Source: Candidatus Omnitrophota bacterium (GTDB lineage: Bacteria > Omnitrophota > Gorgyraeia > 2-02-FULL-51-18). Taken from it: a stretch of DNA of 58,731 nt. Under the pieces are notes generated by a model. That model did no database searches and was not told where the DNA came from. It saw nothing but the letters and a program-made list of their open reading frames with translations. Of the stretch, positions 1-58,731 are shown piece after piece. Each line of letters starts with the position of its first letter. The stretch's first letter is position 1. The stretch spans positions 1-58,731 of the forward strand of contig JAHFFN010000005.1 of the NCBI GenBank assembly GCA_023247915.1. The letters run 5' to 3'. The translations under genes and the position numbers were made by a program.

Positions 1-2405
1 GTGCATTTTGCCAAACAAAAAGGCATTCCCGTGGGTCCAGGTCGTGGATCCGCCGCCGGCAGTGTGGTGAGCTACGCGCTGGGCATCACCGACATTGATC
101 CGCTCCCATACGATCTTCTCTTTGAACGTTTTTTAAACCCCGAACGCGTCTCGATGCCGGATATCGATATCGATTTTTGCTACGAGCGTCGCGACGAAGT
201 GATTCAATACGTCACCGATAAATATTCCAAAGACAATGTCGCGCAAATTATCACCTTTGGAACCATGATGGCCAAGGCCGTGATCCGTGACGTGGGGCGT
301 GTCATGGCCATTCCTTACGCGGAAGTGGATAAAATCGCCAAGCTCATTCCAACCGAGCTTGAAATCACTATCGACGACGCGCTGGAACGTGAACAAGAGC
401 TCAAAATCTTTATAAAACCAATCCACAAATCACGCAACTCATCGACACTTCGCGTATTTTGGAAGGCATGACGCGTCATGCTTCGACGCACGCGGCGGGC
501 GTTGTGATCAGCGAACGGCCTCTCAAAGAACACGTGCCTCTGTTTAAAACCAGCGACGGACAAATCTCGACGCAGTTTTCTATGGAGAGCCTCGAAAAAA
601 TCGGACTTCTTAAGATGGACTTTTTGGGTCTTCGCACACTCACCGTTATTGACGACACGCTTAAAATTATCAAGCGCATCCAAAAAAAAGATCTCGATTG
701 GAGCGCTATTCCTTTGAATGACGCCAAAACATTTGAACAACTTTCAAAAGCGCAGTCGATCGGTGTGTTTCAGTTGGAATCCAGCGGCATGCGTGACATC
801 TTGCAAAAACTCCGGCCGGATAAGTTCGAAGACTTGATCGCTATTCTGGCCTTGTATCGTCCGGGCCCGATCGGTTCCGGCATGGTGGATGAATTTATCA
901 AACGCAAGCACGGGCAGATCCCCATCGCGTATGATCATCCGCTTTTGGAAGCGATCCTGAAAGACACCTACGGGATCATCGTCTTCCAAGAACAAATCAT
1001 GAAAATTGTGAATATTTTGGCCGGTTTTTCTCTGGGCAAATCCGACATGCTTCGCCGAGCCATCTCCAAAAAGAAGGAAGAGATTATTCAGGAAGCGCGC
1101 GAAGACTTTGTGAGTGGTTGCGCCACTAACAAAATTGACAAGAAAATTGCCGACAAGATTTTTAATTTCATCGTGCACTTCGCAGGCTATGGATTTAACA
1201 AGAGCCATTCCGCCGCTTACGCGCTTATTTCTTATCGCACCGCGTATCTCAAGGCGAATTACACCGTAGAATTTATGACCGCGCTTCTATCGAGTGAAAA
1301 AGACAATACCGACAAGGTCGTGCTGTACATCGACGAAGCCAAGCGCATGGGCCTTCAGGTGTTGCCGCCGGATGTGAATGAAAGCTTTCCTCAATTCACC
1401 GTGGTCGGCGCTGACACGATTCGTTTTGGACTGTCCGCCGTCAAAAATGTGGGACAAACCGCGATTGACGCGATTATTCAAGGCCGCATCAAACAAAAAA
1501 GTTTCAAATCCTTTCACGATCTCACCGAACACGTGGATTTGCGTGTGGTGAATCGCAAGGTGCTGGAAAGTCTGATCAAATGCGGCGCGTTCGACACCAT
1601 GGGTGTTTTTCGTTCACGGCTTTTTGCGGTGCTTGAGCAAGCGTTGTCCGCGGCGGGCGAAGTTCAGAAAGACCGCGAGAGCGGGCAACGGTCTTTTTTT
1701 GACACACTGGGCGGCGAAGGCACGTTTAAGAAAAATTTTGAGTTTCCCGACATTCCCGAATGGACGGACAGCGAACGTCTCCTGCATGAAAAAGAAATGC
1801 TCGGGTTTTATGTGACCGGCCATCCGCTGGATCGCTACAAAAAAGAACTGAAAAGTTATTCGACGGTATCAACAGCCACGATGGGCAATCGCCGGGATGG
1901 GGAAGAGATCTTAATCGGCGGCTTGGTGAGTAAACTTAAATTCACGCAAACTAAAAAAAATAATGAGAAAATGGCGATTGTCACGATTGAAGACTTGGAT
2001 GGTTCGGTGGACGCGCTGATTTTTCCAAGATCCTTCAAAGAGTTTGGGCACCATTTGATCAAGGACGCCATTCTATTTTTCAAAGGCAATCTCGATAAAA
2101 AAGAGCAGACGCCCAAAATCTTGGTGAATGAAATCACGCCTATCTCGGAAGTACATAAAAAATTTACCCGCAGTATTCTTGTGAAATTCGCCGCGGCCAG
2201 CGCCCAGGAAAATCTCCTGAAAAATTTGCAGGAGGTGCTCTCCAAATACCCGGGGACGATTCCGGTGTACCTGGAATTTCTCGATAAAAATAATACGCGC
2301 TCGCAAATGCTGGTTGACCGGAGTCTTTTTGTCAAACCCGGCGAAGAATTAGTCCAATCCCTCCAGAAAGTCGTCGGCGAAGAAGCCGTCAGTTTACGCA
2401 TCTAA
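1..2405 (+). CDS. dnaE: DNA polymerase III alpha subunit, 5'-truncated by the window edge, with a 1-nt frameshift at 403-406
   Basis: ORF 1..471 has [10 protein letters not shown] and [14 protein letters not shown] 459..2405 continues with [25 protein letters not shown] and an OB fold. Adding one A to AAAA at 403-406 joins them as ...[32 protein letters not shown]... Confidence 0.95.
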
Positions 2406-2453
2406 CCCTAATTAATCCCATCACTAACGTCATTTTTTAACGATTTTACGTCA

Positions 2454-2483
2454 TTGACACTGTAAGTCCTTGTTTGGTAATAT
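2454..2483 (+). promoter_or_regulatory. sigma70-type promoter for HU-hisS-aspS operon
   Basis: TTGACA (2454-2459), 18-nt spacer, TGgTAATAT extended -10 (2475-2483); RBS AGGAGG at 2504-2509. Confidence 0.65.
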
Positions 2484-2515
2484 CATACGGTAAGTCTCTG
2501 CCTAGGAGGACTGGA

Positions 2516-2794
2516 ATGGCCATTACAAAAAAAGACATTGTGTTGAAAATTTCGACCGAAACGAACATCAAGCAAATTGATGTAAAGCGTGTTGTACAAA
2601 GCATGTTAGATAAAGTTACCGAGTTTTTGGCGGCAGGCCAAACGGTCGAATTGAGAAATTTTGGGATTTTCAAAATCAAATCCAGACGCGGTCGCTTGGG
2701 TCGCAATCCCCGCACCGGACAAGAAGTTCCTGTTCCTCCCAAAAAAGTCGTCATTTTCAAGCCCGGCCTCATCATGAAGAGGGACGTGAAATAG
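2516..2794 (+). CDS. HU/IHF family DNA-binding protein
   Basis: MAITKKDIV...VELRNFGIF...GRNPRTG...FKPG signature; ATG at 2516 after AGGAGG. Confidence 0.95.
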   Translation: MAITKKDIVLKISTETNIKQIDVKRVVQSMLDKVTEFLAAGQTVELRNFGIFKIKSRRGRLGRNPRTGQEVPVPPKKVVIFKPGLIMKRDVK

Positions 2795-2804
2795 ACGTTA
2801 CCCC

Positions 2805-4076
2805 ATGTCATTCAAACGCCTGCGCGGAACCCATGATACCTGGGGTGAAGAAGCGCTTCTTTTCCACAAAATTGAATCCATAGCCCGCGAAGTCTTTTCC
2901 CGTTTCGGTTTCGAAGAATTAAAAACCCCCATCCTGGAAGAAAAAGAACTGTTTACCCGTGCGCTTGGCACGGAGACCGACGTTGTTCAAAAAGAAATGT
3001 ATGAATTTATCGATCGCTCCAAAACGGCGGTGGCGATGCGGCCGGAAGGCACGGCCGGAGTGGTGCGCGCGTACATCGAAAATAATTTTGATAAGACGAT
3101 GGGGCTGGCCAAGTTTTTTTACATGGGTCCGATGTTTCGTAGCGAGCGGCCGCAAGCGGGGCGTCTCCGGCAATTTCATCAGATCGGCGTGGAACAGCTG
3201 GGAACAGACAATGCGCTCGCGGACGCTGAGACGATTCAAGCGCTCACAGTTTTTTTGGACGAGGCTGGCGCCGGCGGTTATCAGGTAAAACTAAATAATT
3301 TGGGAACCTTTGAAGAAAGAAGCGGTTTCAAAGAAAAATTAAAAGAATATTTCACGCCGCAACTGAAATCTCTTTGCGAAGACTGTCAAAATCGTTTGGC
3401 CAAAAATCCGTTTCGCATTTTGGACTGCAAGGTAGAAACTTGCCGGCAGATTGTGCGCAAAGCGCCGTCGATTCGTGAGTTTTTAACGCCGGAGAGTTTG
3501 GAGCATCACACCAAAGTCTGCAAGGCGCTGGACGCGGCCGGGATTGCTTATAAGGAAGATCCTTATATGGTTCGCGGTCTGGATTATTACACGAAAACAG
3601 TTTTTGAGATTTCGCATTCCAAGCTGGGCGCGCAAGACGCGTTGGCGGCTGGCGGACGTTATGATCGGCTTATCGAATCGTTTGGGGGAACGCCGGCAGG
3701 CGCCGTGGGTTTTGCGGTGGGCGTAGAACGTTTGGCGATGTGTGTGGATGCGGGAACAATGCCAGCACTCACTCAACCGGGATTTTTTATGGTGACATTG
3801 GGCGAAAAGGCTTTTGAAGAAGGCTTTCGCATTGTTTCGGATTTAAGAAAAAACGGTGTCAAGGCGCTCATGGATTTTTCCGCCAAATCCATGAAGAGTC
3901 AGATGCGTGCCGCCGACAAGTCCAAAGCCGGATACGCAATTATTTTAGGGGACGATGAAATCGTTCAAAAAGAATTTACGTTAAAAAATCTGTCCAGCGG
4001 TGAGCAGTCAAAAAAGCCGCTCGGAGACATCATCACGATCTGCAAAAGCATTGGAAAAGGGGAATGGGGATGTTAA
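2805..4076 (+). CDS. hisS: histidine--tRNA ligase
   Basis: RPEGTA, FRSERPQAGRLRQFHQ, VRGLDYY, GGRYD motifs. Confidence 0.97.
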   Translation: MSFKRLRGTHDTWGEEALLFHKIESIAREVFSRFGFEELKTPILEEKELFTRALGTETDVVQKEMYEFIDRSKTAVAMRPEGTAGVVRAYIENNFDKTMGLAKFFYMGPMFRSERPQAGRLRQFHQIGVEQLGTDNALADAETIQALTVFLDEAGAGGYQVKLNNLGTFEERSGFKEKLKEYFTPQLKSLCEDCQNRLAKNPFRILDCKVETCRQIVRKAPSIREFLTPESLEHHTKVCKALDAAGIAYKEDPYMVRGLDYYTKTVFEISHSKLGAQDALAAGGRYDRLIESFGGTPAGAVGFAVGVERLAMCVDAGTMPALTQPGFFMVTLGEKAFEEGFRIVSDLRKNGVKALMDFSAKSMKSQMRAADKSKAGYAIILGDDEIVQKEFTLKNLSSGEQSKKPLGDIITICKSIGKGEWGC

Positions 4077-5824
4077 GAACTCATACATGCGGGGAATTGA
4101 CAGAAAAGCAGGTGGGGCAGACGGCGACGCTTTCCGGTTGGGTGGATACTTGCCGCGATCACGGCGGGCTGACCTTTGTCGACCTGAGAGATCGCTATGG
4201 CAAAACGCAGATTGTGATCGACGCGGCCTCGACCAAGAAATTTGCCGAACATTTGCATTCCGAATACTGCCTTCAAATCACCGGCAAGGTGCAGTTGAGA
4301 CCCAAAGGCACGGAAAATGCCAAGCTTTTGACGGGGCAAATCGAAATTGCCGCGACAGAGATTAAACAACTTAACTCTTCGGAACCGCTTCCTTTTGAAG
4401 TTACCAAATCTCAGGAAACCAACGAAGAACTTCGTTTGACCTACCGCTATCTCGATCTAAGAAATCCCGCGGTGCAGAAAAATTTGTTTGCGCGCTCCAA
4501 GATGTATCAAACGATACGCCGCACGCTCGATAAAAAAGATTTTATCGAAGTCGAGACACCGATTCTCACCAAATCAACACCGGAAGGCGCGCGCGACTAT
4601 CTAGTGCCGAGCCGTTTGAATGCGGGGGAGTTTTACGCTCTGCCGCAATCGCCCCAGCTTTTTAAACAGATTCTCATGGTGTCGGGTTTCGACCGCTATT
4701 TCCAAATCGCCAAATGTTTTCGCGATGAAGATTTGCGCGCGGATCGTCAGCCCGAGTTCACTCAGCTCGACATGGAAATGTCTTTTTTGGAAGAAAATGA
4801 TCTTTTCTCGATTATCGAAGAAGTGTTGGTGGAAATTTTGAAAGACATTAAAGGAATCAAATTGGCGACGCCGTTTCCACGGCTAACGTATCAGGAAGCG
4901 ATGTCGAATTATGGTTCTGACAAACCAGATTTGCGTTTTGACCTAAAAATTCAGGACGTTTCCAAGCTCGTTGAAAATAGCGGCTTCAATGTGTTTGCCA
5001 GTGTCGCCAAAACAGCTGATGGCTTGGTCGCCGGGCTTTGCATTCCCAAAGCGGAGGCATCGCGCAAAGACATCGACACGCTCACAGAATTTGCCAAAGC
5101 CGAAGGCGCGGGTGGACTGGCTTACTTTAAAGTTAATGACACGGGATTGGAGTCTCCGATCACTAAGTTTTTCAAACCGGAAGAGCTTGCGGCGATACAA
5201 AAGAAATTTTCCGCCGCCCCAGGTGACTTGATTGTTTTTGTCGCCGACAAAAAACAGGTGACTTTGAAAGTCTTGGGTGCGATTCGTCTTTACGCCGCCA
5301 AATGGAAAAACCTGATTCCGGCCGATCAATTTCATTTTAGCTGGGTCATGGACTTCCCTTTATTTAAATTTAATGAAGAAGAAAACAAATTGGATAGCGA
5401 GCATCATCCGTTCACCGCGCCTCACGCGGAAGACTGGCCGTTGTACAAGGCGGGGAAGATGAAGGCTGATCAAGTGCGTTCGCGCGCTTATGATCTTGTG
5501 ATGAATGGCAATGAAATCGCTTCCGGCTCGATTCGTATTCACAATGCCGCGCTTCAAAAAGAAATATTTGATTCGATCGGCATTAGTGACGAAGAAGCCA
5601 ATCTGCGCTTTGCGTTTCTTCTCAAAGCGTTTAAATTTTCGGCGCCTCCTCACGGCGGCATCGCGTTGGGTCTTGATCGCGTCTTGACCATTCTCATGGG
5701 TCTCGACAGTATCCGGGAGGTGATCGCTTTTCCCAAGAATCAAAAAGCGGTTTGCCCGATGACATCCGCGCCGTCCCTGGTGGCGGAACGCCAGCTCAAA
5801 GATTTGCATATTAAAATCCGTTGA
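4070..5824 (+). CDS. aspS: aspartate--tRNA ligase (probably non-discriminating)
   Basis: MLRTHTCGEL, RDHGG, PEGARDY, LPQSPQLFKQ, CFRDEDLRADRQPEFTQLD, PPHGGIALGLDR. Confidence 0.97.
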   Translation: MLRTHTCGELTEKQVGQTATLSGWVDTCRDHGGLTFVDLRDRYGKTQIVIDAASTKKFAEHLHSEYCLQITGKVQLRPKGTENAKLLTGQIEIAATEIKQLNSSEPLPFEVTKSQETNEELRLTYRYLDLRNPAVQKNLFARSKMYQTIRRTLDKKDFIEVETPILTKSTPEGARDYLVPSRLNAGEFYALPQSPQLFKQILMVSGFDRYFQIAKCFRDEDLRADRQPEFTQLDMEMSFLEENDLFSIIEEVLVEILKDIKGIKLATPFPRLTYQEAMSNYGSDKPDLRFDLKIQDVSKLVENSGFNVFASVAKTADGLVAGLCIPKAEASRKDIDTLTEFAKAEGAGGLAYFKVNDTGLESPITKFFKPEELAAIQKKFSAAPGDLIVFVADKKQVTLKVLGAIRLYAAKWKNLIPADQFHFSWVMDFPLFKFNEEENKLDSEHHPFTAPHAEDWPLYKAGKMKADQVRSRAYDLVMNGNEIASGSIRIHNAALQKEIFDSIGISDEEANLRFAFLLKAFKFSAPPHGGIALGLDRVLTILMGLDSIREVIAFPKNQKAVCPMTSAPSLVAERQLKDLHIKIR

Positions 5825-6234
5825 TGGCCAAATCCAAAACGGCTATTGATGTCCGGTTTAAAAAGAAAATACCAGGCATTTCAACCGCGTGGGTTCAGCA
5901 TGTTATTGCGAAGGCGCACGGCCGTGCGCTCCGGCGGTGCCCCGTGAATGTGTATCTCACGGACAATAAAGAAATTCGTAAGATCAATAAACAATTTTTG
6001 AAACACGATTACGCGACAGATGTGATTTCATTCTCGCTGGGAGATTCGAATGATCTGGTTGTTTCGTTCGAAATGGCCCGGCAAATGGCCAAAGAATTAA
6101 AAATCCCGTTTCGCGAAGAATTGGCGCGTTATTTGGTGCACGGCACCTTGCATTTACTGGGATATGACGACAAAAAGAAATCCGATCACGCCCGCATGCA
6201 CGCGCGGCAGGAAGCGATCCTAAAAAAAATATGA
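5824..6234 (+). CDS. ybeY: rRNA maturation endoribonuclease YbeY
   Basis: TDVISF and HGTLHLLGYDD zinc motif; TGATG overlap with aspS. Confidence 0.9.
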   Translation: MAKSKTAIDVRFKKKIPGISTAWVQHVIAKAHGRALRRCPVNVYLTDNKEIRKINKQFLKHDYATDVISFSLGDSNDLVVSFEMARQMAKELKIPFREELARYLVHGTLHLLGYDDKKKSDHARMHARQEAILKKI

Positions 6235-6932
6235 ACAAACGCAGTTTTCTTCAGAGTTTGAATGACGCGGCCGAAGGATTTATTTATGTGGTGCGCTATG
6301 AACGCAACATGCGCATCCATTATTTATTTTCATTCATGATGCTGCTTTTGGCGGTACTTCTTGGCATCAGCCGGATTGAATGGATTATTTTATGCATCAC
6401 GATTTCTTTTGTGTTGGTCGCCGAAATGATTAACACCGCTATCGAAGAAACCGTGGATGCCATTTTTAAAAAAACTCACGCGGAGGAAGCGCGCATCATC
6501 AAGCATGTTTCCGCCGGAGCGGTGCTGGTCAGCGCTGTGGCCGCGTTTGTAGTCGGATTTTTAATTTTCGCCAAGTACTGGCAATGGCCGATCGAGTGGA
6601 CCGCGTTTCGACTGCGCTACGCTAGCTGGCATACAACTTTTATCGCGCTCCTCACGGTTTTTTTCTTTGTGATTGGCGGCAAGGCTTTCTTTTCCCATGG
6701 GACGCCATTTCGCGGAGGAGCCATCAGCGGGCATTCGGCGATCGCTTTTTCTCTGTGGACGACGGTGATTTTTACCAATCAAAATCCGTTTATTATCGGC
6801 GTGACATTTTGCATGGCGGCGCTTGTGGCTCAAAGCCGTTTGCGCGCGAAAATTCATTCGTTCGTCGAAGTGGTGATTGGGGCGGTCGTGGGAATCTTAG
6901 TCACAGCATTTTTCTTTCAAATCTTCCATTGA
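6231..6932 (+). CDS. dgkA: diacylglycerol/undecaprenol kinase fused to a PAP2-like domain
   Basis: ERNMRIH, EMINTAIEETVD N-terminal DgkA; SGHS and SRL..KIHS PAP2 motifs; multiple TM helices. Confidence 0.85.
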   Translation: MNKRSFLQSLNDAAEGFIYVVRYERNMRIHYLFSFMMLLLAVLLGISRIEWIILCITISFVLVAEMINTAIEETVDAIFKKTHAEEARIIKHVSAGAVLVSAVAAFVVGFLIFAKYWQWPIEWTAFRLRYASWHTTFIALLTVFFFVIGGKAFFSHGTPFRGGAISGHSAIAFSLWTTVIFTNQNPFIIGVTFCMAALVAQSRLRAKIHSFVEVVIGAVVGILVTAFFFQIFH

Positions 6933-7684
6933 GCGCCACCAAAACCTTAGCCTTCATTTTAAAAACCCAGGACTATCGCGATACGAGTCTTCTTGGGCAT
7001 TTCTACACGCGTGATTTTGGGAAGGTTCATGGCATTATCAAAGGCATTCGCGACACGCGCGCGCGATTTGGAAGTACGCTTGAGCCTTTTTCTTTGAATG
7101 AGATTTTGTTTTATCGCCGGCGTCGCGGCAGTGATTTGCATCAGGTGACGCATGTGGAGCTTTTGGATCTTTTTACGGATGTGCGGGACAATCTCGAACG
7201 CTTATCTTACGCGAGTTATTTCGCGGAGCTCTTGGATCAGATTGTCGAGCTGGAAGAACCTTCGCCCGAGATTTTTGATTTATTCAAAGACACACTTCTT
7301 TTGATGACGGCGGGCGCTTCGCCAAAACGCTGTGCCCGGATTTTTGAGGTGAAACTTTGCGGGATTCTGGGGCTTCTGCCGGAAATCAAAGCATGCGTGA
7401 TTTGCCGCGCACCCTCGCCGGATCCGGCGTATTTCAGCGCCAAGCACGGAGGAATTCAGTGCAAGAGCTGTTCTTCCGGTGCCGGGGCGGTGACACCCGT
7501 TTCGCAGGGAACGCTTAGCTTTATGGATCGGGTGATTCGCTTTGATGTGAAGGATTTGCACAATGTGAAGGTGTCCCAGGAAGTCGGGGGAGATCTCGAA
7601 AAAATGATGCGGCGTTTTGTCGATTTTCAGCTCACACGCCAATTAAAAACGGTGGTTTTTTTGGAAAAAATGGGGTTTAACTAA
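6929..7684 (+). CDS. recO: DNA repair protein RecO
   Basis: TRDFGKV..KG, STLEPF, CVIC...CKSC zinc finger; TTG start overlapping the dgkA stop. Confidence 0.92.
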   Translation: MSATKTLAFILKTQDYRDTSLLGHFYTRDFGKVHGIIKGIRDTRARFGSTLEPFSLNEILFYRRRRGSDLHQVTHVELLDLFTDVRDNLERLSYASYFAELLDQIVELEEPSPEIFDLFKDTLLLMTAGASPKRCARIFEVKLCGILGLLPEIKACVICRAPSPDPAYFSAKHGGIQCKSCSSGAGAVTPVSQGTLSFMDRVIRFDVKDLHNVKVSQEVGGDLEKMMRRFVDFQLTRQLKTVVFLEKMGFN

Positions 7685-7788
7685 TAGCGTATAGCGGGTA
7701 GCGTTTAGCGGATAGGAAAAGCCAGGAATTTTTCTGCTTTAATCTTTTTATCTTTTTCTATACGCTATACGCTAAACGCTATCCGCTG
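7685..7788. repeat. inverted array of tandem 7-mers
   Basis: TAGCGTA-TAGCGGG-TAGCGTT-TAGCGGA-TAG (7685-7715) and complementary CTA-TACGCTA-TACGCTA-AACGCTA-TCCGCT (7758-7787) around a 42-nt spacer. Confidence 0.9.
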
Positions 7789-7798
7789 GATAAATATT

Positions 7799-8680
7799 AT
7801 GATCTATTTTCAAGACCTTATTTCAAAGCTATCCGATTACTGGGCTAAAAAAGGCTGTGCGATTCTCCAACCGCTCGACATGGAGGTTGGAGCGGGGACT
7901 TTTCATCCGGCCACTTTTTTTGGATCTTTGGGCTCTCAAGGTTCGAAGGTTGCCTATGTTCAGCCGACACGCCGTCCGACCGATGGCCGCTACGGCGAAA
8001 ATCCTCTGCGCACCCAACATTATTATCAATACCAAGTGATTCTAAAGCCCTCCCCGGAAAACGCTCAGGATCTTTATCTGGATAGTTTGAGGGCGGTGGG
8101 ACTCAAACTCGAAGAGCATGATATCCGTTTTGTGCAGGACGATTGGGAGTCACCGACCTTGGGTGCTTCTGGGCTTGGCTGGGAAGTGTGGTTGGATAGT
8201 TTGGAAGTGACGCAGTTCACGTATTTCCAGCAAATGGCGGGCATTACTTTAAATCCGATTTCTTGCGAAATCACCTACGGGCTTGAACGCATCTGCATGT
8301 TTTTGCAGAACAAGCATGATCTCTTTGAATTGGAATGGGCCAAAGGAATAAGCTACGGCGATCTTCGGAAAAAATATGAAATCGAATACTGCCGTTACAA
8401 TTTTGATACCAGTGACACCAAGATGCTTTTAGGTTTGTTTGAGACCTGCGAAGCCGAGGCCAAGCGGCTTTTAGGCAGCACGCCGGAAGAGATTCAAAGC
8501 GCGCTCGCATTGCCGGCCTATGAAATGACGCTCAAGACCTCCCATTTCTTTAATATGTTAGACGCGCGCGGTGCCGTGAGCGTGAATGAACGCCCCGCCT
8601 ATATCGCGCGTGTCCGCAATCTCGCCAAAAAATGCGCGCAGAGCTATTTGGCCAAGTCGGGAGTGGTGCAAACCACATAA
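7799..8680 (+). CDS. glyQ: glycine--tRNA ligase alpha subunit
   Basis: [38 protein letters not shown]. Confidence 0.97.
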
Positions 8681-8684
8681 AACC

Positions 8685-10820
8685 ATGAAAACCTCCGTCC
8701 ATAAAAACACAACAAACGACCTTTTGTTTGAAATCGGCTGCGAAGAGCTTCCCGCGACGAATCTGGCTGATATTTTCGAATCCACCGCCGAAAATGTTTT
8801 GGAAATCCGCCTTAAAAAAATCCTGGAAGAAAAAAGAATCGGTTTTAAAAGTTGCCGTGTGTGGGCGACCCCGCGCCGCTTGGTGTTTTTGACCGAAGCC
8901 GTCGAAGCCGCCCAACAGCCGAAAGAAGAGCGCATCAAGATTATTTCCAAGGAAGAGGGGTATGACGCCGGCGGCGCTCCCACACCGAAGCTTTTGACAA
9001 TCTTAAAACATCGCGGTGTTGCGGTGGGCGATGTGATGATTGAAGAGTTTAACGGCAAGCCGTTTATTTTCTTAAAAAAATCCGAAGGGGTGCGTAAAAC
9101 CCAGGAGCTTTTGCCGGAGATTTTCGAAGCGCTCGTCAAATCCCTGGGATTCCCAAAAAATATGAAATGGGACGAGTCGGGGATTTATTTCCCGAGACCT
9201 ATCCGCAACTTTCTCTGTTTCTACGGCGACAAGCCGGTGCTTTTTAAAATCGGGCAGACGCACGCGAAGCCGCAGACGATTATTTTTTCAAAAGCAAAAC
9301 GCAGCGCGTACAATGTCAAAAATATTCCCGCTTATTTTTCTCTCCTCAAAAAACGCGGCGTGATTTTGGATCCGGTGGAACGAAAAGCCGCGATTCAGAA
9401 AAATCTGGAGAAATTGGCCGCCTCTTACAAAGGCAAGCTCTACGAAGATCCGTTTCTTTTAAATGAAGTTAATTTTTTGGTGGAGAGCCCTCAGGGTCTG
9501 GCCGCGCCGTTTGGCGAAGAATTTTTGAAACTTCCTCTAGAGGTGCTTGCGGTCAGCATGGCGCGTAAACAACGCATCTTTGGCTTGGTGGGCTCCGATG
9601 GAAAAATCATGCCGAAGTTTCTGGCGGTGCTGGACGGCGCCGCGACCTCCAAGCAGGCCAAGGTAATCTCATTCAATATCGAAAATATTTTGCATGCCAA
9701 GCTCCAAGACAGTCTTTTTTTCTACAAAGAAGATACCAAAGCGCCGCTGGAGAAAAAACGCGACGAATTAAAAAATTTGATTTTCTTAAAAAACGCGGGA
9801 TCGATGCTGGAAAAATCCCAGCGCCTGGAACATTTGGCCTCCGTGATTTCGGCCGAGCTTTCTTTGTCGGGTCAGGAAAAAACCAATCTGTCTCGTGCCG
9901 CCAAACTTTCCAAGGCGGATCTTTTGACGCAGATGGTGGGCGAGTTTCCCGAGCTTCAGGGCGTGATCGGGCGTTATTACGCGCTTGAGAGCAGGGAAGA
10001 AGCGGCCGTCGCGGAAGCGATCGGTCAACAGTATCTACCACGCACTGTTCAAGACAGACTCCCCGAATCAAAGCTGGGCGCGTTGTTATCGATTCTCGAC
10101 AAAACCGATTTAGTGGTCGCGTCTTTCGCGCTGGGCAATGAGCCGACAAGTAGTCTCGATCCTTTTGGGCTCCGACGCAGCGCTTCAGCAGTTTTAAAAA
10201 TTTTGATAGAAAAGAAAATCCCTCTGTCGCTCAAGCAACTTCTCGAACAAAACAAAAAAGAACTCGGAGCCTATGTCCAAAAGGATAAAGAGGAAGCGCT
10301 TCTTAAGAAATTAGATTTCTTCTTCAAAGATCGTTTCAAAGCCTTGATGACTGACAAAGGTTTTCGTGAAGACCTGGTGGAGGCGGTGATGGCCACGTCT
10401 TTTGAGAAGCCTTATGAAGTTTTTTGCCGTGTCGAGGCTTTGTCGAAGATCGCTTCTAAGGAAACATGGAATCAGTCCTGGAAAGTGGTGGAGAGAACCG
10501 CCAATATTCTGAAAGGAAACAAAGAAGCGCTCGGTTCCTCACCGGATCCGTCGGTTTTCACGGAGGCTCTGGAACATCGTGTTTTTGAGTCTTATCAGAA
10601 GTCCAGCCAGGCCATTCTCAAGGCTGCCCAAGCCCAGGATTTCGCGCTCGCGACAAGCTTGTATGCGGGGGCTTTTTTTGATATTCTAATCGAATTCTTT
10701 GAGAAGGTTTTTGTGAACGCCGAAGACCTCGCGGTCCGAAAAAATCGCCTCACGCTTTTAAAATCAGTAAACCGTCTTTATGCGGACAATATTGCGGATT
10801 TATCCAAGATTCGTTTGTAA
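8685..10820 (+). CDS. glyS: glycine--tRNA ligase beta subunit
   Basis: LLFEIGCEELP, TPRRL, MVGEFPELQG, DPFGLRR, NRLTLL. Confidence 0.95.
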   Translation: MKTSVHKNTTNDLLFEIGCEELPATNLADIFESTAENVLEIRLKKILEEKRIGFKSCRVWATPRRLVFLTEAVEAAQQPKEERIKIISKEEGYDAGGAPTPKLLTILKHRGVAVGDVMIEEFNGKPFIFLKKSEGVRKTQELLPEIFEALVKSLGFPKNMKWDESGIYFPRPIRNFLCFYGDKPVLFKIGQTHAKPQTIIFSKAKRSAYNVKNIPAYFSLLKKRGVILDPVERKAAIQKNLEKLAASYKGKLYEDPFLLNEVNFLVESPQGLAAPFGEEFLKLPLEVLAVSMARKQRIFGLVGSDGKIMPKFLAVLDGAATSKQAKVISFNIENILHAKLQDSLFFYKEDTKAPLEKKRDELKNLIFLKNAGSMLEKSQRLEHLASVISAELSLSGQEKTNLSRAAKLSKADLLTQMVGEFPELQGVIGRYYALESREEAAVAEAIGQQYLPRTVQDRLPESKLGALLSILDKTDLVVASFALGNEPTSSLDPFGLRRSASAVLKILIEKKIPLSLKQLLEQNKKELGAYVQKDKEEALLKKLDFFFKDRFKALMTDKGFREDLVEAVMATSFEKPYEVFCRVEALSKIASKETWNQSWKVVERTANILKGNKEALGSSPDPSVFTEALEHRVFESYQKSSQAILKAAQAQDFALATSLYAGAFFDILIEFFEKVFVNAEDLAVRKNRLTLLKSVNRLYADNIADLSKIRL

Positions 10821-10851
10821 CTGGTTTCAATCAAAATAAGGAATCAATCGA

Positions 10852-13548
10852 ATGCCATTAGCGACTGAAAGCAAAACAAAAAATGAAGGAAATAAAACTT
10901 CAATGAAAAAATACGTTTACTTTTTCGGCAACGGCAAGGCCGAAGGCACGAAAGACCAACGGATTCTGTTGGGCGGCAAGGGCGCGAACCTCGCCGAAAT
11001 GACCAATCTTGGTATCCCGGTTCCTCCGGGTTTCACGATCACGACAGTGACTTGCAAAGAGTTTTACGCGCTGGGCGAAAAATGGCCGACTGGACTCGAA
11101 GAAGAAATCGCCGCCAATTTAAAGCAACTCGAAGAAGCAACAGGAAAGAAATTTGGCTCCAAAGACAATCCCTTGCTTGTTTCCGTTCGGTCGGGCGCGT
11201 CGGTTTCCCTGCCGGGCATGATGGACACGATTTTGAATCTTGGCATTAACGATGAAGCGGTGGCGGGCATGATCCGCAAATCCGGCAACGAACGCTTCGC
11301 GTGGGACGCGTATCGTCGTTTCATTCAAATGTTTGGCAATGTCGTTTTGGAAATGGAGCATCATGGTTTTGAACACATTCTCCAAGACAAAAAGAAAAAA
11401 CTGAAAGTCACAGAAGACACCAAGCTCACGGCGGCTGATCTTAAAGATCTTGTCGCGCAATACAAAGCTTATGTCAAAAAATTCACCAAGAAAGATTTTC
11501 CGCAGAATGCGCAAGACCAGCTCAAGCTCGCCTGCAACGCGGTGTTCAAATCTTGGAACAATGATCGCGCGATCACTTACCGCAACCTGAGCAAGATTCC
11601 TCATGATCTTGGCACCGGCGTGAACGTGCAGTCGATGGTGTTTGGCAATATGGGCGACACCAGCGGCACCGGCGTGGCGTTTACGCGTGACCCGGGCACC
11701 GGCGAACACAAGTTTTTCGGCGAATATTTGATGAACGCACAGGGCGAAGACGTGGTGGCCGGTATTCGTACTCCTAATCCGATCAGCTCACTCAAGTCGA
11801 CAATGCCGGATGCGTACTCGCAGTTGGAGACCATCTATCAGAAATTGGAAAAGCATTTCCGCGACATGCAGGATCTTGAGTTTACGATCGAAGATCGCAA
11901 ACTTTATCTTTTGCAAACGCGTAACGGCAAGCGCTCGGCCGCAGCCGCGGTGAAAATCGCCTGCGATATGGTGAAAGAAGGACTGATCACCAAAGACGAA
12001 GCGATTCTCCGTGTGGCGCCTGAACAGTTGGATCAATTGCTCCACCCGACCATTGATACCAAAGTCAAACACAAGATTTTGGCCAAAGGTCTCCCGGCTT
12101 CTCCAGGAGCGGCGGTGGGTCAGGTGGTATTCAATGCGGAAGACGCAATTGAATGGAGCGAAGAAAAAGGCCGTAAAGTGATTTTGGTTCGCCGCGAAAC
12201 ATCTCCCGAAGACGTGGGTGGGATGGACGCGGCGGAAGGTATTTTGACAGCCACCGGCGGTATGACCAGTCACGCGGCAGTGGTAGCTCGCGGTATGGGC
12301 AAATGCTGTATCGCAGGTTGTGGCGCGATTCATATCGATGGTAGCGGTAAATTTTTCACAGTCACTTCGCATGGCCAAACGGTCAAGGTTCGCGAAGGGG
12401 ATCTGTTGACGCTGAACGGTTCTACCGGTGAAGTGATTTTGGGCGAGACAAAGCTTGTGGAGCCCGAACTTGGTAGTGATTTCAAACAATTTATGAGCTG
12501 GGCTGACGCGGTGCGCAAACTCAAGATTCGCACCAACGCGGACACTCCGGCCGATGCGAAGATTGCCCGTGACTTCGGAGCCGAAGGGATCGGTCTCTGC
12601 CGCACCGAGCACATGTTTTTCGGCGAAAACCGTTTGAAATCTATGCGCGAAATGATTTTGGCGGAGAATGAAGCCGAGCGCATCAAGGCGCTCAAGAAGC
12701 TTGCGCCGCTCCAAAAGGGCGACTTTAAGGGCATCTTTAAGGCGATGGCCGGCTTGCCCGTGACTATCCGTCTCTTAGACCCTCCCTTGCACGAGTTCTT
12801 GCCCAAAGGCGAAAAAGAACTGAAAAAAGTGGCCAAGGATCTCAAGGTCTCCGTGAAAGAGCTTCACAAAAAAGTGGAATCGCTTCACGAGGTTAACCCG
12901 ATGCTCGGTCATCGTGGCTGTCGCTTGGCGATCACTTATCCTGAAATGTACAAGATGCAGGTCGAGGCGATTTTTGAAGCCGCTTGTGAATTGGCCAAAG
13001 AAGGACTCAAAGTGGTTCCCGAGGTTATGATTCCGTTGGTGGGTATCTTGGGTGAATTGACTTTCACCAAGAAAGACGCGATCGAAGTCGCGGAAGCCGT
13101 GATGGCACGCCGCAAAACCAAGATCGAATACTTGGTTGGCACCATGATCGAGATTCCTCGCGCGGCCTTAATCGCCGATGAAATCGCTCAAGAAGCGGCC
13201 TTTTTCAGCTTCGGAACGAATGACTTGACGCAGATGGCGTTCGGGTTTTCGCGCGACGACATCGGGAAGTTCTTGCCGTTCTACATTGAAAAGGGTCTGC
13301 TCAAAGTGGATCCGTTTGTGTCCTTGGATCAACATGGCGTGGGCAAATTGATCGAAATGGCCGTCTCCAAAGGACGCTCGGTGAAGCCGGATCTCAAAGT
13401 CGGTATTTGCGGCGAACATGGCGGCGATCCTTCATCGATCGAATTTTGCCACAAAGTTGGTTTGAATTATGTTAGCTGCTCTCCTTACCGCGTGCCTATC
13501 GCAAGACTCGCGGCAGCCCAAGCGGTTCTTAAGGAGAAGAAGAAGTAA
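10852..13548 (+). CDS. ppdK: pyruvate, phosphate dikinase
   Basis: LGGKGANLAEM, GGMTSHAAVVARG phospho-His, GIGLCRTEHMF, FSFGTNDLTQ, GICGEHGG; start could be 10903. Confidence 0.97.
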   Translation: MPLATESKTKNEGNKTSMKKYVYFFGNGKAEGTKDQRILLGGKGANLAEMTNLGIPVPPGFTITTVTCKEFYALGEKWPTGLEEEIAANLKQLEEATGKKFGSKDNPLLVSVRSGASVSLPGMMDTILNLGINDEAVAGMIRKSGNERFAWDAYRRFIQMFGNVVLEMEHHGFEHILQDKKKKLKVTEDTKLTAADLKDLVAQYKAYVKKFTKKDFPQNAQDQLKLACNAVFKSWNNDRAITYRNLSKIPHDLGTGVNVQSMVFGNMGDTSGTGVAFTRDPGTGEHKFFGEYLMNAQGEDVVAGIRTPNPISSLKSTMPDAYSQLETIYQKLEKHFRDMQDLEFTIEDRKLYLLQTRNGKRSAAAAVKIACDMVKEGLITKDEAILRVAPEQLDQLLHPTIDTKVKHKILAKGLPASPGAAVGQVVFNAEDAIEWSEEKGRKVILVRRETSPEDVGGMDAAEGILTATGGMTSHAAVVARGMGKCCIAGCGAIHIDGSGKFFTVTSHGQTVKVREGDLLTLNGSTGEVILGETKLVEPELGSDFKQFMSWADAVRKLKIRTNADTPADAKIARDFGAEGIGLCRTEHMFFGENRLKSMREMILAENEAERIKALKKLAPLQKGDFKGIFKAMAGLPVTIRLLDPPLHEFLPKGEKELKKVAKDLKVSVKELHKKVESLHEVNPMLGHRGCRLAITYPEMYKMQVEAIFEAACELAKEGLKVVPEVMIPLVGILGELTFTKKDAIEVAEAVMARRKTKIEYLVGTMIEIPRAALIADEIAQEAAFFSFGTNDLTQMAFGFSRDDIGKFLPFYIEKGLLKVDPFVSLDQHGVGKLIEMAVSKGRSVKPDLKVGICGEHGGDPSSIEFCHKVGLNYVSCSPYRVPIARLAAAQAVLKEKKK

Positions 13549-13587
13549 GCGGATAAGGTATTTCTTAAAAAAGGCGGATCTTAGAAG

Positions 13588-14400
13588 ATGGAAGCGTTGA
13601 AGCTCTACATCAAGGATATTAAAAATATTCCTCTTCTTAAGCCTGACGAAGAGCTTAAAACGGCTCGCAAAATCAAGCGCGGGGATCCTCAAGCGCGCCG
13701 CTTGATGATTCGTTCCAATCTTCGTCTGGTGATCAATATCGCCAAGCAGTACTCTAATTACGGCGTGCCTCTTTTGGATTTGATTGAAGAAGGCAATTTA
13801 GGTCTTATGAAAGCGGTAACCAAGTTTAATCCTAAACTGGGTTACCGCTTTTCAACTTACGCGGCCTGGTGGATCAAACAGCATGTGACGCGCGCGCTCG
13901 CCGATCAAGGCAAGACAGTGCGTATCCCGGTTTACATGGTTGAGACGCTCTCGCGCTTTCGCAAGGTCAATGAAAAGTTGATGCATCGTTATCGCCGCAA
14001 AGCCAAAGTGTCTGAATTGGCGCGCGCGATGAAGATGACGACCACCAAAATTAGGGAGCTAATGCTGATGGATCAGGGAACCACATCGCTGGATCAGCCG
14101 GTCGGCGATGAAGGCGATGCTTCCGTGATGGATATGATCGAGGATCCCAATACCAATTCTTCGCAAGACCATGTGAATGAAATGTTCCGCAGTGAACGTG
14201 TGGAATTATTGCTATCCAAAATGAATACCCGTGAGCGCGAAATCTTGGAACTTCGTTTTGGCTTGAAAGACGGGGAGACCTGCACGCTTAATGAAGCGGC
14301 CAAGAAATTTAGCATCACCCGCGAACGTGTGCGCCAGATTGAAGCCGCGGCACTCAAAAAACTCCGACTCCTTTCCAAGTCCCAAACCCGGGACGTTTAA
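13588..14400 (+). CDS. sigma70-family factor, RpoD/SigA-like, lacking region 1.1
   Basis: SNLRLVINIAK, DLIEEGNLGLMKAV, YRFSTYAAWWIKQ, TVRIPV, TRERVRQIE; only 270 aa. Confidence 0.9.
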   Translation: MEALKLYIKDIKNIPLLKPDEELKTARKIKRGDPQARRLMIRSNLRLVINIAKQYSNYGVPLLDLIEEGNLGLMKAVTKFNPKLGYRFSTYAAWWIKQHVTRALADQGKTVRIPVYMVETLSRFRKVNEKLMHRYRRKAKVSELARAMKMTTTKIRELMLMDQGTTSLDQPVGDEGDASVMDMIEDPNTNSSQDHVNEMFRSERVELLLSKMNTREREILELRFGLKDGETCTLNEAAKKFSITRERVRQIEAAALKKLRLLSKSQTRDV

Positions 14401-14410
14401 ACTCCTTTTT

Positions 14411-14483
14411 GCCCCGGTAGCTCAATTGGATAGAGCACAGGTTTCCTAAACCTGCCATGGCCGTTCGATTCGGCCCTGGGGCA
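14411..14483 (+). tRNA. tRNA-Arg(CCT)
   Basis: GCCCCGG/CTGGGGC acceptor stem, TAGCTCAATTGGATAGAGC D arm, CAGGT-TTCCTAA-ACCTG anticodon arm, GTTCGATTC T loop; CCA not encoded. Confidence 0.93.
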
Positions 14484-14662
14484 CGATTTTTTCAGCCCTA
14501 CTCATAAAAGCTTAATTTTAATCAAACTTTAATAAATCATTATCAAACTGTCTTCTTGTATTCTGGCGGGGGATTGTGTACACTTCGCGAAAGTTCATTT
14601 AATTTCTTTTTTTGGCGGGTTTTTGCAGGGGTTTAGAAAACTGTTAAGGAAGGGGTCGATAC

Positions 14663-17600
14663 TTGAGAAAAACGAACAAGTTTTTGAAGGTTGTTTCGTC
14701 GCTTTTGGTGTATACCTTTATCTGCGAACAGCTGGCGTTCGCCAATCCTGATCTTTCCGCGATTAAGCTCGATTTATTTGCCAAGCCTAAAGTTGATTTG
14801 GGTATCCCCGAATCCGTTGCCACCGTCGAAGATGCCTTTGTGGGAACGGGATCTCCCAAGACCATTTATCTTATTCAAGACGCCCACACCAACACCTCCG
14901 GGCAGTTCAATGTCGCCAAAACTCTCGACCTTCTTTTTCAAAAAAATAAACAATTAAAATACGTTTTTCTCGAAGCCGGTCAAGGCGACGAATCGCTTTC
15001 TTTCTTAAGACAATATGCCAGTCTCGAAAAAAGAAAGCAGGCCTCCGAAGCTTTCTTGAGACAGGGGAAACTTCAGGGCTCTGAATACTTTGACCTGATC
15101 TCCGACAAACATCTTGTCCTGTGGGGCGTCGAAAACCTCAAGCTTTACGCCCAATCCGTCGAAGCTTATAAGGAAGTCGCCAACAATCGCGAGAAGTTTG
15201 AAGACTACCTCAAAAAGATCGATGTCACCGTCGATACGCTAAAGCCTCGTATCCTGAATCCCGCGCTAATGGCTTTTGACGCCAAGTATCAAAAATTTGC
15301 CAAACAAGAAATTTCTCTGACGGATTATTTTGCGATATTAGACGAGCAAGCTACCCACTTGCAGATTTCATTAGAAAAATACCCGCATTTCCAAAAGCTT
15401 TCCAAGCTTAAAAAACTTGAAGAAGAGATCGATTTCCAAAAAGCCAATGAAGAACAGGTCAAGGCTATTCAATCGTTAGATGCCAAGACTCAAGCCGAAC
15501 TTCTCGAAGCCTCCAAGGATAATTCCGCGTTAAGGCTGAAAGGGGAAAACAAAGAAAATAGAGCTTTCCACGCGCTTCTTGAAGAGAGGTTGAAAGGACT
15601 CCAGGCGTCCTGCCCTGAATTAAATAAATATTTTAACTACCTGAAAGAAGCCAACAAGATCGAACCTCGGCAGATTCTCCAAGAACAGAAAGATCTTGAA
15701 AAAGAAATCCTGGGGGCGTTGATCGTTACCGCCGATGAAGAAAGCCTACTCAAAGCCTCACGGAATCTCGAAACCCTGAAAAAACTTTTAAAACTGACTC
15801 TTACTCCCGAAGAGTGGGACGAGTACCAGAAAAACAAAACCTCTTTTGATGTCACCCGGATGACGGGCTTCCTTAATAAGAAGATTATGGACTTTGAAAC
15901 TTATTATGAGCGCGCGCTTTTCCTAGAAGAGGGGTATGAACCGATAGTCCAAAAAGCCGAAGAATTTTACTCGCTCACGTATCAACGCGACCAAGAGTTC
16001 ATCCAAAATCTCCAAACCAAAATGGACACCGAAGGCCAAAAAGAAGCCGTCCTCATTACCGGCGGTTTTCATAGCCCCAACCTTAAGTCCCTTTTGAAAC
16101 AAAAAAATATCTCTTTCGTTAATCTGACACCTCAAGTTCTCCAAGAAACCAATCAGAAACGTTATGAGGAGATTTTGTTGGGTCAAGTTGAGAGCCTTGA
16201 GAAATCCTTTGTCTCTCAAAATAGAATGTCTCCTTCCCGCGGGATCGCGACCCACATGGATCCTATACGCGTGCCAGCAGAAAGGGCTGTATTTGCAGTT
16301 GGGTTAGGGATAAAGAGTGATTCTACCGTCTTAAAAATATTAGGAGATCGGCAACAAAGATTGGCAGCAGGCTTGCTTGGCTTCTCTGGTGCTCGATTGT
16401 CCTCAAGCTTGAGCGATTCGCTTGTTGAATTTGTAAAATTAAATGGTTTTGAAGCAGTGCTCAATGCGTTTCTCGAAACGATCCCTAGCACGCCGGAAAT
16501 GACATTCCCGACAGTGAGATTCCTGAAAGTGAGTAGCGCAGAAACACCAGGTAAAATAGACTTCAGTTACTCTCTTGGAGATCCTCTTTTTACTGAAGCC
16601 CTGAGAGGCAACAAGCCCTTTTCCTTTAACAAAGAATTTAATTTGAGAACAGCAGAAGGTTTGAAGAGATTTTTTAAAGAAATTAACCGCAAGCCTGACG
16701 ATTTTTATTCTTGGCTAATAGGGCATCGTTACGAAGGTGTGTTCGACACAGGATTTATAGCTGCACTGATTAATCAGGCTAAGTCCGAGGAAAAATTAAA
16801 TGTGCGTGCAGGCAAGGGAGTCGAAAAAAATTCCGTTCTATATTTTGATGGCAAAAAAAACCAAAAAAATCCTCGGTTTGATATCTCCGATCCTGATGAG
16901 TTGCTTCGGCTGATGATGGCAACCGGAGTGACTTTTGAGGATCTTGAGGTTCAGAGAGCCATTCACTACGACAGGAGTTCGGGAGAGCCGAATAATGCAG
17001 CTGAAGAAGGGTGGGATGATTGGAATTTTAGCTCTCCGAATTCTCCAGTCTACAGAGGTTCCCCTGAAGTGGCGGCTCCCCTTATCGGCGCCCGCCTGGG
17101 GGTGATTCAAGATGCCCAGGAAGATATCACAAGAGCGCTTGGTCGTCGTGTGCGCATAGCAGCGGCCAGTAACTTTATGGCATCGGCTGAGTTTGCAGTA
17201 GAGCATACGAGTGATTTTATTTTTAAGAGGAATCTTGTTGAATTAGTCAGGACGGCTAAAGATGCACGTCTAGAATTAGTAGTTTTGCCGCGAGACCTTA
17301 CACACAATGTTGATTATTATGCAAACCACGTTGAGGTGCCCGTTCAATATGTTGCTAATAAACGGGTAGCTGTCAAAAATATCGTATTTTATGCCGAAGA
17401 AGACACTGGCTCGAAAGTTATTAGCGTAGAAACGAAAGTGGGAAGTTTTGTTGTGCCTAACCGCGTTTCCACATGGGAAGACAATGGCACGCTTTTGGTC
17501 AATATCGGATCCTCAAAGTCTCCCAAAAAATTAGAAGAAATAGAAAAGGTTCTCATAAAGGTTTTATTAGTAGACACAAAAAGCTCAAGAAAAGACGGTG

Positions 17601-20600
17601 CTCGCCTGTCAAAAACTTCAGACCTAACAGAGCCTCTCGCTGTGTGGGGTCAATTAATGGGAAATCCGGAATTTACGAAAGAATATCAAATAGTTCAGGA
17701 GGGCGGAACTCTTGTCCTTAAAACCAAATCAGGTAAAACACTTTCGCAAAAAGGAATCGCTGATCTGGGAACCCACTCCGCATGGGAGGAGTTCTTAAAG
17801 CCCACGCTTGGCGCCCGACTGGCTGATAAGTTTGGACTCCAATGGCATGACCTTCAAGGAATGGGTGGGTTGACGCTAGTAATTCATTTACGAGTTATTG
17901 TTAGTAATCAGGGGGACTATCCAAAATTCATAGTTGATGAAGCTAGAAAATTGATTGACGATCTTCGTGGTACAGGGGGGACGGCTCCGAATTATCATAT
18001 TTATGTTGAGCGCGCCAGATACTTGATGGAGGCCGTCAGGCTTTTGCGTGTTTTAGAGGCTATTATCCCTACAGCTGATTCGGAAATGGCTGCGGAAATG
18101 GCTGCCGGTTTAAGAAATGAATCGGGCGATAATTTTGCAACTTACAAAATACGAGTGGTGCAGGCTCGAGATTGGATCGGCGCCCGGCTGGCGAGAGCTC
18201 CAAAAGCTCTGAAAGATCCAAAAGCTTCGCGTCGGAAATTTGTTGCGGCTCAGAGGGAGCTTCTTGTATGGGATACGGCGCAAACAGAAAGAGTTTTGAG
18301 TGTTTTAGAAAAAATCCAAAGATCGAGATCTAAAAAACCCTCGAAAGTGGATATAGACGTAGTAATTTTGGCTTTGGCGGGCGACGAATGGATGCCTTTG
18401 ACAATGCTCGATTATCTTCACAAAAATCGTATGGATTTGACGGGCATTACGGCAGACCAAAGAGCTCGCCTAATCACCGCTCTAAAAAACCTTTCCCCAG
18501 GAAAAGCGCGCAGAGAAGTTTTAGCGAAGCTCGTTCGCCCCAAGATAAAAGCCAAAACTCCCAAGAGATATATATTGGATCATGGTGATCGTTTGATTGC
18601 TGCCCGGCTGTCAGGAGCCGCTTCTAAGCTACGCATCGCACTGGCTGGGGAGGATTTTGATGGCTCTGGCGAGGCTAATTTTGATCGTGGATTGTGGCTA
18701 ACCAATACGGGGGCTCAAGATACCTTAAATGGAATCATTTACTCTAATGAAAATTTTGATCCAAAGAGAAATGTTGTCGGGCATCGAGCCAATCTTCAGG
18801 TGGTATTAAATGGCAGTTCGCTTATTTTAAAATGGAACAATCAGACGGAGTACAAAGAGCGATTAATACGCAATTTACCGACTATACGAGAAATCCTGAT
18901 CCGCGTTTCCAAAGAGAACCGCCTTGTATTTGAGGACCAGACTCAAGGCGCCCGCCTCGCGGACAAACAGCCAGCTTCTCAGCGTACAGCACCTCTACCG
19001 GCTCGTATAGAATTTCACGACAAACTCCCGCCTGACCTGACGATAGGGAAACAAGTTGAGATTAAGTTGGATTCAGAATTTGGCGACAAGTTTAATGATC
19101 TTTGGGTAAGAGCGACTGTCGAAGGTGTCGAAGGGGAGAAGGTTCTGTTTCGGATTGCTTCGGGGGATGATGTCGATGCAACCCTTCGAGGTGTCCCAGT
19201 AAAAATTTATAATGAACGGACATTATCCACAGTTCGTCCGCTCGACGTTTTGGTGACGGATGCCCGGTCGTCCGGAGAGCCAGAAAAATTAACATGGATC
19301 GCGGAGTGGGAAACGCTTGGAAATTGGGGAGGGGTGAAGCGAGAGCTTTCGGCTATTGAGGATAAAGTTCTCCAAACTCATCTTAGAGGTAAAATCAACC
19401 GCCTTGTCAATATTCTAATCAGAAATGATCTTTTCTATTTTGCGCATCTAGACACGGCCATCCCAGTAGTGATTCAAAGGATGCAAGCGGATTCTTTTCA
19501 TTCATGGGAGCCTCTCATACGAGCCATCACGGCCGCTGAGTCTGGCCAAGACCCTTATCATATATTGATTAATGGCGCCCGGCTGGCAAAACCTCGTACT
19601 GCGTCCCGCGCTGTGCGTAAAACCTCAGATCTGACAGAGCCTCTCGCTATGTGGAGCCAGTTAATGGCAAATCCGGAATTTACGAAAGAATATCAAATAG
19701 TCCAGGAGGGTGGAACCCTTGTCCTTAAAACCAAATCAGGCGAAACGCTTTCGCAAAAAGGAATCGCTGATCTTGGAACCAACTCTGCATGGGAGTTGTT
19801 CTTAAAACCCACGCTTGGCGTCCGGTCGGAGACAAGAAAATATAGACTGATTAAGCGAATAGAAAGCGTTTTGCGTCTCAAAAGAAATTCAAAAATCAAG
19901 GAGCCGTATAGCGCTTCTGAAATCGAAGAACTCATCAAAGCTTTAAGACCCCTGGATGGTGTTGATTGGCGCCCCTCGATATCCGCTGCCGATAAGCTTG
20001 GAGATGCCAAATCTTCCAAAGCCATTGAGCCTCTGATGAAGTGGCTTGAGGATGGACGTGTTTATGATTTTCAAAAAGCCGTCGCTGAAGCTCTTGGTAA
20101 AATTGGCTCTGCCAAAGCCGTCCCTGCTCTGATTAAAACCTTTAATTTGCGTGACGATAGACGACCCCAGAAGGCTTACATCGCGGCTCTTGGGGATATT
20201 GGATCTATTAAGGCCGCACCATTTTTAATCAGAGTTTTGAAAAGTGGCGAAACCGAAGTCATTCGTCAAGCAGCCAAAAAAGCTTTGCGTCAGATCCATG
20301 AAAATTTAAAAAGGCGTGGAGCCCGACTAGCACTAACAAGCGACGTGATTAAGGGGGCAGTGGCGGCATTTAAAGAGGTCGCATTGTCTTCTAGATATAA
20401 GGATAGAAAAGATAGGGATATTATTGAGCAGAATTTAAATCGAGTGTTGCGAGCCAATCTTAGCATTACTTCGCGCGTAGAAGTGTTGGGTCAGCTTAAT
20501 TCGGCTGTGAATTGCTATCGAAGCCTCTCCCAGAAGCCAGATGCGGGAGCCCTTAGGAGAATTGACGATATTATTAATCAAATTTCTCGGGCGCAAGAGG

Positions 20601-23600
20601 CCTGGCAAGTTGAGCGGAGAGCCAAAAAAGCGCAGATCCGGAAATGGATGAAACAGATTAGAGTGGTTCTGACGGATAGTTTCGTTGAAGATATTGACGA
20701 CGATATATACCTACTGCTAGAAGAAAAAAAGAGCACTCAGGGATGGTCTGACCGTGAAAGTGTCGCTCATCAATTAGCTGACACCAAGTCTCTAAAAGTT
20801 GTTAAAGCTCTGAGCAAGTCATTATTGAATGATAGAGTGGCGAGAGTGCGCATTGCCGCCGCTAATTCTCTGGCGAATATCGGCTTCTCAGAGGCGATCC
20901 CCTCATTAATTAAAGCCTTGAAAGACGAAGATAAAGGGGTGCGCAATCAGGTTGTGCAGGCTCTGGGCGCGATTAAATCCCTTCGAGTGATTCGATCTCT
21001 GATCCCTATTTTGAAAGACAAAGATATCGAAGTTGTCCACTCTGTTGTTAAAGCGCTCGGCGATCTAGGATCTCCCAAAGCTGTCCCTGCTTTAATTGAA
21101 GTTTTGAAGCATGAGAACGAGGAGATCCGGGGGGAGGCTATTAAAGCTTTGGGGAATATTGGTTCTCCAGAAGCAATCCCGGCTTTGATCGAGTTACACG
21201 GAAAGGATGCCCATAGCGCTCCCATTATCGAGAAAGCCTTGGTCAGGATTTATAATAAAATGGATGGTTCTGCGGGGGCAAGACTGGCGAGTAAATTCAC
21301 CGCCGTGCCGTCGATGCTTGCTTTGACGCAGCTTCGTTTGTCCGAAACATCAAAAATGTCTTTCACTCCTCAGGGGATGCCCGAAGTTTTTGTGAATTAT
21401 GCCTATGTTGAAGATGCGGATCGATCTAATTTTACGGATCTCATTCAGGCCATTGCACCCGGCCTTATCAGTAAAGATCAAATTTCTTCGATTCGAGGCG
21501 CCGGAGTACTTTTTGCCGACGATACTCCTGATCGAAATTTGGGCTTAGGAGTTTTCTCTGCTTTAACATTTGTTGTGGATGGAGAACGTTATCTTGTTAC
21601 TTTATTCAAAAAAGACGATTTGTCGAAGAAAGCGCGTCTTGAGAAGATTACGCGCGCCTACTGGCAATTCATGTACGATCGGCCCGAATTAAGCACACAA
21701 GAGACGGAGCCTGTGTCGGTCACGGTCGCAAAAACAGAGGGTGATTGGAAAGCCGGCACTTTTAGAATTTGGCCCCAACAAAAAGGCGCTACTGCTGCCC
21801 GGCTGGCGGGTTCCCAGAAAAGAATGGATGCTATTGAGTATTCTATTAGGAGAGATCTGGAGCAGGTGGGCATTCATCACATTACTGATTTTAATCCCGA
21901 TCACCCTACGTCGCACGTGCTTGGAGTATTAAGGGATCTGTATCCTCTACAAAGTGGGGGCGTGGGTTATGCCTTAACTTCCGGAGAGGCTGATTCATGG
22001 GTGCGTCTAATGAATGTGCTTCGTTACGCAAATCAACACTTTAAGACCAATGAAATTTATATGGATATTCATTTTGACGCTCACGCAGTGAGGGCTTGGC
22101 TCAATGGCAAAGACCATCTTGTTGTTTCTATTAATTCGAATGCTGCCGGCCACTTCACGCTAGATTTTCATCCGAGGACGGATTTAAGAAAGCCTTTCTT
22201 GCAGGGACGCACCAGTCTTAGAGTTGACAGCGCCGGCCAGATCCACGAAGAAATCATCGGTGCCCGCCTGGCGGAATATGTTTCGCCGTTTGTGATTCAG
22301 CCGAGTTTTGATTTAAGCAATCCCACCCAAGTAATCGCTTCCGAGAACTTGCAGCGTCCTCCAGCAGCTGCTTCAGGCCGGCGAGATTTTATTCTTTATT
22401 TAGTCAAGGGAGACGGCAAATTTTATATTCGTTTAAATAAAAAAGAGGGTGTGGAGACAGGTCAATTTATCATAGGCTTGGAGAATCTAGGTGAAGCTTT
22501 TATTAGACGATATTTGTTCAATGACGATGGTTTAAATCTCAGTATTCTGAGTTTTTCCAGCCCGGAAAATAACTTCATAGAGTTTATTTATGGAGATTCT
22601 TACGATGCTCAACAAGCCGCTGTTATGTTCAAAGGAATTTTGGACAGTTATCACAGAAGCATAGTGACTCCAACAGGCACGCATGGTCAGACGGACGGAC
22701 CGAGAGATGAGGAAGGCGCCCGTCTGTCTTTGAAAAACAGTTCGGAGTTCGTAGTTCGGAGAAACCACCGATCGCAGTCATCAACCAGCCTTTCACTCCC
22801 AACCCCGAACTCAAACTCCGCCGCCCGGCTATCGAGTAGTAATATTCATGTTTATACTCCAGAACAATTTAACAGCCTTGTCCAAAATGGGCTGATAAAG
22901 CGCGGTGATATTATTTCATACGGCTCTGGCGGTAGCATGTTTTTTAGTGACGCTATTTTTGCACGGATGGCATTGGATAAAGATGGTAAACGTGGCACTG
23001 TTGTTTTGATTTTGAATGGAAGCGCAGATCAAAGGGAGAGCGAAATTAAATTTCGCGAGGGGATGATGTTCGCGGCGTCCGTCGACCTTATGCTTAAAAA
23101 TCAAAAATTAAATGCCCGAAAAGATGTTGAAGCGAACAGAAAGAAAGTCAAGGGTTCCGGGATCTTTAAACGGAAAGCATTGTATGTGCGGAAAACATTT
23201 TTTCCTTCCACCGTTCGCAATATCCATTGGGGGGAAAGAAGATTTTTCGTACAATTTGTTGAATCTCGAAATAACCGATTTAAGATTACAAGAGAGTCCG
23301 AATATCACGAGAAATACGATATCTACGAATTTATTTATAAGATTTCTATTCCTCCAGGAAAGATTCGCGGCATAGAAGATATTCATTTTCTTATGAGTTT
23401 GTTGGGTGATGGATTTCACGATAGGCGCTGGGGCTTTTATAGCAATACCGGTCCTTGGTGGAGAGATGATGAGGAATTTATAAGATGGTTCTCCAAAATC
23501 GCAAAGAAAATCGGAACATCCGCCTCTAGCCCCTCACCTCTAACCTCTTCCCTTGGTAGCGAAGCTACCAACTCCGGCGCTCGCCTGGCAAGTTTTTCGA

Positions 23601-26600
23601 AAGTGTTGATAACTGATTTCTTAAAAGACAATAGTCCTTTGGGTAAAAATGTATGGATCAAGATTAATAATGCGCCTACGAATGTTTCTTGGGCAAGGCA
23701 TGCAGAAGATGCTTGGATGATTCATGGTCATAACGGGCACATCGGCACTATTCCCAACATCGGTCTCCAGCCGCTTACAAGTAGGGATGTTGTGGCTATT
23801 GAAAGATTTTGGCCTATAGAAATGATCAGTGATCTTCTGAAAAGGAAACCCCAGAAACTTTTGATGGTGCAAAGCGGCGCAGGTAAAAATTATCTCGTGC
23901 GGGAAGATGGTTTGTTCTTGGAGGTGGATGCTAACGACGTGATACAAGCCTCATGGGGTCAACTTCAGGCCAATGCGCTTACGGATGATTTTCTAGGCCA
24001 ACTTCCTCAAGTCAAGGCGTGGATTAATGGAACATTTGGCTCAAAGAAATTTTGGCGGCAAATAGCGCCACATTTAACTCGTTTATTAAAATTTAATTCA
24101 CTGAGCGGCAGCCGGCTGGCGGAAGATAAAGGGGTGGAAGTGGAGCAGTTGATTGCATTTTCTCCTAAAGATCAATCCATCACAATTAATTCTCCTCTAG
24201 TGGCGCCAGCCGATAGGACAATTCATTTGTTTGGTGATGGGGAAACCACCTTTACTTTAATCACTTCCGAAGTTTTAGCGGAACAGCTTAATCGATGGGT
24301 ACCTGGATTTCCCAAAGGTGTTAGGGAGCGAATTTCGTTTCAACCCAACCCAGACTTAGCGGAGGGAGTGCTCATACTGGACTCTAGTCGTGAAAAAGGC
24401 GAGGAACGTATTGGTAGCCTCCTCTTGTGGGATGATCTCGAAGATTTAGCCCAGGATTTTGCGGCGTATCTTAACCCTTTTCTTAAATCGAGGATCCCCC
24501 AATTTCAAGAAAACTTATTCCAACGCTTGTTCACTTCTGGGTATTCACGATTGATTCGGCAGCGATTCGTTATCGGATCTTCGGTAAGCATGGGATCTAT
24601 TTGGATTTCATTTTTAGCTCCTTCCACGTTATGTCGATTTGTTTTGATGCCGATGTTGGAAAACACTAACAACAAAGAAGCCTTCGGATTCATTGCTTAT
24701 TTTGCGGGAGTCGCCATAGCGCTTCATCTATTCAATCGTTTGTCGGACAAACTTGCGGGCTCTAAATCAACAAAAGGCGCCCGCCTGGCCGCCGGCACAC
24801 TAAGTAGAGAAGAGACTAAAGACGCCAAGAGTTTGGCTGGAGAGATCGCTTCTAAAACAAGAGTTCAGTTATTGGGTATCCAGAAAAAACTTAAACTTCT
24901 ACAAGGATTTGACGAAGAGAAGGGTTTGACCAAAAAACAAGAGTCGACCACTATCAGCATTCGAAAATCGGCCCAAAAAATCGAGTCTCTGTCTTTGTTC
25001 GCATTGCTCAAAGAAGCTACGATTAGACCGGGACAGGAAGTTTTAATGGATACATTATCCACAAGAACCGGCAAAGAACTTCAATCAGACCCCCCACAGT
25101 TCGATCTAAAATATACAGCAACCATAATCTCTGTGTTGGCAGAGGATTTGCTTCTGACTGGCGAAAAAAGGTTTTTGCGGGGTATCCGTGCATCAGTTGA
25201 AAAAGCGGTCAGAATCGTTTCTAATTTGGCGGCTTACGCTTCTTCAGCAGAGCTAACGACGAATTTTAAGTCTGTGAGGAGTTTTAAAAAGAAACAATTC
25301 AGGATTATCGATCTAAGCAAATATTCCGCCGCCCGCCTGGCGACGCTTCCGTTGACGCAGCTTCGTTTGTCCGAAACATCGAAAATGTCCGCCACTCCTC
25401 AGGGGATGTTCGATGTTCTTGTGAAATACGCCTATGTTGAGGATGCGGATCGATCTAATTTTGCGGAGCTCATTCAAGCCATTGCGCCCGACCTCATCGC
25501 TAAAGATAAAACTTCTTCGATTCGAGGCGCCGGAATACTTTTTGCCGATGACACTCCTGATCAAAATTTGGGCTTAGGAGCTTTCTCCGCTTTAACATTC
25601 CTTTTGGATGGAAAGCGTTATCTCATTACTTTATTCAAAAAAGACGATCTGTCGCAGAAAGCGCGTCTCGAGAAGATTACACGTGCCTACTGGCAATTCA
25701 TGTACGATCGACCCGAATTAAGTGAACGAGAGGCGGATCCTGTGTCAGTCACGGTCGCAAAAACAGAGGGTGATTGGAAAGCCGGCACTTTTAGAATTTG
25801 GCCACAACAGAAAAGCGTCACTGCCGCCCGCCTGACGGGAAATAATTCGAAATTTATTCGAACTTTTCTCGCCGCGCTTTTGATTGGGGTGGGAGGCTGG
25901 TTTTTATCGAAGTCCGCTAAACAAGAAACCAAATCCGTTTCTTTGAAATTCAATTCTTGGTCTACTCAAGCTCCCGTTTTCTATCGATACCAAGCTCAGC
26001 AAGCGAGCTCCGGCAAAGTGATGACGCGCATGGCGAGTATTAAAACTTCTGAGAAAATCATTCTCAATGCCTCTCAAAAGCTGCGGATGATGATCCGAGC
26101 CAATCAAGTGAACCCTCAAAACAAAGAAGAAGCCATTACGCTGACTCTTATTGGCACCGATGCTTTTGGAAAACCTCTCAAAATTTATGCTGGTTATATG
26201 ACTTTTACTTCCAAAGGAACTTATGAGGCGGTGTTTTCATTGAATGAGCTGGGGCCACGAGTCATTCATGTGAACGAGCTCCTCCTTATGGGAGTACCCG
26301 TCACTTCCGCGGACGACAGAAGCTTTATCCCCGACTGGATTGTGAAAGACGAGATTGTCATCGAAGAAGCTGCTGTCCCCGGCGGCGCCCGGTTGGCGAA
26401 AAGAAATCAGCATTTTTTTGTTATTTGGGGAAGTTTTATAGCGCTCCTATTATTGCCGCTCATTCCTGAGTCGTCCAAAAAACTTGCTTCGCCGGCTGGT
26501 TTGGTCGAGAACACTAACGTCTCTATCGATAAAATTTATTCGGCTTTTGAGACGATTTCCAAGAAAGAGAAAAGCTTGGAGGAGCGCGAAAAAGCGGTTC

Positions 26601-29600
26601 AATTTTTGATAGCCAATATTCAATTTTCTTCTCAGCGAGATGAGATTGTTATTCAATTGATCAGCTCCTTCAAAGATCTCAGCATGAATGAAATCGCCAC
26701 TCTTGAGCATTATGTGGAGATTCTGGTCAAGCTAAGGCTAACCAAATCGGAAACCGAACAGGCGCTTCGTTCTTTAGAAGCCCTTCAGTCTAAACTTGCG
26801 ATCCATTCCACCGAGCTCACCTTTGCTCGTGCGAATGAGGCCACTTTATACGTCGCCACCAGCCTTCTTAAGCGTGTAGAAGAAGCCATAGCCACATTAT
26901 CTAAAAAACCCGCCGGTGCCCGCCTTGGGACGGGGCAAAAAGAAAGCCTGCCTTTTACTAAAGCTCAATTAGTTCGAATACATTCTGAGGGAGTGGCTAA
27001 GCTACCACGGAAAGATTATATCGTTGATTTAGCAATAGATAACCAGCCAACTCAAATTAGGGCGAATAGTCTCGTAACGACTCTTGAGCAGTTACAAGAG
27101 GGCGCTCTTTATGTGATACATGCTTTGCATGTTAACCATATTTCGGGGCAAATAAGCCTAGGTATTCATTCAGTGGTGGCAGCTGCGAGATTAAGTGGTT
27201 CGGCGATGAGAGCTATTTATTTATCGTTAACGATTATGCTTTCCGGCGTACTACAAACAGTTGCGGATACGGTGCAGTTTGCATTTGATAAAGGAAGAAC
27301 ATCCGTAACGGTGCTCGTCAATGGTAAGCCGCAACCGCGGAGCCGTCTCGTGGGCGCGAATTATCAACCGACAGAGCCCGGACAACACATCACTCATTAT
27401 CAGGAAGGCAAAATACGCGAGCTTGTCGCCCAGCTCCTTCCCAAAAATGACCCCACCTTGGTGGCGTTAGGACTTGGAGAGATGGGGAAGAATGATTTAG
27501 AGCGAATGAAAAAGACCGGCATCTACAACATCCATCTTTATCAGGTACCTTTGGAAGATAAAGCGGATATTGACGCGGTTAAGAAAATTTTAAGACGCGC
27601 TCACGAATTGAATAAAGATTTTTATGTGTCGGTCGGACATTGGGCGGGGCTCTGGTCTCAACCCGGTTCCCCTGAGCTTTCCGCTAACACGTACCAGGAG
27701 CGCATGAAAGTCGTCGACAGCGTGATGAATATGGTCAAGCTTTACGCCGAAGAGCCTTGGGCGGGTAAATGGGTGGTTGGCGTTGAAAATAATTATTATG
27801 CCAGAGGCGGCGCTTTTGCCGGCACCAAGTCTTTGCCGCTGCGCATTGGCAGTGAATACTACGACTTTATGGTGCAGCTCGCCGTCGCGATTAAATGGCA
27901 AGAGAGGCAGCTTAACACCGCCGCTAAGCCCGTGTATCATCCGGTGGTTTTGAGCAATGGCAGCCTCACGGAGTCTCAAGCTCAAATCATCAAGGAGATG
28001 AATGAGAAATGGGCTAAGGAATTGAATGGAGAATTGCCTGTTGATGCGATCGGGGGAACTTTTTATCCTGGAATTAATTTTGAGGGTCAAAAAGTAAGCG
28101 ACAATGGCATTGCAGAAGCATTTGAACATTTTGTTAAACTATCTTGGGAGATCGCGGGACTTCCGCTGGTTGTCGTTGAGACCGGACCCTGGGCTCAAAC
28201 CGTCAACTCCGACGAGCAAGTTCGTTGGTATGGCGCTGCGAAACCGGCATTTGTAAACACTGGCAAATTTGCTGGGATCGATATTTTTGAATTCATCAAT
28301 GAAGGCGGTTGGAAATCTCGCGAGACAGGCCGCGCCAGTGAAGATTGGTTTGGAATTTACACCAATGAAAGAGAGCCCAAGCTTTTTGCGCGTCAGGGAG
28401 CTTTCACCGGATTGAAATGGGAAGATGGCAAAGTCCTACCATTCGAACAGCCGGCCGCTTTAAAGCCTTTTCCGACGCAACCTGTTTTCTTGAGAACGCG
28501 CACAGCTTCTACACAAACTCCTGCGGCTGATAGCTCCATTATTCAACTCGAAGGCTTCCAGACTTGGAGCGGCGCCGGAGCTTTTTCAACGTATAAAGAT
28601 ACCCGAGTTAATTTAACCGGATACAAAACAGTTCGCCTTACTTTTAATACTACCGACGCTGGCGCTGAATTTTATATTCGTCTTTTAGATCCCGCCGGCG
28701 CTTACGACTCCAACTCAGGATCTATGGGTCCATTCCGAGTGCCCAAAGCTTCTGATGTGAATCAGCCGATTACGATGGAAATAGGAATCACCGGAGGAAA
28801 TATCAAACAATTTTCAATCCACACAGGAACGGTTTGGGATAATTCAACACACCTTCCCAAAAGAAATCTAGTCCCCATTAAAGTAGAGTTTTTAAAAACA
28901 CCCCCAGCCAAAAAAACCGGCGGCGCGCGGCTGTCCAATCAAGATTCGAATATGGACGTTGCGTCTATAGCCAAGATATTTTTTGAGCGTGTGTTGACGC
29001 CTGAAAACAGAGTCAAGATCTCTCGGTTTTTAGCGGATCATTTTTCTTCGCCTTTTTCTTCTCAGCCCGAGCGCTTATCCTTCGAGCATTCTGGCTACCG
29101 ACTGGTTTTGACCTCGGAGCCGAGTGGTACTGAGGAATTCCCATTAACCGTTTTGATTGAAAAGAAAATAGGGTCTTTTAATGCGGATGAAGTTGGCGCG
29201 TTTGAAGCGTATAACTTTTTGTTTCATGAGAGAGCCAGCGGTCTTAAAACTTTCGAAAAACAACTTTTAGCGTCTCGCGATTTTTCCAAGCCTTTGAAAG
29301 TGCAGTTTAACATGATGCCATTCGCTGCTTATATTGATTCTAAAAAGCCCGACCGAATTAATTTCGTCATGGAGTACCGTCGTGTCCCCACTGGCGCGCG
29401 TTTGGCGGCACCCGAGGCGTACACAACTCAAGTTTTTAAAGCAAAAGGTTCGGACTTTGCACACAAAATTACGGTGACGAAATCTCCCGATGGAGTCTTA
29501 GCGATTGATCTGCAGACGGACTCTTTTGTTGGTTATACCCTGGTAGGGCATTTTTCTTCAAACTTTGAAAGACCGCTTGAAGTCGATCCTGCTTTTTTGA

Positions 29601-32600
29601 GAGAGTTGTCCACTGAGTTTTCTTTTGATCATGATATTCTGCGTAGAATCAGAGAAATGATGCAGGTCATAAAAGCACAAAACGTGGAATGGTTCGCGGA
29701 AACAATCAAAACAGCTCTTGAAACAGGAAGCATAGAATTATACCCCGGCATCTCTCACCACGATGCGGCTATGGCTATTCTAGAGCAACCGTTATTTACG
29801 AAAAATCAATTCATTGGGGAGCATTCTCAAAGTCTGAGCCATGCAGAGCGCACGATCCTGTCGCGTATTTACCAAAGACATGGCCAACTAGGGGGACGTA
29901 GGGCTGACATCGCTACTCATCAAGCCGCGCGTTTGGCGACGGCCGTCAGCATCGACGAGCTAAAGAAAACCGATCCAGAGATAGCAGCGGCACTGGAACG
30001 AAGAGGTGTCAAATTTGTTTACAATCATAGGGACAAGAACCATACCGTGGACGTTCTGCGGGCGATGAGAGAGCATGGAGATTCTCCGTCGTGGTTGCAT
30101 TTTCTTAGCATTCTCGACCAAGCGGCAACGCATAGCGGGCTGGATGCCGTTTATTTTGGTCCTACGGTTGAAAAAGATTATTTTGATGCTAGCCTTGAAA
30201 AATATTTTACGCCATCACCCAAGCTAATCACGCTTTCTTTTACAGGGAACACCCTTAATTTCAAAGCGCAGAATCTAGAACCTAAAAAACATCAAATTCT
30301 TTTAAGTTTAGGGGCAAACTCTGATTCTTTGGCATGGCAGTTGACTCGCAAAGGCTATTTCGTTACTCAAGCAACCGATTATCATTATAACCATCCCCAG
30401 CAGTATGCATCGCACTCTTACACGGATTATGATTATTTGGTAACGGACAAAGCAGCGATTGCTGAGCATGCCCGTTCTGTAGATTCCGCCTTGTCGGTGA
30501 TTCAAACGCCTGAGCCGGGCGTTTCCCTGCGGGATGATTCCGCTATTGTCGAAGAGATTAGTCGAAGGACCGAGCTTCGCTTTTTAGGATTTGATAATTT
30601 TAATCCTCCGCTTGTTCATGACAATGGCGTTCATCAGACGCTAAATAAAAATGAGCAGATAATCTATTTTGATGTGAATTTTGACCGCTCATTGACAGAG
30701 AAAGAGCTCAAAAGATTGAAGGTACAGCTTTATTATGAAGATCCGCAGGGAGATGGAAACCAATGGTTTTCCGAAGAAGCGATAGAGCCTCTTAATGCTG
30801 AAGACCCTCATGGTTCTTATCAGTTCTCTGTTGCCCTGCATCCCCGGGTACGTCAATATAAAGTCAGAGTTTCTTGGGACGGGGGATATGCGTGGCACTA
30901 TTTTAAACCTCAAAATATCCAAGTGCATTATGCTCCCTCCGCCGGCGCGCGTTTGGCGGATTCGATACCGTCAGTAAGTCGTCAGTATTCGCTCACAGCG
31001 GCGCAGGCGGATGCCATCAAAAGATGGTTAACGCCATACACAGGGCAGACCGCTCCAAGCGTCCATCACTTTGTGCATTATTTTTTACGGGATAATTACG
31101 GCTTCATTATTCCGGCACGCGATGCAGGCATCTTAAAGGAGGAGGCCACTGTCGAGGTGCCGAATCGATCGATTCGTATCAATGATCAAGATGGAATTAC
31201 ATTTGTCCAGATGAGCCTCTCCGGAGACGGCCGCACTTTAACGTTAAAGGCTCTCGCGAAGGAAAAAAATTCCTACGGAAAAGATTCCAATGGACTGTTG
31301 GAAATATTTAAAGGCTATATTTCTACTACAGTAGAAAGTGAATTACATCCTGTCGTTGCCGCGCGTTTGGCGGCGGAAAATCTCGATCAGGGGGATGTAA
31401 TTTATATGGGCGGAACCGGTCCGCGGATTGTGCTGAAAAATGACAATCTTAAACCCGTCAAACCGACTCACAGAATACAAACTTTGCTTGTAGACGAGCA
31501 TCATCTAAACACTCCTGAATGGGCCACGCTTGACTGGTTTGAATCTCATTTCGAAACCGCCGTGCGGTATATGCCGAATAGGTTTTTTAATGGCCAGGGA
31601 GAGCCCTCAATTTATCAAACAGCTTTATTTCAGGTCACCGAGGGTTCTTATGCAGGCATTTATCATGGCATGCTAATAAGCGATCGAGATCCTGAGATGG
31701 CCGAGATCTTGAGTTATGAGCCCACCCAGCACACTTTATTGCCTTTCGAAGGAAGATTGATTCAAGTTGAAAAATCTAAAGTTAGGTTTTTCCCTCACAA
31801 GTCTTTGATGGTCGATAACTCGAGTACCGCCGCGTCTCGTGCGTTGAAAAGATATATTGATGAGAAGACTAAAGAGTGGGGCGACAAGAAGCCTTCCAAG
31901 GTTAAAGCGGGTTGGGATAGAGTTCACATTGAATGGAATGACGGATCTTCGCATACTTGGGATCTGACGAAGGGTGGCGATTTGGAATCGATCGCGTATT
32001 GGTTAAAGGGTAATTTATCCGAGCTTGATTCTATGCGCGCGATGATTGCCGAGGCCATCCGAAATGCAGCCGATTTTACTCCAGAGAACATTACTCGGAG
32101 AGCCAGAGAAGTCATCGCCAATGTATTGCGTGAAAAAGGGGTGAGTATAGATCAAATTGCCTTAGACACAGATCTTGAAACGTTGGGATTAGATTCGATA
32201 GATCATGTGGGAATGGTGTTGGATCTGGACGAAGAATTTGAAATCGATATTCCCGACGCCGCTTCCGCAGAATTCAAAACCCTGTCGGACGTGGTGCGCT
32301 GCATTCAGCAAATCAAAGCGCCCGAAGCTCCCGCCGCGCGTTTGGCGGGAAATGAATCCTTGGTCGAAGAGGTCAGAGCTTTTGACGCGGCGGCTTTGAA
32401 TCCTACAATTTGGGATAAAAACACGGGTCTTGCTATCGTCAAGCCCGCTCAAACGATCAATGAATTTCCGGAACCCATGCGGCCATTTTTGAGTGCAGCG
32501 ACGATTCATGATGAACGAGGAAATTTTACCCCGGGGCAACTTGTCACTTCTTCTCTCCAAATGCCCTCAGCGATGAATACGCCTGGTCTGAAAGAGAAAA

Positions 32601-35362
32601 TTTTCGAAGAAGCTACGAGTTATGCCAATAAAATCCGCGCTGGCGTTGCCCAGTCGGGCGGTCAGCTCAAATACTTGCTCTGGGTGGGCATGGGCGGATC
32701 AATCGAAGACAAGTACGCGGCGCTTGCGACCGGCACCTTAAAAGGACAAGTTCACTTCTTCGGTCTCGATGACGTGGATCCCAGCACAATCCAGGAAATT
32801 TTTGACGAAATCGTTCTTCAGGAAGCGGCGGAGATGGGGATAGCCGCTATTGATTTTACCGATAAGCAGTCCACCGCTTATCAAACAGCACTCGCCAGCG
32901 GGTTGCGTAAAACGGCGGTGGTGGGACAGGCATTGGGCAAGACCTCGGTCGAACCTATTTTTAATATTGAAAAAGCACTGCTTCCTCAATTCCAAGCGTT
33001 TGGTCTAGCCACGGAAAATCATTTCTGGAAAATCACGATCCCAGGTTCTTTGTTGGATCTGGGTCTTTTGCAGGACAAACCGCAAAACAATATCCCGCAT
33101 CAATGGGGAGGCCAGTCCACGTCCGCCGGTCGCCACGATTATGTTACTTACGGCTTCCTGATTCCGTACATTCTTTCCGGCGGAAATCCCGAAGACTGGG
33201 CGAAGGGGCTCAATCTTACTCAAGAGGATAAGGTTCGAGCTTTTGAGGCGGCTGATTGGATGTTCGCGAATCAGCAGGCAGGTAGAAACAAAGTTGTGCT
33301 CGCATTTCCCGAAGAATGGCAAGGCCATTTCAACGACGACCCAACTTGGCTCGATCCGAGTCTCTGGTTTAAACAGCATCTCGAAGAGTCTCTTGGCAAA
33401 ACACCCTCTTTTATTTTAAAAATCGTAACGACACTCAACTTTTCTTTGGCAAGTTCTTGGAAAAAACCCGAAGATAAAACGGATCAGGTAGTGCTTGTGG
33501 TGAAAATCAATGGGCTTAAAAATTTATCCGATGCAAAAATCGCTAGCTTGAGAGAACGAGGCTATGAAGTGCATGTGCTCGATTTGAGTTCGGCTCAAGA
33601 GGGTGAAGCTTTGGCTCGTGCGATGCAAGTATTTAATTATGCCAAGTTCCGCTTGGCGATGAAAGCCGGACTCATTGGAGTTAACCAGCCTCCGGTCGAG
33701 TTTTACAAAGGAATCGTCCAGTGGATACGCGGCGAGAAAAATGATTACCCCAATCACGAAAAAGTGAAAGCAATTTTTGAAGCGTCCGGAACGCATGTAA
33801 TTGGTCAAAACGGTTTCAAAGTCAGCTGGGAAACTCTTGTGCGCTCGGGTGTTTTGAAGCCTGAGGAACTTGATCATGAGATCGCCAGCCTTGGGCTTGA
33901 CCGCAACAACCCCGCCGACGTGGCTGGCGCGATTTATCGGATTGCTTTACGAAAAATCGGCTCCGGCGCTTATGGTGAATACATGGTATTTGGCAATTTA
34001 AATCGGGGTCACGACGCTAAAAATTTGAGAGACTTGCTGAGTGACCCGCTCTCCAGCGTCCAACGTTTGTGGCGGGAGGATCTTCATAGTTTTGCGGATA
34101 TCGGCAAAGGCCCTGGAGCCGGACATTCACATCACGCGATGAATATCCAAGGTCAGGCAATTGCCCTCCAGGTAGCGGTGAAGAGACATGCGGGGCTGCA
34201 GAAAGCTCTCGGTTTTGATACGCGTTATTCTACGGCTAATTCTTGGGCTAATAACTTAGCGCTGGCCGGTTTTAGTGTACCGCCGTCATCCAGCCCGAGC
34301 GATGAACTCAAGCTGAATCCCGAAGCCAACAAGGGTTGGGCGGTGCATCTTGAAATTCCAGAAATCGACGAGATATTAGATCTTGAGCAGTTTTTTGATC
34401 GTATGAAACAAGTGGTGTCCATGTCCGAGCCGACTGCTACTGCTGGTGCGCGTTTGGCGGGAAATGAGATACCACTTCGCGATGCGCTTAAAACAACATT
34501 TTTTACGGCAATCGCTATGCTGGTTTCTGGTAAGAAGGCATTTGCCTTGGAAGAGAATAATAAAATTCGCGTTTACAATTTGAATCGTCAAGAGGATAAA
34601 CTTCTTGTTGAAGTTGATGGCGGGGAAAGCTATACGCTCGACATTTCCTCAGGGGCTGTCAGTCAGGCTCACCAATCCCAAATCAAAGAAGCTGTCTTTA
34701 ATGAAGATTTGACAGACAAGCTCCAAACTATTTTATCGACCAATCGTGGTGCCGGATCGCCTGTGATCGTTGGCAGCGCTCCCGCGGTATTTCTTATCGA
34801 TCTAGGTGCTTTTTCGGACAAAGCAGAACTTGAAAATCTTCTTCGCCAGCAAGATGCCCGCCTAGATTCAAAATCAGCGGTGGCATTTTTGGGGGATGGG
34901 GAACAAGTGAAGGAAGCTCTGACATTTGTTAGCACGCTGAGACTTAAAAAGACTTCCCAATTTGTGGGGTCAGAATCTTTGAGCGAAGATCTGAAAGACG
35001 CTCCCCATATTCTATTGACCAAACAAGGTTATTTGACATTGGCCAATATCAACCATCACCGTCTTTTCCAAATCACTTTGCAGGCCAATCAAAGTCATCA
35101 AGCAGCGGTTTTTGCGTTTGGCGCTGTTCAGTCCATTATGGATCTGGTGGCTGAAGGAAATCTTGAAAAGGCCTTTGATCGTTTCCTCACCTTGGCTCCG
35201 CAATATCGCGGGCGGATGTCCTTCAAAGACTTTGTGGATGGCTATCTCAAGGGCAAAAAAGAGGTGATTGACCAATTTCCTCTGCCGGCCACTGTTTGGG
35301 CAAGCTTCCGGGATGCCATGCGTCTCAACCAGCTGGCTCGTACCGTCGAGTCGAACGCCTAA
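14663..35362 (+). CDS. giant (6899 aa) secreted modular protein with 30 [G/A]ARL[A/S]-type junction motifs
   Basis: Uninterrupted 20.7-kb ORF; TTG start after AGGAAGGGG; N-terminal Sec-like signal (MRKTNKFLKVVSSLLVYTFICEQLAFA|N); recognisable internal domains. Confidence 0.92.
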   Translation: MRKTNKFLKVVSSLLVYTFICEQLAFANPDLSAIKLDLFAKPKVDLGIPESVATVEDAFVGTGSPKTIYLIQDAHTNTSGQFNVAKTLDLLFQKNKQLKYVFLEAGQGDESLSFLRQYASLEKRKQASEAFLRQGKLQGSEYFDLISDKHLVLWGVENLKLYAQSVEAYKEVANNREKFEDYLKKIDVTVDTLKPRILNPALMAFDAKYQKFAKQEISLTDYFAILDEQATHLQISLEKYPHFQKLSKLKKLEEEIDFQKANEEQVKAIQSLDAKTQAELLEASKDNSALRLKGENKENRAFHALLEERLKGLQASCPELNKYFNYLKEANKIEPRQILQEQKDLEKEILGALIVTADEESLLKASRNLETLKKLLKLTLTPEEWDEYQKNKTSFDVTRMTGFLNKKIMDFETYYERALFLEEGYEPIVQKAEEFYSLTYQRDQEFIQNLQTKMDTEGQKEAVLITGGFHSPNLKSLLKQKNISFVNLTPQVLQETNQKRYEEILLGQVESLEKSFVSQNRMSPSRGIATHMDPIRVPAERAVFAVGLGIKSDSTVLKILGDRQQRLAAGLLGFSGARLSSSLSDSLVEFVKLNGFEAVLNAFLETIPSTPEMTFPTVRFLKVSSAETPGKIDFSYSLGDPLFTEALRGNKPFSFNKEFNLRTAEGLKRFFKEINRKPDDFYSWLIGHRYEGVFDTGFIAALINQAKSEEKLNVRAGKGVEKNSVLYFDGKKNQKNPRFDISDPDELLRLMMATGVTFEDLEVQRAIHYDRSSGEPNNAAEEGWDDWNFSSPNSPVYRGSPEVAAPLIGARLGVIQDAQEDITRALGRRVRIAAASNFMASAEFAVEHTSDFIFKRNLVELVRTAKDARLELVVLPRDLTHNVDYYANHVEVPVQYVANKRVAVKNIVFYAEEDTGSKVISVETKVGSFVVPNRVSTWEDNGTLLVNIGSSKSPKKLEEIEKVLIKVLLVDTKSSRKDGARLSKTSDLTEPLAVWGQLMGNPEFTKEYQIVQEGGTLVLKTKSGKTLSQKGIADLGTHSAWEEFLKPTLGARLADKFGLQWHDLQGMGGLTLVIHLRVIVSNQGDYPKFIVDEARKLIDDLRGTGGTAPNYHIYVERARYLMEAVRLLRVLEAIIPTADSEMAAEMAAGLRNESGDNFATYKIRVVQARDWIGARLARAPKALKDPKASRRKFVAAQRELLVWDTAQTERVLSVLEKIQRSRSKKPSKVDIDVVILALAGDEWMPLTMLDYLHKNRMDLTGITADQRARLITALKNLSPGKARREVLAKLVRPKIKAKTPKRYILDHGDRLIAARLSGAASKLRIALAGEDFDGSGEANFDRGLWLTNTGAQDTLNGIIYSNENFDPKRNVVGHRANLQVVLNGSSLILKWNNQTEYKERLIRNLPTIREILIRVSKENRLVFEDQTQGARLADKQPASQRTAPLPARIEFHDKLPPDLTIGKQVEIKLDSEFGDKFNDLWVRATVEGVEGEKVLFRIASGDDVDATLRGVPVKIYNERTLSTVRPLDVLVTDARSSGEPEKLTWIAEWETLGNWGGVKRELSAIEDKVLQTHLRGKINRLVNILIRNDLFYFAHLDTAIPVVIQRMQADSFHSWEPLIRAITAAESGQDPYHILINGARLAKPRTASRAVRKTSDLTEPLAMWSQLMANPEFTKEYQIVQEGGTLVLKTKSGETLSQKGIADLGTNSAWELFLKPTLGVRSETRKYRLIKRIESVLRLKRNSKIKEPYSASEIEELIKALRPLDGVDWRPSISAADKLGDAKSSKAIEPLMKWLEDGRVYDFQKAVAEALGKIGSAKAVPALIKTFNLRDDRRPQKAYIAALGDIGSIKAAPFLIRVLKSGETEVIRQAAKKALRQIHENLKRRGARLALTSDVIKGAVAAFKEVALSSRYKDRKDRDIIEQNLNRVLRANLSITSRVEVLGQLNSAVNCYRSLSQKPDAGALRRIDDIINQISRAQEAWQVERRAKKAQIRKWMKQIRVVLTDSFVEDIDDDIYLLLEEKKSTQGWSDRESVAHQLADTKSLKVVKALSKSLLNDRVARVRIAAANSLANIGFSEAIPSLIKALKDEDKGVRNQVVQALGAIKSLRVIRSLIPILKDKDIEVVHSVVKALGDLGSPKAVPALIEVLKHENEEIRGEAIKALGNIGSPEAIPALIELHGKDAHSAPIIEKALVRIYNKMDGSAGARLASKFTAVPSMLALTQLRLSETSKMSFTPQGMPEVFVNYAYVEDADRSNFTDLIQAIAPGLISKDQISSIRGAGVLFADDTPDRNLGLGVFSALTFVVDGERYLVTLFKKDDLSKKARLEKITRAYWQFMYDRPELSTQETEPVSVTVAKTEGDWKAGTFRIWPQQKGATAARLAGSQKRMDAIEYSIRRDLEQVGIHHITDFNPDHPTSHVLGVLRDLYPLQSGGVGYALTSGEADSWVRLMNVLRYANQHFKTNEIYMDIHFDAHAVRAWLNGKDHLVVSINSNAAGHFTLDFHPRTDLRKPFLQGRTSLRVDSAGQIHEEIIGARLAEYVSPFVIQPSFDLSNPTQVIASENLQRPPAAASGRRDFILYLVKGDGKFYIRLNKKEGVETGQFIIGLENLGEAFIRRYLFNDDGLNLSILSFSSPENNFIEFIYGDSYDAQQAAVMFKGILDSYHRSIVTPTGTHGQTDGPRDEEGARLSLKNSSEFVVRRNHRSQSSTSLSLPTPNSNSAARLSSSNIHVYTPEQFNSLVQNGLIKRGDIISYGSGGSMFFSDAIFARMALDKDGKRGTVVLILNGSADQRESEIKFREGMMFAASVDLMLKNQKLNARKDVEANRKKVKGSGIFKRKALYVRKTFFPSTVRNIHWGERRFFVQFVESRNNRFKITRESEYHEKYDIYEFIYKISIPPGKIRGIEDIHFLMSLLGDGFHDRRWGFYSNTGPWWRDDEEFIRWFSKIAKKIGTSASSPSPLTSSLGSEATNSGARLASFSKVLITDFLKDNSPLGKNVWIKINNAPTNVSWARHAEDAWMIHGHNGHIGTIPNIGLQPLTSRDVVAIERFWPIEMISDLLKRKPQKLLMVQSGAGKNYLVREDGLFLEVDANDVIQASWGQLQANALTDDFLGQLPQVKAWINGTFGSKKFWRQIAPHLTRLLKFNSLSGSRLAEDKGVEVEQLIAFSPKDQSITINSPLVAPADRTIHLFGDGETTFTLITSEVLAEQLNRWVPGFPKGVRERISFQPNPDLAEGVLILDSSREKGEERIGSLLLWDDLEDLAQDFAAYLNPFLKSRIPQFQENLFQRLFTSGYSRLIRQRFVIGSSVSMGSIWISFLAPSTLCRFVLMPMLENTNNKEAFGFIAYFAGVAIALHLFNRLSDKLAGSKSTKGARLAAGTLSREETKDAKSLAGEIASKTRVQLLGIQKKLKLLQGFDEEKGLTKKQESTTISIRKSAQKIESLSLFALLKEATIRPGQEVLMDTLSTRTGKELQSDPPQFDLKYTATIISVLAEDLLLTGEKRFLRGIRASVEKAVRIVSNLAAYASSAELTTNFKSVRSFKKKQFRIIDLSKYSAARLATLPLTQLRLSETSKMSATPQGMFDVLVKYAYVEDADRSNFAELIQAIAPDLIAKDKTSSIRGAGILFADDTPDQNLGLGAFSALTFLLDGKRYLITLFKKDDLSQKARLEKITRAYWQFMYDRPELSEREADPVSVTVAKTEGDWKAGTFRIWPQQKSVTAARLTGNNSKFIRTFLAALLIGVGGWFLSKSAKQETKSVSLKFNSWSTQAPVFYRYQAQQASSGKVMTRMASIKTSEKIILNASQKLRMMIRANQVNPQNKEEAITLTLIGTDAFGKPLKIYAGYMTFTSKGTYEAVFSLNELGPRVIHVNELLLMGVPVTSADDRSFIPDWIVKDEIVIEEAAVPGGARLAKRNQHFFVIWGSFIALLLLPLIPESSKKLASPAGLVENTNVSIDKIYSAFETISKKEKSLEEREKAVQFLIANIQFSSQRDEIVIQLISSFKDLSMNEIATLEHYVEILVKLRLTKSETEQALRSLEALQSKLAIHSTELTFARANEATLYVATSLLKRVEEAIATLSKKPAGARLGTGQKESLPFTKAQLVRIHSEGVAKLPRKDYIVDLAIDNQPTQIRANSLVTTLEQLQEGALYVIHALHVNHISGQISLGIHSVVAAARLSGSAMRAIYLSLTIMLSGVLQTVADTVQFAFDKGRTSVTVLVNGKPQPRSRLVGANYQPTEPGQHITHYQEGKIRELVAQLLPKNDPTLVALGLGEMGKNDLERMKKTGIYNIHLYQVPLEDKADIDAVKKILRRAHELNKDFYVSVGHWAGLWSQPGSPELSANTYQERMKVVDSVMNMVKLYAEEPWAGKWVVGVENNYYARGGAFAGTKSLPLRIGSEYYDFMVQLAVAIKWQERQLNTAAKPVYHPVVLSNGSLTESQAQIIKEMNEKWAKELNGELPVDAIGGTFYPGINFEGQKVSDNGIAEAFEHFVKLSWEIAGLPLVVVETGPWAQTVNSDEQVRWYGAAKPAFVNTGKFAGIDIFEFINEGGWKSRETGRASEDWFGIYTNEREPKLFARQGAFTGLKWEDGKVLPFEQPAALKPFPTQPVFLRTRTASTQTPAADSSIIQLEGFQTWSGAGAFSTYKDTRVNLTGYKTVRLTFNTTDAGAEFYIRLLDPAGAYDSNSGSMGPFRVPKASDVNQPITMEIGITGGNIKQFSIHTGTVWDNSTHLPKRNLVPIKVEFLKTPPAKKTGGARLSNQDSNMDVASIAKIFFERVLTPENRVKISRFLADHFSSPFSSQPERLSFEHSGYRLVLTSEPSGTEEFPLTVLIEKKIGSFNADEVGAFEAYNFLFHERASGLKTFEKQLLASRDFSKPLKVQFNMMPFAAYIDSKKPDRINFVMEYRRVPTGARLAAPEAYTTQVFKAKGSDFAHKITVTKSPDGVLAIDLQTDSFVGYTLVGHFSSNFERPLEVDPAFLRELSTEFSFDHDILRRIREMMQVIKAQNVEWFAETIKTALETGSIELYPGISHHDAAMAILEQPLFTKNQFIGEHSQSLSHAERTILSRIYQRHGQLGGRRADIATHQAARLATAVSIDELKKTDPEIAAALERRGVKFVYNHRDKNHTVDVLRAMREHGDSPSWLHFLSILDQAATHSGLDAVYFGPTVEKDYFDASLEKYFTPSPKLITLSFTGNTLNFKAQNLEPKKHQILLSLGANSDSLAWQLTRKGYFVTQATDYHYNHPQQYASHSYTDYDYLVTDKAAIAEHARSVDSALSVIQTPEPGVSLRDDSAIVEEISRRTELRFLGFDNFNPPLVHDNGVHQTLNKNEQIIYFDVNFDRSLTEKELKRLKVQLYYEDPQGDGNQWFSEEAIEPLNAEDPHGSYQFSVALHPRVRQYKVRVSWDGGYAWHYFKPQNIQVHYAPSAGARLADSIPSVSRQYSLTAAQADAIKRWLTPYTGQTAPSVHHFVHYFLRDNYGFIIPARDAGILKEEATVEVPNRSIRINDQDGITFVQMSLSGDGRTLTLKALAKEKNSYGKDSNGLLEIFKGYISTTVESELHPVVAARLAAENLDQGDVIYMGGTGPRIVLKNDNLKPVKPTHRIQTLLVDEHHLNTPEWATLDWFESHFETAVRYMPNRFFNGQGEPSIYQTALFQVTEGSYAGIYHGMLISDRDPEMAEILSYEPTQHTLLPFEGRLIQVEKSKVRFFPHKSLMVDNSSTAASRALKRYIDEKTKEWGDKKPSKVKAGWDRVHIEWNDGSSHTWDLTKGGDLESIAYWLKGNLSELDSMRAMIAEAIRNAADFTPENITRRAREVIANVLREKGVSIDQIALDTDLETLGLDSIDHVGMVLDLDEEFEIDIPDAASAEFKTLSDVVRCIQQIKAPEAPAARLAGNESLVEEVRAFDAAALNPTIWDKNTGLAIVKPAQTINEFPEPMRPFLSAATIHDERGNFTPGQLVTSSLQMPSAMNTPGLKEKIFEEATSYANKIRAGVAQSGGQLKYLLWVGMGGSIEDKYAALATGTLKGQVHFFGLDDVDPSTIQEIFDEIVLQEAAEMGIAAIDFTDKQSTAYQTALASGLRKTAVVGQALGKTSVEPIFNIEKALLPQFQAFGLATENHFWKITIPGSLLDLGLLQDKPQNNIPHQWGGQSTSAGRHDYVTYGFLIPYILSGGNPEDWAKGLNLTQEDKVRAFEAADWMFANQQAGRNKVVLAFPEEWQGHFNDDPTWLDPSLWFKQHLEESLGKTPSFILKIVTTLNFSLASSWKKPEDKTDQVVLVVKINGLKNLSDAKIASLRERGYEVHVLDLSSAQEGEALARAMQVFNYAKFRLAMKAGLIGVNQPPVEFYKGIVQWIRGEKNDYPNHEKVKAIFEASGTHVIGQNGFKVSWETLVRSGVLKPEELDHEIASLGLDRNNPADVAGAIYRIALRKIGSGAYGEYMVFGNLNRGHDAKNLRDLLSDPLSSVQRLWREDLHSFADIGKGPGAGHSHHAMNIQGQAIALQVAVKRHAGLQKALGFDTRYSTANSWANNLALAGFSVPPSSSPSDELKLNPEANKGWAVHLEIPEIDEILDLEQFFDRMKQVVSMSEPTATAGARLAGNEIPLRDALKTTFFTAIAMLVSGKKAFALEENNKIRVYNLNRQEDKLLVEVDGGESYTLDISSGAVSQAHQSQIKEAVFNEDLTDKLQTILSTNRGAGSPVIVGSAPAVFLIDLGAFSDKAELENLLRQQDARLDSKSAVAFLGDGEQVKEALTFVSTLRLKKTSQFVGSESLSEDLKDAPHILLTKQGYLTLANINHHRLFQITLQANQSHQAAVFAFGAVQSIMDLVAEGNLEKAFDRFLTLAPQYRGRMSFKDFVDGYLKGKKEVIDQFPLPATVWASFRDAMRLNQLARTVESNA
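14744..16387 (+). other. N-terminal domain of the giant protein, putative TIKI/TraB/ChaN/EreA-like metallo-hydrolase with a large helical insert
   Basis: IYLIQDAH75, YVFLE104, LWGVE, QR442D443QEF and AVLITGGFH470 occur in the order typical of this fold; recognised by eye only. Confidence 0.55.
17612..17821 (+). repeat. duplicated module A, copy 1
   Basis: KTSDLTEPLAVWGQLMGNPEFTKEYQIVQEGG...FLKPTLGARL; near-identical to 19619-19828. Confidence 0.95.
19619..19828 (+). repeat. duplicated module A, copy 2
   Basis: KTSDLTEPLAMWSQLMANPEFTKEYQIVQEGG...FLKPTLGVRS; same 198-nt distance to the junction motif as copy 1. Confidence 0.95.
19920..21260 (+). other. HEAT (PBS-lyase-like) repeats in two adjacent modules of the giant protein
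   Basis: Repeated ~31-aa units such as AVAEALGKIGSAKAVPALIK, AAANSLANIGFSEAIPSLIKALKDEDKGVR, AIKALGNIGSPEAIPALIE. Confidence 0.9.
21323..21805 (+). repeat. duplicated module B, copy 1
   Basis: LTQLRLSETSKMS...AYVEDADRSNF...YWQFMYDRPELS...GTFRIWPQQKGATAARL; near-identical to 25352-25834. Confidence 0.95.
22739..22817. repeat. inverted 7-mer array read through in frame inside the giant gene
   Basis: AGTTCGG-AGTTCGT-AGTTCGG-AG (22739-22761) and degenerate complement CT-CCCAACC-CCGAACT-CAAACT (22796-22817). Confidence 0.65.
25352..25834 (+). repeat. duplicated module B, copy 2
   Basis: Same 471-nt distance to the junction motif as copy 1; ends SVTAARL. Confidence 0.95.
27194..28921 (+). other. 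clan GH-A glycoside hydrolase module (GH17/GH2-like TIM barrel) plus probable carbohydrate-binding beta domain
   Basis: GANYQP, VVGVEN (Glu codon 27785), DAIGGTFYP, PLVVVETG (Glu codon 28178), IFEFINEGGWK, EDWFGIYTNEREPK; Pro/Thr linker then a beta-rich aromatic domain. Confidence 0.7.
32090..32320 (+). other. acyl carrier protein-like domain within the giant protein
   Basis: REVIANVL...DTDLETLGLDSIDHVGMVLDLDEEFEIDIPD...KTLSDVV; phosphopantetheine Ser codon at 32195. Confidence 0.85.
32345..34444 (+). other. glucose-6-phosphate isomerase-like (SIS) module within the giant protein
   Basis: WVGMGGS (32687), divergent GKTSVE, SAGRHD, WFKQHLEESLGK, NQPPVEFYK resemble PGI motifs GxGGS, SKSGxTxE, GGRxS, QLxxESxGK, DQPxVExxK. 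Confidence 0.7.
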
Positions 35363-35371
35363 TCTATTTCT

Positions 35372-35401
35372 TGTAGGAGCACAGCAGGCCGTGCCCCTAC
35401 A
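35372..35401. repeat. GTAG-type REP-like palindrome
   Basis: TGTAGGAGCACAGC-AG-GCCGTGCCCCTACA imperfect palindrome 10 nt after the giant gene stop; single copy in the window. Confidence 0.6.
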
Positions 35402-35458
35402 CCTACCACCCGTAGTAATTCCCTTGTTAAAGATTTGTTAAGAATAGGTAAAAATCGC

Positions 35459-35488
35459 TTGACAGGATATAAGGCGGTTTGATACGCT
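35459..35488 (+). promoter_or_regulatory. sigma70-type promoter for the OM beta-barrel gene
   Basis: TTGACA (35459-35464), 18 nt, TGaTACGCT. Confidence 0.55.
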
Positions 35489-35654
35489 AGCCCTGTTGTA
35501 TTACATACTTACAACAGGTAACCAAAACTACGCCGCGGAAAGGGGTGAAGAACCTAAAGGCATCAGGGTTACCAGAGAGCTCTTGATAAAGCTCTTACCC
35601 AAATAGCAATACCCTAACGTAGACAATTAAAGAAATACCAGGAGAATTAAAACT

Positions 35655-37121
35655 ATGAAGTCAATCAAAGCGTTATTCGTTTTGGCGCTCATGGCCACCC
35701 TCGCGGTGCCTGCGTTTGCCGAAACCCAGAACGTCAAAGTGAGCGGTTCTATCGACGCTTACTACTTTAATCGCACGAACTATGATCTGACCGGTGGTAA
35801 CGATGCTAGCGTCGTTCCTGCAGGCACAGCCGTCATCGCTCCGGGCGTGGTTGGAGCTACCGGTGGTAGCCTCAACAACCGTTCTGATTCCGATGGCTTC
35901 TTCCGCAGCAATACGCAGATTGAAGTCGCCGCGAATCTCACCGACAATGTGTCCACAGTGATCAATCTCGTGAATCAACGCGATTGGAACTCGGACGTTC
36001 TCGGTGCTTCGACCGGTGCAGCCCCCAATAACACCGCCAATGAATTTGGCGTGGATCTTGATTTGGCTTATGTTCAGATGAAGGAGATTTTTTATGCTCC
36101 TTTAACACTGACCGTTGGTCGTCAGGATATTTGGTTCGGCCGTGGTTTTGTCATCGGAAACAACAACAGAACATGGGACAACAATGGTACCACTTCTGCC
36201 GATGAATACTCTGCGACGACCGCGTTTGACGCGATTCGTGCGACCTTGGACTTTAATCCTTGGACGCTTGATTTCGTGTATTCCAATCTGAATGAAAACG
36301 CCGTGAACGCCGAAGATGATATCGATCTTTGGATCGCGAACGTGAACTATAAGTTCGCCGAATACAATGCCGTTGCAGAAGGTTACTTTATCAGCGAACA
36401 AGATAAAGCGGCTCTTTCAGCAGCCGGAGCCGGAAGCGTTGGAACTGACAACAATGTCACCAACACCATCGGTGGCCGCGTGCAGTTTGACCCCATCTCG
36501 CAAATCACCCTCGGCGCGGAACTCGCGTACCAGTTTGGTGACTACAGCGCGGTTGTGGCTCAACAACGCGATCGTTCGGCGTTGGGTCTGGATATTTTCG
36601 GAACCTACCGTTTCGACAATACGTGGAAGCCGGAACTGACCCTTGAGTACGTTCATTTCTCGGGTGAAGATGATCTGAGCAACACGACCCAGTCTGACTA
36701 CGAAGGTTGGAATCTTCTTTATCGCGGCCGTTATTACACCGCGTATGAAGACTTCCGCGAACTTCTGTATGCGACCGGAGACGGCTTCGATCAACCTGCC
36801 AGCACCAACAGCAACATGTTCCAAGTGAAGGGTTCTCTTAAGCCGATGGCAGATCTTTTGCTTGAAGCTTCTGCTTCCTTCTTCTGGAATGATGCGGATG
36901 TGCATACGGCAGCGGTCACGGTTCCTTCCAATGTGTTTACCTCTAGCAACACCAAGAGCAAAGACATCGGTTGGGAAGTTGACACTCAAGCCACTTATGA
37001 CTACACCGAAGACGTTTCTTTCGGTCTGTTAGTCAGCTGGTTTGTCCCCGGTGATTTCTACACCACACCGAATGACAGCACAGCGACTGATGTTGTTTCT
37101 TCAGTCAAGGTGTCCTTCTAA
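35655..37121 (+). CDS. outer-membrane beta-barrel protein, alginate-export (AlgE-like) family
   Basis: Signal peptide ending AFA|E; DLAYV...LTVGRQDI.FG.GFVIG, FDAIR, DIGWEVD motifs; alternating beta strands; C-terminal Phe. Confidence 0.75.
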   Translation: MKSIKALFVLALMATLAVPAFAETQNVKVSGSIDAYYFNRTNYDLTGGNDASVVPAGTAVIAPGVVGATGGSLNNRSDSDGFFRSNTQIEVAANLTDNVSTVINLVNQRDWNSDVLGASTGAAPNNTANEFGVDLDLAYVQMKEIFYAPLTLTVGRQDIWFGRGFVIGNNNRTWDNNGTTSADEYSATTAFDAIRATLDFNPWTLDFVYSNLNENAVNAEDDIDLWIANVNYKFAEYNAVAEGYFISEQDKAALSAAGAGSVGTDNNVTNTIGGRVQFDPISQITLGAELAYQFGDYSAVVAQQRDRSALGLDIFGTYRFDNTWKPELTLEYVHFSGEDDLSNTTQSDYEGWNLLYRGRYYTAYEDFRELLYATGDGFDQPASTNSNMFQVKGSLKPMADLLLEASASFFWNDADVHTAAVTVPSNVFTSSNTKSKDIGWEVDTQATYDYTEDVSFGLLVSWFVPGDFYTTPNDSTATDVVSSVKVSF

Positions 37122-37138
37122 GTAATAAGAAATAGCAA

Positions 37139-37180
37139 TAAAAAACCCCTGGAGCCAAAAGCTTCAGGGGTTTTTCTTTT
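37139..37180. terminator. bidirectional rho-independent terminator
   Basis: AAAAAACCCCTGGAGC-CAAAA-GCTTCAGGGGTTTTT between convergent genes. Confidence 0.85.
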
Positions 37181-37200
37181 TGTTGCAGAGTATTAAAAAA

Positions 37201-38307
37201 TTAGTCTTTGCGTTTTCTTTCGATAAATTCCCGAACCATCTTTTTGGCCTGATGGTCATTGTATTGTTTGGGAGGATGTTTCATCAGATACGCGGAAACG
37301 GAGTAGAGGGGGCCTTTGATTTTTCGTTCGCGGGCGATTTTGAGACAGCGAATGGCATCCACAGCGACGCCGGCGCTATTGGGAGAATCTTCCACCGATA
37401 GCCTGGCTTCAATATGCAAAGGCACATTGGCGAAGCCGCGGCCTTCGATGCGGATAAAAGCCACCTTGTTGTCATTTTGCCAAGGCACGTAGTCACTGGG
37501 GCCGATGTGAATATTTTCAGACTCCAATCTTTCCGAAAGTTGGGATTGCACGGATTCTGTTTTGGAAATTTTTTTATATTTGAGCCGGCCGCGATTGAGC
37601 ATATTTAAAAAATCAGTATTCCCGCCGGTATTCAATTGATAAGTACGGTCAATTTTGGCGCCGCGATCTTCAAAAAGTTTGGCGAGCGTGCGATGCACAA
37701 TCGTGGCGCCCACCTGAGATTTGACATCGTCGCCGATCAAGGGAATGCCTCGATCCGCAAAACGCTTCGCCCACACGGGATTGGACGCGATAAAAACGGG
37801 GATGCAATTGATAAAGCTGACTCCGGCCTCCAGGCAACATTCGGCGTAAAACTCCGTCGCCTTGGCAGAGCCGACCGGCAAATAGCTGATCAAAATTTCC
37901 GCGCCTGTTTTTTTAAGGATTTTGACCACGTCCGCCGGCACTTTATTGCTGGGAATAAAAGTTCTGTGATCCGGATGTTCCTTCATATGCTCCGCGACAC
38001 CGTCCAGGATCGGACCCATCTGAACGATCACGTTGGAACCGGAAATATTTCGTGTGATCAGTTGAGTGCAATTCGGGGCTTGAAAAATAGCTTTCTTGAG
38101 AGGCAGGCCGACCTTGCGTTTATCGATATCAAAAGCGCAAACAACCTCAATGTCTTGGGGGCGATAGTCGCCGATTTCATAATTCATCAACCCGAGCGCT
38201 TCTTTGGCGCCGCCGTTTTTACGGTTTTTTCGGTAAAATTCTAGTCCCTGAATCAGGGAGCTGGCGCAATTGCCGACACCAACGATCGCGAGTTTGATTT
38301 TTTTCAT
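37201..38307 (-). CDS. ino1: myo-inositol-1-phosphate synthase
   Basis: AIVGVGNCASSLIQG, YLPVGS, GDDVKSQVGAT, QLNTGGNTDFLNM, KKISKT, VEDSPNSAG. Confidence 0.95.
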   Translation of the reverse strand: MKKIKLAIVGVGNCASSLIQGLEFYRKNRKNGGAKEALGLMNYEIGDYRPQDIEVVCAFDIDKRKVGLPLKKAIFQAPNCTQLITRNISGSNVIVQMGPILDGVAEHMKEHPDHRTFIPSNKVPADVVKILKKTGAEILISYLPVGSAKATEFYAECCLEAGVSFINCIPVFIASNPVWAKRFADRGIPLIGDDVKSQVGATIVHRTLAKLFEDRGAKIDRTYQLNTGGNTDFLNMLNRGRLKYKKISKTESVQSQLSERLESENIHIGPSDYVPWQNDNKVAFIRIEGRGFANVPLHIEARLSVEDSPNSAGVAVDAIRCLKIARERKIKGPLYSVSAYLMKHPPKQYNDHQAKKMVREFIERKRKD

Positions 38308-38313
38308 TCTCGC

Positions 38314-38342
38314 AGTATATGAAGCGCATTTATTGTTGTCAA
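38314..38342 (-). promoter_or_regulatory. sigma70 promoter of ino1, probably leaderless transcript
   Basis: Minus strand TTGACA-17 nt-TATACT, followed 6 nt later by the ATG; no SD. Confidence 0.7.
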
Positions 38343-38433
38343 GAAAAAGTCCGAAAAGTTTCGCGCTTTTCAAAGGAGAGGGCATCTGCTATAATGGCTC
38401 AATTTCTTAAAAGACAAACATGGAGAAAGCTTT

Positions 38434-40317
38434 GTGAGTACCCCCGATAATAACAAAAAACAAAACCCCAAAAAAAATTCCCGTGAATGGTTTCCTGGGT
38501 CTATCTTTCTTTGGATTTTCCTTTTTTTAAGCATATTTTACTTCGCGCATTTGGGGTCAATGCCCCTTGAAAAGCCCTCTAAACAGCTTACCTACGGCGA
38601 GTTTTTCGCGCTTTTAGAGACCAACCCTAAAGCCCATACCATTAAAAACGGCTATCGCATCGCCAATGAGATTTCAGGCGAGTTTGTCAGCGGCGAAAAA
38701 TACCATGTGCTTTTGCCGACTCAAGACGCGGATTTGGACAGGCTGTTGAGGCAAAATCTTCCGGTGTATGACATCAAGCCGGAGAAGACGTTTTGGACAC
38801 AGCTCCTTTACGCGGTGATCGGGCCTTTGCTTTTTGTGGGTCTCCTATGGGTTTTGATTTATCGCGGGCAAGGCGGAGGAGCCGGCGGCGGGCGCATCAT
38901 GGCTTTTGGCCGTTCCAAAGCGAAGCTCAACGCGAATATGCGTATCACCTTTAAAGATGTGGCGGGGGTGGAAGAAGCCAAGGAAGAGCTCAAAGAAATT
39001 ATTGAATTTTTGAAGGATCCTAAAAAGTTTCAGCGCTTGGGCGGAAAAATTCCTCGCGGCGTCCTGCTTATGGGGCCTCCGGGTACCGGAAAAACATTGC
39101 TCGCCAAAGCGGTCTCAGGCGAAGCCGAAGTACCTTTCTTTTCCTTGTCCGGCTCGGATTTTGTGGAAATGTTTGTGGGTGTCGGCGCTTCGCGTGTGCG
39201 CGATCTTTTTGAGCAAGCCAAAAAAAGTGTCAAGCAGACTGGCCGCGGTTGCATTATTTTTATCGATGAAATTGATGCGGTGGGTCGTCAACGTTTTGCC
39301 GGGATCGGCGGAGGTCATGACGAAAGAGAACAGACTTTGAACGCGCTCTTGGTGGAAATGGATGGATTTAATACCCAGGAAGCGGTGATTCTTATCGCGG
39401 CAACCAATCGTCCGGATGTGTTGGATCCGGCATTGCTTCGTCCGGGTCGTTTTGATCGTCAGGTGGTCATTGATCGCCCGGATCTCAATGGCCGCGAAGC
39501 GATTTTGAATGTGCACACCAAAAATATTAAGATCGGTGAAAATGTCGACTTAAAATCTATCGCTCGTCAAACCCCCGGATTTTCCGGAGCGGATTTGGCA
39601 AATCTGGCCAATGAAGCTGCGCTGTTGGCGGCTCGTAACGGCAAAGATGCGGTCGGGATCGTGGAGCTTCAAGCCGCGATTGAACGCGTGATGGCTGGCC
39701 CTGAAAGAAAAAGCCGCATCATCTCCGACAAAGAAAAGCGGGTGGTGGCTTATCATGAATCAGGACACACCTTATTGGCTCTCTTGGTGCCGGGAGCGGA
39801 TCCGCTTCACAAAGTGTCTATCATCCCTCGTGGAACGGCGGCGCTCGGCTATACGATGCAGGTGCCGATTGAAGACCGGTATTTGACTTCCAGAAAAGAA
39901 TTGCTCGGGAAATTAGTGGTGCTGATGGGTGGCCGCGCGGCGGAAGAAATTTTCTTCGAAGAAATCACCACCGGCGCTCATAATGACATTGAAGTCGCCA
40001 CGGGGATCGCGCGGCGCATGGTTTGCGAATTTGGCATGAGCGATAAGATGGGAAATCTTGCGTTTGGAAAAAGAGAAACACAGATTTTCTTGGGTCGCGA
40101 TTTTTCCGAAGAGCGCAACTACAGCGAAGAAACTGCGCGTCAAATCGATGGGGAAGTGAAGCGTCTGGTGGATGAGGCTTATGCCCGCGCCAAAAAAGAA
40201 ATCACCACGCATATCGAAAAATTAAAAACGCTGGCCGAAAAATTGTTGGAAAAAGAAGTCCTGGACGCGGAAGAGGTAAGGGCGATTGTCGGGATTCCGA
40301 ATCTCCAGCCGGTTTGA
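38434..40317 (+). CDS. ftsH: ATP-dependent zinc metalloprotease FtsH
   Basis: 2 TM helices, [29 protein letters not shown]. Confidence 0.97.
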
Positions 40318-41140
40318 TTTCCGTCTGGGCGATCGTGTTTTGCGCCTGGGGGCTCAAACGAAATTGATGGGAGTCTTAAACGTCACGCCGGATTCTTTTA
40401 GCGATGGCGGCCGTTATCTCGATCCGGGGCTTGCCGAAGCGCGCGCGCTCCAGATGCAAAACGAAGGCGCGGATCTTTTGGATATCGGTGGTGAGTCCAC
40501 ACGACCCGGTTCCAAGCCGGTTTCCACCCGTGAAGAGCTTCGCCGAGTGCTCCCGGTTCTTAAACGCCTCTCGAAAAAAATTAAAATTCCCATTTCAGTC
40601 GATACTACCAAGTATGAAGTTGCTTCCGCGGCGTTGGATGAGGGAGCACTCCTCATTAATGATATTTCAGCGTTGAGAGGCAATCGGCGGCTTGCCAAAA
40701 AAATAGCGGCCTCCCGTGCGGCCGTGGTTTTGATGCATATGCAGGGAAAGCCGAAAACCATGCAAAAAAATCCCAGCTATAAAAATTGCGTCAAAGATAT
40801 TTTTGACTTCTTAAAAAAAGCCGTTTATTCTGCTAGAGAAGCCGGGATTTCAAAGGACAGCATTTTGATTGATCCGGGCTTTGGTTTTGGAAAAACAATG
40901 GATCAGAATATGGAAATTTTAAAAAATTTAAATTTTTTTTCAGGGATCGGGTCTCCGCTGTTGGTGGGGCTTTCCCGAAAGTCTTTTATTGGCCACGCGC
41001 TTCACGTGGCGGAGCCGGATCAGCGGCTCTATGGATCCCTGGCAACGGCCGCCGCCGCTATTTTTAAGGGCGCGCATGTGCTCCGTGTGCATGATGTGTT
41101 GCCGCACCGTCAACTAGCGCTTTTAATCGATCAATGCTGA
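40286..41140 (+). CDS. folP: dihydropteroate synthase
   Basis: [43 protein letters not shown]; start codon uncertain. Confidence 0.95.
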
Positions 41141-41937
41141 CCACGGCTATCGCGATCATCCAGGTGTGGTGGAAGCCGGCGGTGGAGATCACCAGCCTTT
41201 GGTTTGCCATTTACCTGCTTTTGGTTTACATCAAAGACAGCGGCATGATGCAGGCGATGAAAGGCCTGGTTTTTTTGGTGCTGATGTTTTTTGTTTCCCA
41301 GGTATTGGAGCTTAAAAGCATACGCTGGGTGCTTGGCCATATTTTCCAGATATCCATCATCGGCTTCCTTATTATTTTTCAGGCGGAGCTTCGCCGCGGC
41401 CTTACGCGTATCGGCCAAACACCTCTTTTCCGTAGTTTCTTAAAGGAAGAAAACACCATCCACGAAATCATTAAAGCCGTTTTTTCAATGTCTCGCGCCA
41501 AAACCGGTGCCCTGATTGCGATTGAGCGTGAGGTGAGTCTCAAAGTGTACGGAGAAAACGGGATCGCGCTCGACGGTATTTTAAGCGCGGAGCTGTTGCA
41601 AACTATTTTTGCGCACAACACGCCGTTTCATGACGGCGGCATTGTGGTGCAAGGCAATCGCGTCATGGCGGTGGGTTGTGTATTTCCGCTCTCCCAGAGT
41701 CAAAAACTTTCCAAGGCTTTTGGAATGCGTCACCGCGCGGCGCTGGGCTTGAGTGAAGAGACCGGCGCGCTTGTGATTGTGGTCTCGGAAGAAACCGGCG
41801 CTGTTTCTTTGATGAATCAAGGGAAAATTATCCGCGATATCGATGAAGAACGGTTGAAGCAAAATTTATCCGAGTCGTATCAGCCTCAGCGGCCGGGAGC
41901 CCGCGGTAAAAATATTTCTCAGAAGGACAACGCATGA
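41134..41937 (+). CDS. cdaA: diadenylate cyclase CdaA
   Basis: 3 TM helices, IFQAELRR, GALIAIE, HDGG, GMRHRAA, VSEETG. Confidence 0.93.
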   Translation: MLTTAIAIIQVWWKPAVEITSLWFAIYLLLVYIKDSGMMQAMKGLVFLVLMFFVSQVLELKSIRWVLGHIFQISIIGFLIIFQAELRRGLTRIGQTPLFRSFLKEENTIHEIIKAVFSMSRAKTGALIAIEREVSLKVYGENGIALDGILSAELLQTIFAHNTPFHDGGIVVQGNRVMAVGCVFPLSQSQKLSKAFGMRHRAALGLSEETGALVIVVSEETGAVSLMNQGKIIRDIDEERLKQNLSESYQPQRPGARGKNISQKDNA

Positions 41938-42377
41938 AGCTTCTCAAAGGCACGTTTTTACTCAAAGTGATCGCCCTGGTTTTCGCAGTGCTCGGTTATT
42001 TTTATATTCACAATGAAATCAGAAACGCGGAAATGGAAAAAGGCGCGACGGATTCTTCGTATAAACTGCTGAAGTTGACTGCCAAAACTCTGCCTGTGAA
42101 GCTTCGCCTTGAAACCTCTCCGCCGGACGGGTATCGCATTGTTGATTCGAAGGTGTCGACAGATCCTTCCCGGGTGACGGTTATCGGTCCGGAGGCGCTT
42201 TTGGACGAAAGCTCTGTCGCCGAAACCGCTATTTTGGATACCAGTGAAAATACTAAAACGCTGGTGAAAAGAATTCCCCTGGAGAGTGTCGGAGGTATTC
42301 ACATCACCGGCGATCCGTATTTTATCGAAGTAACGGTGCCCATCGAGAAAATCGCTGAGGACAAACCGGCCTCATGA
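41934..42377 (+). CDS. CdaR/YbbR-like protein (single YbbR domain)
   Basis: N-terminal TM; PPDGY...PSRVTVIGP motif; coupled to cdaA. Confidence 0.75.
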   Translation: MKLLKGTFLLKVIALVFAVLGYFYIHNEIRNAEMEKGATDSSYKLLKLTAKTLPVKLRLETSPPDGYRIVDSKVSTDPSRVTVIGPEALLDESSVAETAILDTSENTKTLVKRIPLESVGGIHITGDPYFIEVTVPIEKIAEDKPAS

Positions 42378-43087
42378 AGCTAGGCGTGAATATTGATCAT
42401 GTCGCCACGCTACGGCAGGCGCGCGGCGGATTTTATCCCGACCCGGTGCAGGCGGCTAAAATCTGCAAGATGGCCGGCGCGGACTCCATTGTGATGCATT
42501 TGCGCGAGGATCGCCGCCATATCCAAGACCGCGATCTTTTTCGCGTCCAAAAAGCGACTCCAATCAAACTCAACCTTGAAATGTCCGTCGCCGCGTCGGT
42601 GGTGAAGACTGCCTTGGAGCTTTTGCCCGATCAAGTCACCTTGGTGCCCGAAAAGCGCCAGGAACGCACGACAGAGGGCGGCTTAAACCTTTTTAAGAAG
42701 CGCTACGATCTCTGGAAAGCGCTTGAAAATTTTCAAAAGAAAAATGTCGCGGTTAGCCTTTTTCTGGATCCGAATCTCAAGCAAATCCGCGAGGCGCGGC
42801 GTCTCGGCGTCGAGGCTATCGAGCTTCATACCGGCGATTATGCCAATCAAAAAACGGGGTTGGGGCGTCGTAAACAGCTGGCTCGTTTGCGCGAGGCGGC
42901 CAAGCTTTCCGCGGATCTCGGGCTTTTTACTTACGCGGGTCACGGACTGGATTATGAAAACACCAAGGCGGTGGTTCGTATCAAGGAGATCGAGGAGTTG
43001 AATATCGGCTATTCGATCGTGACGCGCGCGCTGTGGGTGGGTCTTGAAAAAGCGGTGCAAGAAATGCGCGAATTGATGCAACGATGA
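42374..43087 (+). CDS. pdxJ: pyridoxine 5'-phosphate synthase
   Basis: LGVNIDHVATLRQAR, HLREDRRHI, TTEGG, IELHTG, AGHGL. Confidence 0.97.
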   Translation: MKLGVNIDHVATLRQARGGFYPDPVQAAKICKMAGADSIVMHLREDRRHIQDRDLFRVQKATPIKLNLEMSVAASVVKTALELLPDQVTLVPEKRQERTTEGGLNLFKKRYDLWKALENFQKKNVAVSLFLDPNLKQIREARRLGVEAIELHTGDYANQKTGLGRRKQLARLREAAKLSADLGLFTYAGHGLDYENTKAVVRIKEIEELNIGYSIVTRALWVGLEKAVQEMRELMQR

Positions 43088-43494
43088 AAAAGAAAACGCC
43101 CAACCCTCATCAAGCGATCGGAATTGATATTGTTGAGATCAAGCGCCTTGAAAAAACCAGCAAGCGTTGGGGCAAGGCTTTTTTAAATAAAGTTTATACG
43201 GCGCGGGAACTCCGATACGCGTACTCCAAGCGTTATCCTCATCAGCATTTGGCGGCGCGTTTTGCGGCCAAGGAAGCGATTTTTAAAGCGCTGGGGGAAG
43301 TGGAGCGGGAATTTGTCGGCTGGAAAAATATTGAGATTTTGAATGATGCCTACGGCAAGCCGGAAGTGCATTGGCATGGCCAGGCCGAACGAGTCCGTAT
43401 TAAACGTAAACTGAAGGGCGCGGTGGTAAGTCTATCTCACACCGAAAATTACGCGGTCGCCAACGCGATGTTGGTGCCGACCCGGCAAAAATAA
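43084..43494 (+). CDS. acpS: holo-ACP synthase
   Basis: IGIDIVEI, RFAAKEA, GKP, VSLSH. Confidence 0.95.
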   Translation: MKKKTPNPHQAIGIDIVEIKRLEKTSKRWGKAFLNKVYTARELRYAYSKRYPHQHLAARFAAKEAIFKALGEVEREFVGWKNIEILNDAYGKPEVHWHGQAERVRIKRKLKGAVVSLSHTENYAVANAMLVPTRQK

Positions 43495-44354
43495 TGCGGC
43501 TCCCCGCCAGCCGTTTTCCACTGCTTCCCCGAAAGAAAAATACCGATAAAACTCATTATGGTCATACGCTCATTATAGCGGGTTCTCGTGGTATGGCGGG
43601 AGCGGCTGTTTTGTCGGCACGTGCGGCGTTGATGTCTGGGAGTGGACTTGTGACATTGGCGGTTCCTAAGAGCTTGGGGTCTCGAATTACGATAGCTATA
43701 CCCGAGGCAATGACATTAGAACTTCCTGAGACCGCCACAGGGTCTATGGCGGGCAGTGCATTAACGAAGTTGAAGGATTTTATAACCAAAAAAAAGATCC
43801 AATCCATTTTGATTGGTCCGGGTCTGTCTATTCACCCCGAAACCAGCAAACTTGTGTGCCGGCTCGTCGCCTTTAGCGCTACTCCCGTGGTGCTTGATGC
43901 CGATGGGCTTAACGCGTTTAAAGGGCAATCGAAACTGTTGCGCGCACATAAAGCGCCACTCGTTTTAACGCCTCATCGAAAAGAATTCGAACGTCTTTTT
44001 AACGAGTCATGGCCTCAAAATCGTGACACACGTATTGCTCTTGTAAAAAAACTCTCCAAATTTTATCGCATGACGCTTGTGTTAAAAGGCAGTCGTACCC
44101 TGGTGATCGCAAACGATCAAGTTTTCATAAACACAACTGGAAATCCGGCCATGGCCAAAGGCGGAAGCGGAGACGTGTTGTCCGGCATGATCGCAGCATT
44201 TTTAGCACAGGGATTGGATTCTTTTCAGGCTTCTCGTTGGGCTGTTTATTTTCATGGAAAAGCGGGAGATAGGGCGGCGTGCGAGAAGGGGGAGCTCTCC
44301 GTTTTGGCGAGCGATATCATCAAACAGCTTCCCAAGGTATTTCGCCGGGCATAA
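43494..44354 (+). CDS. nnrD: ADP-dependent NAD(P)H-hydrate dehydratase (no epimerase domain)
   Basis: GSRGMAGA, IGPGL, LDADGL, LTPH..E, LKG, GGSGDVLSG. Confidence 0.92.
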   Translation: MRLPASRFPLLPRKKNTDKTHYGHTLIIAGSRGMAGAAVLSARAALMSGSGLVTLAVPKSLGSRITIAIPEAMTLELPETATGSMAGSALTKLKDFITKKKIQSILIGPGLSIHPETSKLVCRLVAFSATPVVLDADGLNAFKGQSKLLRAHKAPLVLTPHRKEFERLFNESWPQNRDTRIALVKKLSKFYRMTLVLKGSRTLVIANDQVFINTTGNPAMAKGGSGDVLSGMIAAFLAQGLDSFQASRWAVYFHGKAGDRAACEKGELSVLASDIIKQLPKVFRRA

Positions 44355-44355
44355 A

Positions 44356-44390
44356 AAAATCGCCTCGGTTTTTACACCAAGGCGATTTTC
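44356..44390. terminator. probable bidirectional terminator between nnrD and the tRNA pair
   Basis: AAAATCGCCTCGGT-TTTTAC-ACCAAGGCGATTTT hairpin. Confidence 0.65.
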
Positions 44391-44397
44391 TAAATTA

Positions 44398-44479
44398 TGG
44401 GCAGGCCAGGATTCGAACCTGGGAAGGCAAAGCCAGCAGATTTACAGTCTGCCCCTGTTGGCCACTTAGGTACCTGCCC
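44398..44479 (-). tRNA. tRNA-Tyr(GTA)
   Basis: Reverse complement GGGCAGG...GCAGA-CTGTAAA-TCTGC, long variable arm, GGTTCGAATCC...CCTGCCCA. Confidence 0.95.
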
Positions 44480-44493
44480 TAAACTTCTAAATC

Positions 44494-44569
44494 TGGAGCT
44501 GGAGGTCGGGATCGAACCGACGACCTACGGTTTACAAAACCGTTGCTCTACCAGCTGAGCTACTCCAGC
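44494..44569 (-). tRNA. tRNA-Thr(TGT)
   Basis: Reverse complement GCTGGAGTAGCTCAGCTGGTAGAGC-ACGGT-TTTGTAA-ACCGT...GGTTCGATCC...CTCCAGCTCCA. Confidence 0.95.
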
Positions 44570-44782
44570 ATAAATCTTTTGATCCGCATGCAGGGCTCAG
44601 CTGACTGAGCTACGTAGCGGCAATCATCAAGATTGCCGCGAAGTGTCGCACACAGAAGTGTGCGACCTCCAGCGGCTTCACAAGTTCGGACTATTATACG
44701 AGAATAACGCATTTGTTTCATCAACGATTTTATCAGCCCCAAACCCAATTGACTTCATCTCTTCCAAGAGCTAATCTCAAGC

Positions 44783-45079
44783 ATGACCATTCCAATGACA
44801 TCCTCTCAACTTAAAACCCATCTCAAAAATTTACCGCATTGGCGCTATCTTGCAAAAACCAAATCCATCGCCACGACGCACAAAGCTAAAAATTTTCTAG
44901 ACGTAGTTCGGCTGATTAGAAAAATCGCGGTGCTGGCGGAGAAAGCTGATCACCATCCGGATTTGCATCTGACGCGTTATCGCCATCTAAGAATTGTTCT
45001 GAGCACGCATTCTTTGGGGCAAGTCTCTTTCAAAGATATTCATCTGGCTTCAAAAATTGAAAAATTACTGAGCCGATGA
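44783..45079 (+). CDS. pterin-4-alpha-carbinolamine dehydratase family protein
   Basis: AEKADHHPDL, LSTHS, KDI.LA motifs; TTGACT-17-TAATCT promoter 5 nt before the ATG. Confidence 0.88.
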   Translation: MTIPMTSSQLKTHLKNLPHWRYLAKTKSIATTHKAKNFLDVVRLIRKIAVLAEKADHHPDLHLTRYRHLRIVLSTHSLGQVSFKDIHLASKIEKLLSR

Positions 45080-45258
45080 ACAAAATAGCATAGGGAGCAG
45101 TTACTGACTGTGACCCTAGCGTCAAATCCTGACCCACTCCTAATTCTCCCAAACCCCTCAGTTAATCGACCAAAACCCTAAAAAATAGTTGAACGCAAAA
45201 TCGACCCTTTGACGTCTTGTATAGCAGGGAGATGGCGACCCTTGATTTCTCCCTAAGA

Positions 45259-45287
45259 TTGAAAATACAGCATATATATTGTATACT
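45259..45287 (+). promoter_or_regulatory. TA operon promoter with overlapping palindromic operator
   Basis: TTGAAA-17 nt-TATACT; ATACA-N10-TGTAT inverted repeat at 45265-45284. Confidence 0.6.
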
Positions 45288-45302
45288 GCTAAGGAGAGAT
45301 AA

Positions 45303-45644
45303 GTGTTTGAGATTAGGTATTATGAGAGCTCACGCGGAGAGGTATACGTTAGAGAATATATCGACCAGCTTGTGGGGAATCATCAGTGTAAGATTTTGGC
45401 TTTTATTAAAAAGCTGAGAAACCAAGGATATTTATTAAGAAGACCTGTTGCAGCATATTTGGGGAGTAAGTTATGGGAGCTAAGACCCGGTTCCCATAGA
45501 ATTTTGTACTCTTTTTACGAAAGAGATAAAATTATTTTGTTGCACGCATTTCATAAAAAATCGAGTGAGGTTCCAAAGGGTGACATGGAGTTGGCCATGA
45601 ATAGATTAAATGATTGGCTGAATAGGGGAAGATATGAAAAGTAA
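45303..45644 (+). CDS. RelE/ParE-family (HigB/Gp49-like) toxin
   Basis: LWELRP..HRILY, ILLHAFHKKS..P..D..LA motif; GTG start after AGGAG. Confidence 0.85.
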   Translation: MFEIRYYESSRGEVYVREYIDQLVGNHQCKILAFIKKLRNQGYLLRRPVAAYLGSKLWELRPGSHRILYSFYERDKIILLHAFHKKSSEVPKGDMELAMNRLNDWLNRGRYEK

Positions 45645-45969
45645 ATACACAGGAAATTCATTCAAGGAGCATTACGACTCCATCGTTAAAAACAACCCCA
45701 AGATGGAGCTTGAGATCCAATTAGAAATGGCAAAGGCGGATCTTGCGGAGTTGATCTTTGCTTATCGTGAAAAAAGACAGATGACTCAAAAGCAGTTAGC
45801 CGAAGAGTTGGGGGTGAGGCAACAAGTTATTAGCCGAATCGAAAGCGGAACGAATAATATTACGCTGGATACCTTGCTCAGGATTTTGGAGGTTCTGCAT
45901 ATTTCTCTTAAAGTACATGTTGCCAAAAGAGTTCGCCATCAGAAAATCCTTCAATTTATTAGCGCATGA
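45634..45969 (+). CDS. XRE-family HTH antitoxin (HigA-like)
   Basis: MTQKQLAEELGVRQQVISRIESG..NITLDTL; overlaps the toxin gene. Confidence 0.85.
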   Translation: MKSKYTGNSFKEHYDSIVKNNPKMELEIQLEMAKADLAELIFAYREKRQMTQKQLAEELGVRQQVISRIESGTNNITLDTLLRILEVLHISLKVHVAKRVRHQKILQFISA

Positions 45970-46550
45970 TCTCCGTTCAAATCAAAGAAATTCTTAACGC
46001 AGTCGCGATTGTTTTGACCATTGTCGCTTTCATTCCTTACGCGCGCTCCATTTTAAGCGGTCAGACCAAGCCTCATGTTTTTTCATGGATTATTTGGGGG
46101 CTAGCCACCAGCATTGTCTTTTTTGCGCAGTTGGCGGATGGGGCGGGGGTTGGCGCGTGGTCGACGGGCGTGTCGGGGATCGGAACATTTTATATCGCTT
46201 TTTTGGCGTATCAACGCCAAGCGGATGGGTCTATTACAAAAATAGACTGGGTGTTTTTCATATTGGCGCTAGCTTCGTTGCCGTTATGGTACGCGACCCA
46301 CAATCCTTTTTGGGCGGTCGTGATTCTCACCACGGTGGATACACTCGGATTCGCTCCGACATTTCGCAAAGCCTATCACTCACCTTACGAGGAACAGGTT
46401 TTGCTTTATGTTCTCATGACAATACGTAATTTAGTCGCGATCGCAGCGCTGGAACATTATTCTTGGACAACGGTTCTTTTTCCCGCGTTCATTTCGTGGA
46501 CCTGTGTTATGTTCATAGCCATGGTGATTGTCCGGCGCTACTCAAGATAG
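45966..46550 (+). CDS. hypothetical multi-pass membrane protein (PQ-loop-like repeat)
   Basis: ~7 hydrophobic segments; IPY...TKPH..SW and PTFRKAY..P..E internal pseudo-repeat. Confidence 0.65.
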   Translation: MISVQIKEILNAVAIVLTIVAFIPYARSILSGQTKPHVFSWIIWGLATSIVFFAQLADGAGVGAWSTGVSGIGTFYIAFLAYQRQADGSITKIDWVFFILALASLPLWYATHNPFWAVVILTTVDTLGFAPTFRKAYHSPYEEQVLLYVLMTIRNLVAIAALEHYSWTTVLFPAFISWTCVMFIAMVIVRRYSR

Positions 46551-46554
46551 AAAC

Positions 46555-47010
46555 ATGATTCATATCTACGTCGATTCCGACGCTTGCCCCGTGAAGCCTG
46601 AGGTGATTCGTGTCGCCAAGCGGTATGGGTTAGCCGTTACCTTTGTTTCCAACTCTTGGATGAAACTTCCTGAGGAGTGGGGCGCTACGCTGAAGGTGGT
46701 GGAAGGAGCGTTTGACGCGGCGGATGATTGGATTGTGGAACGCGTCACAAAAGATGACATTGTAGTAACGACGGACATTCCTCTGGTGCATCGCTGCATG
46801 AAAGCCGGTGCGCGTGTGATCGGGGTGCAGGGGCGTCTTTTCACAGACGAAAATATCGGGAATATTTTAGCAACGCGCGACCTTTTGCATGTACTGCGTG
46901 GGTCGGGGGATAATTTGGGCGGTCCGGCTCCATTTCAAAAAGAAGACCGGTCGCGATTTCTGCAAGGGCTCGATCAAATCATTCAAGACATTAAAAACAC
47001 GAAAAAATAA
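46555..47010 (+). CDS. YaiI/YqxD (UPF0178) family protein
   Basis: IYVDSDACPVK, DAADDWI, VTTDIPL, GGPAPF. Confidence 0.9.
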   Translation: MIHIYVDSDACPVKPEVIRVAKRYGLAVTFVSNSWMKLPEEWGATLKVVEGAFDAADDWIVERVTKDDIVVTTDIPLVHRCMKAGARVIGVQGRLFTDENIGNILATRDLLHVLRGSGDNLGGPAPFQKEDRSRFLQGLDQIIQDIKNTKK

Positions 47011-47011
47011 T

Positions 47012-48916
47012 ATGGCGTTAATCAGCATTCAAGAAGTTTCCCTGGCTTTGGGCGGCCCGCTTCTTTTTGACAAAATCAGCCTGCAAATTAATCCCGGAGA
47101 GCGCGTGGCGCTTTTGGGCCGCAATGGCGTGGGAAAAACCACGCTGATGAAAGTCCTAGCAGGCCAGATGACAATCAACGGCGGAGAAATTGGCTATCAA
47201 AAAGGCATCAAGGTCACGCATTTGCCCCAAGAAGTCCCTTCGGATATTACCGGCAATGTGTTTGATATCGTCCTTTCAGGCCTGCCGGAACGCGTGAAGC
47301 TTTTGGGCGATTTTCATCACTTGCATCACAAATTGGAGACGGAGTGCACGCCTCAGCTGATGAAACAGCTGGATAAATTACAGGAAGACATGGATCGCAC
47401 GCAGGGGTGGGAGACGCATCGGCAAATCGAAGATGTGATCTCGCATATGAAACTCGATCCTGAAAGTGATTTTGAAAAATTATCCGGCGGACAAAAAAGA
47501 AAAGTGCTTCTGGCGAAGGCGTTGATCTTAAAGCCGGATGTGTTGCTGTTGGACGAACCGACAAATCATTTGGACATTGAGTCCATTCATTGGCTGGAGG
47601 AATTTTTAAAAGAATATCCCGGCACACTTTTGTTTGTGACGCATGACCGTATGTTCATGACGCGTTTGGCGACAAAGATTGTCGAGTTGGATCGCGGAAA
47701 ACTTTATAGTTGGAGCTGCGACTATCCGACATTTTTGGAACGCAAAAAGCTAGCGCTTCATGCGGAAGCCATGGAGTGGGAGCAGTTTGACAAGAAACTC
47801 AGCCAAGAAGAAGTGTGGATTCGTCAGGGAATCAAGGCGCGCCGCACCCGCAACGAAGGGCGTGTCCGCGCGCTCGAACAGCTCCGGGAAGAGAAAAAAG
47901 CTCAGCGTCAAATCCTGGGAAAAGTCCGGATGAAGGTGCAGGAGGCGGAGCGTTCTGGGCAGGTGGTGACAAAGGCAGATCACATCCAATTTTCTTTTGG
48001 AGAAAAATGCATTGTCCGGGATTTTTCATGTCGGATTATGCGCGGCGATAAGATCGGCGTGATTGGCCCCAATGGCTGTGGCAAGACAACGCTTCTTCGT
48101 CTTCTTCTAGGGAAAATAGCCCCGCAGTCAGGAACTGTCACCCTGGGAACCAATCTCGAAATCTCTTACTACGACCAATTGCGGGAACAGCTGGATGAAA
48201 ATAAGTCCGTCGCGGAAAATATTTGCGGTGAGACCGACACGGTAACGGTTGGCGGCAAGCCCCGGCATATCATGGGCTATTTGCAGGAATTTTTATTTTC
48301 TCCGGATCGCGCTCGCGTCAAAGTCAAAGTGCTTTCGGGGGGCGAGCGCAATCGTCTCTTACTCGCGCGGCTTTTTACCAAAACTTCCAATCTTTTGATT
48401 ATGGACGAACCGACCAACGATTTGGATGTGGAGACATTGGAGCTTTTGGAAGAACTTCTTATCGGCTATGCCGGTACCTTGATTTTGGTCAGCCATGACC
48501 GCGCTTTTTTGAATAATGTGGTGACTTCTACGATCATTCTTGAGGGGAATGGCGCGATTTGCGAGCATCCCGGCGGTTACGATGATTGGTTGAATCGGCG
48601 TAAGGATGGGAAAACAGAAGAAGCGGAGCCTCCAAAAAAGGAGGAAAAAATTGAGCGGGTTGTAGAAGTGGCGGGGAAGCCGGCGAAACCCAAAAAATTG
48701 ACGATGAAAGAACAGCGGGAGTTGGAAAGTCTTCCCGCGATCATTGAAAAATTAGAAGGGGAGCACGCGCAAATTATTGAGAAAATGGCCAGCCCTCATT
48801 TCTATCAGAAAGAATCCAGAAAAATTACTGAAATTAAATCCCGCCTTGCGGCTATTGACGAGGAGCTGGCGAAAGTGTACTCTCGTTGGGAATCTTTAGA
48901 AAAAGGAAAGGTCTAA
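47012..48916 (+). CDS. uup: ABC-F family ATPase Uup
   Basis: Two ABC domains (GRNGVGKT, GPNGCGKT), EEVWIRQGIKARRTRNEGRVRAL linker, C-terminal coiled coil ending RWESLE. Confidence 0.92.
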   Translation: MALISIQEVSLALGGPLLFDKISLQINPGERVALLGRNGVGKTTLMKVLAGQMTINGGEIGYQKGIKVTHLPQEVPSDITGNVFDIVLSGLPERVKLLGDFHHLHHKLETECTPQLMKQLDKLQEDMDRTQGWETHRQIEDVISHMKLDPESDFEKLSGGQKRKVLLAKALILKPDVLLLDEPTNHLDIESIHWLEEFLKEYPGTLLFVTHDRMFMTRLATKIVELDRGKLYSWSCDYPTFLERKKLALHAEAMEWEQFDKKLSQEEVWIRQGIKARRTRNEGRVRALEQLREEKKAQRQILGKVRMKVQEAERSGQVVTKADHIQFSFGEKCIVRDFSCRIMRGDKIGVIGPNGCGKTTLLRLLLGKIAPQSGTVTLGTNLEISYYDQLREQLDENKSVAENICGETDTVTVGGKPRHIMGYLQEFLFSPDRARVKVKVLSGGERNRLLLARLFTKTSNLLIMDEPTNDLDVETLELLEELLIGYAGTLILVSHDRAFLNNVVTSTIILEGNGAICEHPGGYDDWLNRRKDGKTEEAEPPKKEEKIERVVEVAGKPAKPKKLTMKEQRELESLPAIIEKLEGEHAQIIEKMASPHFYQKESRKITEIKSRLAAIDEELAKVYSRWESLEKGKV

Positions 48917-48919
48917 CAC

Positions 48920-49396
48920 ATGAGCGAACCCGTTGTTGTTTTTGAAACGACCCAAGGAAATGTCGAAATCGAATTAATGCCCAAGGTGGCTCCAAAAACG
49001 TGTGAAAATTTTGTAGGACTTGTCGAAAAGGGTTATTACAACGGTTTGATTTTTCATCGTGTCATCAAAGAATTTATGATTCAGGGCGGGGATCCGACCG
49101 GCACGGGCATGGGCGGCGAATCGATCTGGGGGAAGGCTTTCCAGGACGAAATTGACATTGATGTCAAATTCAATAAACCGGGTATTTTGGCCATGGCCAA
49201 TTCCGGCCCCAACACCAATGGCAGTCAGTTCTTTATCACCACCGCTAAGACCCCGTGGCTTCATCAGAAGCACACGATTTTCGGTAAAGTCATCACCGGT
49301 TATGAAGCGGTGCAAAAGATAGAAAACACTGCGGTCGGCGCGAATGATAAGCCCGTAAGCGAGCAAAAGATTGTTAAAGCTTACATAAAAAAGTAG
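48920..49396 (+). CDS. cyclophilin-type peptidyl-prolyl isomerase
   Basis: [41 protein letters not shown]. Confidence 0.96.
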
Positions 49397-49597
49397 GGCT
49401 AGAGACCCCAAAAATTTCCCTTGCATTTGGCGGGAAGTAGGGTATACTCTCCCATGTAGTAAGTAAAAGGTTGTTTTTAAAGCTTATACAGATATGAGTT
49501 TAGAAACCGTGGATTTTTACTTATATCCGCGGTTTTTGTTTTTGTAGGGGCTTGAGAGACATTGAATCAACATAAGTAAATAACAAAAGGTAGTAAA

Positions 49598-49801
49598 ATG
49601 ACAAAAGGCACTATTAAGTGGTTCTCCGATCAAAAAGGCTATGGATTCATTACCCCCGAGGGCGGGAAGAAGGACGTATTCGTCCATTATTCAGCACTTC
49701 AGGGCGAAGGATTCAAATCTCTCAGCGAAGGTGAAACAGTCGAATTCGACATCACCGCCGGCCCCAAAGGTGAACAAGCCGCGAACGTTCGGAAAGTTTA
49801 A
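49598..49801 (+). CDS. cold-shock protein
   Basis: [26 protein letters not shown]; long 5' UTR after TTGCAT-16-TATACT (49421-49448). Confidence 0.96.
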
Positions 49802-49821
49802 TTTCCTAATCGTTTGTAAGT

Positions 49822-49862
49822 AAACCGCCCCCAGTCTTGAAAAAGGCTGGGGGTTGTTTATT
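49822..49862 (+). terminator. rho-independent terminator after csp
   Basis: CCCCAGTCTT-GAAA-AAGGCTGGGG hairpin followed by a T-rich tract. Confidence 0.75.
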
Positions 49863-49882
49863 TGTGTTAAAATCACTCCTTC

Positions 49883-50764
49883 ATGAAACCCACTCGATTT
49901 AATATCGCTCTCGCATTTTTAGCCGTCTACGTGATTTGGGGATCCACCTATCTGGGGATCAAAATCGCGATTGAGACATTGCCGCCATTTTTGATGGCGA
50001 GCCTCCGCTTTATTATTTCCGGAATTCTTTTGTACGCGCTGGCAAGAAAAAGCGGCGCGCAGAAACCGTCGCTTGAGCATTGGCGTTCTACCGCGATTGT
50101 CGGTACCCTTCTTTTGATGGGCGGCAACGGCGGCGTCGCGTGGGCGGAGCAATACGTTCCTTCCGGCATCGCTTCGATTTTAATCGCGACGGTTCCCATC
50201 TGGATGGTTCTTTTTAACTGGATCATTCGCGGCAAAAAACCTCACGGTCTTATTTTTCTGGGACTTGTTATTGGTTTTTCGGGGATATGGTTTTTGGTGC
50301 GTCCCTCCGGCGCGACGCATTTTCATTGGGTCGGCGTATGCGTGCTTTTAATCGCGGCATTTTCTTGGGCCGCCGGTTCGGTGTATTCCAAAGCGCTTCA
50401 TTCCCCCGATTCGCCCTTTTTAACCGTCGGCATGCAAATGCTCTGCGGAGGGCTTGTCTTGGGTGTGGCCGCGATTCTCTCCGGGGAAGTGTCGCATTTT
50501 GAGTGGGCGGCTGTTTCCACGGCTTCTTGGTGGGCGCTTCTTTACCTGATTCTCATCGGCTCTTTTATTGGATTTACCGCTTATATTTGGCTGCTCAAAG
50601 TCAGCACAGTCGCGCGCGTGTCGACATATGCTTATGTCAATCCAATCGTTGCGGTATTCTTGGGTTCTGTTTTTGCTAAGGAGGTGCTCACGGCCTCCAC
50701 CTTCATCGCCGGCGGTGTTATCTTGGCCGGCGTCATCGTGATTCAAAGCGCCTCCGAAGTCTGA
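49883..50764 (+). CDS. EamA/DMT family transporter (YedA-like)
   Basis: VYVIWGSTY, PPFLMA..RF, STYAYVNPIVAV; 10 TM helices. Confidence 0.92.
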   Translation: MKPTRFNIALAFLAVYVIWGSTYLGIKIAIETLPPFLMASLRFIISGILLYALARKSGAQKPSLEHWRSTAIVGTLLLMGGNGGVAWAEQYVPSGIASILIATVPIWMVLFNWIIRGKKPHGLIFLGLVIGFSGIWFLVRPSGATHFHWVGVCVLLIAAFSWAAGSVYSKALHSPDSPFLTVGMQMLCGGLVLGVAAILSGEVSHFEWAAVSTASWWALLYLILIGSFIGFTAYIWLLKVSTVARVSTYAYVNPIVAVFLGSVFAKEVLTASTFIAGGVILAGVIVIQSASEV

Positions 50765-50778
50765 TTTTAAGCCCCACA

Positions 50779-50833
50779 CTTCACTAAATCTTCACAAAGC
50801 CTTCATCACCGCTTTATATGCTTAGTTTATATT
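50779..50833 (+). promoter_or_regulatory. Pho-box-like direct repeats plus -10 element
   Basis: CTTCACT (50779), CTTCACA (50790), CTTCATC (50801), CTTTATA (50812) at exact 11-nt period; TATATT at 50828-50833. Confidence 0.8.
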
Positions 50834-50839
50834 TTGAGC

Positions 50840-51532
50840 ATGCCAAAAGAATCTATTCTCGCCATTGACGACGAAAAAGATATTCTGAAACTCCTCCAGT
50901 ACAATCTCGAAAAAGAGGGCTACCGTGTTTGGACCGCGGAGAGCGGCGAAAAGGGTTTTGAAATCGCCAAGGCCAAAAAACCGGAGCTGATTCTTTTGGA
51001 TTTAATGTTGCCTCAGATCGATGGTTTGGAAGTTTGCCGGCTTTTAAAAAGTCATTCCAGCACCCAACAAATCCCGGTTTTAATGCTGAGCGCCAAAGAC
51101 TCGGAAGTGGATCAGGTGGTGGGATTTGAACTTGGCGCGACGGATTATTTGATCAAACCTTTCAGCGTCAAAGTTCTTTTGGCGCGCATCAAAAATATTT
51201 TTAGAAAAAAGAATGCTTCCCACGAAGAGACCAAAACAGAAGTCTTGGTATCCGGCGGTTTTGTGCTGGATCAAGAAAAAATGCTTTTTACGCTCAAGGG
51301 CAAAGAAATTGTTTTAACGAAAACAGAATTTAATATTTTGAGCGTTCTTTTAAAGCGTGCCGGCGGTGTGGTCAAACGTGAACAGTTGATCGCGTCGGTT
51401 TGGGGAGTGGGAGCCGTGGTGTCGCAGGCGGCGATCAATATGCAGATCAAAAGTCTCCGGAAAAAACTGGGCAAGCAACGAAATTTTGTCGAAACGGTGC
51501 GGGGATTTGGCTACCGGTTTTTAGAGGAGTAA
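50840..51532 (+). CDS. phoB: OmpR/PhoB-family response regulator (probable phosphate regulon regulator)
   Basis: IDDE, LILLDLMLP, GATDYLIKPFS, ETVRGFGY; lies upstream of the pst operon. Confidence 0.8.
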   Translation: MPKESILAIDDEKDILKLLQYNLEKEGYRVWTAESGEKGFEIAKAKKPELILLDLMLPQIDGLEVCRLLKSHSSTQQIPVLMLSAKDSEVDQVVGFELGATDYLIKPFSVKVLLARIKNIFRKKNASHEETKTEVLVSGGFVLDQEKMLFTLKGKEIVLTKTEFNILSVLLKRAGGVVKREQLIASVWGVGAVVSQAAINMQIKSLRKKLGKQRNFVETVRGFGYRFLEE

Positions 51533-51539
51533 AGCCAAT

Positions 51540-51579
51540 CTTCATTAAAAAATTACTTTGAGTTCATTTTTACTTTACG
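51540..51579 (+). promoter_or_regulatory. second Pho-box-like array upstream of porin-pst operon
   Basis: CTTCATT (51540), AATTACT (51551), GTTCATT (51562), CTTTACG (51573), 11-nt period. Confidence 0.65.
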
Positions 51580-51640
51580 TGTGTTTTTTATATTGATAAC
51601 CAGTCACAGTACCAATCAATCAACGAAACAGGGGGTTTGT

Positions 51641-53158
51641 ATGAAAAAATTTTTAGGGTTTGTCCTAGCCGCCGCGGTGGTGCTGGGAAACACCCCATTT
51701 GCCTGGGCGGATTCCGGGGATGAAATGCTTTCAATGCTGGAGAGCATGAAGAAACAGATGACGCAAATGCAGCAGACGATTGACCAGCAGAATCTAAGGA
51801 TTCAGCAATTAGAATCCCGGAAAGTTCTGGAATCTCCTCAGGCGAGTGCGTCGATGCAACCTTCTTCAGCTAGCCCTGCCTCTGCGATGACTGAGAACGA
51901 TTGGCAGAAGGGCATCAAAGACAATATAGGAGACGCGATTCCTTGGATGAAAGGCACGAAGTTCGCCGGCGATCTCAGGCTTCGCATGGAAAATTTTAGT
52001 TATTATGACAAAAATAATGATGCCGGCTCTACGGGAACTGCCGCAGATCGCGCTCGTAACCGTTTTCGTGTCCGCTTGAGATGGGGTTTTGAGAAAGATT
52101 TCGCGGATGATTGGAAAGTCGGTTTTAGACTCGCCACGGGAACACCGTCCACCACAAGCGGTGTCGCGACTGACAACACTTCTCCCAACGTGACGTTGGG
52201 CAATCCGGGATATTTTACTTTTAAGAATGTCTATATTGACCGCGCTTTTGCTATCTACGAGCCAAACGGCTTGAAAGATTATGGAGCGCTGAAGGGCGTG
52301 AAAATGGGCGCTGGAAAATTTGAAAATCCATTTTACCGCTACTCCACACCGATTGTTTGGGATGGGGATGTGACGCCGGAAGGCATCTATGAGCAGGCTA
52401 ATTTTTCTCTTTATAATTCCGAAGAGAACAAGCTGAATGCTCAAGCGACTCTCGGACAATTTATTGTGAATGAAAATACCGGGATCAGCGCGGACGCGAG
52501 CCTCTTGGGGTATCAAGGCGCTTTGACCTTTTCCACGCTTAATTTTGGAACAGACAAGCCGGTAGATTTTACAGGCGCTGTCTCATTTTATGATTACACC
52601 AATTGGTCTCAGACGATACTGGCCGCCGGAAATACAACGGCTACATCTTATCTAAGGACTAATTCGATTGTCGCCGATGATTTTCGAGTGCTTGATCTTT
52701 ACCCGGAAATCGTTTTTTACACCCACAAAATGCCGGTCACTCTTTGGTACAACTACATCGAGAATCTTGCCAATGTTGGCACCACGGATGTTGTTCGTTC
52801 GAATGGGGATAATATCCATGATATGGATACGGCTTGGGGGCTTGGATTTAAAATTGGCAAAGCCAAGGCGAAGGGTAGCTGGGAGCTTGCTTATGGCTAC
52901 TACTCCATTGGGGCGAATGCGGCGGTCGCGGCGTTTAGCGACAGTGATTTTGGAGGACCCGGTGGTCAGGGCTATACCAACCGCCAAGGCCACAAGTTTG
53001 GCTTAGGATACCAGTTGACGGAAAACATGACTATTAACTGGACGGCTTATATCGTGAGGCCTCTCAATCCTTTTAATGGCAATGCGACATTAGGCATTCA
53101 AAATTCAACGAATGAGTCCGTATTCCGTTCTCAACTCGACGCAGTTTACAAGTTCTAA
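51641..53158 (+). CDS. putative outer-membrane porin, probably phosphate-starvation induced
   Basis: Signal peptide, N-terminal coiled coil, GDLRLR.E, RNRFRVRLR, GFRLATG, WDGDV.PEG, FSDSDFG...TN..GH; C-terminal YKF. Confidence 0.8.
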   Translation: MKKFLGFVLAAAVVLGNTPFAWADSGDEMLSMLESMKKQMTQMQQTIDQQNLRIQQLESRKVLESPQASASMQPSSASPASAMTENDWQKGIKDNIGDAIPWMKGTKFAGDLRLRMENFSYYDKNNDAGSTGTAADRARNRFRVRLRWGFEKDFADDWKVGFRLATGTPSTTSGVATDNTSPNVTLGNPGYFTFKNVYIDRAFAIYEPNGLKDYGALKGVKMGAGKFENPFYRYSTPIVWDGDVTPEGIYEQANFSLYNSEENKLNAQATLGQFIVNENTGISADASLLGYQGALTFSTLNFGTDKPVDFTGAVSFYDYTNWSQTILAAGNTTATSYLRTNSIVADDFRVLDLYPEIVFYTHKMPVTLWYNYIENLANVGTTDVVRSNGDNIHDMDTAWGLGFKIGKAKAKGSWELAYGYYSIGANAAVAAFSDSDFGGPGGQGYTNRQGHKFGLGYQLTENMTINWTAYIVRPLNPFNGNATLGIQNSTNESVFRSQLDAVYKF

Positions 53159-53177
53159 CGACTAAGGAGACCTGATC

Positions 53178-54191
53178 ATGGTTAAGAAAATCATCACGAT
53201 TTTAGCGGGGCTCGGGATCGCCGCGACAGCATTTGCGGCGGCGCCGGTTCTGATCAACGGAGCGGGAGCGACATTTCCTTATCCGATTTATTCCAAGTGG
53301 TTTGATGTGTATTCCACGATCAATCCGGACGCACGTTTCAATTATCAGTCGATCGGTTCCGGCGGAGGCATCAAGCAAATCACATCCGGGACAGTTGATT
53401 TCGGTGCTTCGGACGGTCCGATGACGGATCAACAGTTGGCGGACGCGCCGGGTCGGCTCTTCCACATTCCGATGGTGATGGGTGCCGTCGTTGTGGCCTA
53501 CAATGTGCCGGGCGTGGAGAAGGGTTTGCAACTCACTCCGGAGGTGCTCGCGGATATTTATTTGGGGAAAATCACCAAGTGGAATGACGCGCGCATCACT
53601 TCGGCGAATACCGGATTGCAGATTCCGGATATGCCCATCATCGTGGCGCGTCGCTCAGACGGTAGCGGGACGACGTATATCTTTGTCGATTATCTTTGCG
53701 CGGTGAGCGGGGAGTGGAAGCTTAAAGTCGGCAAGGGCACTTCGGTGAACTGGCCGGTTGGCTTGGGCGGCAAGGGCAACGAAGGTGTGGCCGGCATTGT
53801 CAGACAGACCCCGGGAAGCCTTGGTTATATTGAATTGTCCTACGCGGTTAAAAATAATTTAGCGTACGCGTCGATTCAAAATAAATCAGGCAAATTTATT
53901 GAGCCTTCGCTCGAGAGCACTTCGAAAGCCGCCGAAGGCGTCACGATCCCTTCGGATTTTCGGGTGTCGCTGGTCAATAGCGCTAATCCCGAAGCGTATC
54001 CAATCTCCGGCTTTACATGGCTTTTGGTTTATAAAAGCCAAGCGGATCCCGTGAAGGGCAAGGCGCTGGTTGATTTTATGCGCTGGGCGGTTCATGACGG
54101 GCAGTCCTACACTAAGGATCTTTTGTATGCGCCGCTTCCTCAAGAGGTTGTGCAAATGATTGATAAAAAGATCGAAGAAATCAAGTATTGA
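53178..54191 (+). CDS. pstS: phosphate ABC transporter substrate-binding protein
   Basis: GAGATFPYP, YQSIGSGGG, DFGASD, RSDGSGTT, GGKGNEGV. Confidence 0.97.
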   Translation: MVKKIITILAGLGIAATAFAAAPVLINGAGATFPYPIYSKWFDVYSTINPDARFNYQSIGSGGGIKQITSGTVDFGASDGPMTDQQLADAPGRLFHIPMVMGAVVVAYNVPGVEKGLQLTPEVLADIYLGKITKWNDARITSANTGLQIPDMPIIVARRSDGSGTTYIFVDYLCAVSGEWKLKVGKGTSVNWPVGLGGKGNEGVAGIVRQTPGSLGYIELSYAVKNNLAYASIQNKSGKFIEPSLESTSKAAEGVTIPSDFRVSLVNSANPEAYPISGFTWLLVYKSQADPVKGKALVDFMRWAVHDGQSYTKDLLYAPLPQEVVQMIDKKIEEIKY

Positions 54192-54204
54192 GCATGTACC
54201 AAGT

Positions 54205-55152
54205 ATGAAATCCCGCAAGGATGGCGGGGATAGGTTGTTCCAGGCGGCGATGATGGGCTTTGCGCTCATCATCGTCTTGCTCATTGTTGGAATCATCACG
54301 GAGTTGACGCGCTCCTCGATGCTTTCCATCAAACACTTCGGATTTTCTTTTTTTACGGGCATGACCTGGGATCCTGTTTTTGAAAACTTTGGCGCCCTGC
54401 CGTTTATTTACGGCACGCTGGTGACATCTCTGGTAGCGCTTTTGATCGCGGTGCCGATTGGCGTGGGAACCGCGATTTACCTGGCGGAATATGCGCCGCC
54501 GTTTTTAAGAAAAAGCATGTCGCTTTTGGTTGATCTTTTGGCGGCCATTCCAAGCGTGGTTTACGGTTTATGGGCGATTTTTGAACTCGTGCCGCTGATG
54601 CGTACGAACATTCAGCCTTTTTTAGGAAAATATTTAGGATTCCTGCCTTTTTTTCAAGGACCCAATTATGGCGTAGGAATGCTGGCGGCGAGTCTGGTGC
54701 TGGCGATCATGATTGTGCCGTTTATTATCTCCATTTCACGTGAAGTGATTATGACGGTGCCTCACGTGTACAAAGAAGCCGCCTATGCGCTGGGATCCAC
54801 ACGCTGGGAAGCGGTGCGTTCGATTATTTTAAGTTACGGTAAAACCGGGATTTTGGGCGGCGTCATTTTGGCGCTGGGTCGGGCGATCGGCGAGACAATG
54901 GCTGTGACTATGATTATTGGAAACAATGTGACGATCTCGCCGTCGCTTTTTTCTCCCGGTTACACTCTGGCGAGTGTGATCGCCAATGAATTTACGGAAG
55001 CGACGGGCAATCTTTATCTATCCGCGCTCATTGAAATGGGTTTAGTGCTTTTTATTGTCTCTATTATTGTGAACATGATCGCAAGGATGCTCATATGGTC
55101 GGTTACGCAGAAACAATCCACCGGAACGACGCTCAAACCGCGAGCGCTATAA
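54205..55152 (+). CDS. pstC: phosphate ABC transporter permease
   Basis: LAAIPSVVYGLW, EAAYALGSTRWE, GRAIGETMAV; start uncertain. Confidence 0.95.
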   Translation: MKSRKDGGDRLFQAAMMGFALIIVLLIVGIITELTRSSMLSIKHFGFSFFTGMTWDPVFENFGALPFIYGTLVTSLVALLIAVPIGVGTAIYLAEYAPPFLRKSMSLLVDLLAAIPSVVYGLWAIFELVPLMRTNIQPFLGKYLGFLPFFQGPNYGVGMLAASLVLAIMIVPFIISISREVIMTVPHVYKEAAYALGSTRWEAVRSIILSYGKTGILGGVILALGRAIGETMAVTMIIGNNVTISPSLFSPGYTLASVIANEFTEATGNLYLSALIEMGLVLFIVSIIVNMIARMLIWSVTQKQSTGTTLKPRAL

Positions 55153-56018
55153 AAGCCGCGTTCGAAAGGACGCGCTCTTATCGTTTTTGGAAGGATCGCA
55201 TTGCGGTATATTTTTTATTTTTATGCGCCGTGTGTGTGTTGGCGCCGCTTTTTTCCATTCTCGGAGATTTGCTCACACAAGGATTCTCCGCGCTGAATCT
55301 TGATTTTTTCACCAAGCTTCCGAAGCCGGTGGGGGAATCCGGCGGCGGGATGGCCAACGCGATTGTGGGCACATTGATTCTTCTGGGGATTGCGTTGACA
55401 GTGGGAGTGCCGATCGGGTTGGGGGCGGGAATTTATTTGAGTGAATACGCGGGTAGCCGCTTTGCGTTTGTGATTCGTTTTTTAACGGATGTGATGAATG
55501 GCGTGCCGTCGATTGTGTACGGTATTTTTGCTTACACGCTGTTTGTGGTGCCAATGAAGAGTTTTTCGGCGTGGTCGGGGGGCGCGGCGCTGGGCATTAT
55601 GATGATTCCCATTGTCACGCGAACCACCGAACAATTTTTAAGAATGGTTCCCAGCACACTTCGGGAGGCGGGGCTCGCGTTGGGTGCGCCGCGTTGGCGA
55701 GTGACGATTGATATTGTGTTGTCGACGGCGAAGGGTGGCATTATCACCGGCGTCATGGTCGCTCTGTCGCGCGTGGCGGGGGAAACCGCGCCGCTTCTTT
55801 TTACGGCCTTCGGCAACCGGTTTTGGCACAGCAATTTGACCGAGCCCATCGCGGCGTTGCCAATCCAAATTTTTTCTTACGCGATTTCACCGTTTGAGGA
55901 TTGGCATCGCCAGGCTTGGGCGGGAGCGCTGGTTTTAATTTTCATCGTGTTTTTAATTAATCTAATCGCCAATTATTTTGTTTCCAGGCAATCCAAAATG
56001 TTTGCGGGAAGAAAATGA
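55095..56018 (+). CDS. pstA: phosphate ABC transporter permease
   Basis: [38 protein letters not shown]; start uncertain. Confidence 0.95.
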
Positions 56019-56028
56019 GGAGTTTGTT

Positions 56029-56871
56029 ATGCCCATCGAGGAAGTCATGGAACGCCAACTAGAAATAAATCCTCAAGCGGTGTCGAAGACAGGAGAGTCT
56101 CAGGGATTAACTCAGGAAGAGATTAAGATCTCCGTCAAAAATCTTCACTTTTATTATGGCAAGCATAAAGCGCTTGAAAATATCTCCATGGATCTTCGCC
56201 CAAAAAAAGTAACCGCTTTGATCGGCCCTTCCGGTTGCGGCAAGTCCACGTTTTTAAGGTTATTCAACCGCATGAATGATTTGATTCCTCACGCGCGTAT
56301 CGAGGGGGCTATCCGGATTGATGGAAAAGATATTTACGGAAAAGACACCGATGTGGTCGAACTGCGGCGAAAGGTGGGAATGGTGTTTCAAAAATCCACC
56401 CCGTTTACCAAATCTATTTTTGACAATGTCGCGTACGGACTCAAGATTTTAGGGCTTCGCGACAAAGAGATCATTCATCAAATCGTCGAAAAGAGTTTGC
56501 GCGGCGCCGCGCTGTGGGATGAGGTGAAGGACAATCTGTCGAAATCGGCGCTCCAGCTTTCGGGAGGTCAACAGCAGAGGCTTTGCATCGCGCGCGCGTT
56601 GGCGGTGGGGCCGGAGGTACTTCTGATGGATGAGCCGTGCTCGGCGTTGGATCCGACCGCGACCGCGCGTATCGAGGAATTAATTTTTGAACTTAAAAAA
56701 CAGTACACGATCGTGATTGTGACGCACAACATGCAACAAGCGGCGCGTGTTTCCGATGAGACTGGGTTTTTGTTTTTAGGAAAATTGATTGAATTTGGAA
56801 ACACCGACAAAATTTTTACCAAACCCGACAATCCGATGACAGAAAGCTATGTCACCGGACGATTTGGTTGA
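56029..56871 (+). CDS. pstB: phosphate ABC transporter ATPase
   Basis: [47 protein letters not shown]. Confidence 0.97.
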
Positions 56872-56883
56872 TAGGGGAGCCCC

Positions 56884-57549
56884 ATGGAAATTCATTTTGA
56901 TGAAGAGCTGAAAGTTTTAAAAGAGAAGTTGCTGAGAATGGCCGATGGCGTTCAAGAGATGATCGGTTTGGCAGTCCAGTCTCTGGTAAAACGGGAAAAA
57001 GCGTTGGCTGAGAAAGTCTTGGAATTGGAGCGGGGCATTAATTTATCCGAAGTGGAAATTGAGGACGAGATTTTAAGGCTTCTGGCTCGCCGCCAACCGG
57101 CGGCGCGGGATTTGAGACTTTTAACCGCGATTCTTAAAATCAATAATGATCTTGAGCGTGTCGCCGACCAGGCCTGCAATATCGCCGAGACGGCATTTTA
57201 TCTTCTCAAAGAACCGCCGCTCAAACCGCTGATCGACATTCCCAACATGGCGCATTTGGCGCAAAAAATGATCAGTGATAGCATTGTCGCGTTTGTGAAT
57301 CATGACGCGGCACTCGCCAAGAATGTGTGTGAACGTGACGATGCGGTGGATCAGCTCAACGCGCAGATTTTCCGTGAGCTTTTGACATATATGATGGAAA
57401 ATCCTTCCAGCATTACACGGGCTGTGGATTTAATTTTGGTCAGCCGCAATCTCGAGCGCATCGCGGATCATGCCACCAATATTGCCGAAGAGGTGATTTT
57501 TATCGAGGAAGGGAAGAATATTAAACATCACTTGCTGGATGAGGGGTGA
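56884..57549 (+). CDS. phoU: phosphate signalling protein PhoU
   Basis: QPAARDLR, DLERVAD, NLERIADHATNIAE. Confidence 0.96.
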   Translation: MEIHFDEELKVLKEKLLRMADGVQEMIGLAVQSLVKREKALAEKVLELERGINLSEVEIEDEILRLLARRQPAARDLRLLTAILKINNDLERVADQACNIAETAFYLLKEPPLKPLIDIPNMAHLAQKMISDSIVAFVNHDAALAKNVCERDDAVDQLNAQIFRELLTYMMENPSSITRAVDLILVSRNLERIADHATNIAEEVIFIEEGKNIKHHLLDEG

Positions 57550-57552
57550 GGG

Positions 57553-57626
57553 TGGAGCGGGTGGCGGGAATCGAACCCGCGTAGCAAGTTTGGAAAACTT
57601 GAATTCTACCATTGAACTACACCCGC
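57553..57626 (-). tRNA. tRNA-Gly(TCC)
   Basis: Reverse complement GCGGGTGTAGTTCAATGGTAGAAT-CAAGT-TTTCCAA-ACTTG...GGTTCGATTCC...CACCCGCTCCA. Confidence 0.95.
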
Positions 57627-57736
57627 TTGAAACCCCTTCAAAATCTTTTATATAGTATCAAACCTCCGAATTTCTTCAAAACCTTTCTTTTTTTAAAGTC
57701 GACAAATTTAACGAGGCAGTGCTACTCTAAGTTTGT

Positions 57737-58366
57737 ATGACGATAAACACTCTCGCAAAAATTTTAATTAAGTTTGGAATTAGCGCTAACTTCCTCACCG
57801 CCGCCGGCTTAGTTGCGGCTGGACTCTCCGGCATCTTCGCCTATCAAGGACATTTTTTTCTCGCGGGCGCGGTTTTGCTTTTTTCCGGAGCGCTGGACAT
57901 GCTGGATGGCGCGGTCGCTCGGGAGGCGGGCACCGCAAAAGCGTTCGGCGGGATTTTAGATTCGACGCTGGATCGTTACGGCGACGGATTTGTGTTGGGC
58001 GGGATTTTGTTTTATTGTTTGGGACACTTAAGAATTTTATACGCTATTCTCTCCTTCAGCGCTCTCTTAGGGTCTTTTGCGATTAGTTATATTCGAGCCA
58101 GAGCGGAGTGTGAGATAGAGACTTGCCGCGTTGGATTTTGGGAGAGAGGGGAGCGCCTTGTTTTGATAGCGCTAGCGCTTCTCCTTCACAATCTCGCACC
58201 CGCGCTTTGGATTTTAGGAGTGGGGGCACATTGGACGGCTTTCCAGAGGCTTTATTTTGCGCATTCGCCAAAAAAGGATATTCCGGTCGCGCGCGCTTAT
58301 CCTTTTTATCATATCAAGATCGGAATATTGATCGGCATTCTTTTGTTTCTAAAAATACCGCTGTAA
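57737..58366 (+). CDS. CDP-alcohol phosphatidyltransferase, PIP-synthase-like
   Basis: DMLDGAVAR...GGILDSTLDRYGD family motif; SYIRARAE and G..ER.ER as in inositol-phosphate-using members. Confidence 0.85.
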   Translation: MTINTLAKILIKFGISANFLTAAGLVAAGLSGIFAYQGHFFLAGAVLLFSGALDMLDGAVAREAGTAKAFGGILDSTLDRYGDGFVLGGILFYCLGHLRILYAILSFSALLGSFAISYIRARAECEIETCRVGFWERGERLVLIALALLLHNLAPALWILGVGAHWTAFQRLYFAHSPKKDIPVARAYPFYHIKIGILIGILLFLKIPL

Positions 58367-58392
58367 CTGCAAGCGCCAGCGAATATTAACTC

Positions 58393-58420
58393 TTGACAGG
58401 TTTTTTAAAAATATTATAAT
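58393..58420 (+). promoter_or_regulatory. consensus sigma70 promoter of tRNA-Thr-tuf
   Basis: TTGACA (58393-58398), 16 nt, TATAAT (58415-58420). Confidence 0.8.
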
Positions 58421-58469
58421 CGGGTCTTCGCTGTGGATGAAAGAACGAACCTGTTGTTCTGTGCTTTCT

Positions 58470-58545
58470 GCTGGAGTAGCTCAGCTGGTAGAGCATCTGC
58501 ATGGTAAGCAGAAGGTCACCGGTTCAATCCCGGTCTCCAGCTCCA
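58470..58545 (+). tRNA. tRNA-Thr(GGT)
   Basis: GCTGGAGTAGCTCAGCTGGTAGAGC-TCTGC-ATGGTAA-GCAGA...GGTTCAATCC...CTCCAGCTCCA. Confidence 0.95.
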
Positions 58546-58587
58546 TTTTTGTTTTTTCGGTTGTCGCTTTCATTCATCGGTTCATAA

Positions 58588-58731
<144 letters not shown>

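Follow-up and report, generated by a model that had tools for sequence, protein, structure and literature searches.

It is an open question whether Omnitrophota use their giant proteins whole or cut into pieces, and one such protein, encoded by a groundwater bacterium of this phylum, bears directly on it, as a strict recurring motif in its sequence gives explicit predictions of cutting sites. The gene (14663..35362, forward strand, 6,899 codons followed by TAA) lies in a stretch of 58,731 nucleotides (contig JAHFFN010000005.1), hereafter called the window. Its ORF starts with TTG, with AAGGAAGGGG just upstream, and its product is composed of a signal-like helix, a head, 30 cargo segments split by the junction motif, and a C-terminal tail. 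An initial annotation of this DNA had proposed an exported polyprotein yielding some 30 products. This reading is partly supported by the data presented below: the enrichment of the motif, the relatives, and a candidate protease head speak for it, whereas a clade of 43 heads lacking a detectable motif speaks against it.

The Junction Motif

The pentapeptide [GA]ARL[ASGT] occurs at 28 exact sites in the window protein, and two variants, GSRLA (residue 3149) and GVRSE (residue 1719), bring the number of sites to the 30 first reported. Shuffled versions of the protein contain on average 0.16 motifs and at most 3 (2,000 shuffles). The earlier description of a 575-aa head followed by segments of 35 to 704 aa also holds, with the first motif at residue 576 and a final segment of 302 aa.

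All junctions are given here on the forward strand, with the first residue and the coordinates in parentheses. Junctions 1 to 8 are GARLS (576, 16388..16402), GARLG (809, 17087..17101), GARLS (979, 17597..17611), GARLA (1050, 17810..17824), GARLA (1173, 18179..18193), AARLS (1313, 18599..18613), GARLA (1429, 18947..18961), and GARLA (1638, 19574..19588). Junction 9 is the variant GVRSE-TR (1719, 19817..19831), where GVRSE occupies the position of GARLA in a duplicated sister module. The string GVRSE-TR looks like the RSExR motif of distant lineages. Junctions 10 to 16 are GARLA (1886, 20318..20332), GARLA (2205, 21275..21289), AARLA (2378, 21794..21808), GARLA (2533, 22259..22273), GARLS (2685, 22715..22729), AARLS (2720, 22820..22834), and GARLA (2972, 23576..23590), and junction 17 is the second variant, GSRLA (3149, 24107..24121). 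They are followed by GARLA (junction 18; 3372, 24776..24790), AARLA (19; 3556, 25328..25342), AARLT (20; 3721, 25823..25837), GARLA (21; 3908, 26384..26398), GARLG (22; 4085, 26915..26929), and AARLS (23; 4174, 27182..27196). TM-like helices begin 7 and 6 residues downstream of junctions 20 and 21, respectively. Junction 24, GARLS (4754, 28922..28936), opens a block in which Ala is encoded by GCG, and junction 25, GARLA (4911, 29393..29407), has the codons GCG CGT TTG GCG. The last five are AARLA (26; 5088, 29924..29938), GARLA (27; 5428, 30944..30958), AARLA (28; 5566, 31358..31372), AARLA (29; 5891, 32333..32347), and GARLA (30; 6595, 34445..34459).

As first reported, the codons of the motif vary, with five for Arg (CGA, CGC, CGG, CGT, and AGA) and six for Leu (TTG, CTG, CTC, CTA, CTT, and TTA). 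More than 20 codon combinations encode the invariant amino acids, and nucleotide conservation is absent beyond the 15 bases. Selection thus appears to act on the peptide, as judged from the sequences. The codons are also gene- or block-specific and skewed to GCG CGG CTG (CGG 37% versus 12% and GCG 54% versus 29% in the gene background). Ala in the window gene is encoded mostly by GCC in the early motifs (with a few GCT or GCA) and by GCG in the last eight, and the final six have GCG CGT TTG. Such biased, block-specific codons hint at a history at the DNA level too.

The composition is linker-like no farther than ±5 residues from the motif, and Leu is followed by A, S, T, or G at all 141 tabulated sites. 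In nine cases, a TM-like helix begins 0–17 residues after a motif, resembling the N-terminal signal anchors of separate proteins. Many junctions of the giant gene recur with identical sequence in contigs assembled from three DNA runs, all belonging to one study, an agreement that is not independent support, as the window itself may derive from one of the three.

Cargo Modules

The cargo segments are mostly unrelated to one another, as claimed at the outset. The exceptions are two duplicated pairs and two HEAT modules. Residues 982–1052 and 1651–1721 share 87% identity, residues 2208–2380 and 3559–3723 about 81–83%, and the duplicated modules align motif to motif. The two HEAT-repeat modules (19826..21283, forward strand) cover residues 1722–1888 and 1889–2207 with motif 10 between them, and the Pfam HEAT matches within them (residues 1755–1834 and 2051–2183) straddle no motif. 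The same is true of the C-terminal ACP domain of module 28 (32087..32314, forward strand), a PP-binding/ACP match in Pfam (residues 5817–5881) with which the NCBIfam ACP model agrees, and which ends 7–10 residues before motif 29. Hence, of the domains named in the initial annotation, HEAT and ACP are found by Pfam, and none of them lies across a motif. The other two remain leads. The 580-aa module with a hydrophobic N-terminus (27191..28930, forward strand; residues 4177–4756) resembles a TIM-barrel glycoside hydrolase, a language-model lead given by an Atlas score of 0.94 alone. The 704-aa module (32342..34453, forward strand; segment 5894–6597) resembles the glucose-6-phosphate isomerase (PGI) family, a lead given by an Atlas score of 0.96 and a weak NCBIfam match (E = 0.0018). 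Pfam (E ≤ 0.01) and PDB sequence searches gave no supporting match for either. A role of the PGI-like module as the sole PGI of the cell is ruled out, as a canonical PGI gene is present on contig C3.

Apart from HEAT/Arm-type repeats, PP-binding, and a single sub-threshold row for Peptidase_U49 (E = 0.0086), Pfam searches with the 31 segments (E ≤ 0.01) and with the unsegmented protein (E ≤ 1e-5) returned nothing. A family can be recognized only for the head and tail and for a few cargo segments out of 30. The cargo is hypervariable, since only one of the 30 segments, the last, has a homolog among 165 head-bearing relatives. As most cargo lacks a recognizable family or homolog, the equation of a module with a folded protein is verified for a minority only. 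A single-sequence AF2 model of residues 1040–2215, which include eight junctions, has a mean pLDDT of 43, too poor to place the motifs.

Among the relatives, where whole enzymes are frequent, the motifs lie at module boundaries. None of 118 motifs falls inside the 21 recognized enzyme spans of nine relatives and the window protein, against 14.1 expected, and none of 10,000 random placements gave a value as low as 0. Multidomain enzymes are kept within one segment, such as PGM (I–III), 2-hydroxyacid dehydrogenase (N and C), and glutamate dehydrogenase (N and C). Module sizes are close to those of free-standing proteins, with 254 aa for adenylate kinase, 596 for PEPCK, 219 for NUDIX, and 94 for CsrA.

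The Head

The protein begins with a hydrophobic helix (14663..14743, forward strand; residues 1–27) ending in AFA|NP, which spans residues 3–27 in the AF2 model. This ending, [EQ][QD]LA[FWY]A.P, is kept in most paralogous heads with an assembled N-terminus. The signal peptide of the initial annotation therefore stands as a conserved N-terminal helix that is signal-like. A true signal peptide would bring cytoplasmic-type modules (PGI-like and ACP) outside the cytoplasm, which is odd.

The head proper (14783..16192, forward strand; residues 41–510) is modeled by AF2 with a pLDDT of 81, as an α/β core (strands within 53–156 and 461–490) with a long helical insertion (159–457). A low-confidence linker (16193..16387, forward strand; residues 511–575) joins it to the first motif, the mean pLDDT per 10-residue block being 35–62 over residues 501–578 (AF2). 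No Pfam family matches the head at E ≤ 0.01, and NCBIfam gave only a chance-level row. A PDB sequence search with the head profile returned 0 matches at E ≤ 10, and Foldseek returned nothing at E ≤ 0.001 against PDB. The fold search of the model, done with VIA-align against 48,161 PDB chains, found as its five best matches ChaN (2g5g; Z 9.1, rmsd 6.5, 191 aligned), HopBA1 (5t09; Z 8.9, rmsd 3.9, 167 aligned), EreC (6xcq; Z 8.5, rmsd 3.9, 161 aligned), and two Bcr135-type proteins (2qgm; Z 8.1, rmsd 3.9, 155 aligned; and 2rad; Z 7.7, rmsd 5.2, 157 aligned), where a Z of 8–9 is middling by the note of the tool itself. All five belong to the TIKI/ChaN/erythromycin-esterase superfamily, and RRSP (5w6l), which like them is listed among the TIKI members in PMC6254334, scored Z 5.9. 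By its model, the head is of this fold class, which has a parallel β-sheet core with helices on either side.

Across 32 aligned heads, E104 and H470 never vary, and D73 and H75 are found in 90% or more. The catalytic set of the TIKI superfamily is described as E-x-H, a second E 28 residues on, and a later H (PMC6254334, in the text available). The set D73-x-H75, E104 (+29), and H470 of the head parallels it, a match by spacing and not by residue-level superposition. The superfamily also includes, according to the same partial source, a site-specific endopeptidase, RRSP (PMC6254334). On the strength of the model and these residues, the head is the leading candidate for a protease.

The Tail and Its Link to the Head

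The last segment (302 aa; 34454..35359, forward strand) has homologs at the C-termini of relatives, and its end is the conserved tail (residues 6863–6899, ending ...TVESNA-COOH). The tail is a strand-plus-helix element of ~30 residues ending in [AS]A or [AS]L, without a TM segment. In the host genome, seven of the eight natural C-termini end in [AS/N]A. In the clade with GARL-type motifs, 16 of 39 complete tails carry the motif within the last 25 residues (about 2.8 expected), and in 12 of these 16 it lies exactly 13 residues from the C-terminal end. As the same motif is so often found there, the tail may be an ancestral substrate or a docking element.

Two alternative sites of cutting were weighed. 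One, between A and R, is suggested by the [AS/N]A C-termini of the host genome. It was set aside, as tails throughout the family end in [AS]A or [AS]L, and it is also disfavored by the RSExR lineages, which have no conserved small residues before Arg. A double-glycine (C39) leader-type site was rejected, since the positions upstream of the motif are not conserved.

In split families, the head is a separate gene of 548–558 aa, directly followed on the same strand by ORFs of 1,096–3,304 aa with their own signal-like N-termini and with tail-like C-termini. No junction motif was found in these operons of stand-alone heads. A complex of head and tail is weakly predicted, with a score of 0.48 (0.45–0.50 in three runs) versus 0.01 for the best control, a partner pLDDT of 69–70, and at least 82% of contacts agreeing between runs. 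The mark used for such scores is reached by 58 of 80 solved complexes and by 2 of 110 mismatches. With scores of 0.60 or under, only 7 of the 80 solved complexes reach it, as do both mismatches. These counts apply only roughly to head and tail, whose alignments were made for the present analysis, and the tool reads a pass such as that of head and tail as more often wrong than right unless the pairing is likely beforehand.

Other Giants and the Wider Family

In the 1.65-Mb genome, 11 giant ORFs totaling 52,201 aa hold 142 motif sites, whereas the remaining six-frame ORFs, ~750,000 aa in all, hold 21, each of them single. The motif is thus ~100-fold denser in the giants than in the remaining six-frame ORFs, so that its enrichment, apparent against shuffled sequence, extends to the comparison with the rest of the genome. 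Of 56 ORFs of at least 800 aa, 11 have motifs and 45 have neither motif nor head. The shared head, of about 500–550 aa, is present in all eight motif-bearing giants with an assembled N-terminal region, the other three being cut at the 5′ end by contig ends. As a recurring element, the motif is therefore restricted to head-bearing giants. There are at least nine such giant genes, accounting for ~9.5% of the genome DNA. No conserved neighbor genes were found within 8 kb of each giant, and Pfam found no other protease domains in the giants of this genome.

Beyond this genome, the head matches 7,521 protein clusters (50% identity), and the named ones are nearly all from Omnitrophota. Relatives retrieved with the N-terminal domain differ in cargo, which often consists of whole enzymes, and several lineages have their own recurring junction motif. 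These include RSE[MLVIA]R (up to 22 sites in one protein), RAE[TV]R together with RSE.R (14 sites in the relative P0155), [GA]ASLG (10 sites), GAR[AM]A (10 sites), and [PS]RM[TA] (9 sites). At least three GARL-type sites are present in 65 of 71 further close head-bearing representatives of at least 1,500 aa. The class of motif tracks the head tree (22 changes versus 52.9 in shuffles), a pattern that relatedness alone can give.

The exception is a well-supported clade of 43 heads whose tails end in [AS]L-COOH. Pooled 3–5-mers, reduced-alphabet 5–7-mers, and gapped words revealed no junction motif in it, although proteins of 4,076–5,935 aa are included. As this clade keeps the conserved head residues, the function of the head may differ from the cutting of a junction motif.

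Discussion

As judged from these sequences, the gene is best explained as one of many that encode modular giant precursors with a fixed frame and that form a large family found essentially throughout Omnitrophota. That its product is a bacterial polyprotein which is cut at the motif, the head being the candidate protease, seems to us somewhat probable. Every module boundary in the host lineage carries [GA]ARL[AST] in a short exposed linker, and the pentapeptide would be an endoproteolytic processing site. The chain would be exported by a Sec-type route and then released as about 30 separate proteins, some of which may be membrane-anchored by the helix directly after the motif. The leading candidate for the protease would be the cis-encoded head. 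We infer the cutting at the motif and, with it, the agent, the bond (at or near R-L), the location in the cell, and the export of all modules.

The first alternative is a giant membrane-tethered multidomain protein that stays uncut, the pentapeptide being either a conserved hinge between modules or an element of docking or recognition, whose partner would be the head or tail, a chaperone, or an export factor. In such a protein, the head and the tail need not have a role in junction cutting, as indeed both are conserved in the motif-less clade and in the split operons, and for the tail, where the motif occurs in 16 of 39 cases, binding to the head is weakly predicted (0.48). The text available of a recent study also treats such giants as single membrane-anchored architectures (Nielsen and Lui 2026, bioRxiv 10.64898/2026.06.07.730766). 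However, ordinary interdomain linkers are not invariant pentapeptides swapped wholesale across lineages. In addition, the modules include normally free oligomers, for example the motif-bounded CsrA of 94 aa, and helices resembling signal anchors directly follow some motifs. We regard an uncut chain as unlikely.

A second alternative keeps the polyprotein and the cutting at the motif but assigns the cutting to a protease encoded elsewhere, leaving to the head a role in anchoring, export, or tail processing, or that of an esterase. Given that the giants have no conserved partner gene beside them, that Pfam found no other protease domain among the giants of the genome, and that the head is the sole element always traveling with the motif in the host genome, this is less likely still. 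It draws on the occurrence of intact heads without junction motifs and on the presence of esterases and of a haem-binding protein in the TIKI superfamily (PMC6254334, in the text available). It also draws on the L-[AST] pattern (Leu at P1 and a small P1′), which in the accessible part of PMC2780291 is the preference of the MARTX C80 cysteine protease domain. As the C80 domain prefers such sites, quite different proteases could read them.

Finally, a mere DNA-level footprint of module shuffling by cassettes or recombination, without a role in the protein, would agree with the hypervariable cargo (1 of 30 segments with a homolog among 165 relatives) and with motif codons that are GC-rich-biased and gene- or block-specific, but it is very improbable given amino acids that are invariant over more than 20 synonymous codon combinations without nucleotide identity past 15 bases, a length short for homologous recombination, and given that other lineages hold quite different peptides in the same placement.

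The polyprotein cut at the motif by its own head can be taken further, to a picture that is possible if doubtful. Some 9.5% of the genome DNA might encode self-processing polyproteins, in which a TIKI-type head would read a junction code descended from the tail substrate and rewritten several times (GARLA, GARMA, GASLG, PRMT, and RSExR). Each gene might then yield dozens of fast-evolving proteins, including diverged enzymes of central metabolism, released beyond the cytoplasm to act as effectors on prey or host cells, and the system might be the bacterial counterpart of viral polyproteins.

For the giants of this phylum, the motif sites would be the first cutting points to be predicted, a proposal made from sequence, and the predictions extend to thousands of proteins (the 7,521 head-bearing clusters at 50% identity). 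With the motif as a guide, giants can also be divided rationally into modules before structures are predicted and annotations made, and the head is a candidate for a new protease family whose specificity would be re-programmable. Should processing be confirmed, cellular organisms would be using polyproteins across a whole phylum, and the gene and protein counts of Omnitrophota genomes would have to be read differently.

Comparison with Known Systems

The window protein shares its phylum and multi-kiloresidue size with the Omnitrophota giants described by West-Roberts et al. (2023, bioRxiv 10.1101/2023.11.21.568195) and by Nielsen and Lui (2026), which likewise have signal peptides or TM helices and a mixture of enzyme domains, as far as the available text of both goes. 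In that of the former, post-translational cleavage into several products is suggested, and missing cleavage points are said to have blocked analysis. The accessible text of the latter contains no mention of cleavage, motif, polyprotein, proteolysis, or linker, and the head, the tail, and the junction motif are unmentioned in the accessible parts of both. No description of the system of head plus junction motif was found in the literature searched. The Archaeovorin/Dockerin-type giants have C39 or S8 peptidase and SecA-related domains (West-Roberts et al. 2023, in the text available), which Pfam did not find in the window protein or in the other giants of the genome.

The best fold matches of the head place it with the TIKI superfamily (Tiki, RRSP, TraB/PrgY, ChaN, erythromycin esterases, Bcr135/136, and HopBA1). 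Unlike these proteins, the head has a helical insertion of ~300 residues, is fused or adjacent to giant cargo, and is undetected by the sequence models of the superfamily. In RRSP, the 2His/2Glu set is E3900/H3902/E3930/H4030, and the residues given for Bcr135 are H85/E113 (PMC6254334, in the text available).

The tail recalls another class of systems. It is a conserved C-terminal element on a chain of a proposed exported kind, as in C-terminal sorting. In the latter systems (the T9SS C-terminal domain with PorU, sortase, and exosortase), such an element on exported proteins is read by a dedicated peptidase, and gingipain precursors are cut at Arg or Lys into several pieces. Pfam gave no match to C-terminal sorting signals or enzymes in the giants and, unlike the sorting elements, the tail is a strand-plus-helix of ~30 residues without a TM segment.

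MARTX (multifunctional autoprocessing RTX) toxins are very large secreted proteins that carry several unrelated effector modules in one chain and release them by a protease of that chain. The window protein is likewise a very large bacterial chain of unrelated modules, with proposed release by a protease in the same chain. The C80 domain of MARTX is reported to cleave exclusively after leucine (PMC2780291, in the accessible part), and Leu precedes a small residue at MARTX sites as it does in ..RL-[AST] of the window protein. Pfam found in the window protein none of the glycine-rich RTX-type repeats that MARTX toxins have at both ends, and it found Peptidase_C80 neither there nor in the ten further giant ORFs of this genome. 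The differences also include the candidate protease, here an N-terminal TIKI-like head, the 30 modules versus the handful of MARTX, the strict and lineage-variable pentapeptide, the presence of at least nine such genes in one 1.65-Mb genome, and the host, a groundwater Omnitrophota and not an animal pathogen.

Viral polyproteins are made from one ORF that gives many mature proteins, with a short recurring site that varies with the protease-bearing part. Unlike them, the giants are encoded in a cellular genome by many paralogous genes, with hypervariable cargo in place of a fixed replication set, a candidate protease of a different fold, and a cleavage that is predicted. Like the viral polyproteins with a leader protease, they would give many products from one ORF by means of a short recurring site, and this site varies by lineage.

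The Giant Gene and Its Junction Motif

The giant gene (window 14663–35362, + strand) is a single unbroken ORF of 6,899 codons, with a TTG start codon just downstream of a Shine-Dalgarno–like AAGGAAGGGG. The initial annotation had described an exported polyprotein cut at a recurring GARL motif, and its count of 30 sites holds: 28 are [GA]ARL[ASGT], and the others are GSRLA (residue 3149) and GVRSE (residue 1719). The feature is real and far beyond chance, as 2,000 shuffles of the protein gave a mean of 0.16 and a maximum of three strict sites, against the 28 real ones. The segments between sites span 35–704 aa. The Arg and Leu codons of the motifs do vary, as had been claimed, and the flanking DNA has no conservation beyond the motif's own 15 bases.

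Between 16388 and 34459, motif codons change in blocks. The early motifs are mostly GCC CG[CGA] CTG, with GCT or GCA in a few. Ala is encoded by GCG in the last eight, and every one of the final six has GCG CGT TTG GCG. This suggests either a separate history of the 3′ part of the gene or gene conversion. Each of the other giants of this genome favors motif codons of its own, GC-richer than the gene background. Because the bias is gene- and block-specific, shuffling of modules at junctions may contribute to the pattern as well.

Among the domains initially proposed, HEAT repeats and an acyl carrier protein are confirmed by Pfam and NCBIfam, none lying across a motif. The other two are leads only: a glucose-6-phosphate isomerase (PGI)–like module (language-model lead of 0.96 and a weak NCBIfam row) and a glycoside hydrolase (language-model lead of 0.94 as the single line of evidence). 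A canonical PGI gene lies on another contig, C3 (locus L013; Pfam PGI E 9.7e-14, 561-aa frame), so the PGI-like module (32342–34453) would be an extra, diverged copy. Two internal module duplications were found, 17606–17818/19613–19825 (87% identity) and 21284–21802/25337–25831 (about 81–83%). In the first pair, GARLA ends one copy and GVRSE the other; this odd site, GVRSE-TR, resembles the RSExR type of other lineages.

Motifs and Protein Boundaries

Twelve relatives were scanned unsegmented with Pfam, and nine had matches. With the window protein, and one overlapping methyltransferase row dropped, these give 26 Pfam stretches, none with a motif inside. Merging gives 21 enzyme spans. Of 118 motifs, none lies within them, where 14.1 would be expected; a count of 0 never arose in 10,000 random placements. 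The domains of a single enzyme are never split by a motif in these proteins. Segments have about the size of a free-standing protein plus some 50 residues. Only within ±5 residues of the motif do hydrophobics fall (0.24 versus 0.325) and P/S/T/G rise (0.31 versus 0.23); in nine cases a TM-like helix begins 0–17 residues past it.

Giants across the Genome

The genome (1.65 Mb, 81 contigs) contains 163 strict sites in six-frame ORFs of at least 100 aa, 142 of them in 11 giant ORFs and 21 as single sites elsewhere, which bears out the enrichment of the motif. The giants (1,241–10,105 aa; 52,201 aa in total) take up about 9.5% of the genome DNA. Among the 56 ORFs of at least 800 aa, motifs are restricted to the 11 that have, or possibly have, a common N-terminal head of ~550 aa: it is present in eight (pairwise identity 23–81%), and the other three are 5′-truncated by contig ends. 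Motif and head are both absent from the remaining 45. Outside the head, segments of different giants show no relation except for a few duplications, whose alignments span motif to motif.

Motif density and module size differ widely inside this one genome. The longest ORF, on contig C53 (L008, L009; 10,105 aa, 5′ end missing), has nine motifs and 17 TM-like helices, and one of its segments is 4,528 aa long. The C-terminal end of the ORF on C35 and the N-terminal end of that on C46 are identical over 40 aa, so the two are one gene split by the assembly. The gene on C32 has about 81–82% identical counterparts of its head (on C66) and of its tail segment (on C46), which are either paralogues or strain variants.

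The giant gene is surrounded by typical housekeeping genes that share its strand (including aminoacyl-tRNA synthetases, PPDK, a sigma-70 factor, and FtsH). A tRNA-Arg(CCT) gene (14411–14484) lies 179 bases upstream of the giant's start; tRNA genes are common integration points. Directly downstream is an alginate-export–type β-barrel gene (35655–37121), followed on the opposite strand by a myo-inositol-1-phosphate synthase gene (37201–38385). Neither recurs beside other giants, and no neighbor common to the giants of this genome was found.

Distribution of Heads, Cargo, and Motifs

The head search returned 164 proteins of 1,013–2,890 aa and 46 of 3,794–12,074 aa (including the window protein). 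Those named are almost all from Candidatus Omnitrophota/Omnitrophica, the exceptions being one Auribacterota, one Elusimicrobia bacterium (two proteins), and two labelled "bacterium" alone. Scanning all 1.84 billion cluster representatives gave 7,521 matches (E ≤ 0.001), with 1,969 below the stricter cutoff of E ≤ 1e-30. Among the 150 matches listed, nearly all start within about 125 residues of the N-terminus; a few begin later, up to residue 317, and cover just the rear of the head. Heads occur in 187 of 301 sampled phylum genomes (135 of 247 high-quality ones), usually several in each. The architecture is phylum-wide, much larger than the initial annotation suggested.

Homologues had been expected to carry different cargo and their own recurring motifs, which holds for the cargo and, in several lineages, for the motif. 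Among 165 relatives with a head, homologues (E < 1e-8) were found for just one of the 30 window cargo segments, the last, and they lie C-terminally. Complete, recognizable enzymes are numerous in relatives' cargo (PEPCK, adenylate kinase, phosphoglucomutase, glutamate dehydrogenase, transketolase-like, NUDIX, PLP enzymes, CsrA, kinases, and methyltransferases). Close relatives keep the window motif, with at least three loose sites in 65, and at least three strict sites in 46, of 71 further representatives of at least 1,500 aa. Several other lineages have distinct motifs: GAR[AM]A (relatives P0124, 10 sites, and P0015), GSR-type and GTRL variants, [PS]RM[TA] (P0138, nine sites), [GA]ASLG (P0145, 10), RAE[TV]R plus RSE.R (P0155, 14), and RSE[MLVIA]R (P0167, 22; P0162, 17; P0152, 12; P0158, 11; P0166, 10; P0160, eight). 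In a FastTree phylogeny of 149 heads, all 40 GARL, four GARMA, and the PRMT labels fall inside one 64-member clade (support 99). Motif labels need 22 changes on this tree, whereas shuffled labels need 52.9 (none of 200 shuffles did with as few), a difference that shared descent alone can account for. In a 43-member clade (P0049–P0112, P0140, P0142, P0143), some of whose members reach 4,000–5,900 aa, no junction motif is detectable, and tails end in [AS]L-COOH.

Head and Tail

The C-terminus is ...[AS/N]A in seven of the eight complete giants of the genome, and relatives share a conserved ~30-residue strand-plus-helix tail ending in [AS]A, or in [AS]L in one clade. Of the 39 complete GARL-clade tails, 16 have a motif inside the last 25 residues (about 2.8 expected from overall density), exactly 13 residues from the end in 12 of the 16. 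Some families of the phylum encode the head as a gene of its own, 548–558 aa long (loci L015, L016, and L017 in genomes G284, G127, and G236) and directly followed by same-strand ORFs of 1,096–3,304 aa that overlap or leave a gap of a few bases. Each has a signal-like N-terminus and a tail-like C-terminus, and no junction motif was found in them; the arrangement looks like a split form of the giant-gene system. Complex prediction with head residues 40–510 and the last 37 tail residues (32-row alignments each) scored 0.48 (0.45–0.50) versus 0.01 for the best control (partner pLDDT 69–70), a weak hint of contact: in the tool's calibration, passes at this level are wrong more often than right, except where the pairing was likely from the start.

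A conserved hydrophobic helix opens the head and ends in [EQ][QD]LA[FWY]A.P in most paralogues with an assembled N-terminus. In a 32-head alignment, E104, G135, G155, F435, Y436, R442, G467, G468, H470, P490, and Y501 are invariant, and D73, A74, H75, Q81, E141, E157, and others are kept in at least 90%. The AF2 model (pLDDT 81, pTM 0.73) has an α/β core split by a ~300-residue helical insertion, with low confidence in the stretch before the first motif.

A Putative Polyprotein System

The simplest account is that a co-evolving protease reads the junctions of a polyprotein, because the pentapeptide is strictly conserved, under selection as a peptide, and exchanged as a whole from one lineage to another; because it is placed only at boundaries of protein-sized modules, in short linkers; and because it is confined to genes with one conserved hydrolase-like head. 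We lean slightly towards cleavage at the motif, where the scissile bond could be L|[AST], A|R, or R|L; the first would parallel C80-type sites (PMC2780291, in the part available). The head is the only constant protease candidate, and that it makes the cut is a tentative proposal. Since the motif-less 43-member clade and the split operons keep heads and tails, its main role may lie with the tail or in export. Enzyme-like modules would sit behind a signal peptide, which makes the topology uncertain.

In the literature searched, which lacked most subscription journals, we found no polyprotein described in Omnitrophota/Omnitrophica and no report of bacterial giant proteins as polyproteins with cleavage sites. 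The available text of West-Roberts 2023 (bioRxiv 10.1101/2023.11.21.568195) proposes cleavage from C39/S8 domains and states that the cleavage points of giants are unknown; that of Nielsen & Lui 2026 (bioRxiv 10.64898/2026.06.07.730766) has no instance of cleav-, motif, polyprotein, proteolytic, or linker. The junction motif system turns this question into direct experiments.

Foldseek gave no significant match to the head model, and no sequence model of the TIKI superfamily detects the head (Pfam, NCBIfam, PDB profile search). In an exhaustive VIA-align comparison, the top ranks are ChaN, HopBA1, EreC, and two Bcr135-type proteins (Z 9.1–7.7), with RRSP at 5.9. All are placed in the TIKI superfamily in the available text of PMC6254334, which gives a 2His/2Glu catalytic set (RRSP E3900/H3902/E3930/H4030, Bcr135 H85/E113) and includes a site-specific endopeptidase among the members. 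By residue spacing, D73-x-H75, E104 (+29), and H470 of the head would fit this pattern. Overall, the system would belong with polyproteins or autoprocessed multi-effector proteins, and it brings a candidate new protease family and a putative re-writable junction code.

Follow-up and report, generated by a model that had tools for sequence, protein, structure and literature searches.

The window analysed here, a stretch of 58,731 nucleotides from an Omnitrophota genome, encodes a 6,899-residue protein whose N-terminal domain (the head) is supported by its sequence and structural model as a hitherto unnamed family within the TIKI/TraB/ChaN/EreA superfamily of hydrolases, split by a helical insert of ~300 residues. 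Judged by its occurrence among the ORFs, the head is the obligatory first domain of the giant proteins punctuated by a GARL motif in this Omnitrophota lineage. It is tentatively proposed that head and motif together constitute an endopeptidase system resembling those of viral leader proteases, a proposal that, taken as a whole, we rate a little below an even chance.

The giant ORF (Table 1) is preceded by a Shine-Dalgarno-like box, AAGGAAGG, 8-9 nt upstream of its start. Its first 27 residues suggest a leader of the signal-peptide or membrane-anchor type, with a putative role in export or anchoring; a comparable hydrophobic 15-mer and a conserved end, FA followed by [NA]P, were found in 99 of 116 Met-starting head homologues. 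Past the head, Pfam matches are limited to HEAT-type repeats and a single PP-binding (ACP) domain. The leader suggests that the head is exported or anchored, yet at least one module, the ACP, is of cytoplasmic type, which counts against the mechanism proposed below. The module between residues 5891 and 6595 was considered as a phosphoglucose isomerase and this assignment was rejected; PF00342 matches contig C3 alone. The idea that the giant ORFs are sole carriers of housekeeping genes was likewise dropped, because the ACP of the polyprotein is not the only ACP of the genome.

Table 1. Features of the giant ORF, with positions in the window and residue numbers of the 6,899-aa protein.
Feature	Residues	Position	Strand	Description
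Giant ORF		14663..35362	+	TTG start; 6,899 aa; head domain, then 29 motif-delimited modules
Leader	1-27	14663..14743	+	basic start, hydrophobic core, ...AFA before NPD
Head	28-575	14744..16387	+	predicted TIKI/ChaN/EreA-fold domain, helical insert, ~100-residue tail
Core sheet, N-terminal half	53-157	14819..15133	+	bears D73-x-H75, N77, E104, E157
D73-A74-H75 codons	73-75	14879..14887	+	proposed acid-x-His of catalytic set
E104 codon	104	14972..14974	+	proposed catalytic Glu
Helical insert	159-457	15137..16033	+	Lys/Glu-rich; from DSSP of the model; last long helix holds R442-D443
R442-D443 codons	442-443	15986..15991	+	Arg invariant; next residue D, E or N
Core, C-terminal half	461-520	16043..16222	+	strand-GGFH470
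H470 codon	470	16070..16072	+	proposed second catalytic His; invariant
First junction, GARLS	576-580	16388..16402	+	106 residues past H470
28 further junctions, [GA][AS]RL[ASTG]		16403..35362	+	bound modules of 35-704 aa
Further junctions (1)	809, 979, 1050, 1173, 1313, 1429, 1638, 1886, 2205, 2378, 2533, 2685, 2720, 2972
Further junctions (2)	3149, 3372, 3556, 3721, 3908, 4085, 4174, 4754, 4911, 5088, 5428, 5566, 5891, 6595

The AlphaFold2 model of the head (pLDDT 85.0, pTM 0.79) contains strands at residues 53-59, 67-73, 100-103, 107-109, 152-156, 461-467 and 484-490. When it was compared by VIA-align with 48,161 representative chains, ChaN (2g5g; Z 9.4, 185 aligned residues, rmsd 5.2) came first and EreC (6xcq; Z 9.0, 160 aligned residues, rmsd 3.5) second, with 2qgm (8.6), HopBA1 (5t09, 8.2), Bcr135 (2rad, 7.9), PMT (2ebf, 7.0) and RRSP (5w6l, 6.7) further down. 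Applied to the Foldseek candidates, VIA-align placed ChaN, EreC, HopBA1, Bcr135 or RRSP in seven of the ten best Protein Data Bank entries (Z 9.4-7.1), and over both comparisons Z was 9.0/8.9 for EreC, 8.1/7.9 for Bcr135 and 7.1/6.7 for RRSP. Values of 7-9.4 lie in the middling range of the tool's own scale, and we place the head in this fold despite them because one superfamily fills seven of those ten entries. ChaN, Bcr135, HopBA1, PMT and RRSP, members of the TIKI superfamily, have in common a central parallel beta-sheet flanked by helices (PMC6254334, in the text available). The helical insert taken alone matches only helix bundles in fold searches. Foldseek itself returned nothing from the Protein Data Bank at E ≤0.001, the best entries being Bcr135 3b55 (0.11) and EreC 6xcs (0.93).

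At the sequence level, Pfam, NCBIfam and ESM Atlas gave no named family for the head, and a profile search of the Protein Data Bank gave only coiled-coil noise in the insert. PF01963, PF04187 and PF05139 had no hmmscan match in the head or in 35 homologues at E up to 1, and TraB_PrgY_gumN (PF01963) was not found in this genome at E up to 10. DUF5682 matched two of the 35 head homologues at E 0.003. From fold and catalytic residues together, we consider the head very probably a TIKI-fold domain of the active-hydrolase type. The fold alone is no proof of a peptidase, since the superfamily also includes esterases and a haem-binding protein (PMC6254334, in the text available). The same source describes Tiki as metal-dependent and RRSP and EreB as metal-independent; either mode would fit the head by analogy.

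Analysis of residues 28-575 located every motif named in the preliminary description, namely QDAH75, VFLE104, WGVE157, R442-D443 and GGFH470, within the segments KTIYLIQDAHTNT (66-78), LKYVFLEAG (98-106), HLVLWGVENLK (150-160), LTYQRDQEF (438-446) and QKEAVLITGGFHSPN (459-473). Four of them had been described as following a strand, and in the model each does stand at the C-terminal end of one (67-73, 100-103, 152-156 and 461-467), the place of the active site in this fold. The Lys/Glu-rich helical insert is likewise present as claimed, with all of residues 159-457 modelled as helix and with 13.0% Glu and 12.0% Lys versus 6.7% and 6.8% over the whole protein, and the first GARL of the ORF indeed lies at residue 576, past the head. 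In an alignment of 128 heads, D73, H75, N77, E104, G155, E157, Y162, N405, F435, Y436, R442, D443, G467, G468, H470, P490, T496 and Y501 are invariant; because these residues are kept across 128 homologous heads, the motifs are not a chance occurrence. The pattern [D/E]xH...E...R[D/E/N]...GG[F/Y]H is invariant in the 128 close homologues and in 37 divergent ones taken from about 20 genomes across the phylum, two of which (L045 and L046) are 5'-truncated and lack the acid-x-His columns. Its first acid is Asp in most heads and Glu in two stand-alone heads, as in RRSP. N405 and T496, examined in the 37 divergent heads, are fixed solely in the GAR[LM] lineage, which shared ancestry can explain.

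The spacing of these residues is close to that of characterised members of the superfamily. H75 and E104 are 29 residues apart, the same pair being separated by 28 in RRSP, 28 in Bcr135 and 26 in canonical TraB, and R442 and H470 are 28 residues apart versus 26 in TraB. The 2His/2Glu set of RRSP consists of E3900, H3902, E3930 and H4030, and Bcr135 has H85/E113 (PMC6254334, in the text available). D73-x-H75, E104 and H470 match the RRSP set in order and spacing, and likewise H85/E113 of Bcr135; by range arithmetic on the VIA-align match, H3902, E3930 and H4030 of RRSP fall no more than about 5 residues away from H75, E104 and H470. When the head was compared by hhalign with 31 TraB/GumN proteins (E 0.078 over the full alignment and 0.0079 for the C-terminal core alone, at a probability of at most 5%), R442-D443 was paired with the invariant R269-N270 of TraB/GumN and GGFH with GAGH of TraB; only this RD...GGFH half was aligned, the N-terminal core being out of register. 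The order, spacing and invariance support D73-x-H75, E104 and H470 as the proposed catalytic set of active superfamily enzymes. The fold and catalytic arrangement suggested earlier are thus borne out by the families found with VIA-align, by the invariant residues and by spacing like that of RRSP, Bcr135 and TraB.

This 1.65-Mb genome has at least 8 giant ORFs that open with a head, and all 8 motif-bearing ORFs with an assembled N-terminus begin with one. The strict motif is present in 11 of the 56 ORFs of at least 800 aa and absent from the other 45; motif-bearing ORFs, at least 11 in number with about 160 modules, occupy 9.5% of the bases of the genome. In each of the 8 head-bearing ORFs, [GA]ARL[AST] comes 77-106 residues after the catalytic His, and across representatives the first site lies 44-148 residues past it in 105 of 130. 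A release site beside the domain, recurring downstream, is the anatomy of a polyprotein protease, and it is as anatomy, read from the sequence, that we report it. A headless family member (G109) has no match to the GARLA-coding pattern, whereas four head-bearing relatives have 5-16. Of 201 genomes sampled from the phylum, 151 contain the head domain, which appears to be confined to Omnitrophota among what was searched; a single-protein locus search with the head returned three related loci, and a search for shorter homologues returned fragments only. Separate genes of ~450-500 aa, next to large GARL-less ORFs, encode stand-alone heads that retain these catalytic residues, and other Omnitrophota lineages have RSELR-type repeats instead of GARL.

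The motif itself is far too frequent for chance: the giant ORF contains 28 [GA]ARL, whereas 500 shuffled versions of the protein have a mean of 0.54 and at most 3. Over the 11 ORFs there are 157 sites between unrelated modules, with unconstrained flanks; the first two positions are G/A then A, the second being Ala at 56 of the 157. A nucleic-acid signal (a joint from cassette recombination or an RNA element, for example) would agree with the strongly GC-rich motif codons, in which CTG provides 16 of 29 Leu codons (96 of 715 across the ORF) and CGN 27 of 29 Arg codons (259 of 394 across the ORF). Such a signal is scarcely credible in view of the codon diversity at the 29 sites, where five Arg codons and the full set of six Leu codons occur, of a motif that is always in frame, and of relatives in which L is exchanged for M, I, F or V, a chemically conservative series. 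Because synonymous Arg and Leu codons vary, selection on the motif acts at the protein level. A tRNA-Arg(CCT) gene upstream was considered as a partner of the motif and rejected, because its AGG codon is never used there.

That the junctions are cleavage sites is suggested by their sequence setting: selection acts on the protein sequence, the polar flanks are short and the junction is modelled as low-confidence coil. In 4 of 12 pairs of duplicated or homologous modules the motif marks the exact end, and segments resembling signal peptides or transmembrane helices begin within 40 residues past the motif at 10 of 150 sites, against a mean of 3.8 for random placement, which reaches 10 in 3 of 300 draws. 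If the giant protein instead stayed uncut as a single multi-module chain, the motif would be a conserved linker or docking element; the linkers are indeed very short, about 5 polar residues to either side of a junction, no cleavage of these giant chains is on record, and publications, in the text available, regard each giant ORF of Omnitrophota as one adhesin-like or membrane protein (PMC10066038; bioRxiv 10.64898/2026.06.07.730766). In AlphaFold2 of the head with its junction, GARL is a coil of pLDDT 30-36 that is not docked, a result in keeping with an uncut chain which nevertheless is not evidence against docking in cis. An uncut chain is in our judgement improbable: a five-residue motif with unconstrained flanks recurs between unrelated modules, keeps a constant spacing from the hydrolase-like domain ahead of it, marks the ends of duplicated cassettes, and is followed more often than by chance by hydrophobic segments of N-terminal type, and therefore a processing site fits better than a structural linker.

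We propose that the enzyme acting at this site may be the head, because it has the TIKI fold, retains the catalytic residues and leads the GARL-joined giant proteins, its constant first place in motif-bearing ORFs with an assembled N-terminus counting in its favour. Pfam finds no peptidase family in the 6,899-aa ORF, nor in 45,296 aa from the other ten motif-bearing ORFs. In the proposed mechanism, the head, being translated first, would fold ahead of the rest of the chain, free itself at [GA]-A-R-L-[AST] about 80-105 residues behind the catalytic His, and then cut the same motif between the downstream modules; the peptidase activity, the scissile bond and the mode of action are all putative. 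The motif is uniform genome-wide, and the head would therefore probably act in trans as well as in cis.

The covariation of head and motif envisaged in the preliminary description was not observed: which residue is preferred at the fourth position depends on the genome and not on the head lineage. In this genome Leu is strict even with heads (on C11, C8 and C57) that are 26-33% identical to the head of the 6,899-aa ORF, and in G087 all seven heads, 30-47% identical, are paired with relaxed L/M/I/F/V. On the head tree the non-L variants do not group together, needing 9 changes for 9 rows against 8.7 on average after shuffling, and no alignment column convincingly separates the heads of G087 from those of strict-L genomes. 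One shared enzyme is the simplest account of a preference that is uniform per genome, which brings in the reading that another protease cuts GARL in trans throughout the genome, the head being a TIKI-fold hydrolase or binding domain with a different task, for example an esterase or a membrane-anchored leader directing the growing giant chain to its destination. This reading, which we consider unlikely, agrees with the stand-alone heads that keep the catalytic set in GARL-less lineages, and the genome does have C39 (C61:2179-2445) and S8 (C61:12650-13528) domains in other giant ORFs. C39 peptidases cleave at the Gly-Gly/Gly-Ala sites of double-glycine leaders, which the G-A before R of the motif resembles; on the other hand, Ala holds the second position at 56 of 157 sites, and the primed side would contain the invariant R-L-[AST], unlike in double-glycine leaders. 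C39 and S8 domains were proposed for Omnitrophota giant proteins in the available text of West-Roberts et al. (bioRxiv 10.1101/2023.11.21.568195), and non-protease members of the superfamily also favour a separate protease (PMC6254334, in the text available). Among five near-complete head-bearing relatives, however, C39 was found in three (those surveyed for it being 96-100% complete) and S8 in four, C39 not being found in two and S8 in one at 96-98% completeness, and a separate protease leaves unexplained why each polyprotein has its own head and a site at a fixed distance from it. More broadly, and with slightly less assurance than for the head and GARL themselves, we suggest that Omnitrophota may express a sizeable part of their proteome as RNA viruses do (in this genome the 11 or more motif-bearing ORFs), with a TIKI-fold leader protease of its own for each polyprotein and GAR[L/M]-[A/S/T] punctuation and, in other lineages, an RSELR-like mark or a separate protease gene before multi-enzyme fusions.

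Giant ORFs are a hallmark of Omnitrophota whose function is poorly understood (PMC10066038, in the text available), and the available text of West-Roberts et al. states that the cleavage points of these proteins are unknown, for which reason that study could not divide them for analysis (10.1101/2023.11.21.568195). A conserved N-terminal hydrolase combined with a sharp junction motif gives a concrete, testable rule for where the giant proteins would be cut; the motif offers a division into units of about 200 residues for annotation and structure prediction, and the head is a candidate for an enzyme that recognises five residues. Should the proposal hold, it would provide the missing cleavage map of Omnitrophota giant proteins, join Tiki and RRSP as a third proteolytic branch of the TIKI superfamily, establish polyprotein expression as a cellular and not only a viral strategy, and be the first case of general polyprotein processing in a cellular organism. 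In the text available, the Omnitrophota giant-ORF papers mention neither a junction motif nor a TIKI-like head, and no description of this head and motif system was found in the literature searched.

With the TIKI/TraB/PrgY/GumN/ChaN/erythromycin-esterase superfamily (Tiki1/2, RRSP, EreA-C, Bcr135/136, ChaN and HopBA1), the head shares the parallel-sheet core, an acid-x-His after a strand with a Glu 28-29 residues on after the next strand, and a helix Arg-[N/D] with a strand-then-G-x-x-H 26-28 residues later. It differs in matching neither PF01963 nor other Pfam/NCBIfam models, in the ~300-residue helical insert between the two half-sites, and in being always the first domain of proteins of several thousand residues. 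Tiki reportedly cleaves after Leu in Wnt3a, a point left out of the evidence here. In MARTX toxins the cutting between modules is performed by a separate cysteine protease domain. The C80 domain of MARTX and large clostridial toxins cuts short linkers after Leu with a small residue next, which resembles R-L followed by [A/S/T] at the junction. The C80 toxins differ in having another protease fold, a host-cell trigger, few modules and one such protein per genome, against the 11 or more ORFs described here; a C80 domain search gave no match in this genome, but none in control genomes either. RRSP (DUF5) of MARTX is like the head in its TIKI fold, its 2His/2Glu-type site and its place inside a very large modular bacterial protein, which in that case is cut into pieces; it is a metal-independent endopeptidase whose own target is host Ras (PMC6254334, in the text available). 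The published Omnitrophota giant ORFs, as far as their available descriptions go, share the phylum, the scarcity of recognisable domains and the multi-enzyme tiling. Potyvirus P1 is a leader protease cutting in cis at its own C-terminus (PMC3946448, in the text available), and the likeness to such viral leader proteases lies in an N-terminal, here putative, protease, a release site at a fixed distance and many unrelated products per translation, the difference being that here the genome is cellular, the fold is another, and many polyproteins per genome are served by one motif.

The giant ORF lies among housekeeping genes (glycyl-tRNA synthetase, PPDK, a sigma-70 factor, tRNA-Arg, FtsH and DHPS) and carries 29 [GAS][AS]RL sites, 19 of which are GARL, at spacings of 35-704 residues. 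The form [GA]ARL occurs 28 times, against a mean of 0.54 and a maximum of 3 in 500 shuffles. The logo of 157 sites from the motif-bearing ORFs of this genome reads [G/A]-A-R-L-[A/S/T], with a weak Ala ahead and no other conservation; hydrophobic residues are depleted across about five residues on each side (24% vs 32.5%). The motif draws on all six Leu codons and on five Arg codons, and this synonymous variation points to selection at the protein level. The motif Arg is never encoded by AGG, so there is no evident link between the motif and the tRNA-Arg(CCT) gene. Despite the synonymous variation, the motif codons at the 29 sites (window 16388-35362) are markedly GC-rich: CTG accounts for 16 of 29 motif Leu codons vs 96 of 715 Leu codons overall, and CGN for 27 of 29 motif Arg codons vs 259 of 394 overall. 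The codon GCG is common at the fifth motif position. Junctions that spread by duplication could account for the GC-richness, as could an effect on translation.

Coordinates of the giant ORF, its associated features and two giant ORFs of another class in the same genome
Feature	Location	Strand	Remarks
Giant ORF	window 14663-35362	+	6,899 aa, TTG start
Head	window 14744-16387	+	residues 28-575 of giant ORF
AAGGAAGG box	immediately 5' of giant ORF		Shine-Dalgarno-like
tRNA-Arg(CCT) gene	window 14411-14484		directly upstream of giant ORF
Basic stretch then hydrophobic segment right behind motif	window ~25769-25891		residue ~3721
Basic stretch then hydrophobic segment right behind motif	window ~26330-26452		residue ~3908
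Basic stretch then hydrophobic segment right behind motif	window ~27128-27250		residue ~4174
Basic stretch then hydrophobic segment right behind motif	window ~34391-34513		residue ~6595
Giant ORF with C39 peptidase domain	G000 C61:1-4956		1,652 aa, no GARL motif
Giant ORF with S8 peptidase domain	G000 C61:12017-18220		2,068 aa, no GARL motif

The assembly (G000; 1.65 Mb in 81 contigs, 89.6% complete), of which the window is contig C63, contains 56 stop-to-stop ORFs of at least 800 aa; 11 of them have at least four strict motifs and the other 45 have none. The 11 total 52,201 aa and take up 9.5% of the assembled bases. Head paralogues open giant ORFs on seven other contigs, and two further fragments lie at contig ends. 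In all eight ORFs with an assembled N-terminus the head comes first, with the first motif 77-106 residues past the GGxH histidine. Pfam recognised little in the motif-bearing ORFs (HEAT repeats, ACP, WD40, LRR, PAS, HTH, methyltransferase, PGM and fucose pyrophosphorylase), and no peptidase family was found among these matches. The most divergent head of the genome (K77, M405, N443, S496), on contig C57 (locus L048), opens the polyprotein in which motifs are sparsest (5 in 3,739 aa).

We consider it likely that the GARL motif is a proteolytic site. Among the 163 motif-delimited modules there are 12 homologous non-head pairs, and in four of these the alignment reaches the motif-defined C-terminus of both partners. 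Of 150 sites, 10 have a signal- or anchor-like hydrophobic segment that starts no more than 40 residues downstream of the motif, and 3 have one upstream; random positions gave means of 3.8 and 3.9, respectively, and 10 was reached in 3 of 300 draws. The module starts at residues ~3721, 3908, 4174 and 6595 appear, from their sequence, to resemble an N-terminal signal peptide or anchor. Behind the segment at residue 3908 stands PLIPESS, which echoes the conserved IPES (residues 48-51) just behind the leader of the head itself. Whole modules are duplicated internally at 84-90% identity (residues 979-1050 and 1638-1715; 2205-2378 and 3556-3721), and the site is lost from one duplicate: copy 1638-1715 has GVRS, vs GARL in copy 979-1050, which looks like a decayed junction. 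On contigs C81 and C8 of this genome (L047 and L049) the last motif is only 10-12 residues ahead of the stop codon; a cut at this site would free a very short tail.

The enzyme that cuts the motif may be the head itself, a candidate to which we give slightly less than even confidence; a protease role for it is plausible. The head is the only domain common to all polyproteins, it is always first with a site at a fixed distance behind it, and no other recognisable peptidase occurs in the polyproteins. GARLA-coding DNA is in excess in four head-bearing relatives but not in a headless member of the family (G109, 95% complete), a comparison that says only that heads and polyproteins go together. 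C39 and S8 domains were proposed for Omnitrophota giant proteins by West-Roberts et al. (10.1101/2023.11.21.568195). In this genome both are present in motif-less giant ORFs, which are another class of giant protein; C39 was not found in two, and S8 in one, of five head-bearing relatives.

The preliminary description had proposed a head that acts in cis, with covariation of head and motif as a check. No such covariation emerged: motif preference goes with the genome, not with the head. This genome, G093 and G035 are strict for L with heads down to 26% identical to the window's head, and G087 uses L/M/I/F/V in all seven polyproteins, although the heads of these share only 30-47% identity with one another. 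Non-L variants lie dispersed across the head tree, and no head column convincingly separates G087 from the strict-L genomes. Together these observations fit one shared specificity per genome, which could arise from heads cutting in trans with a common pocket; another enzyme altogether could also set the genome-wide specificity.

The head, as candidate protease, is also found apart from the motif. At eight loci in other families of the phylum it stands alone, with its catalytic residues kept, in an ORF of 513-548 codons (stop to stop), and at five of these (L013, L014, L015, L019 and L020) a large ORF follows a few bases away or overlapping. These following ORFs (921 to >2,298 aa) start with a signal-like segment, have no GARL-type site and include fusions of central metabolism: aldolase-PFK-GAPDH, aldolase-FBPase, a PEP-utilising enzyme and MeaB-methylmalonyl-CoA mutase. 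At L014 a SecA-domain giant ORF lies upstream. An RSELR-like repeat takes the place of GARL in three lineages (L020, G022:C9; L022, G094:C60; L023, G028:C62), with, for example, 13 SELR in a 2,204-aa ORF and 5 RSELR vs 0.01 expected in a 5,365-aa stretch; no enriched 4-mer was found in others. The head thus predates the GARL mark and is more widespread than it; it has either changed specificity over time or serves a function other than junction cleavage.

HMMER, run exhaustively over 1.84 billion cluster representatives, returned 7,478 proteins at E ≤0.001 and 1,905 at ≤1e-30. In the best 150 of the 7,478, which reach ~7,000 aa in length, the head sits close to the N-terminus, except in gene calls ending at a contig edge. 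Of 130 representatives that continue for 250 residues or more past the histidine, 105 have the first site 44-148 residues behind it, and 15 lack any site in the first 400. Sorted by fourth motif residue, 49 of 128 parent proteins have L at 80% or more of their sites, 19 are mixed and 9 have mostly M/A/F/I/V, the other 51 being too short or having fewer than four sites. The head occurs in 151 of 201 sampled genomes of the phylum, mostly in several copies, and 99 of 116 Met-starting homologues have a hydrophobic signal- or anchor-like N-terminal segment. The passages covered from Omnitrophota papers mention neither a junction motif nor a TIKI/TraB-like domain; one paper gives the cleavage points as unknown (10.1101/2023.11.21.568195), and one describes 'multi-enzyme metabolic clusters'. 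Nothing relevant to Omnitrophota and polyproteins was found in the open literature.

The elements first noticed in the head are all at the residues claimed (LIQDAH75, YVFLE104, LWGVE157, R442-D443 and ITGGFH470), no GARL precedes residue 576 in the giant ORF, and Lys and Glu are roughly two times as frequent in the insert (residues 159-457) as elsewhere in the protein. The proposed TIKI/ChaN/EreA fold is likewise well supported by the models. AlphaFold2 (pLDDT 85.0, pTM 0.79; 35-row alignment) predicts a five- or six-stranded core with ~300 helical residues inserted after the third conserved strand, and a second model on another alignment gave the same fold. Foldseek found no match at E ≤0.001, its top rows being Bcr135 and EreC. 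VIA-align against 48,161 representative chains placed ChaN first (Z 9.4), EreC second (9.0) and 2qgm third (8.6), with HopBA1 (8.2), Bcr135 (7.9), PMT (7.0) and RRSP (6.7) within the top 15; the rest were helix bundles over the insert or generic Rossmann-like sheets. In a second look, seven of the ten top entries belonged to the TIKI-superfamily families ChaN, EreC, HopBA1, Bcr135 and RRSP, and the other three to one Tetrahymena complex IV subunit of unassigned family. Values of Z 7-9 are middling, and the assignment is made because one superfamily recurs and the catalytic motifs correspond. The Tetrahymena mitochondrial subunit (8b6h_DQ, 8bqs_DQ, 7w5z_E; Z 8.5-7.1) matches the head as well as known TIKI-fold proteins do, and may be an unrecognised TraB-like protein.

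We regard the head as very probably an active TIKI-superfamily hydrolase. Invariant in 128 heads are D73, H75, N77, E104, G155, E157, Y162, N405, F435, Y436, R442, D443, G467, G468, H470, P490, T496 and Y501. In 37 more divergent heads from ~20 genomes, [D/E]73-x-H75, Q81, E104, G155-x-E157, Y162, F435-Y436, R442-[D/E/N], GG[F/Y]H470, P490 and Y501 are kept, and N405 and T496 are constant in the GAR[L/M] lineage alone. The sequence-level link to the superfamily is weak: no Pfam or NCBIfam family matches the head, and hhalign against 31 TraB/GumN proteins paired only RD...GGFH with RN...GAGH (E 0.078, or 0.0079 for the C-terminal core alone; probability ≤5%), with no in-register alignment of the N-terminal half. 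Since fold and motifs match and the sequence link is weak, we file the head at the fold level as a new member family of the superfamily, in no existing Pfam family. According to PMC6254334, the structural relatives of RRSP within the TIKI superfamily are PMT, HopBA1, Bcr135 and ChaN, and its catalytic set is E3900, H3902, E3930 and H4030, with H85/E113 as the counterpart in Bcr135. By arithmetic on the alignment ranges, RRSP H3902, E3930 and H4030 fall within ~5 residues of H75, E104 and H470. The His-to-Glu spacing is 29 residues in the head, compared with 28 in RRSP and Bcr135 and 26 in canonical TraB/GumN, and the Arg-to-His spacing is 28 residues in the head and 26 in TraB.
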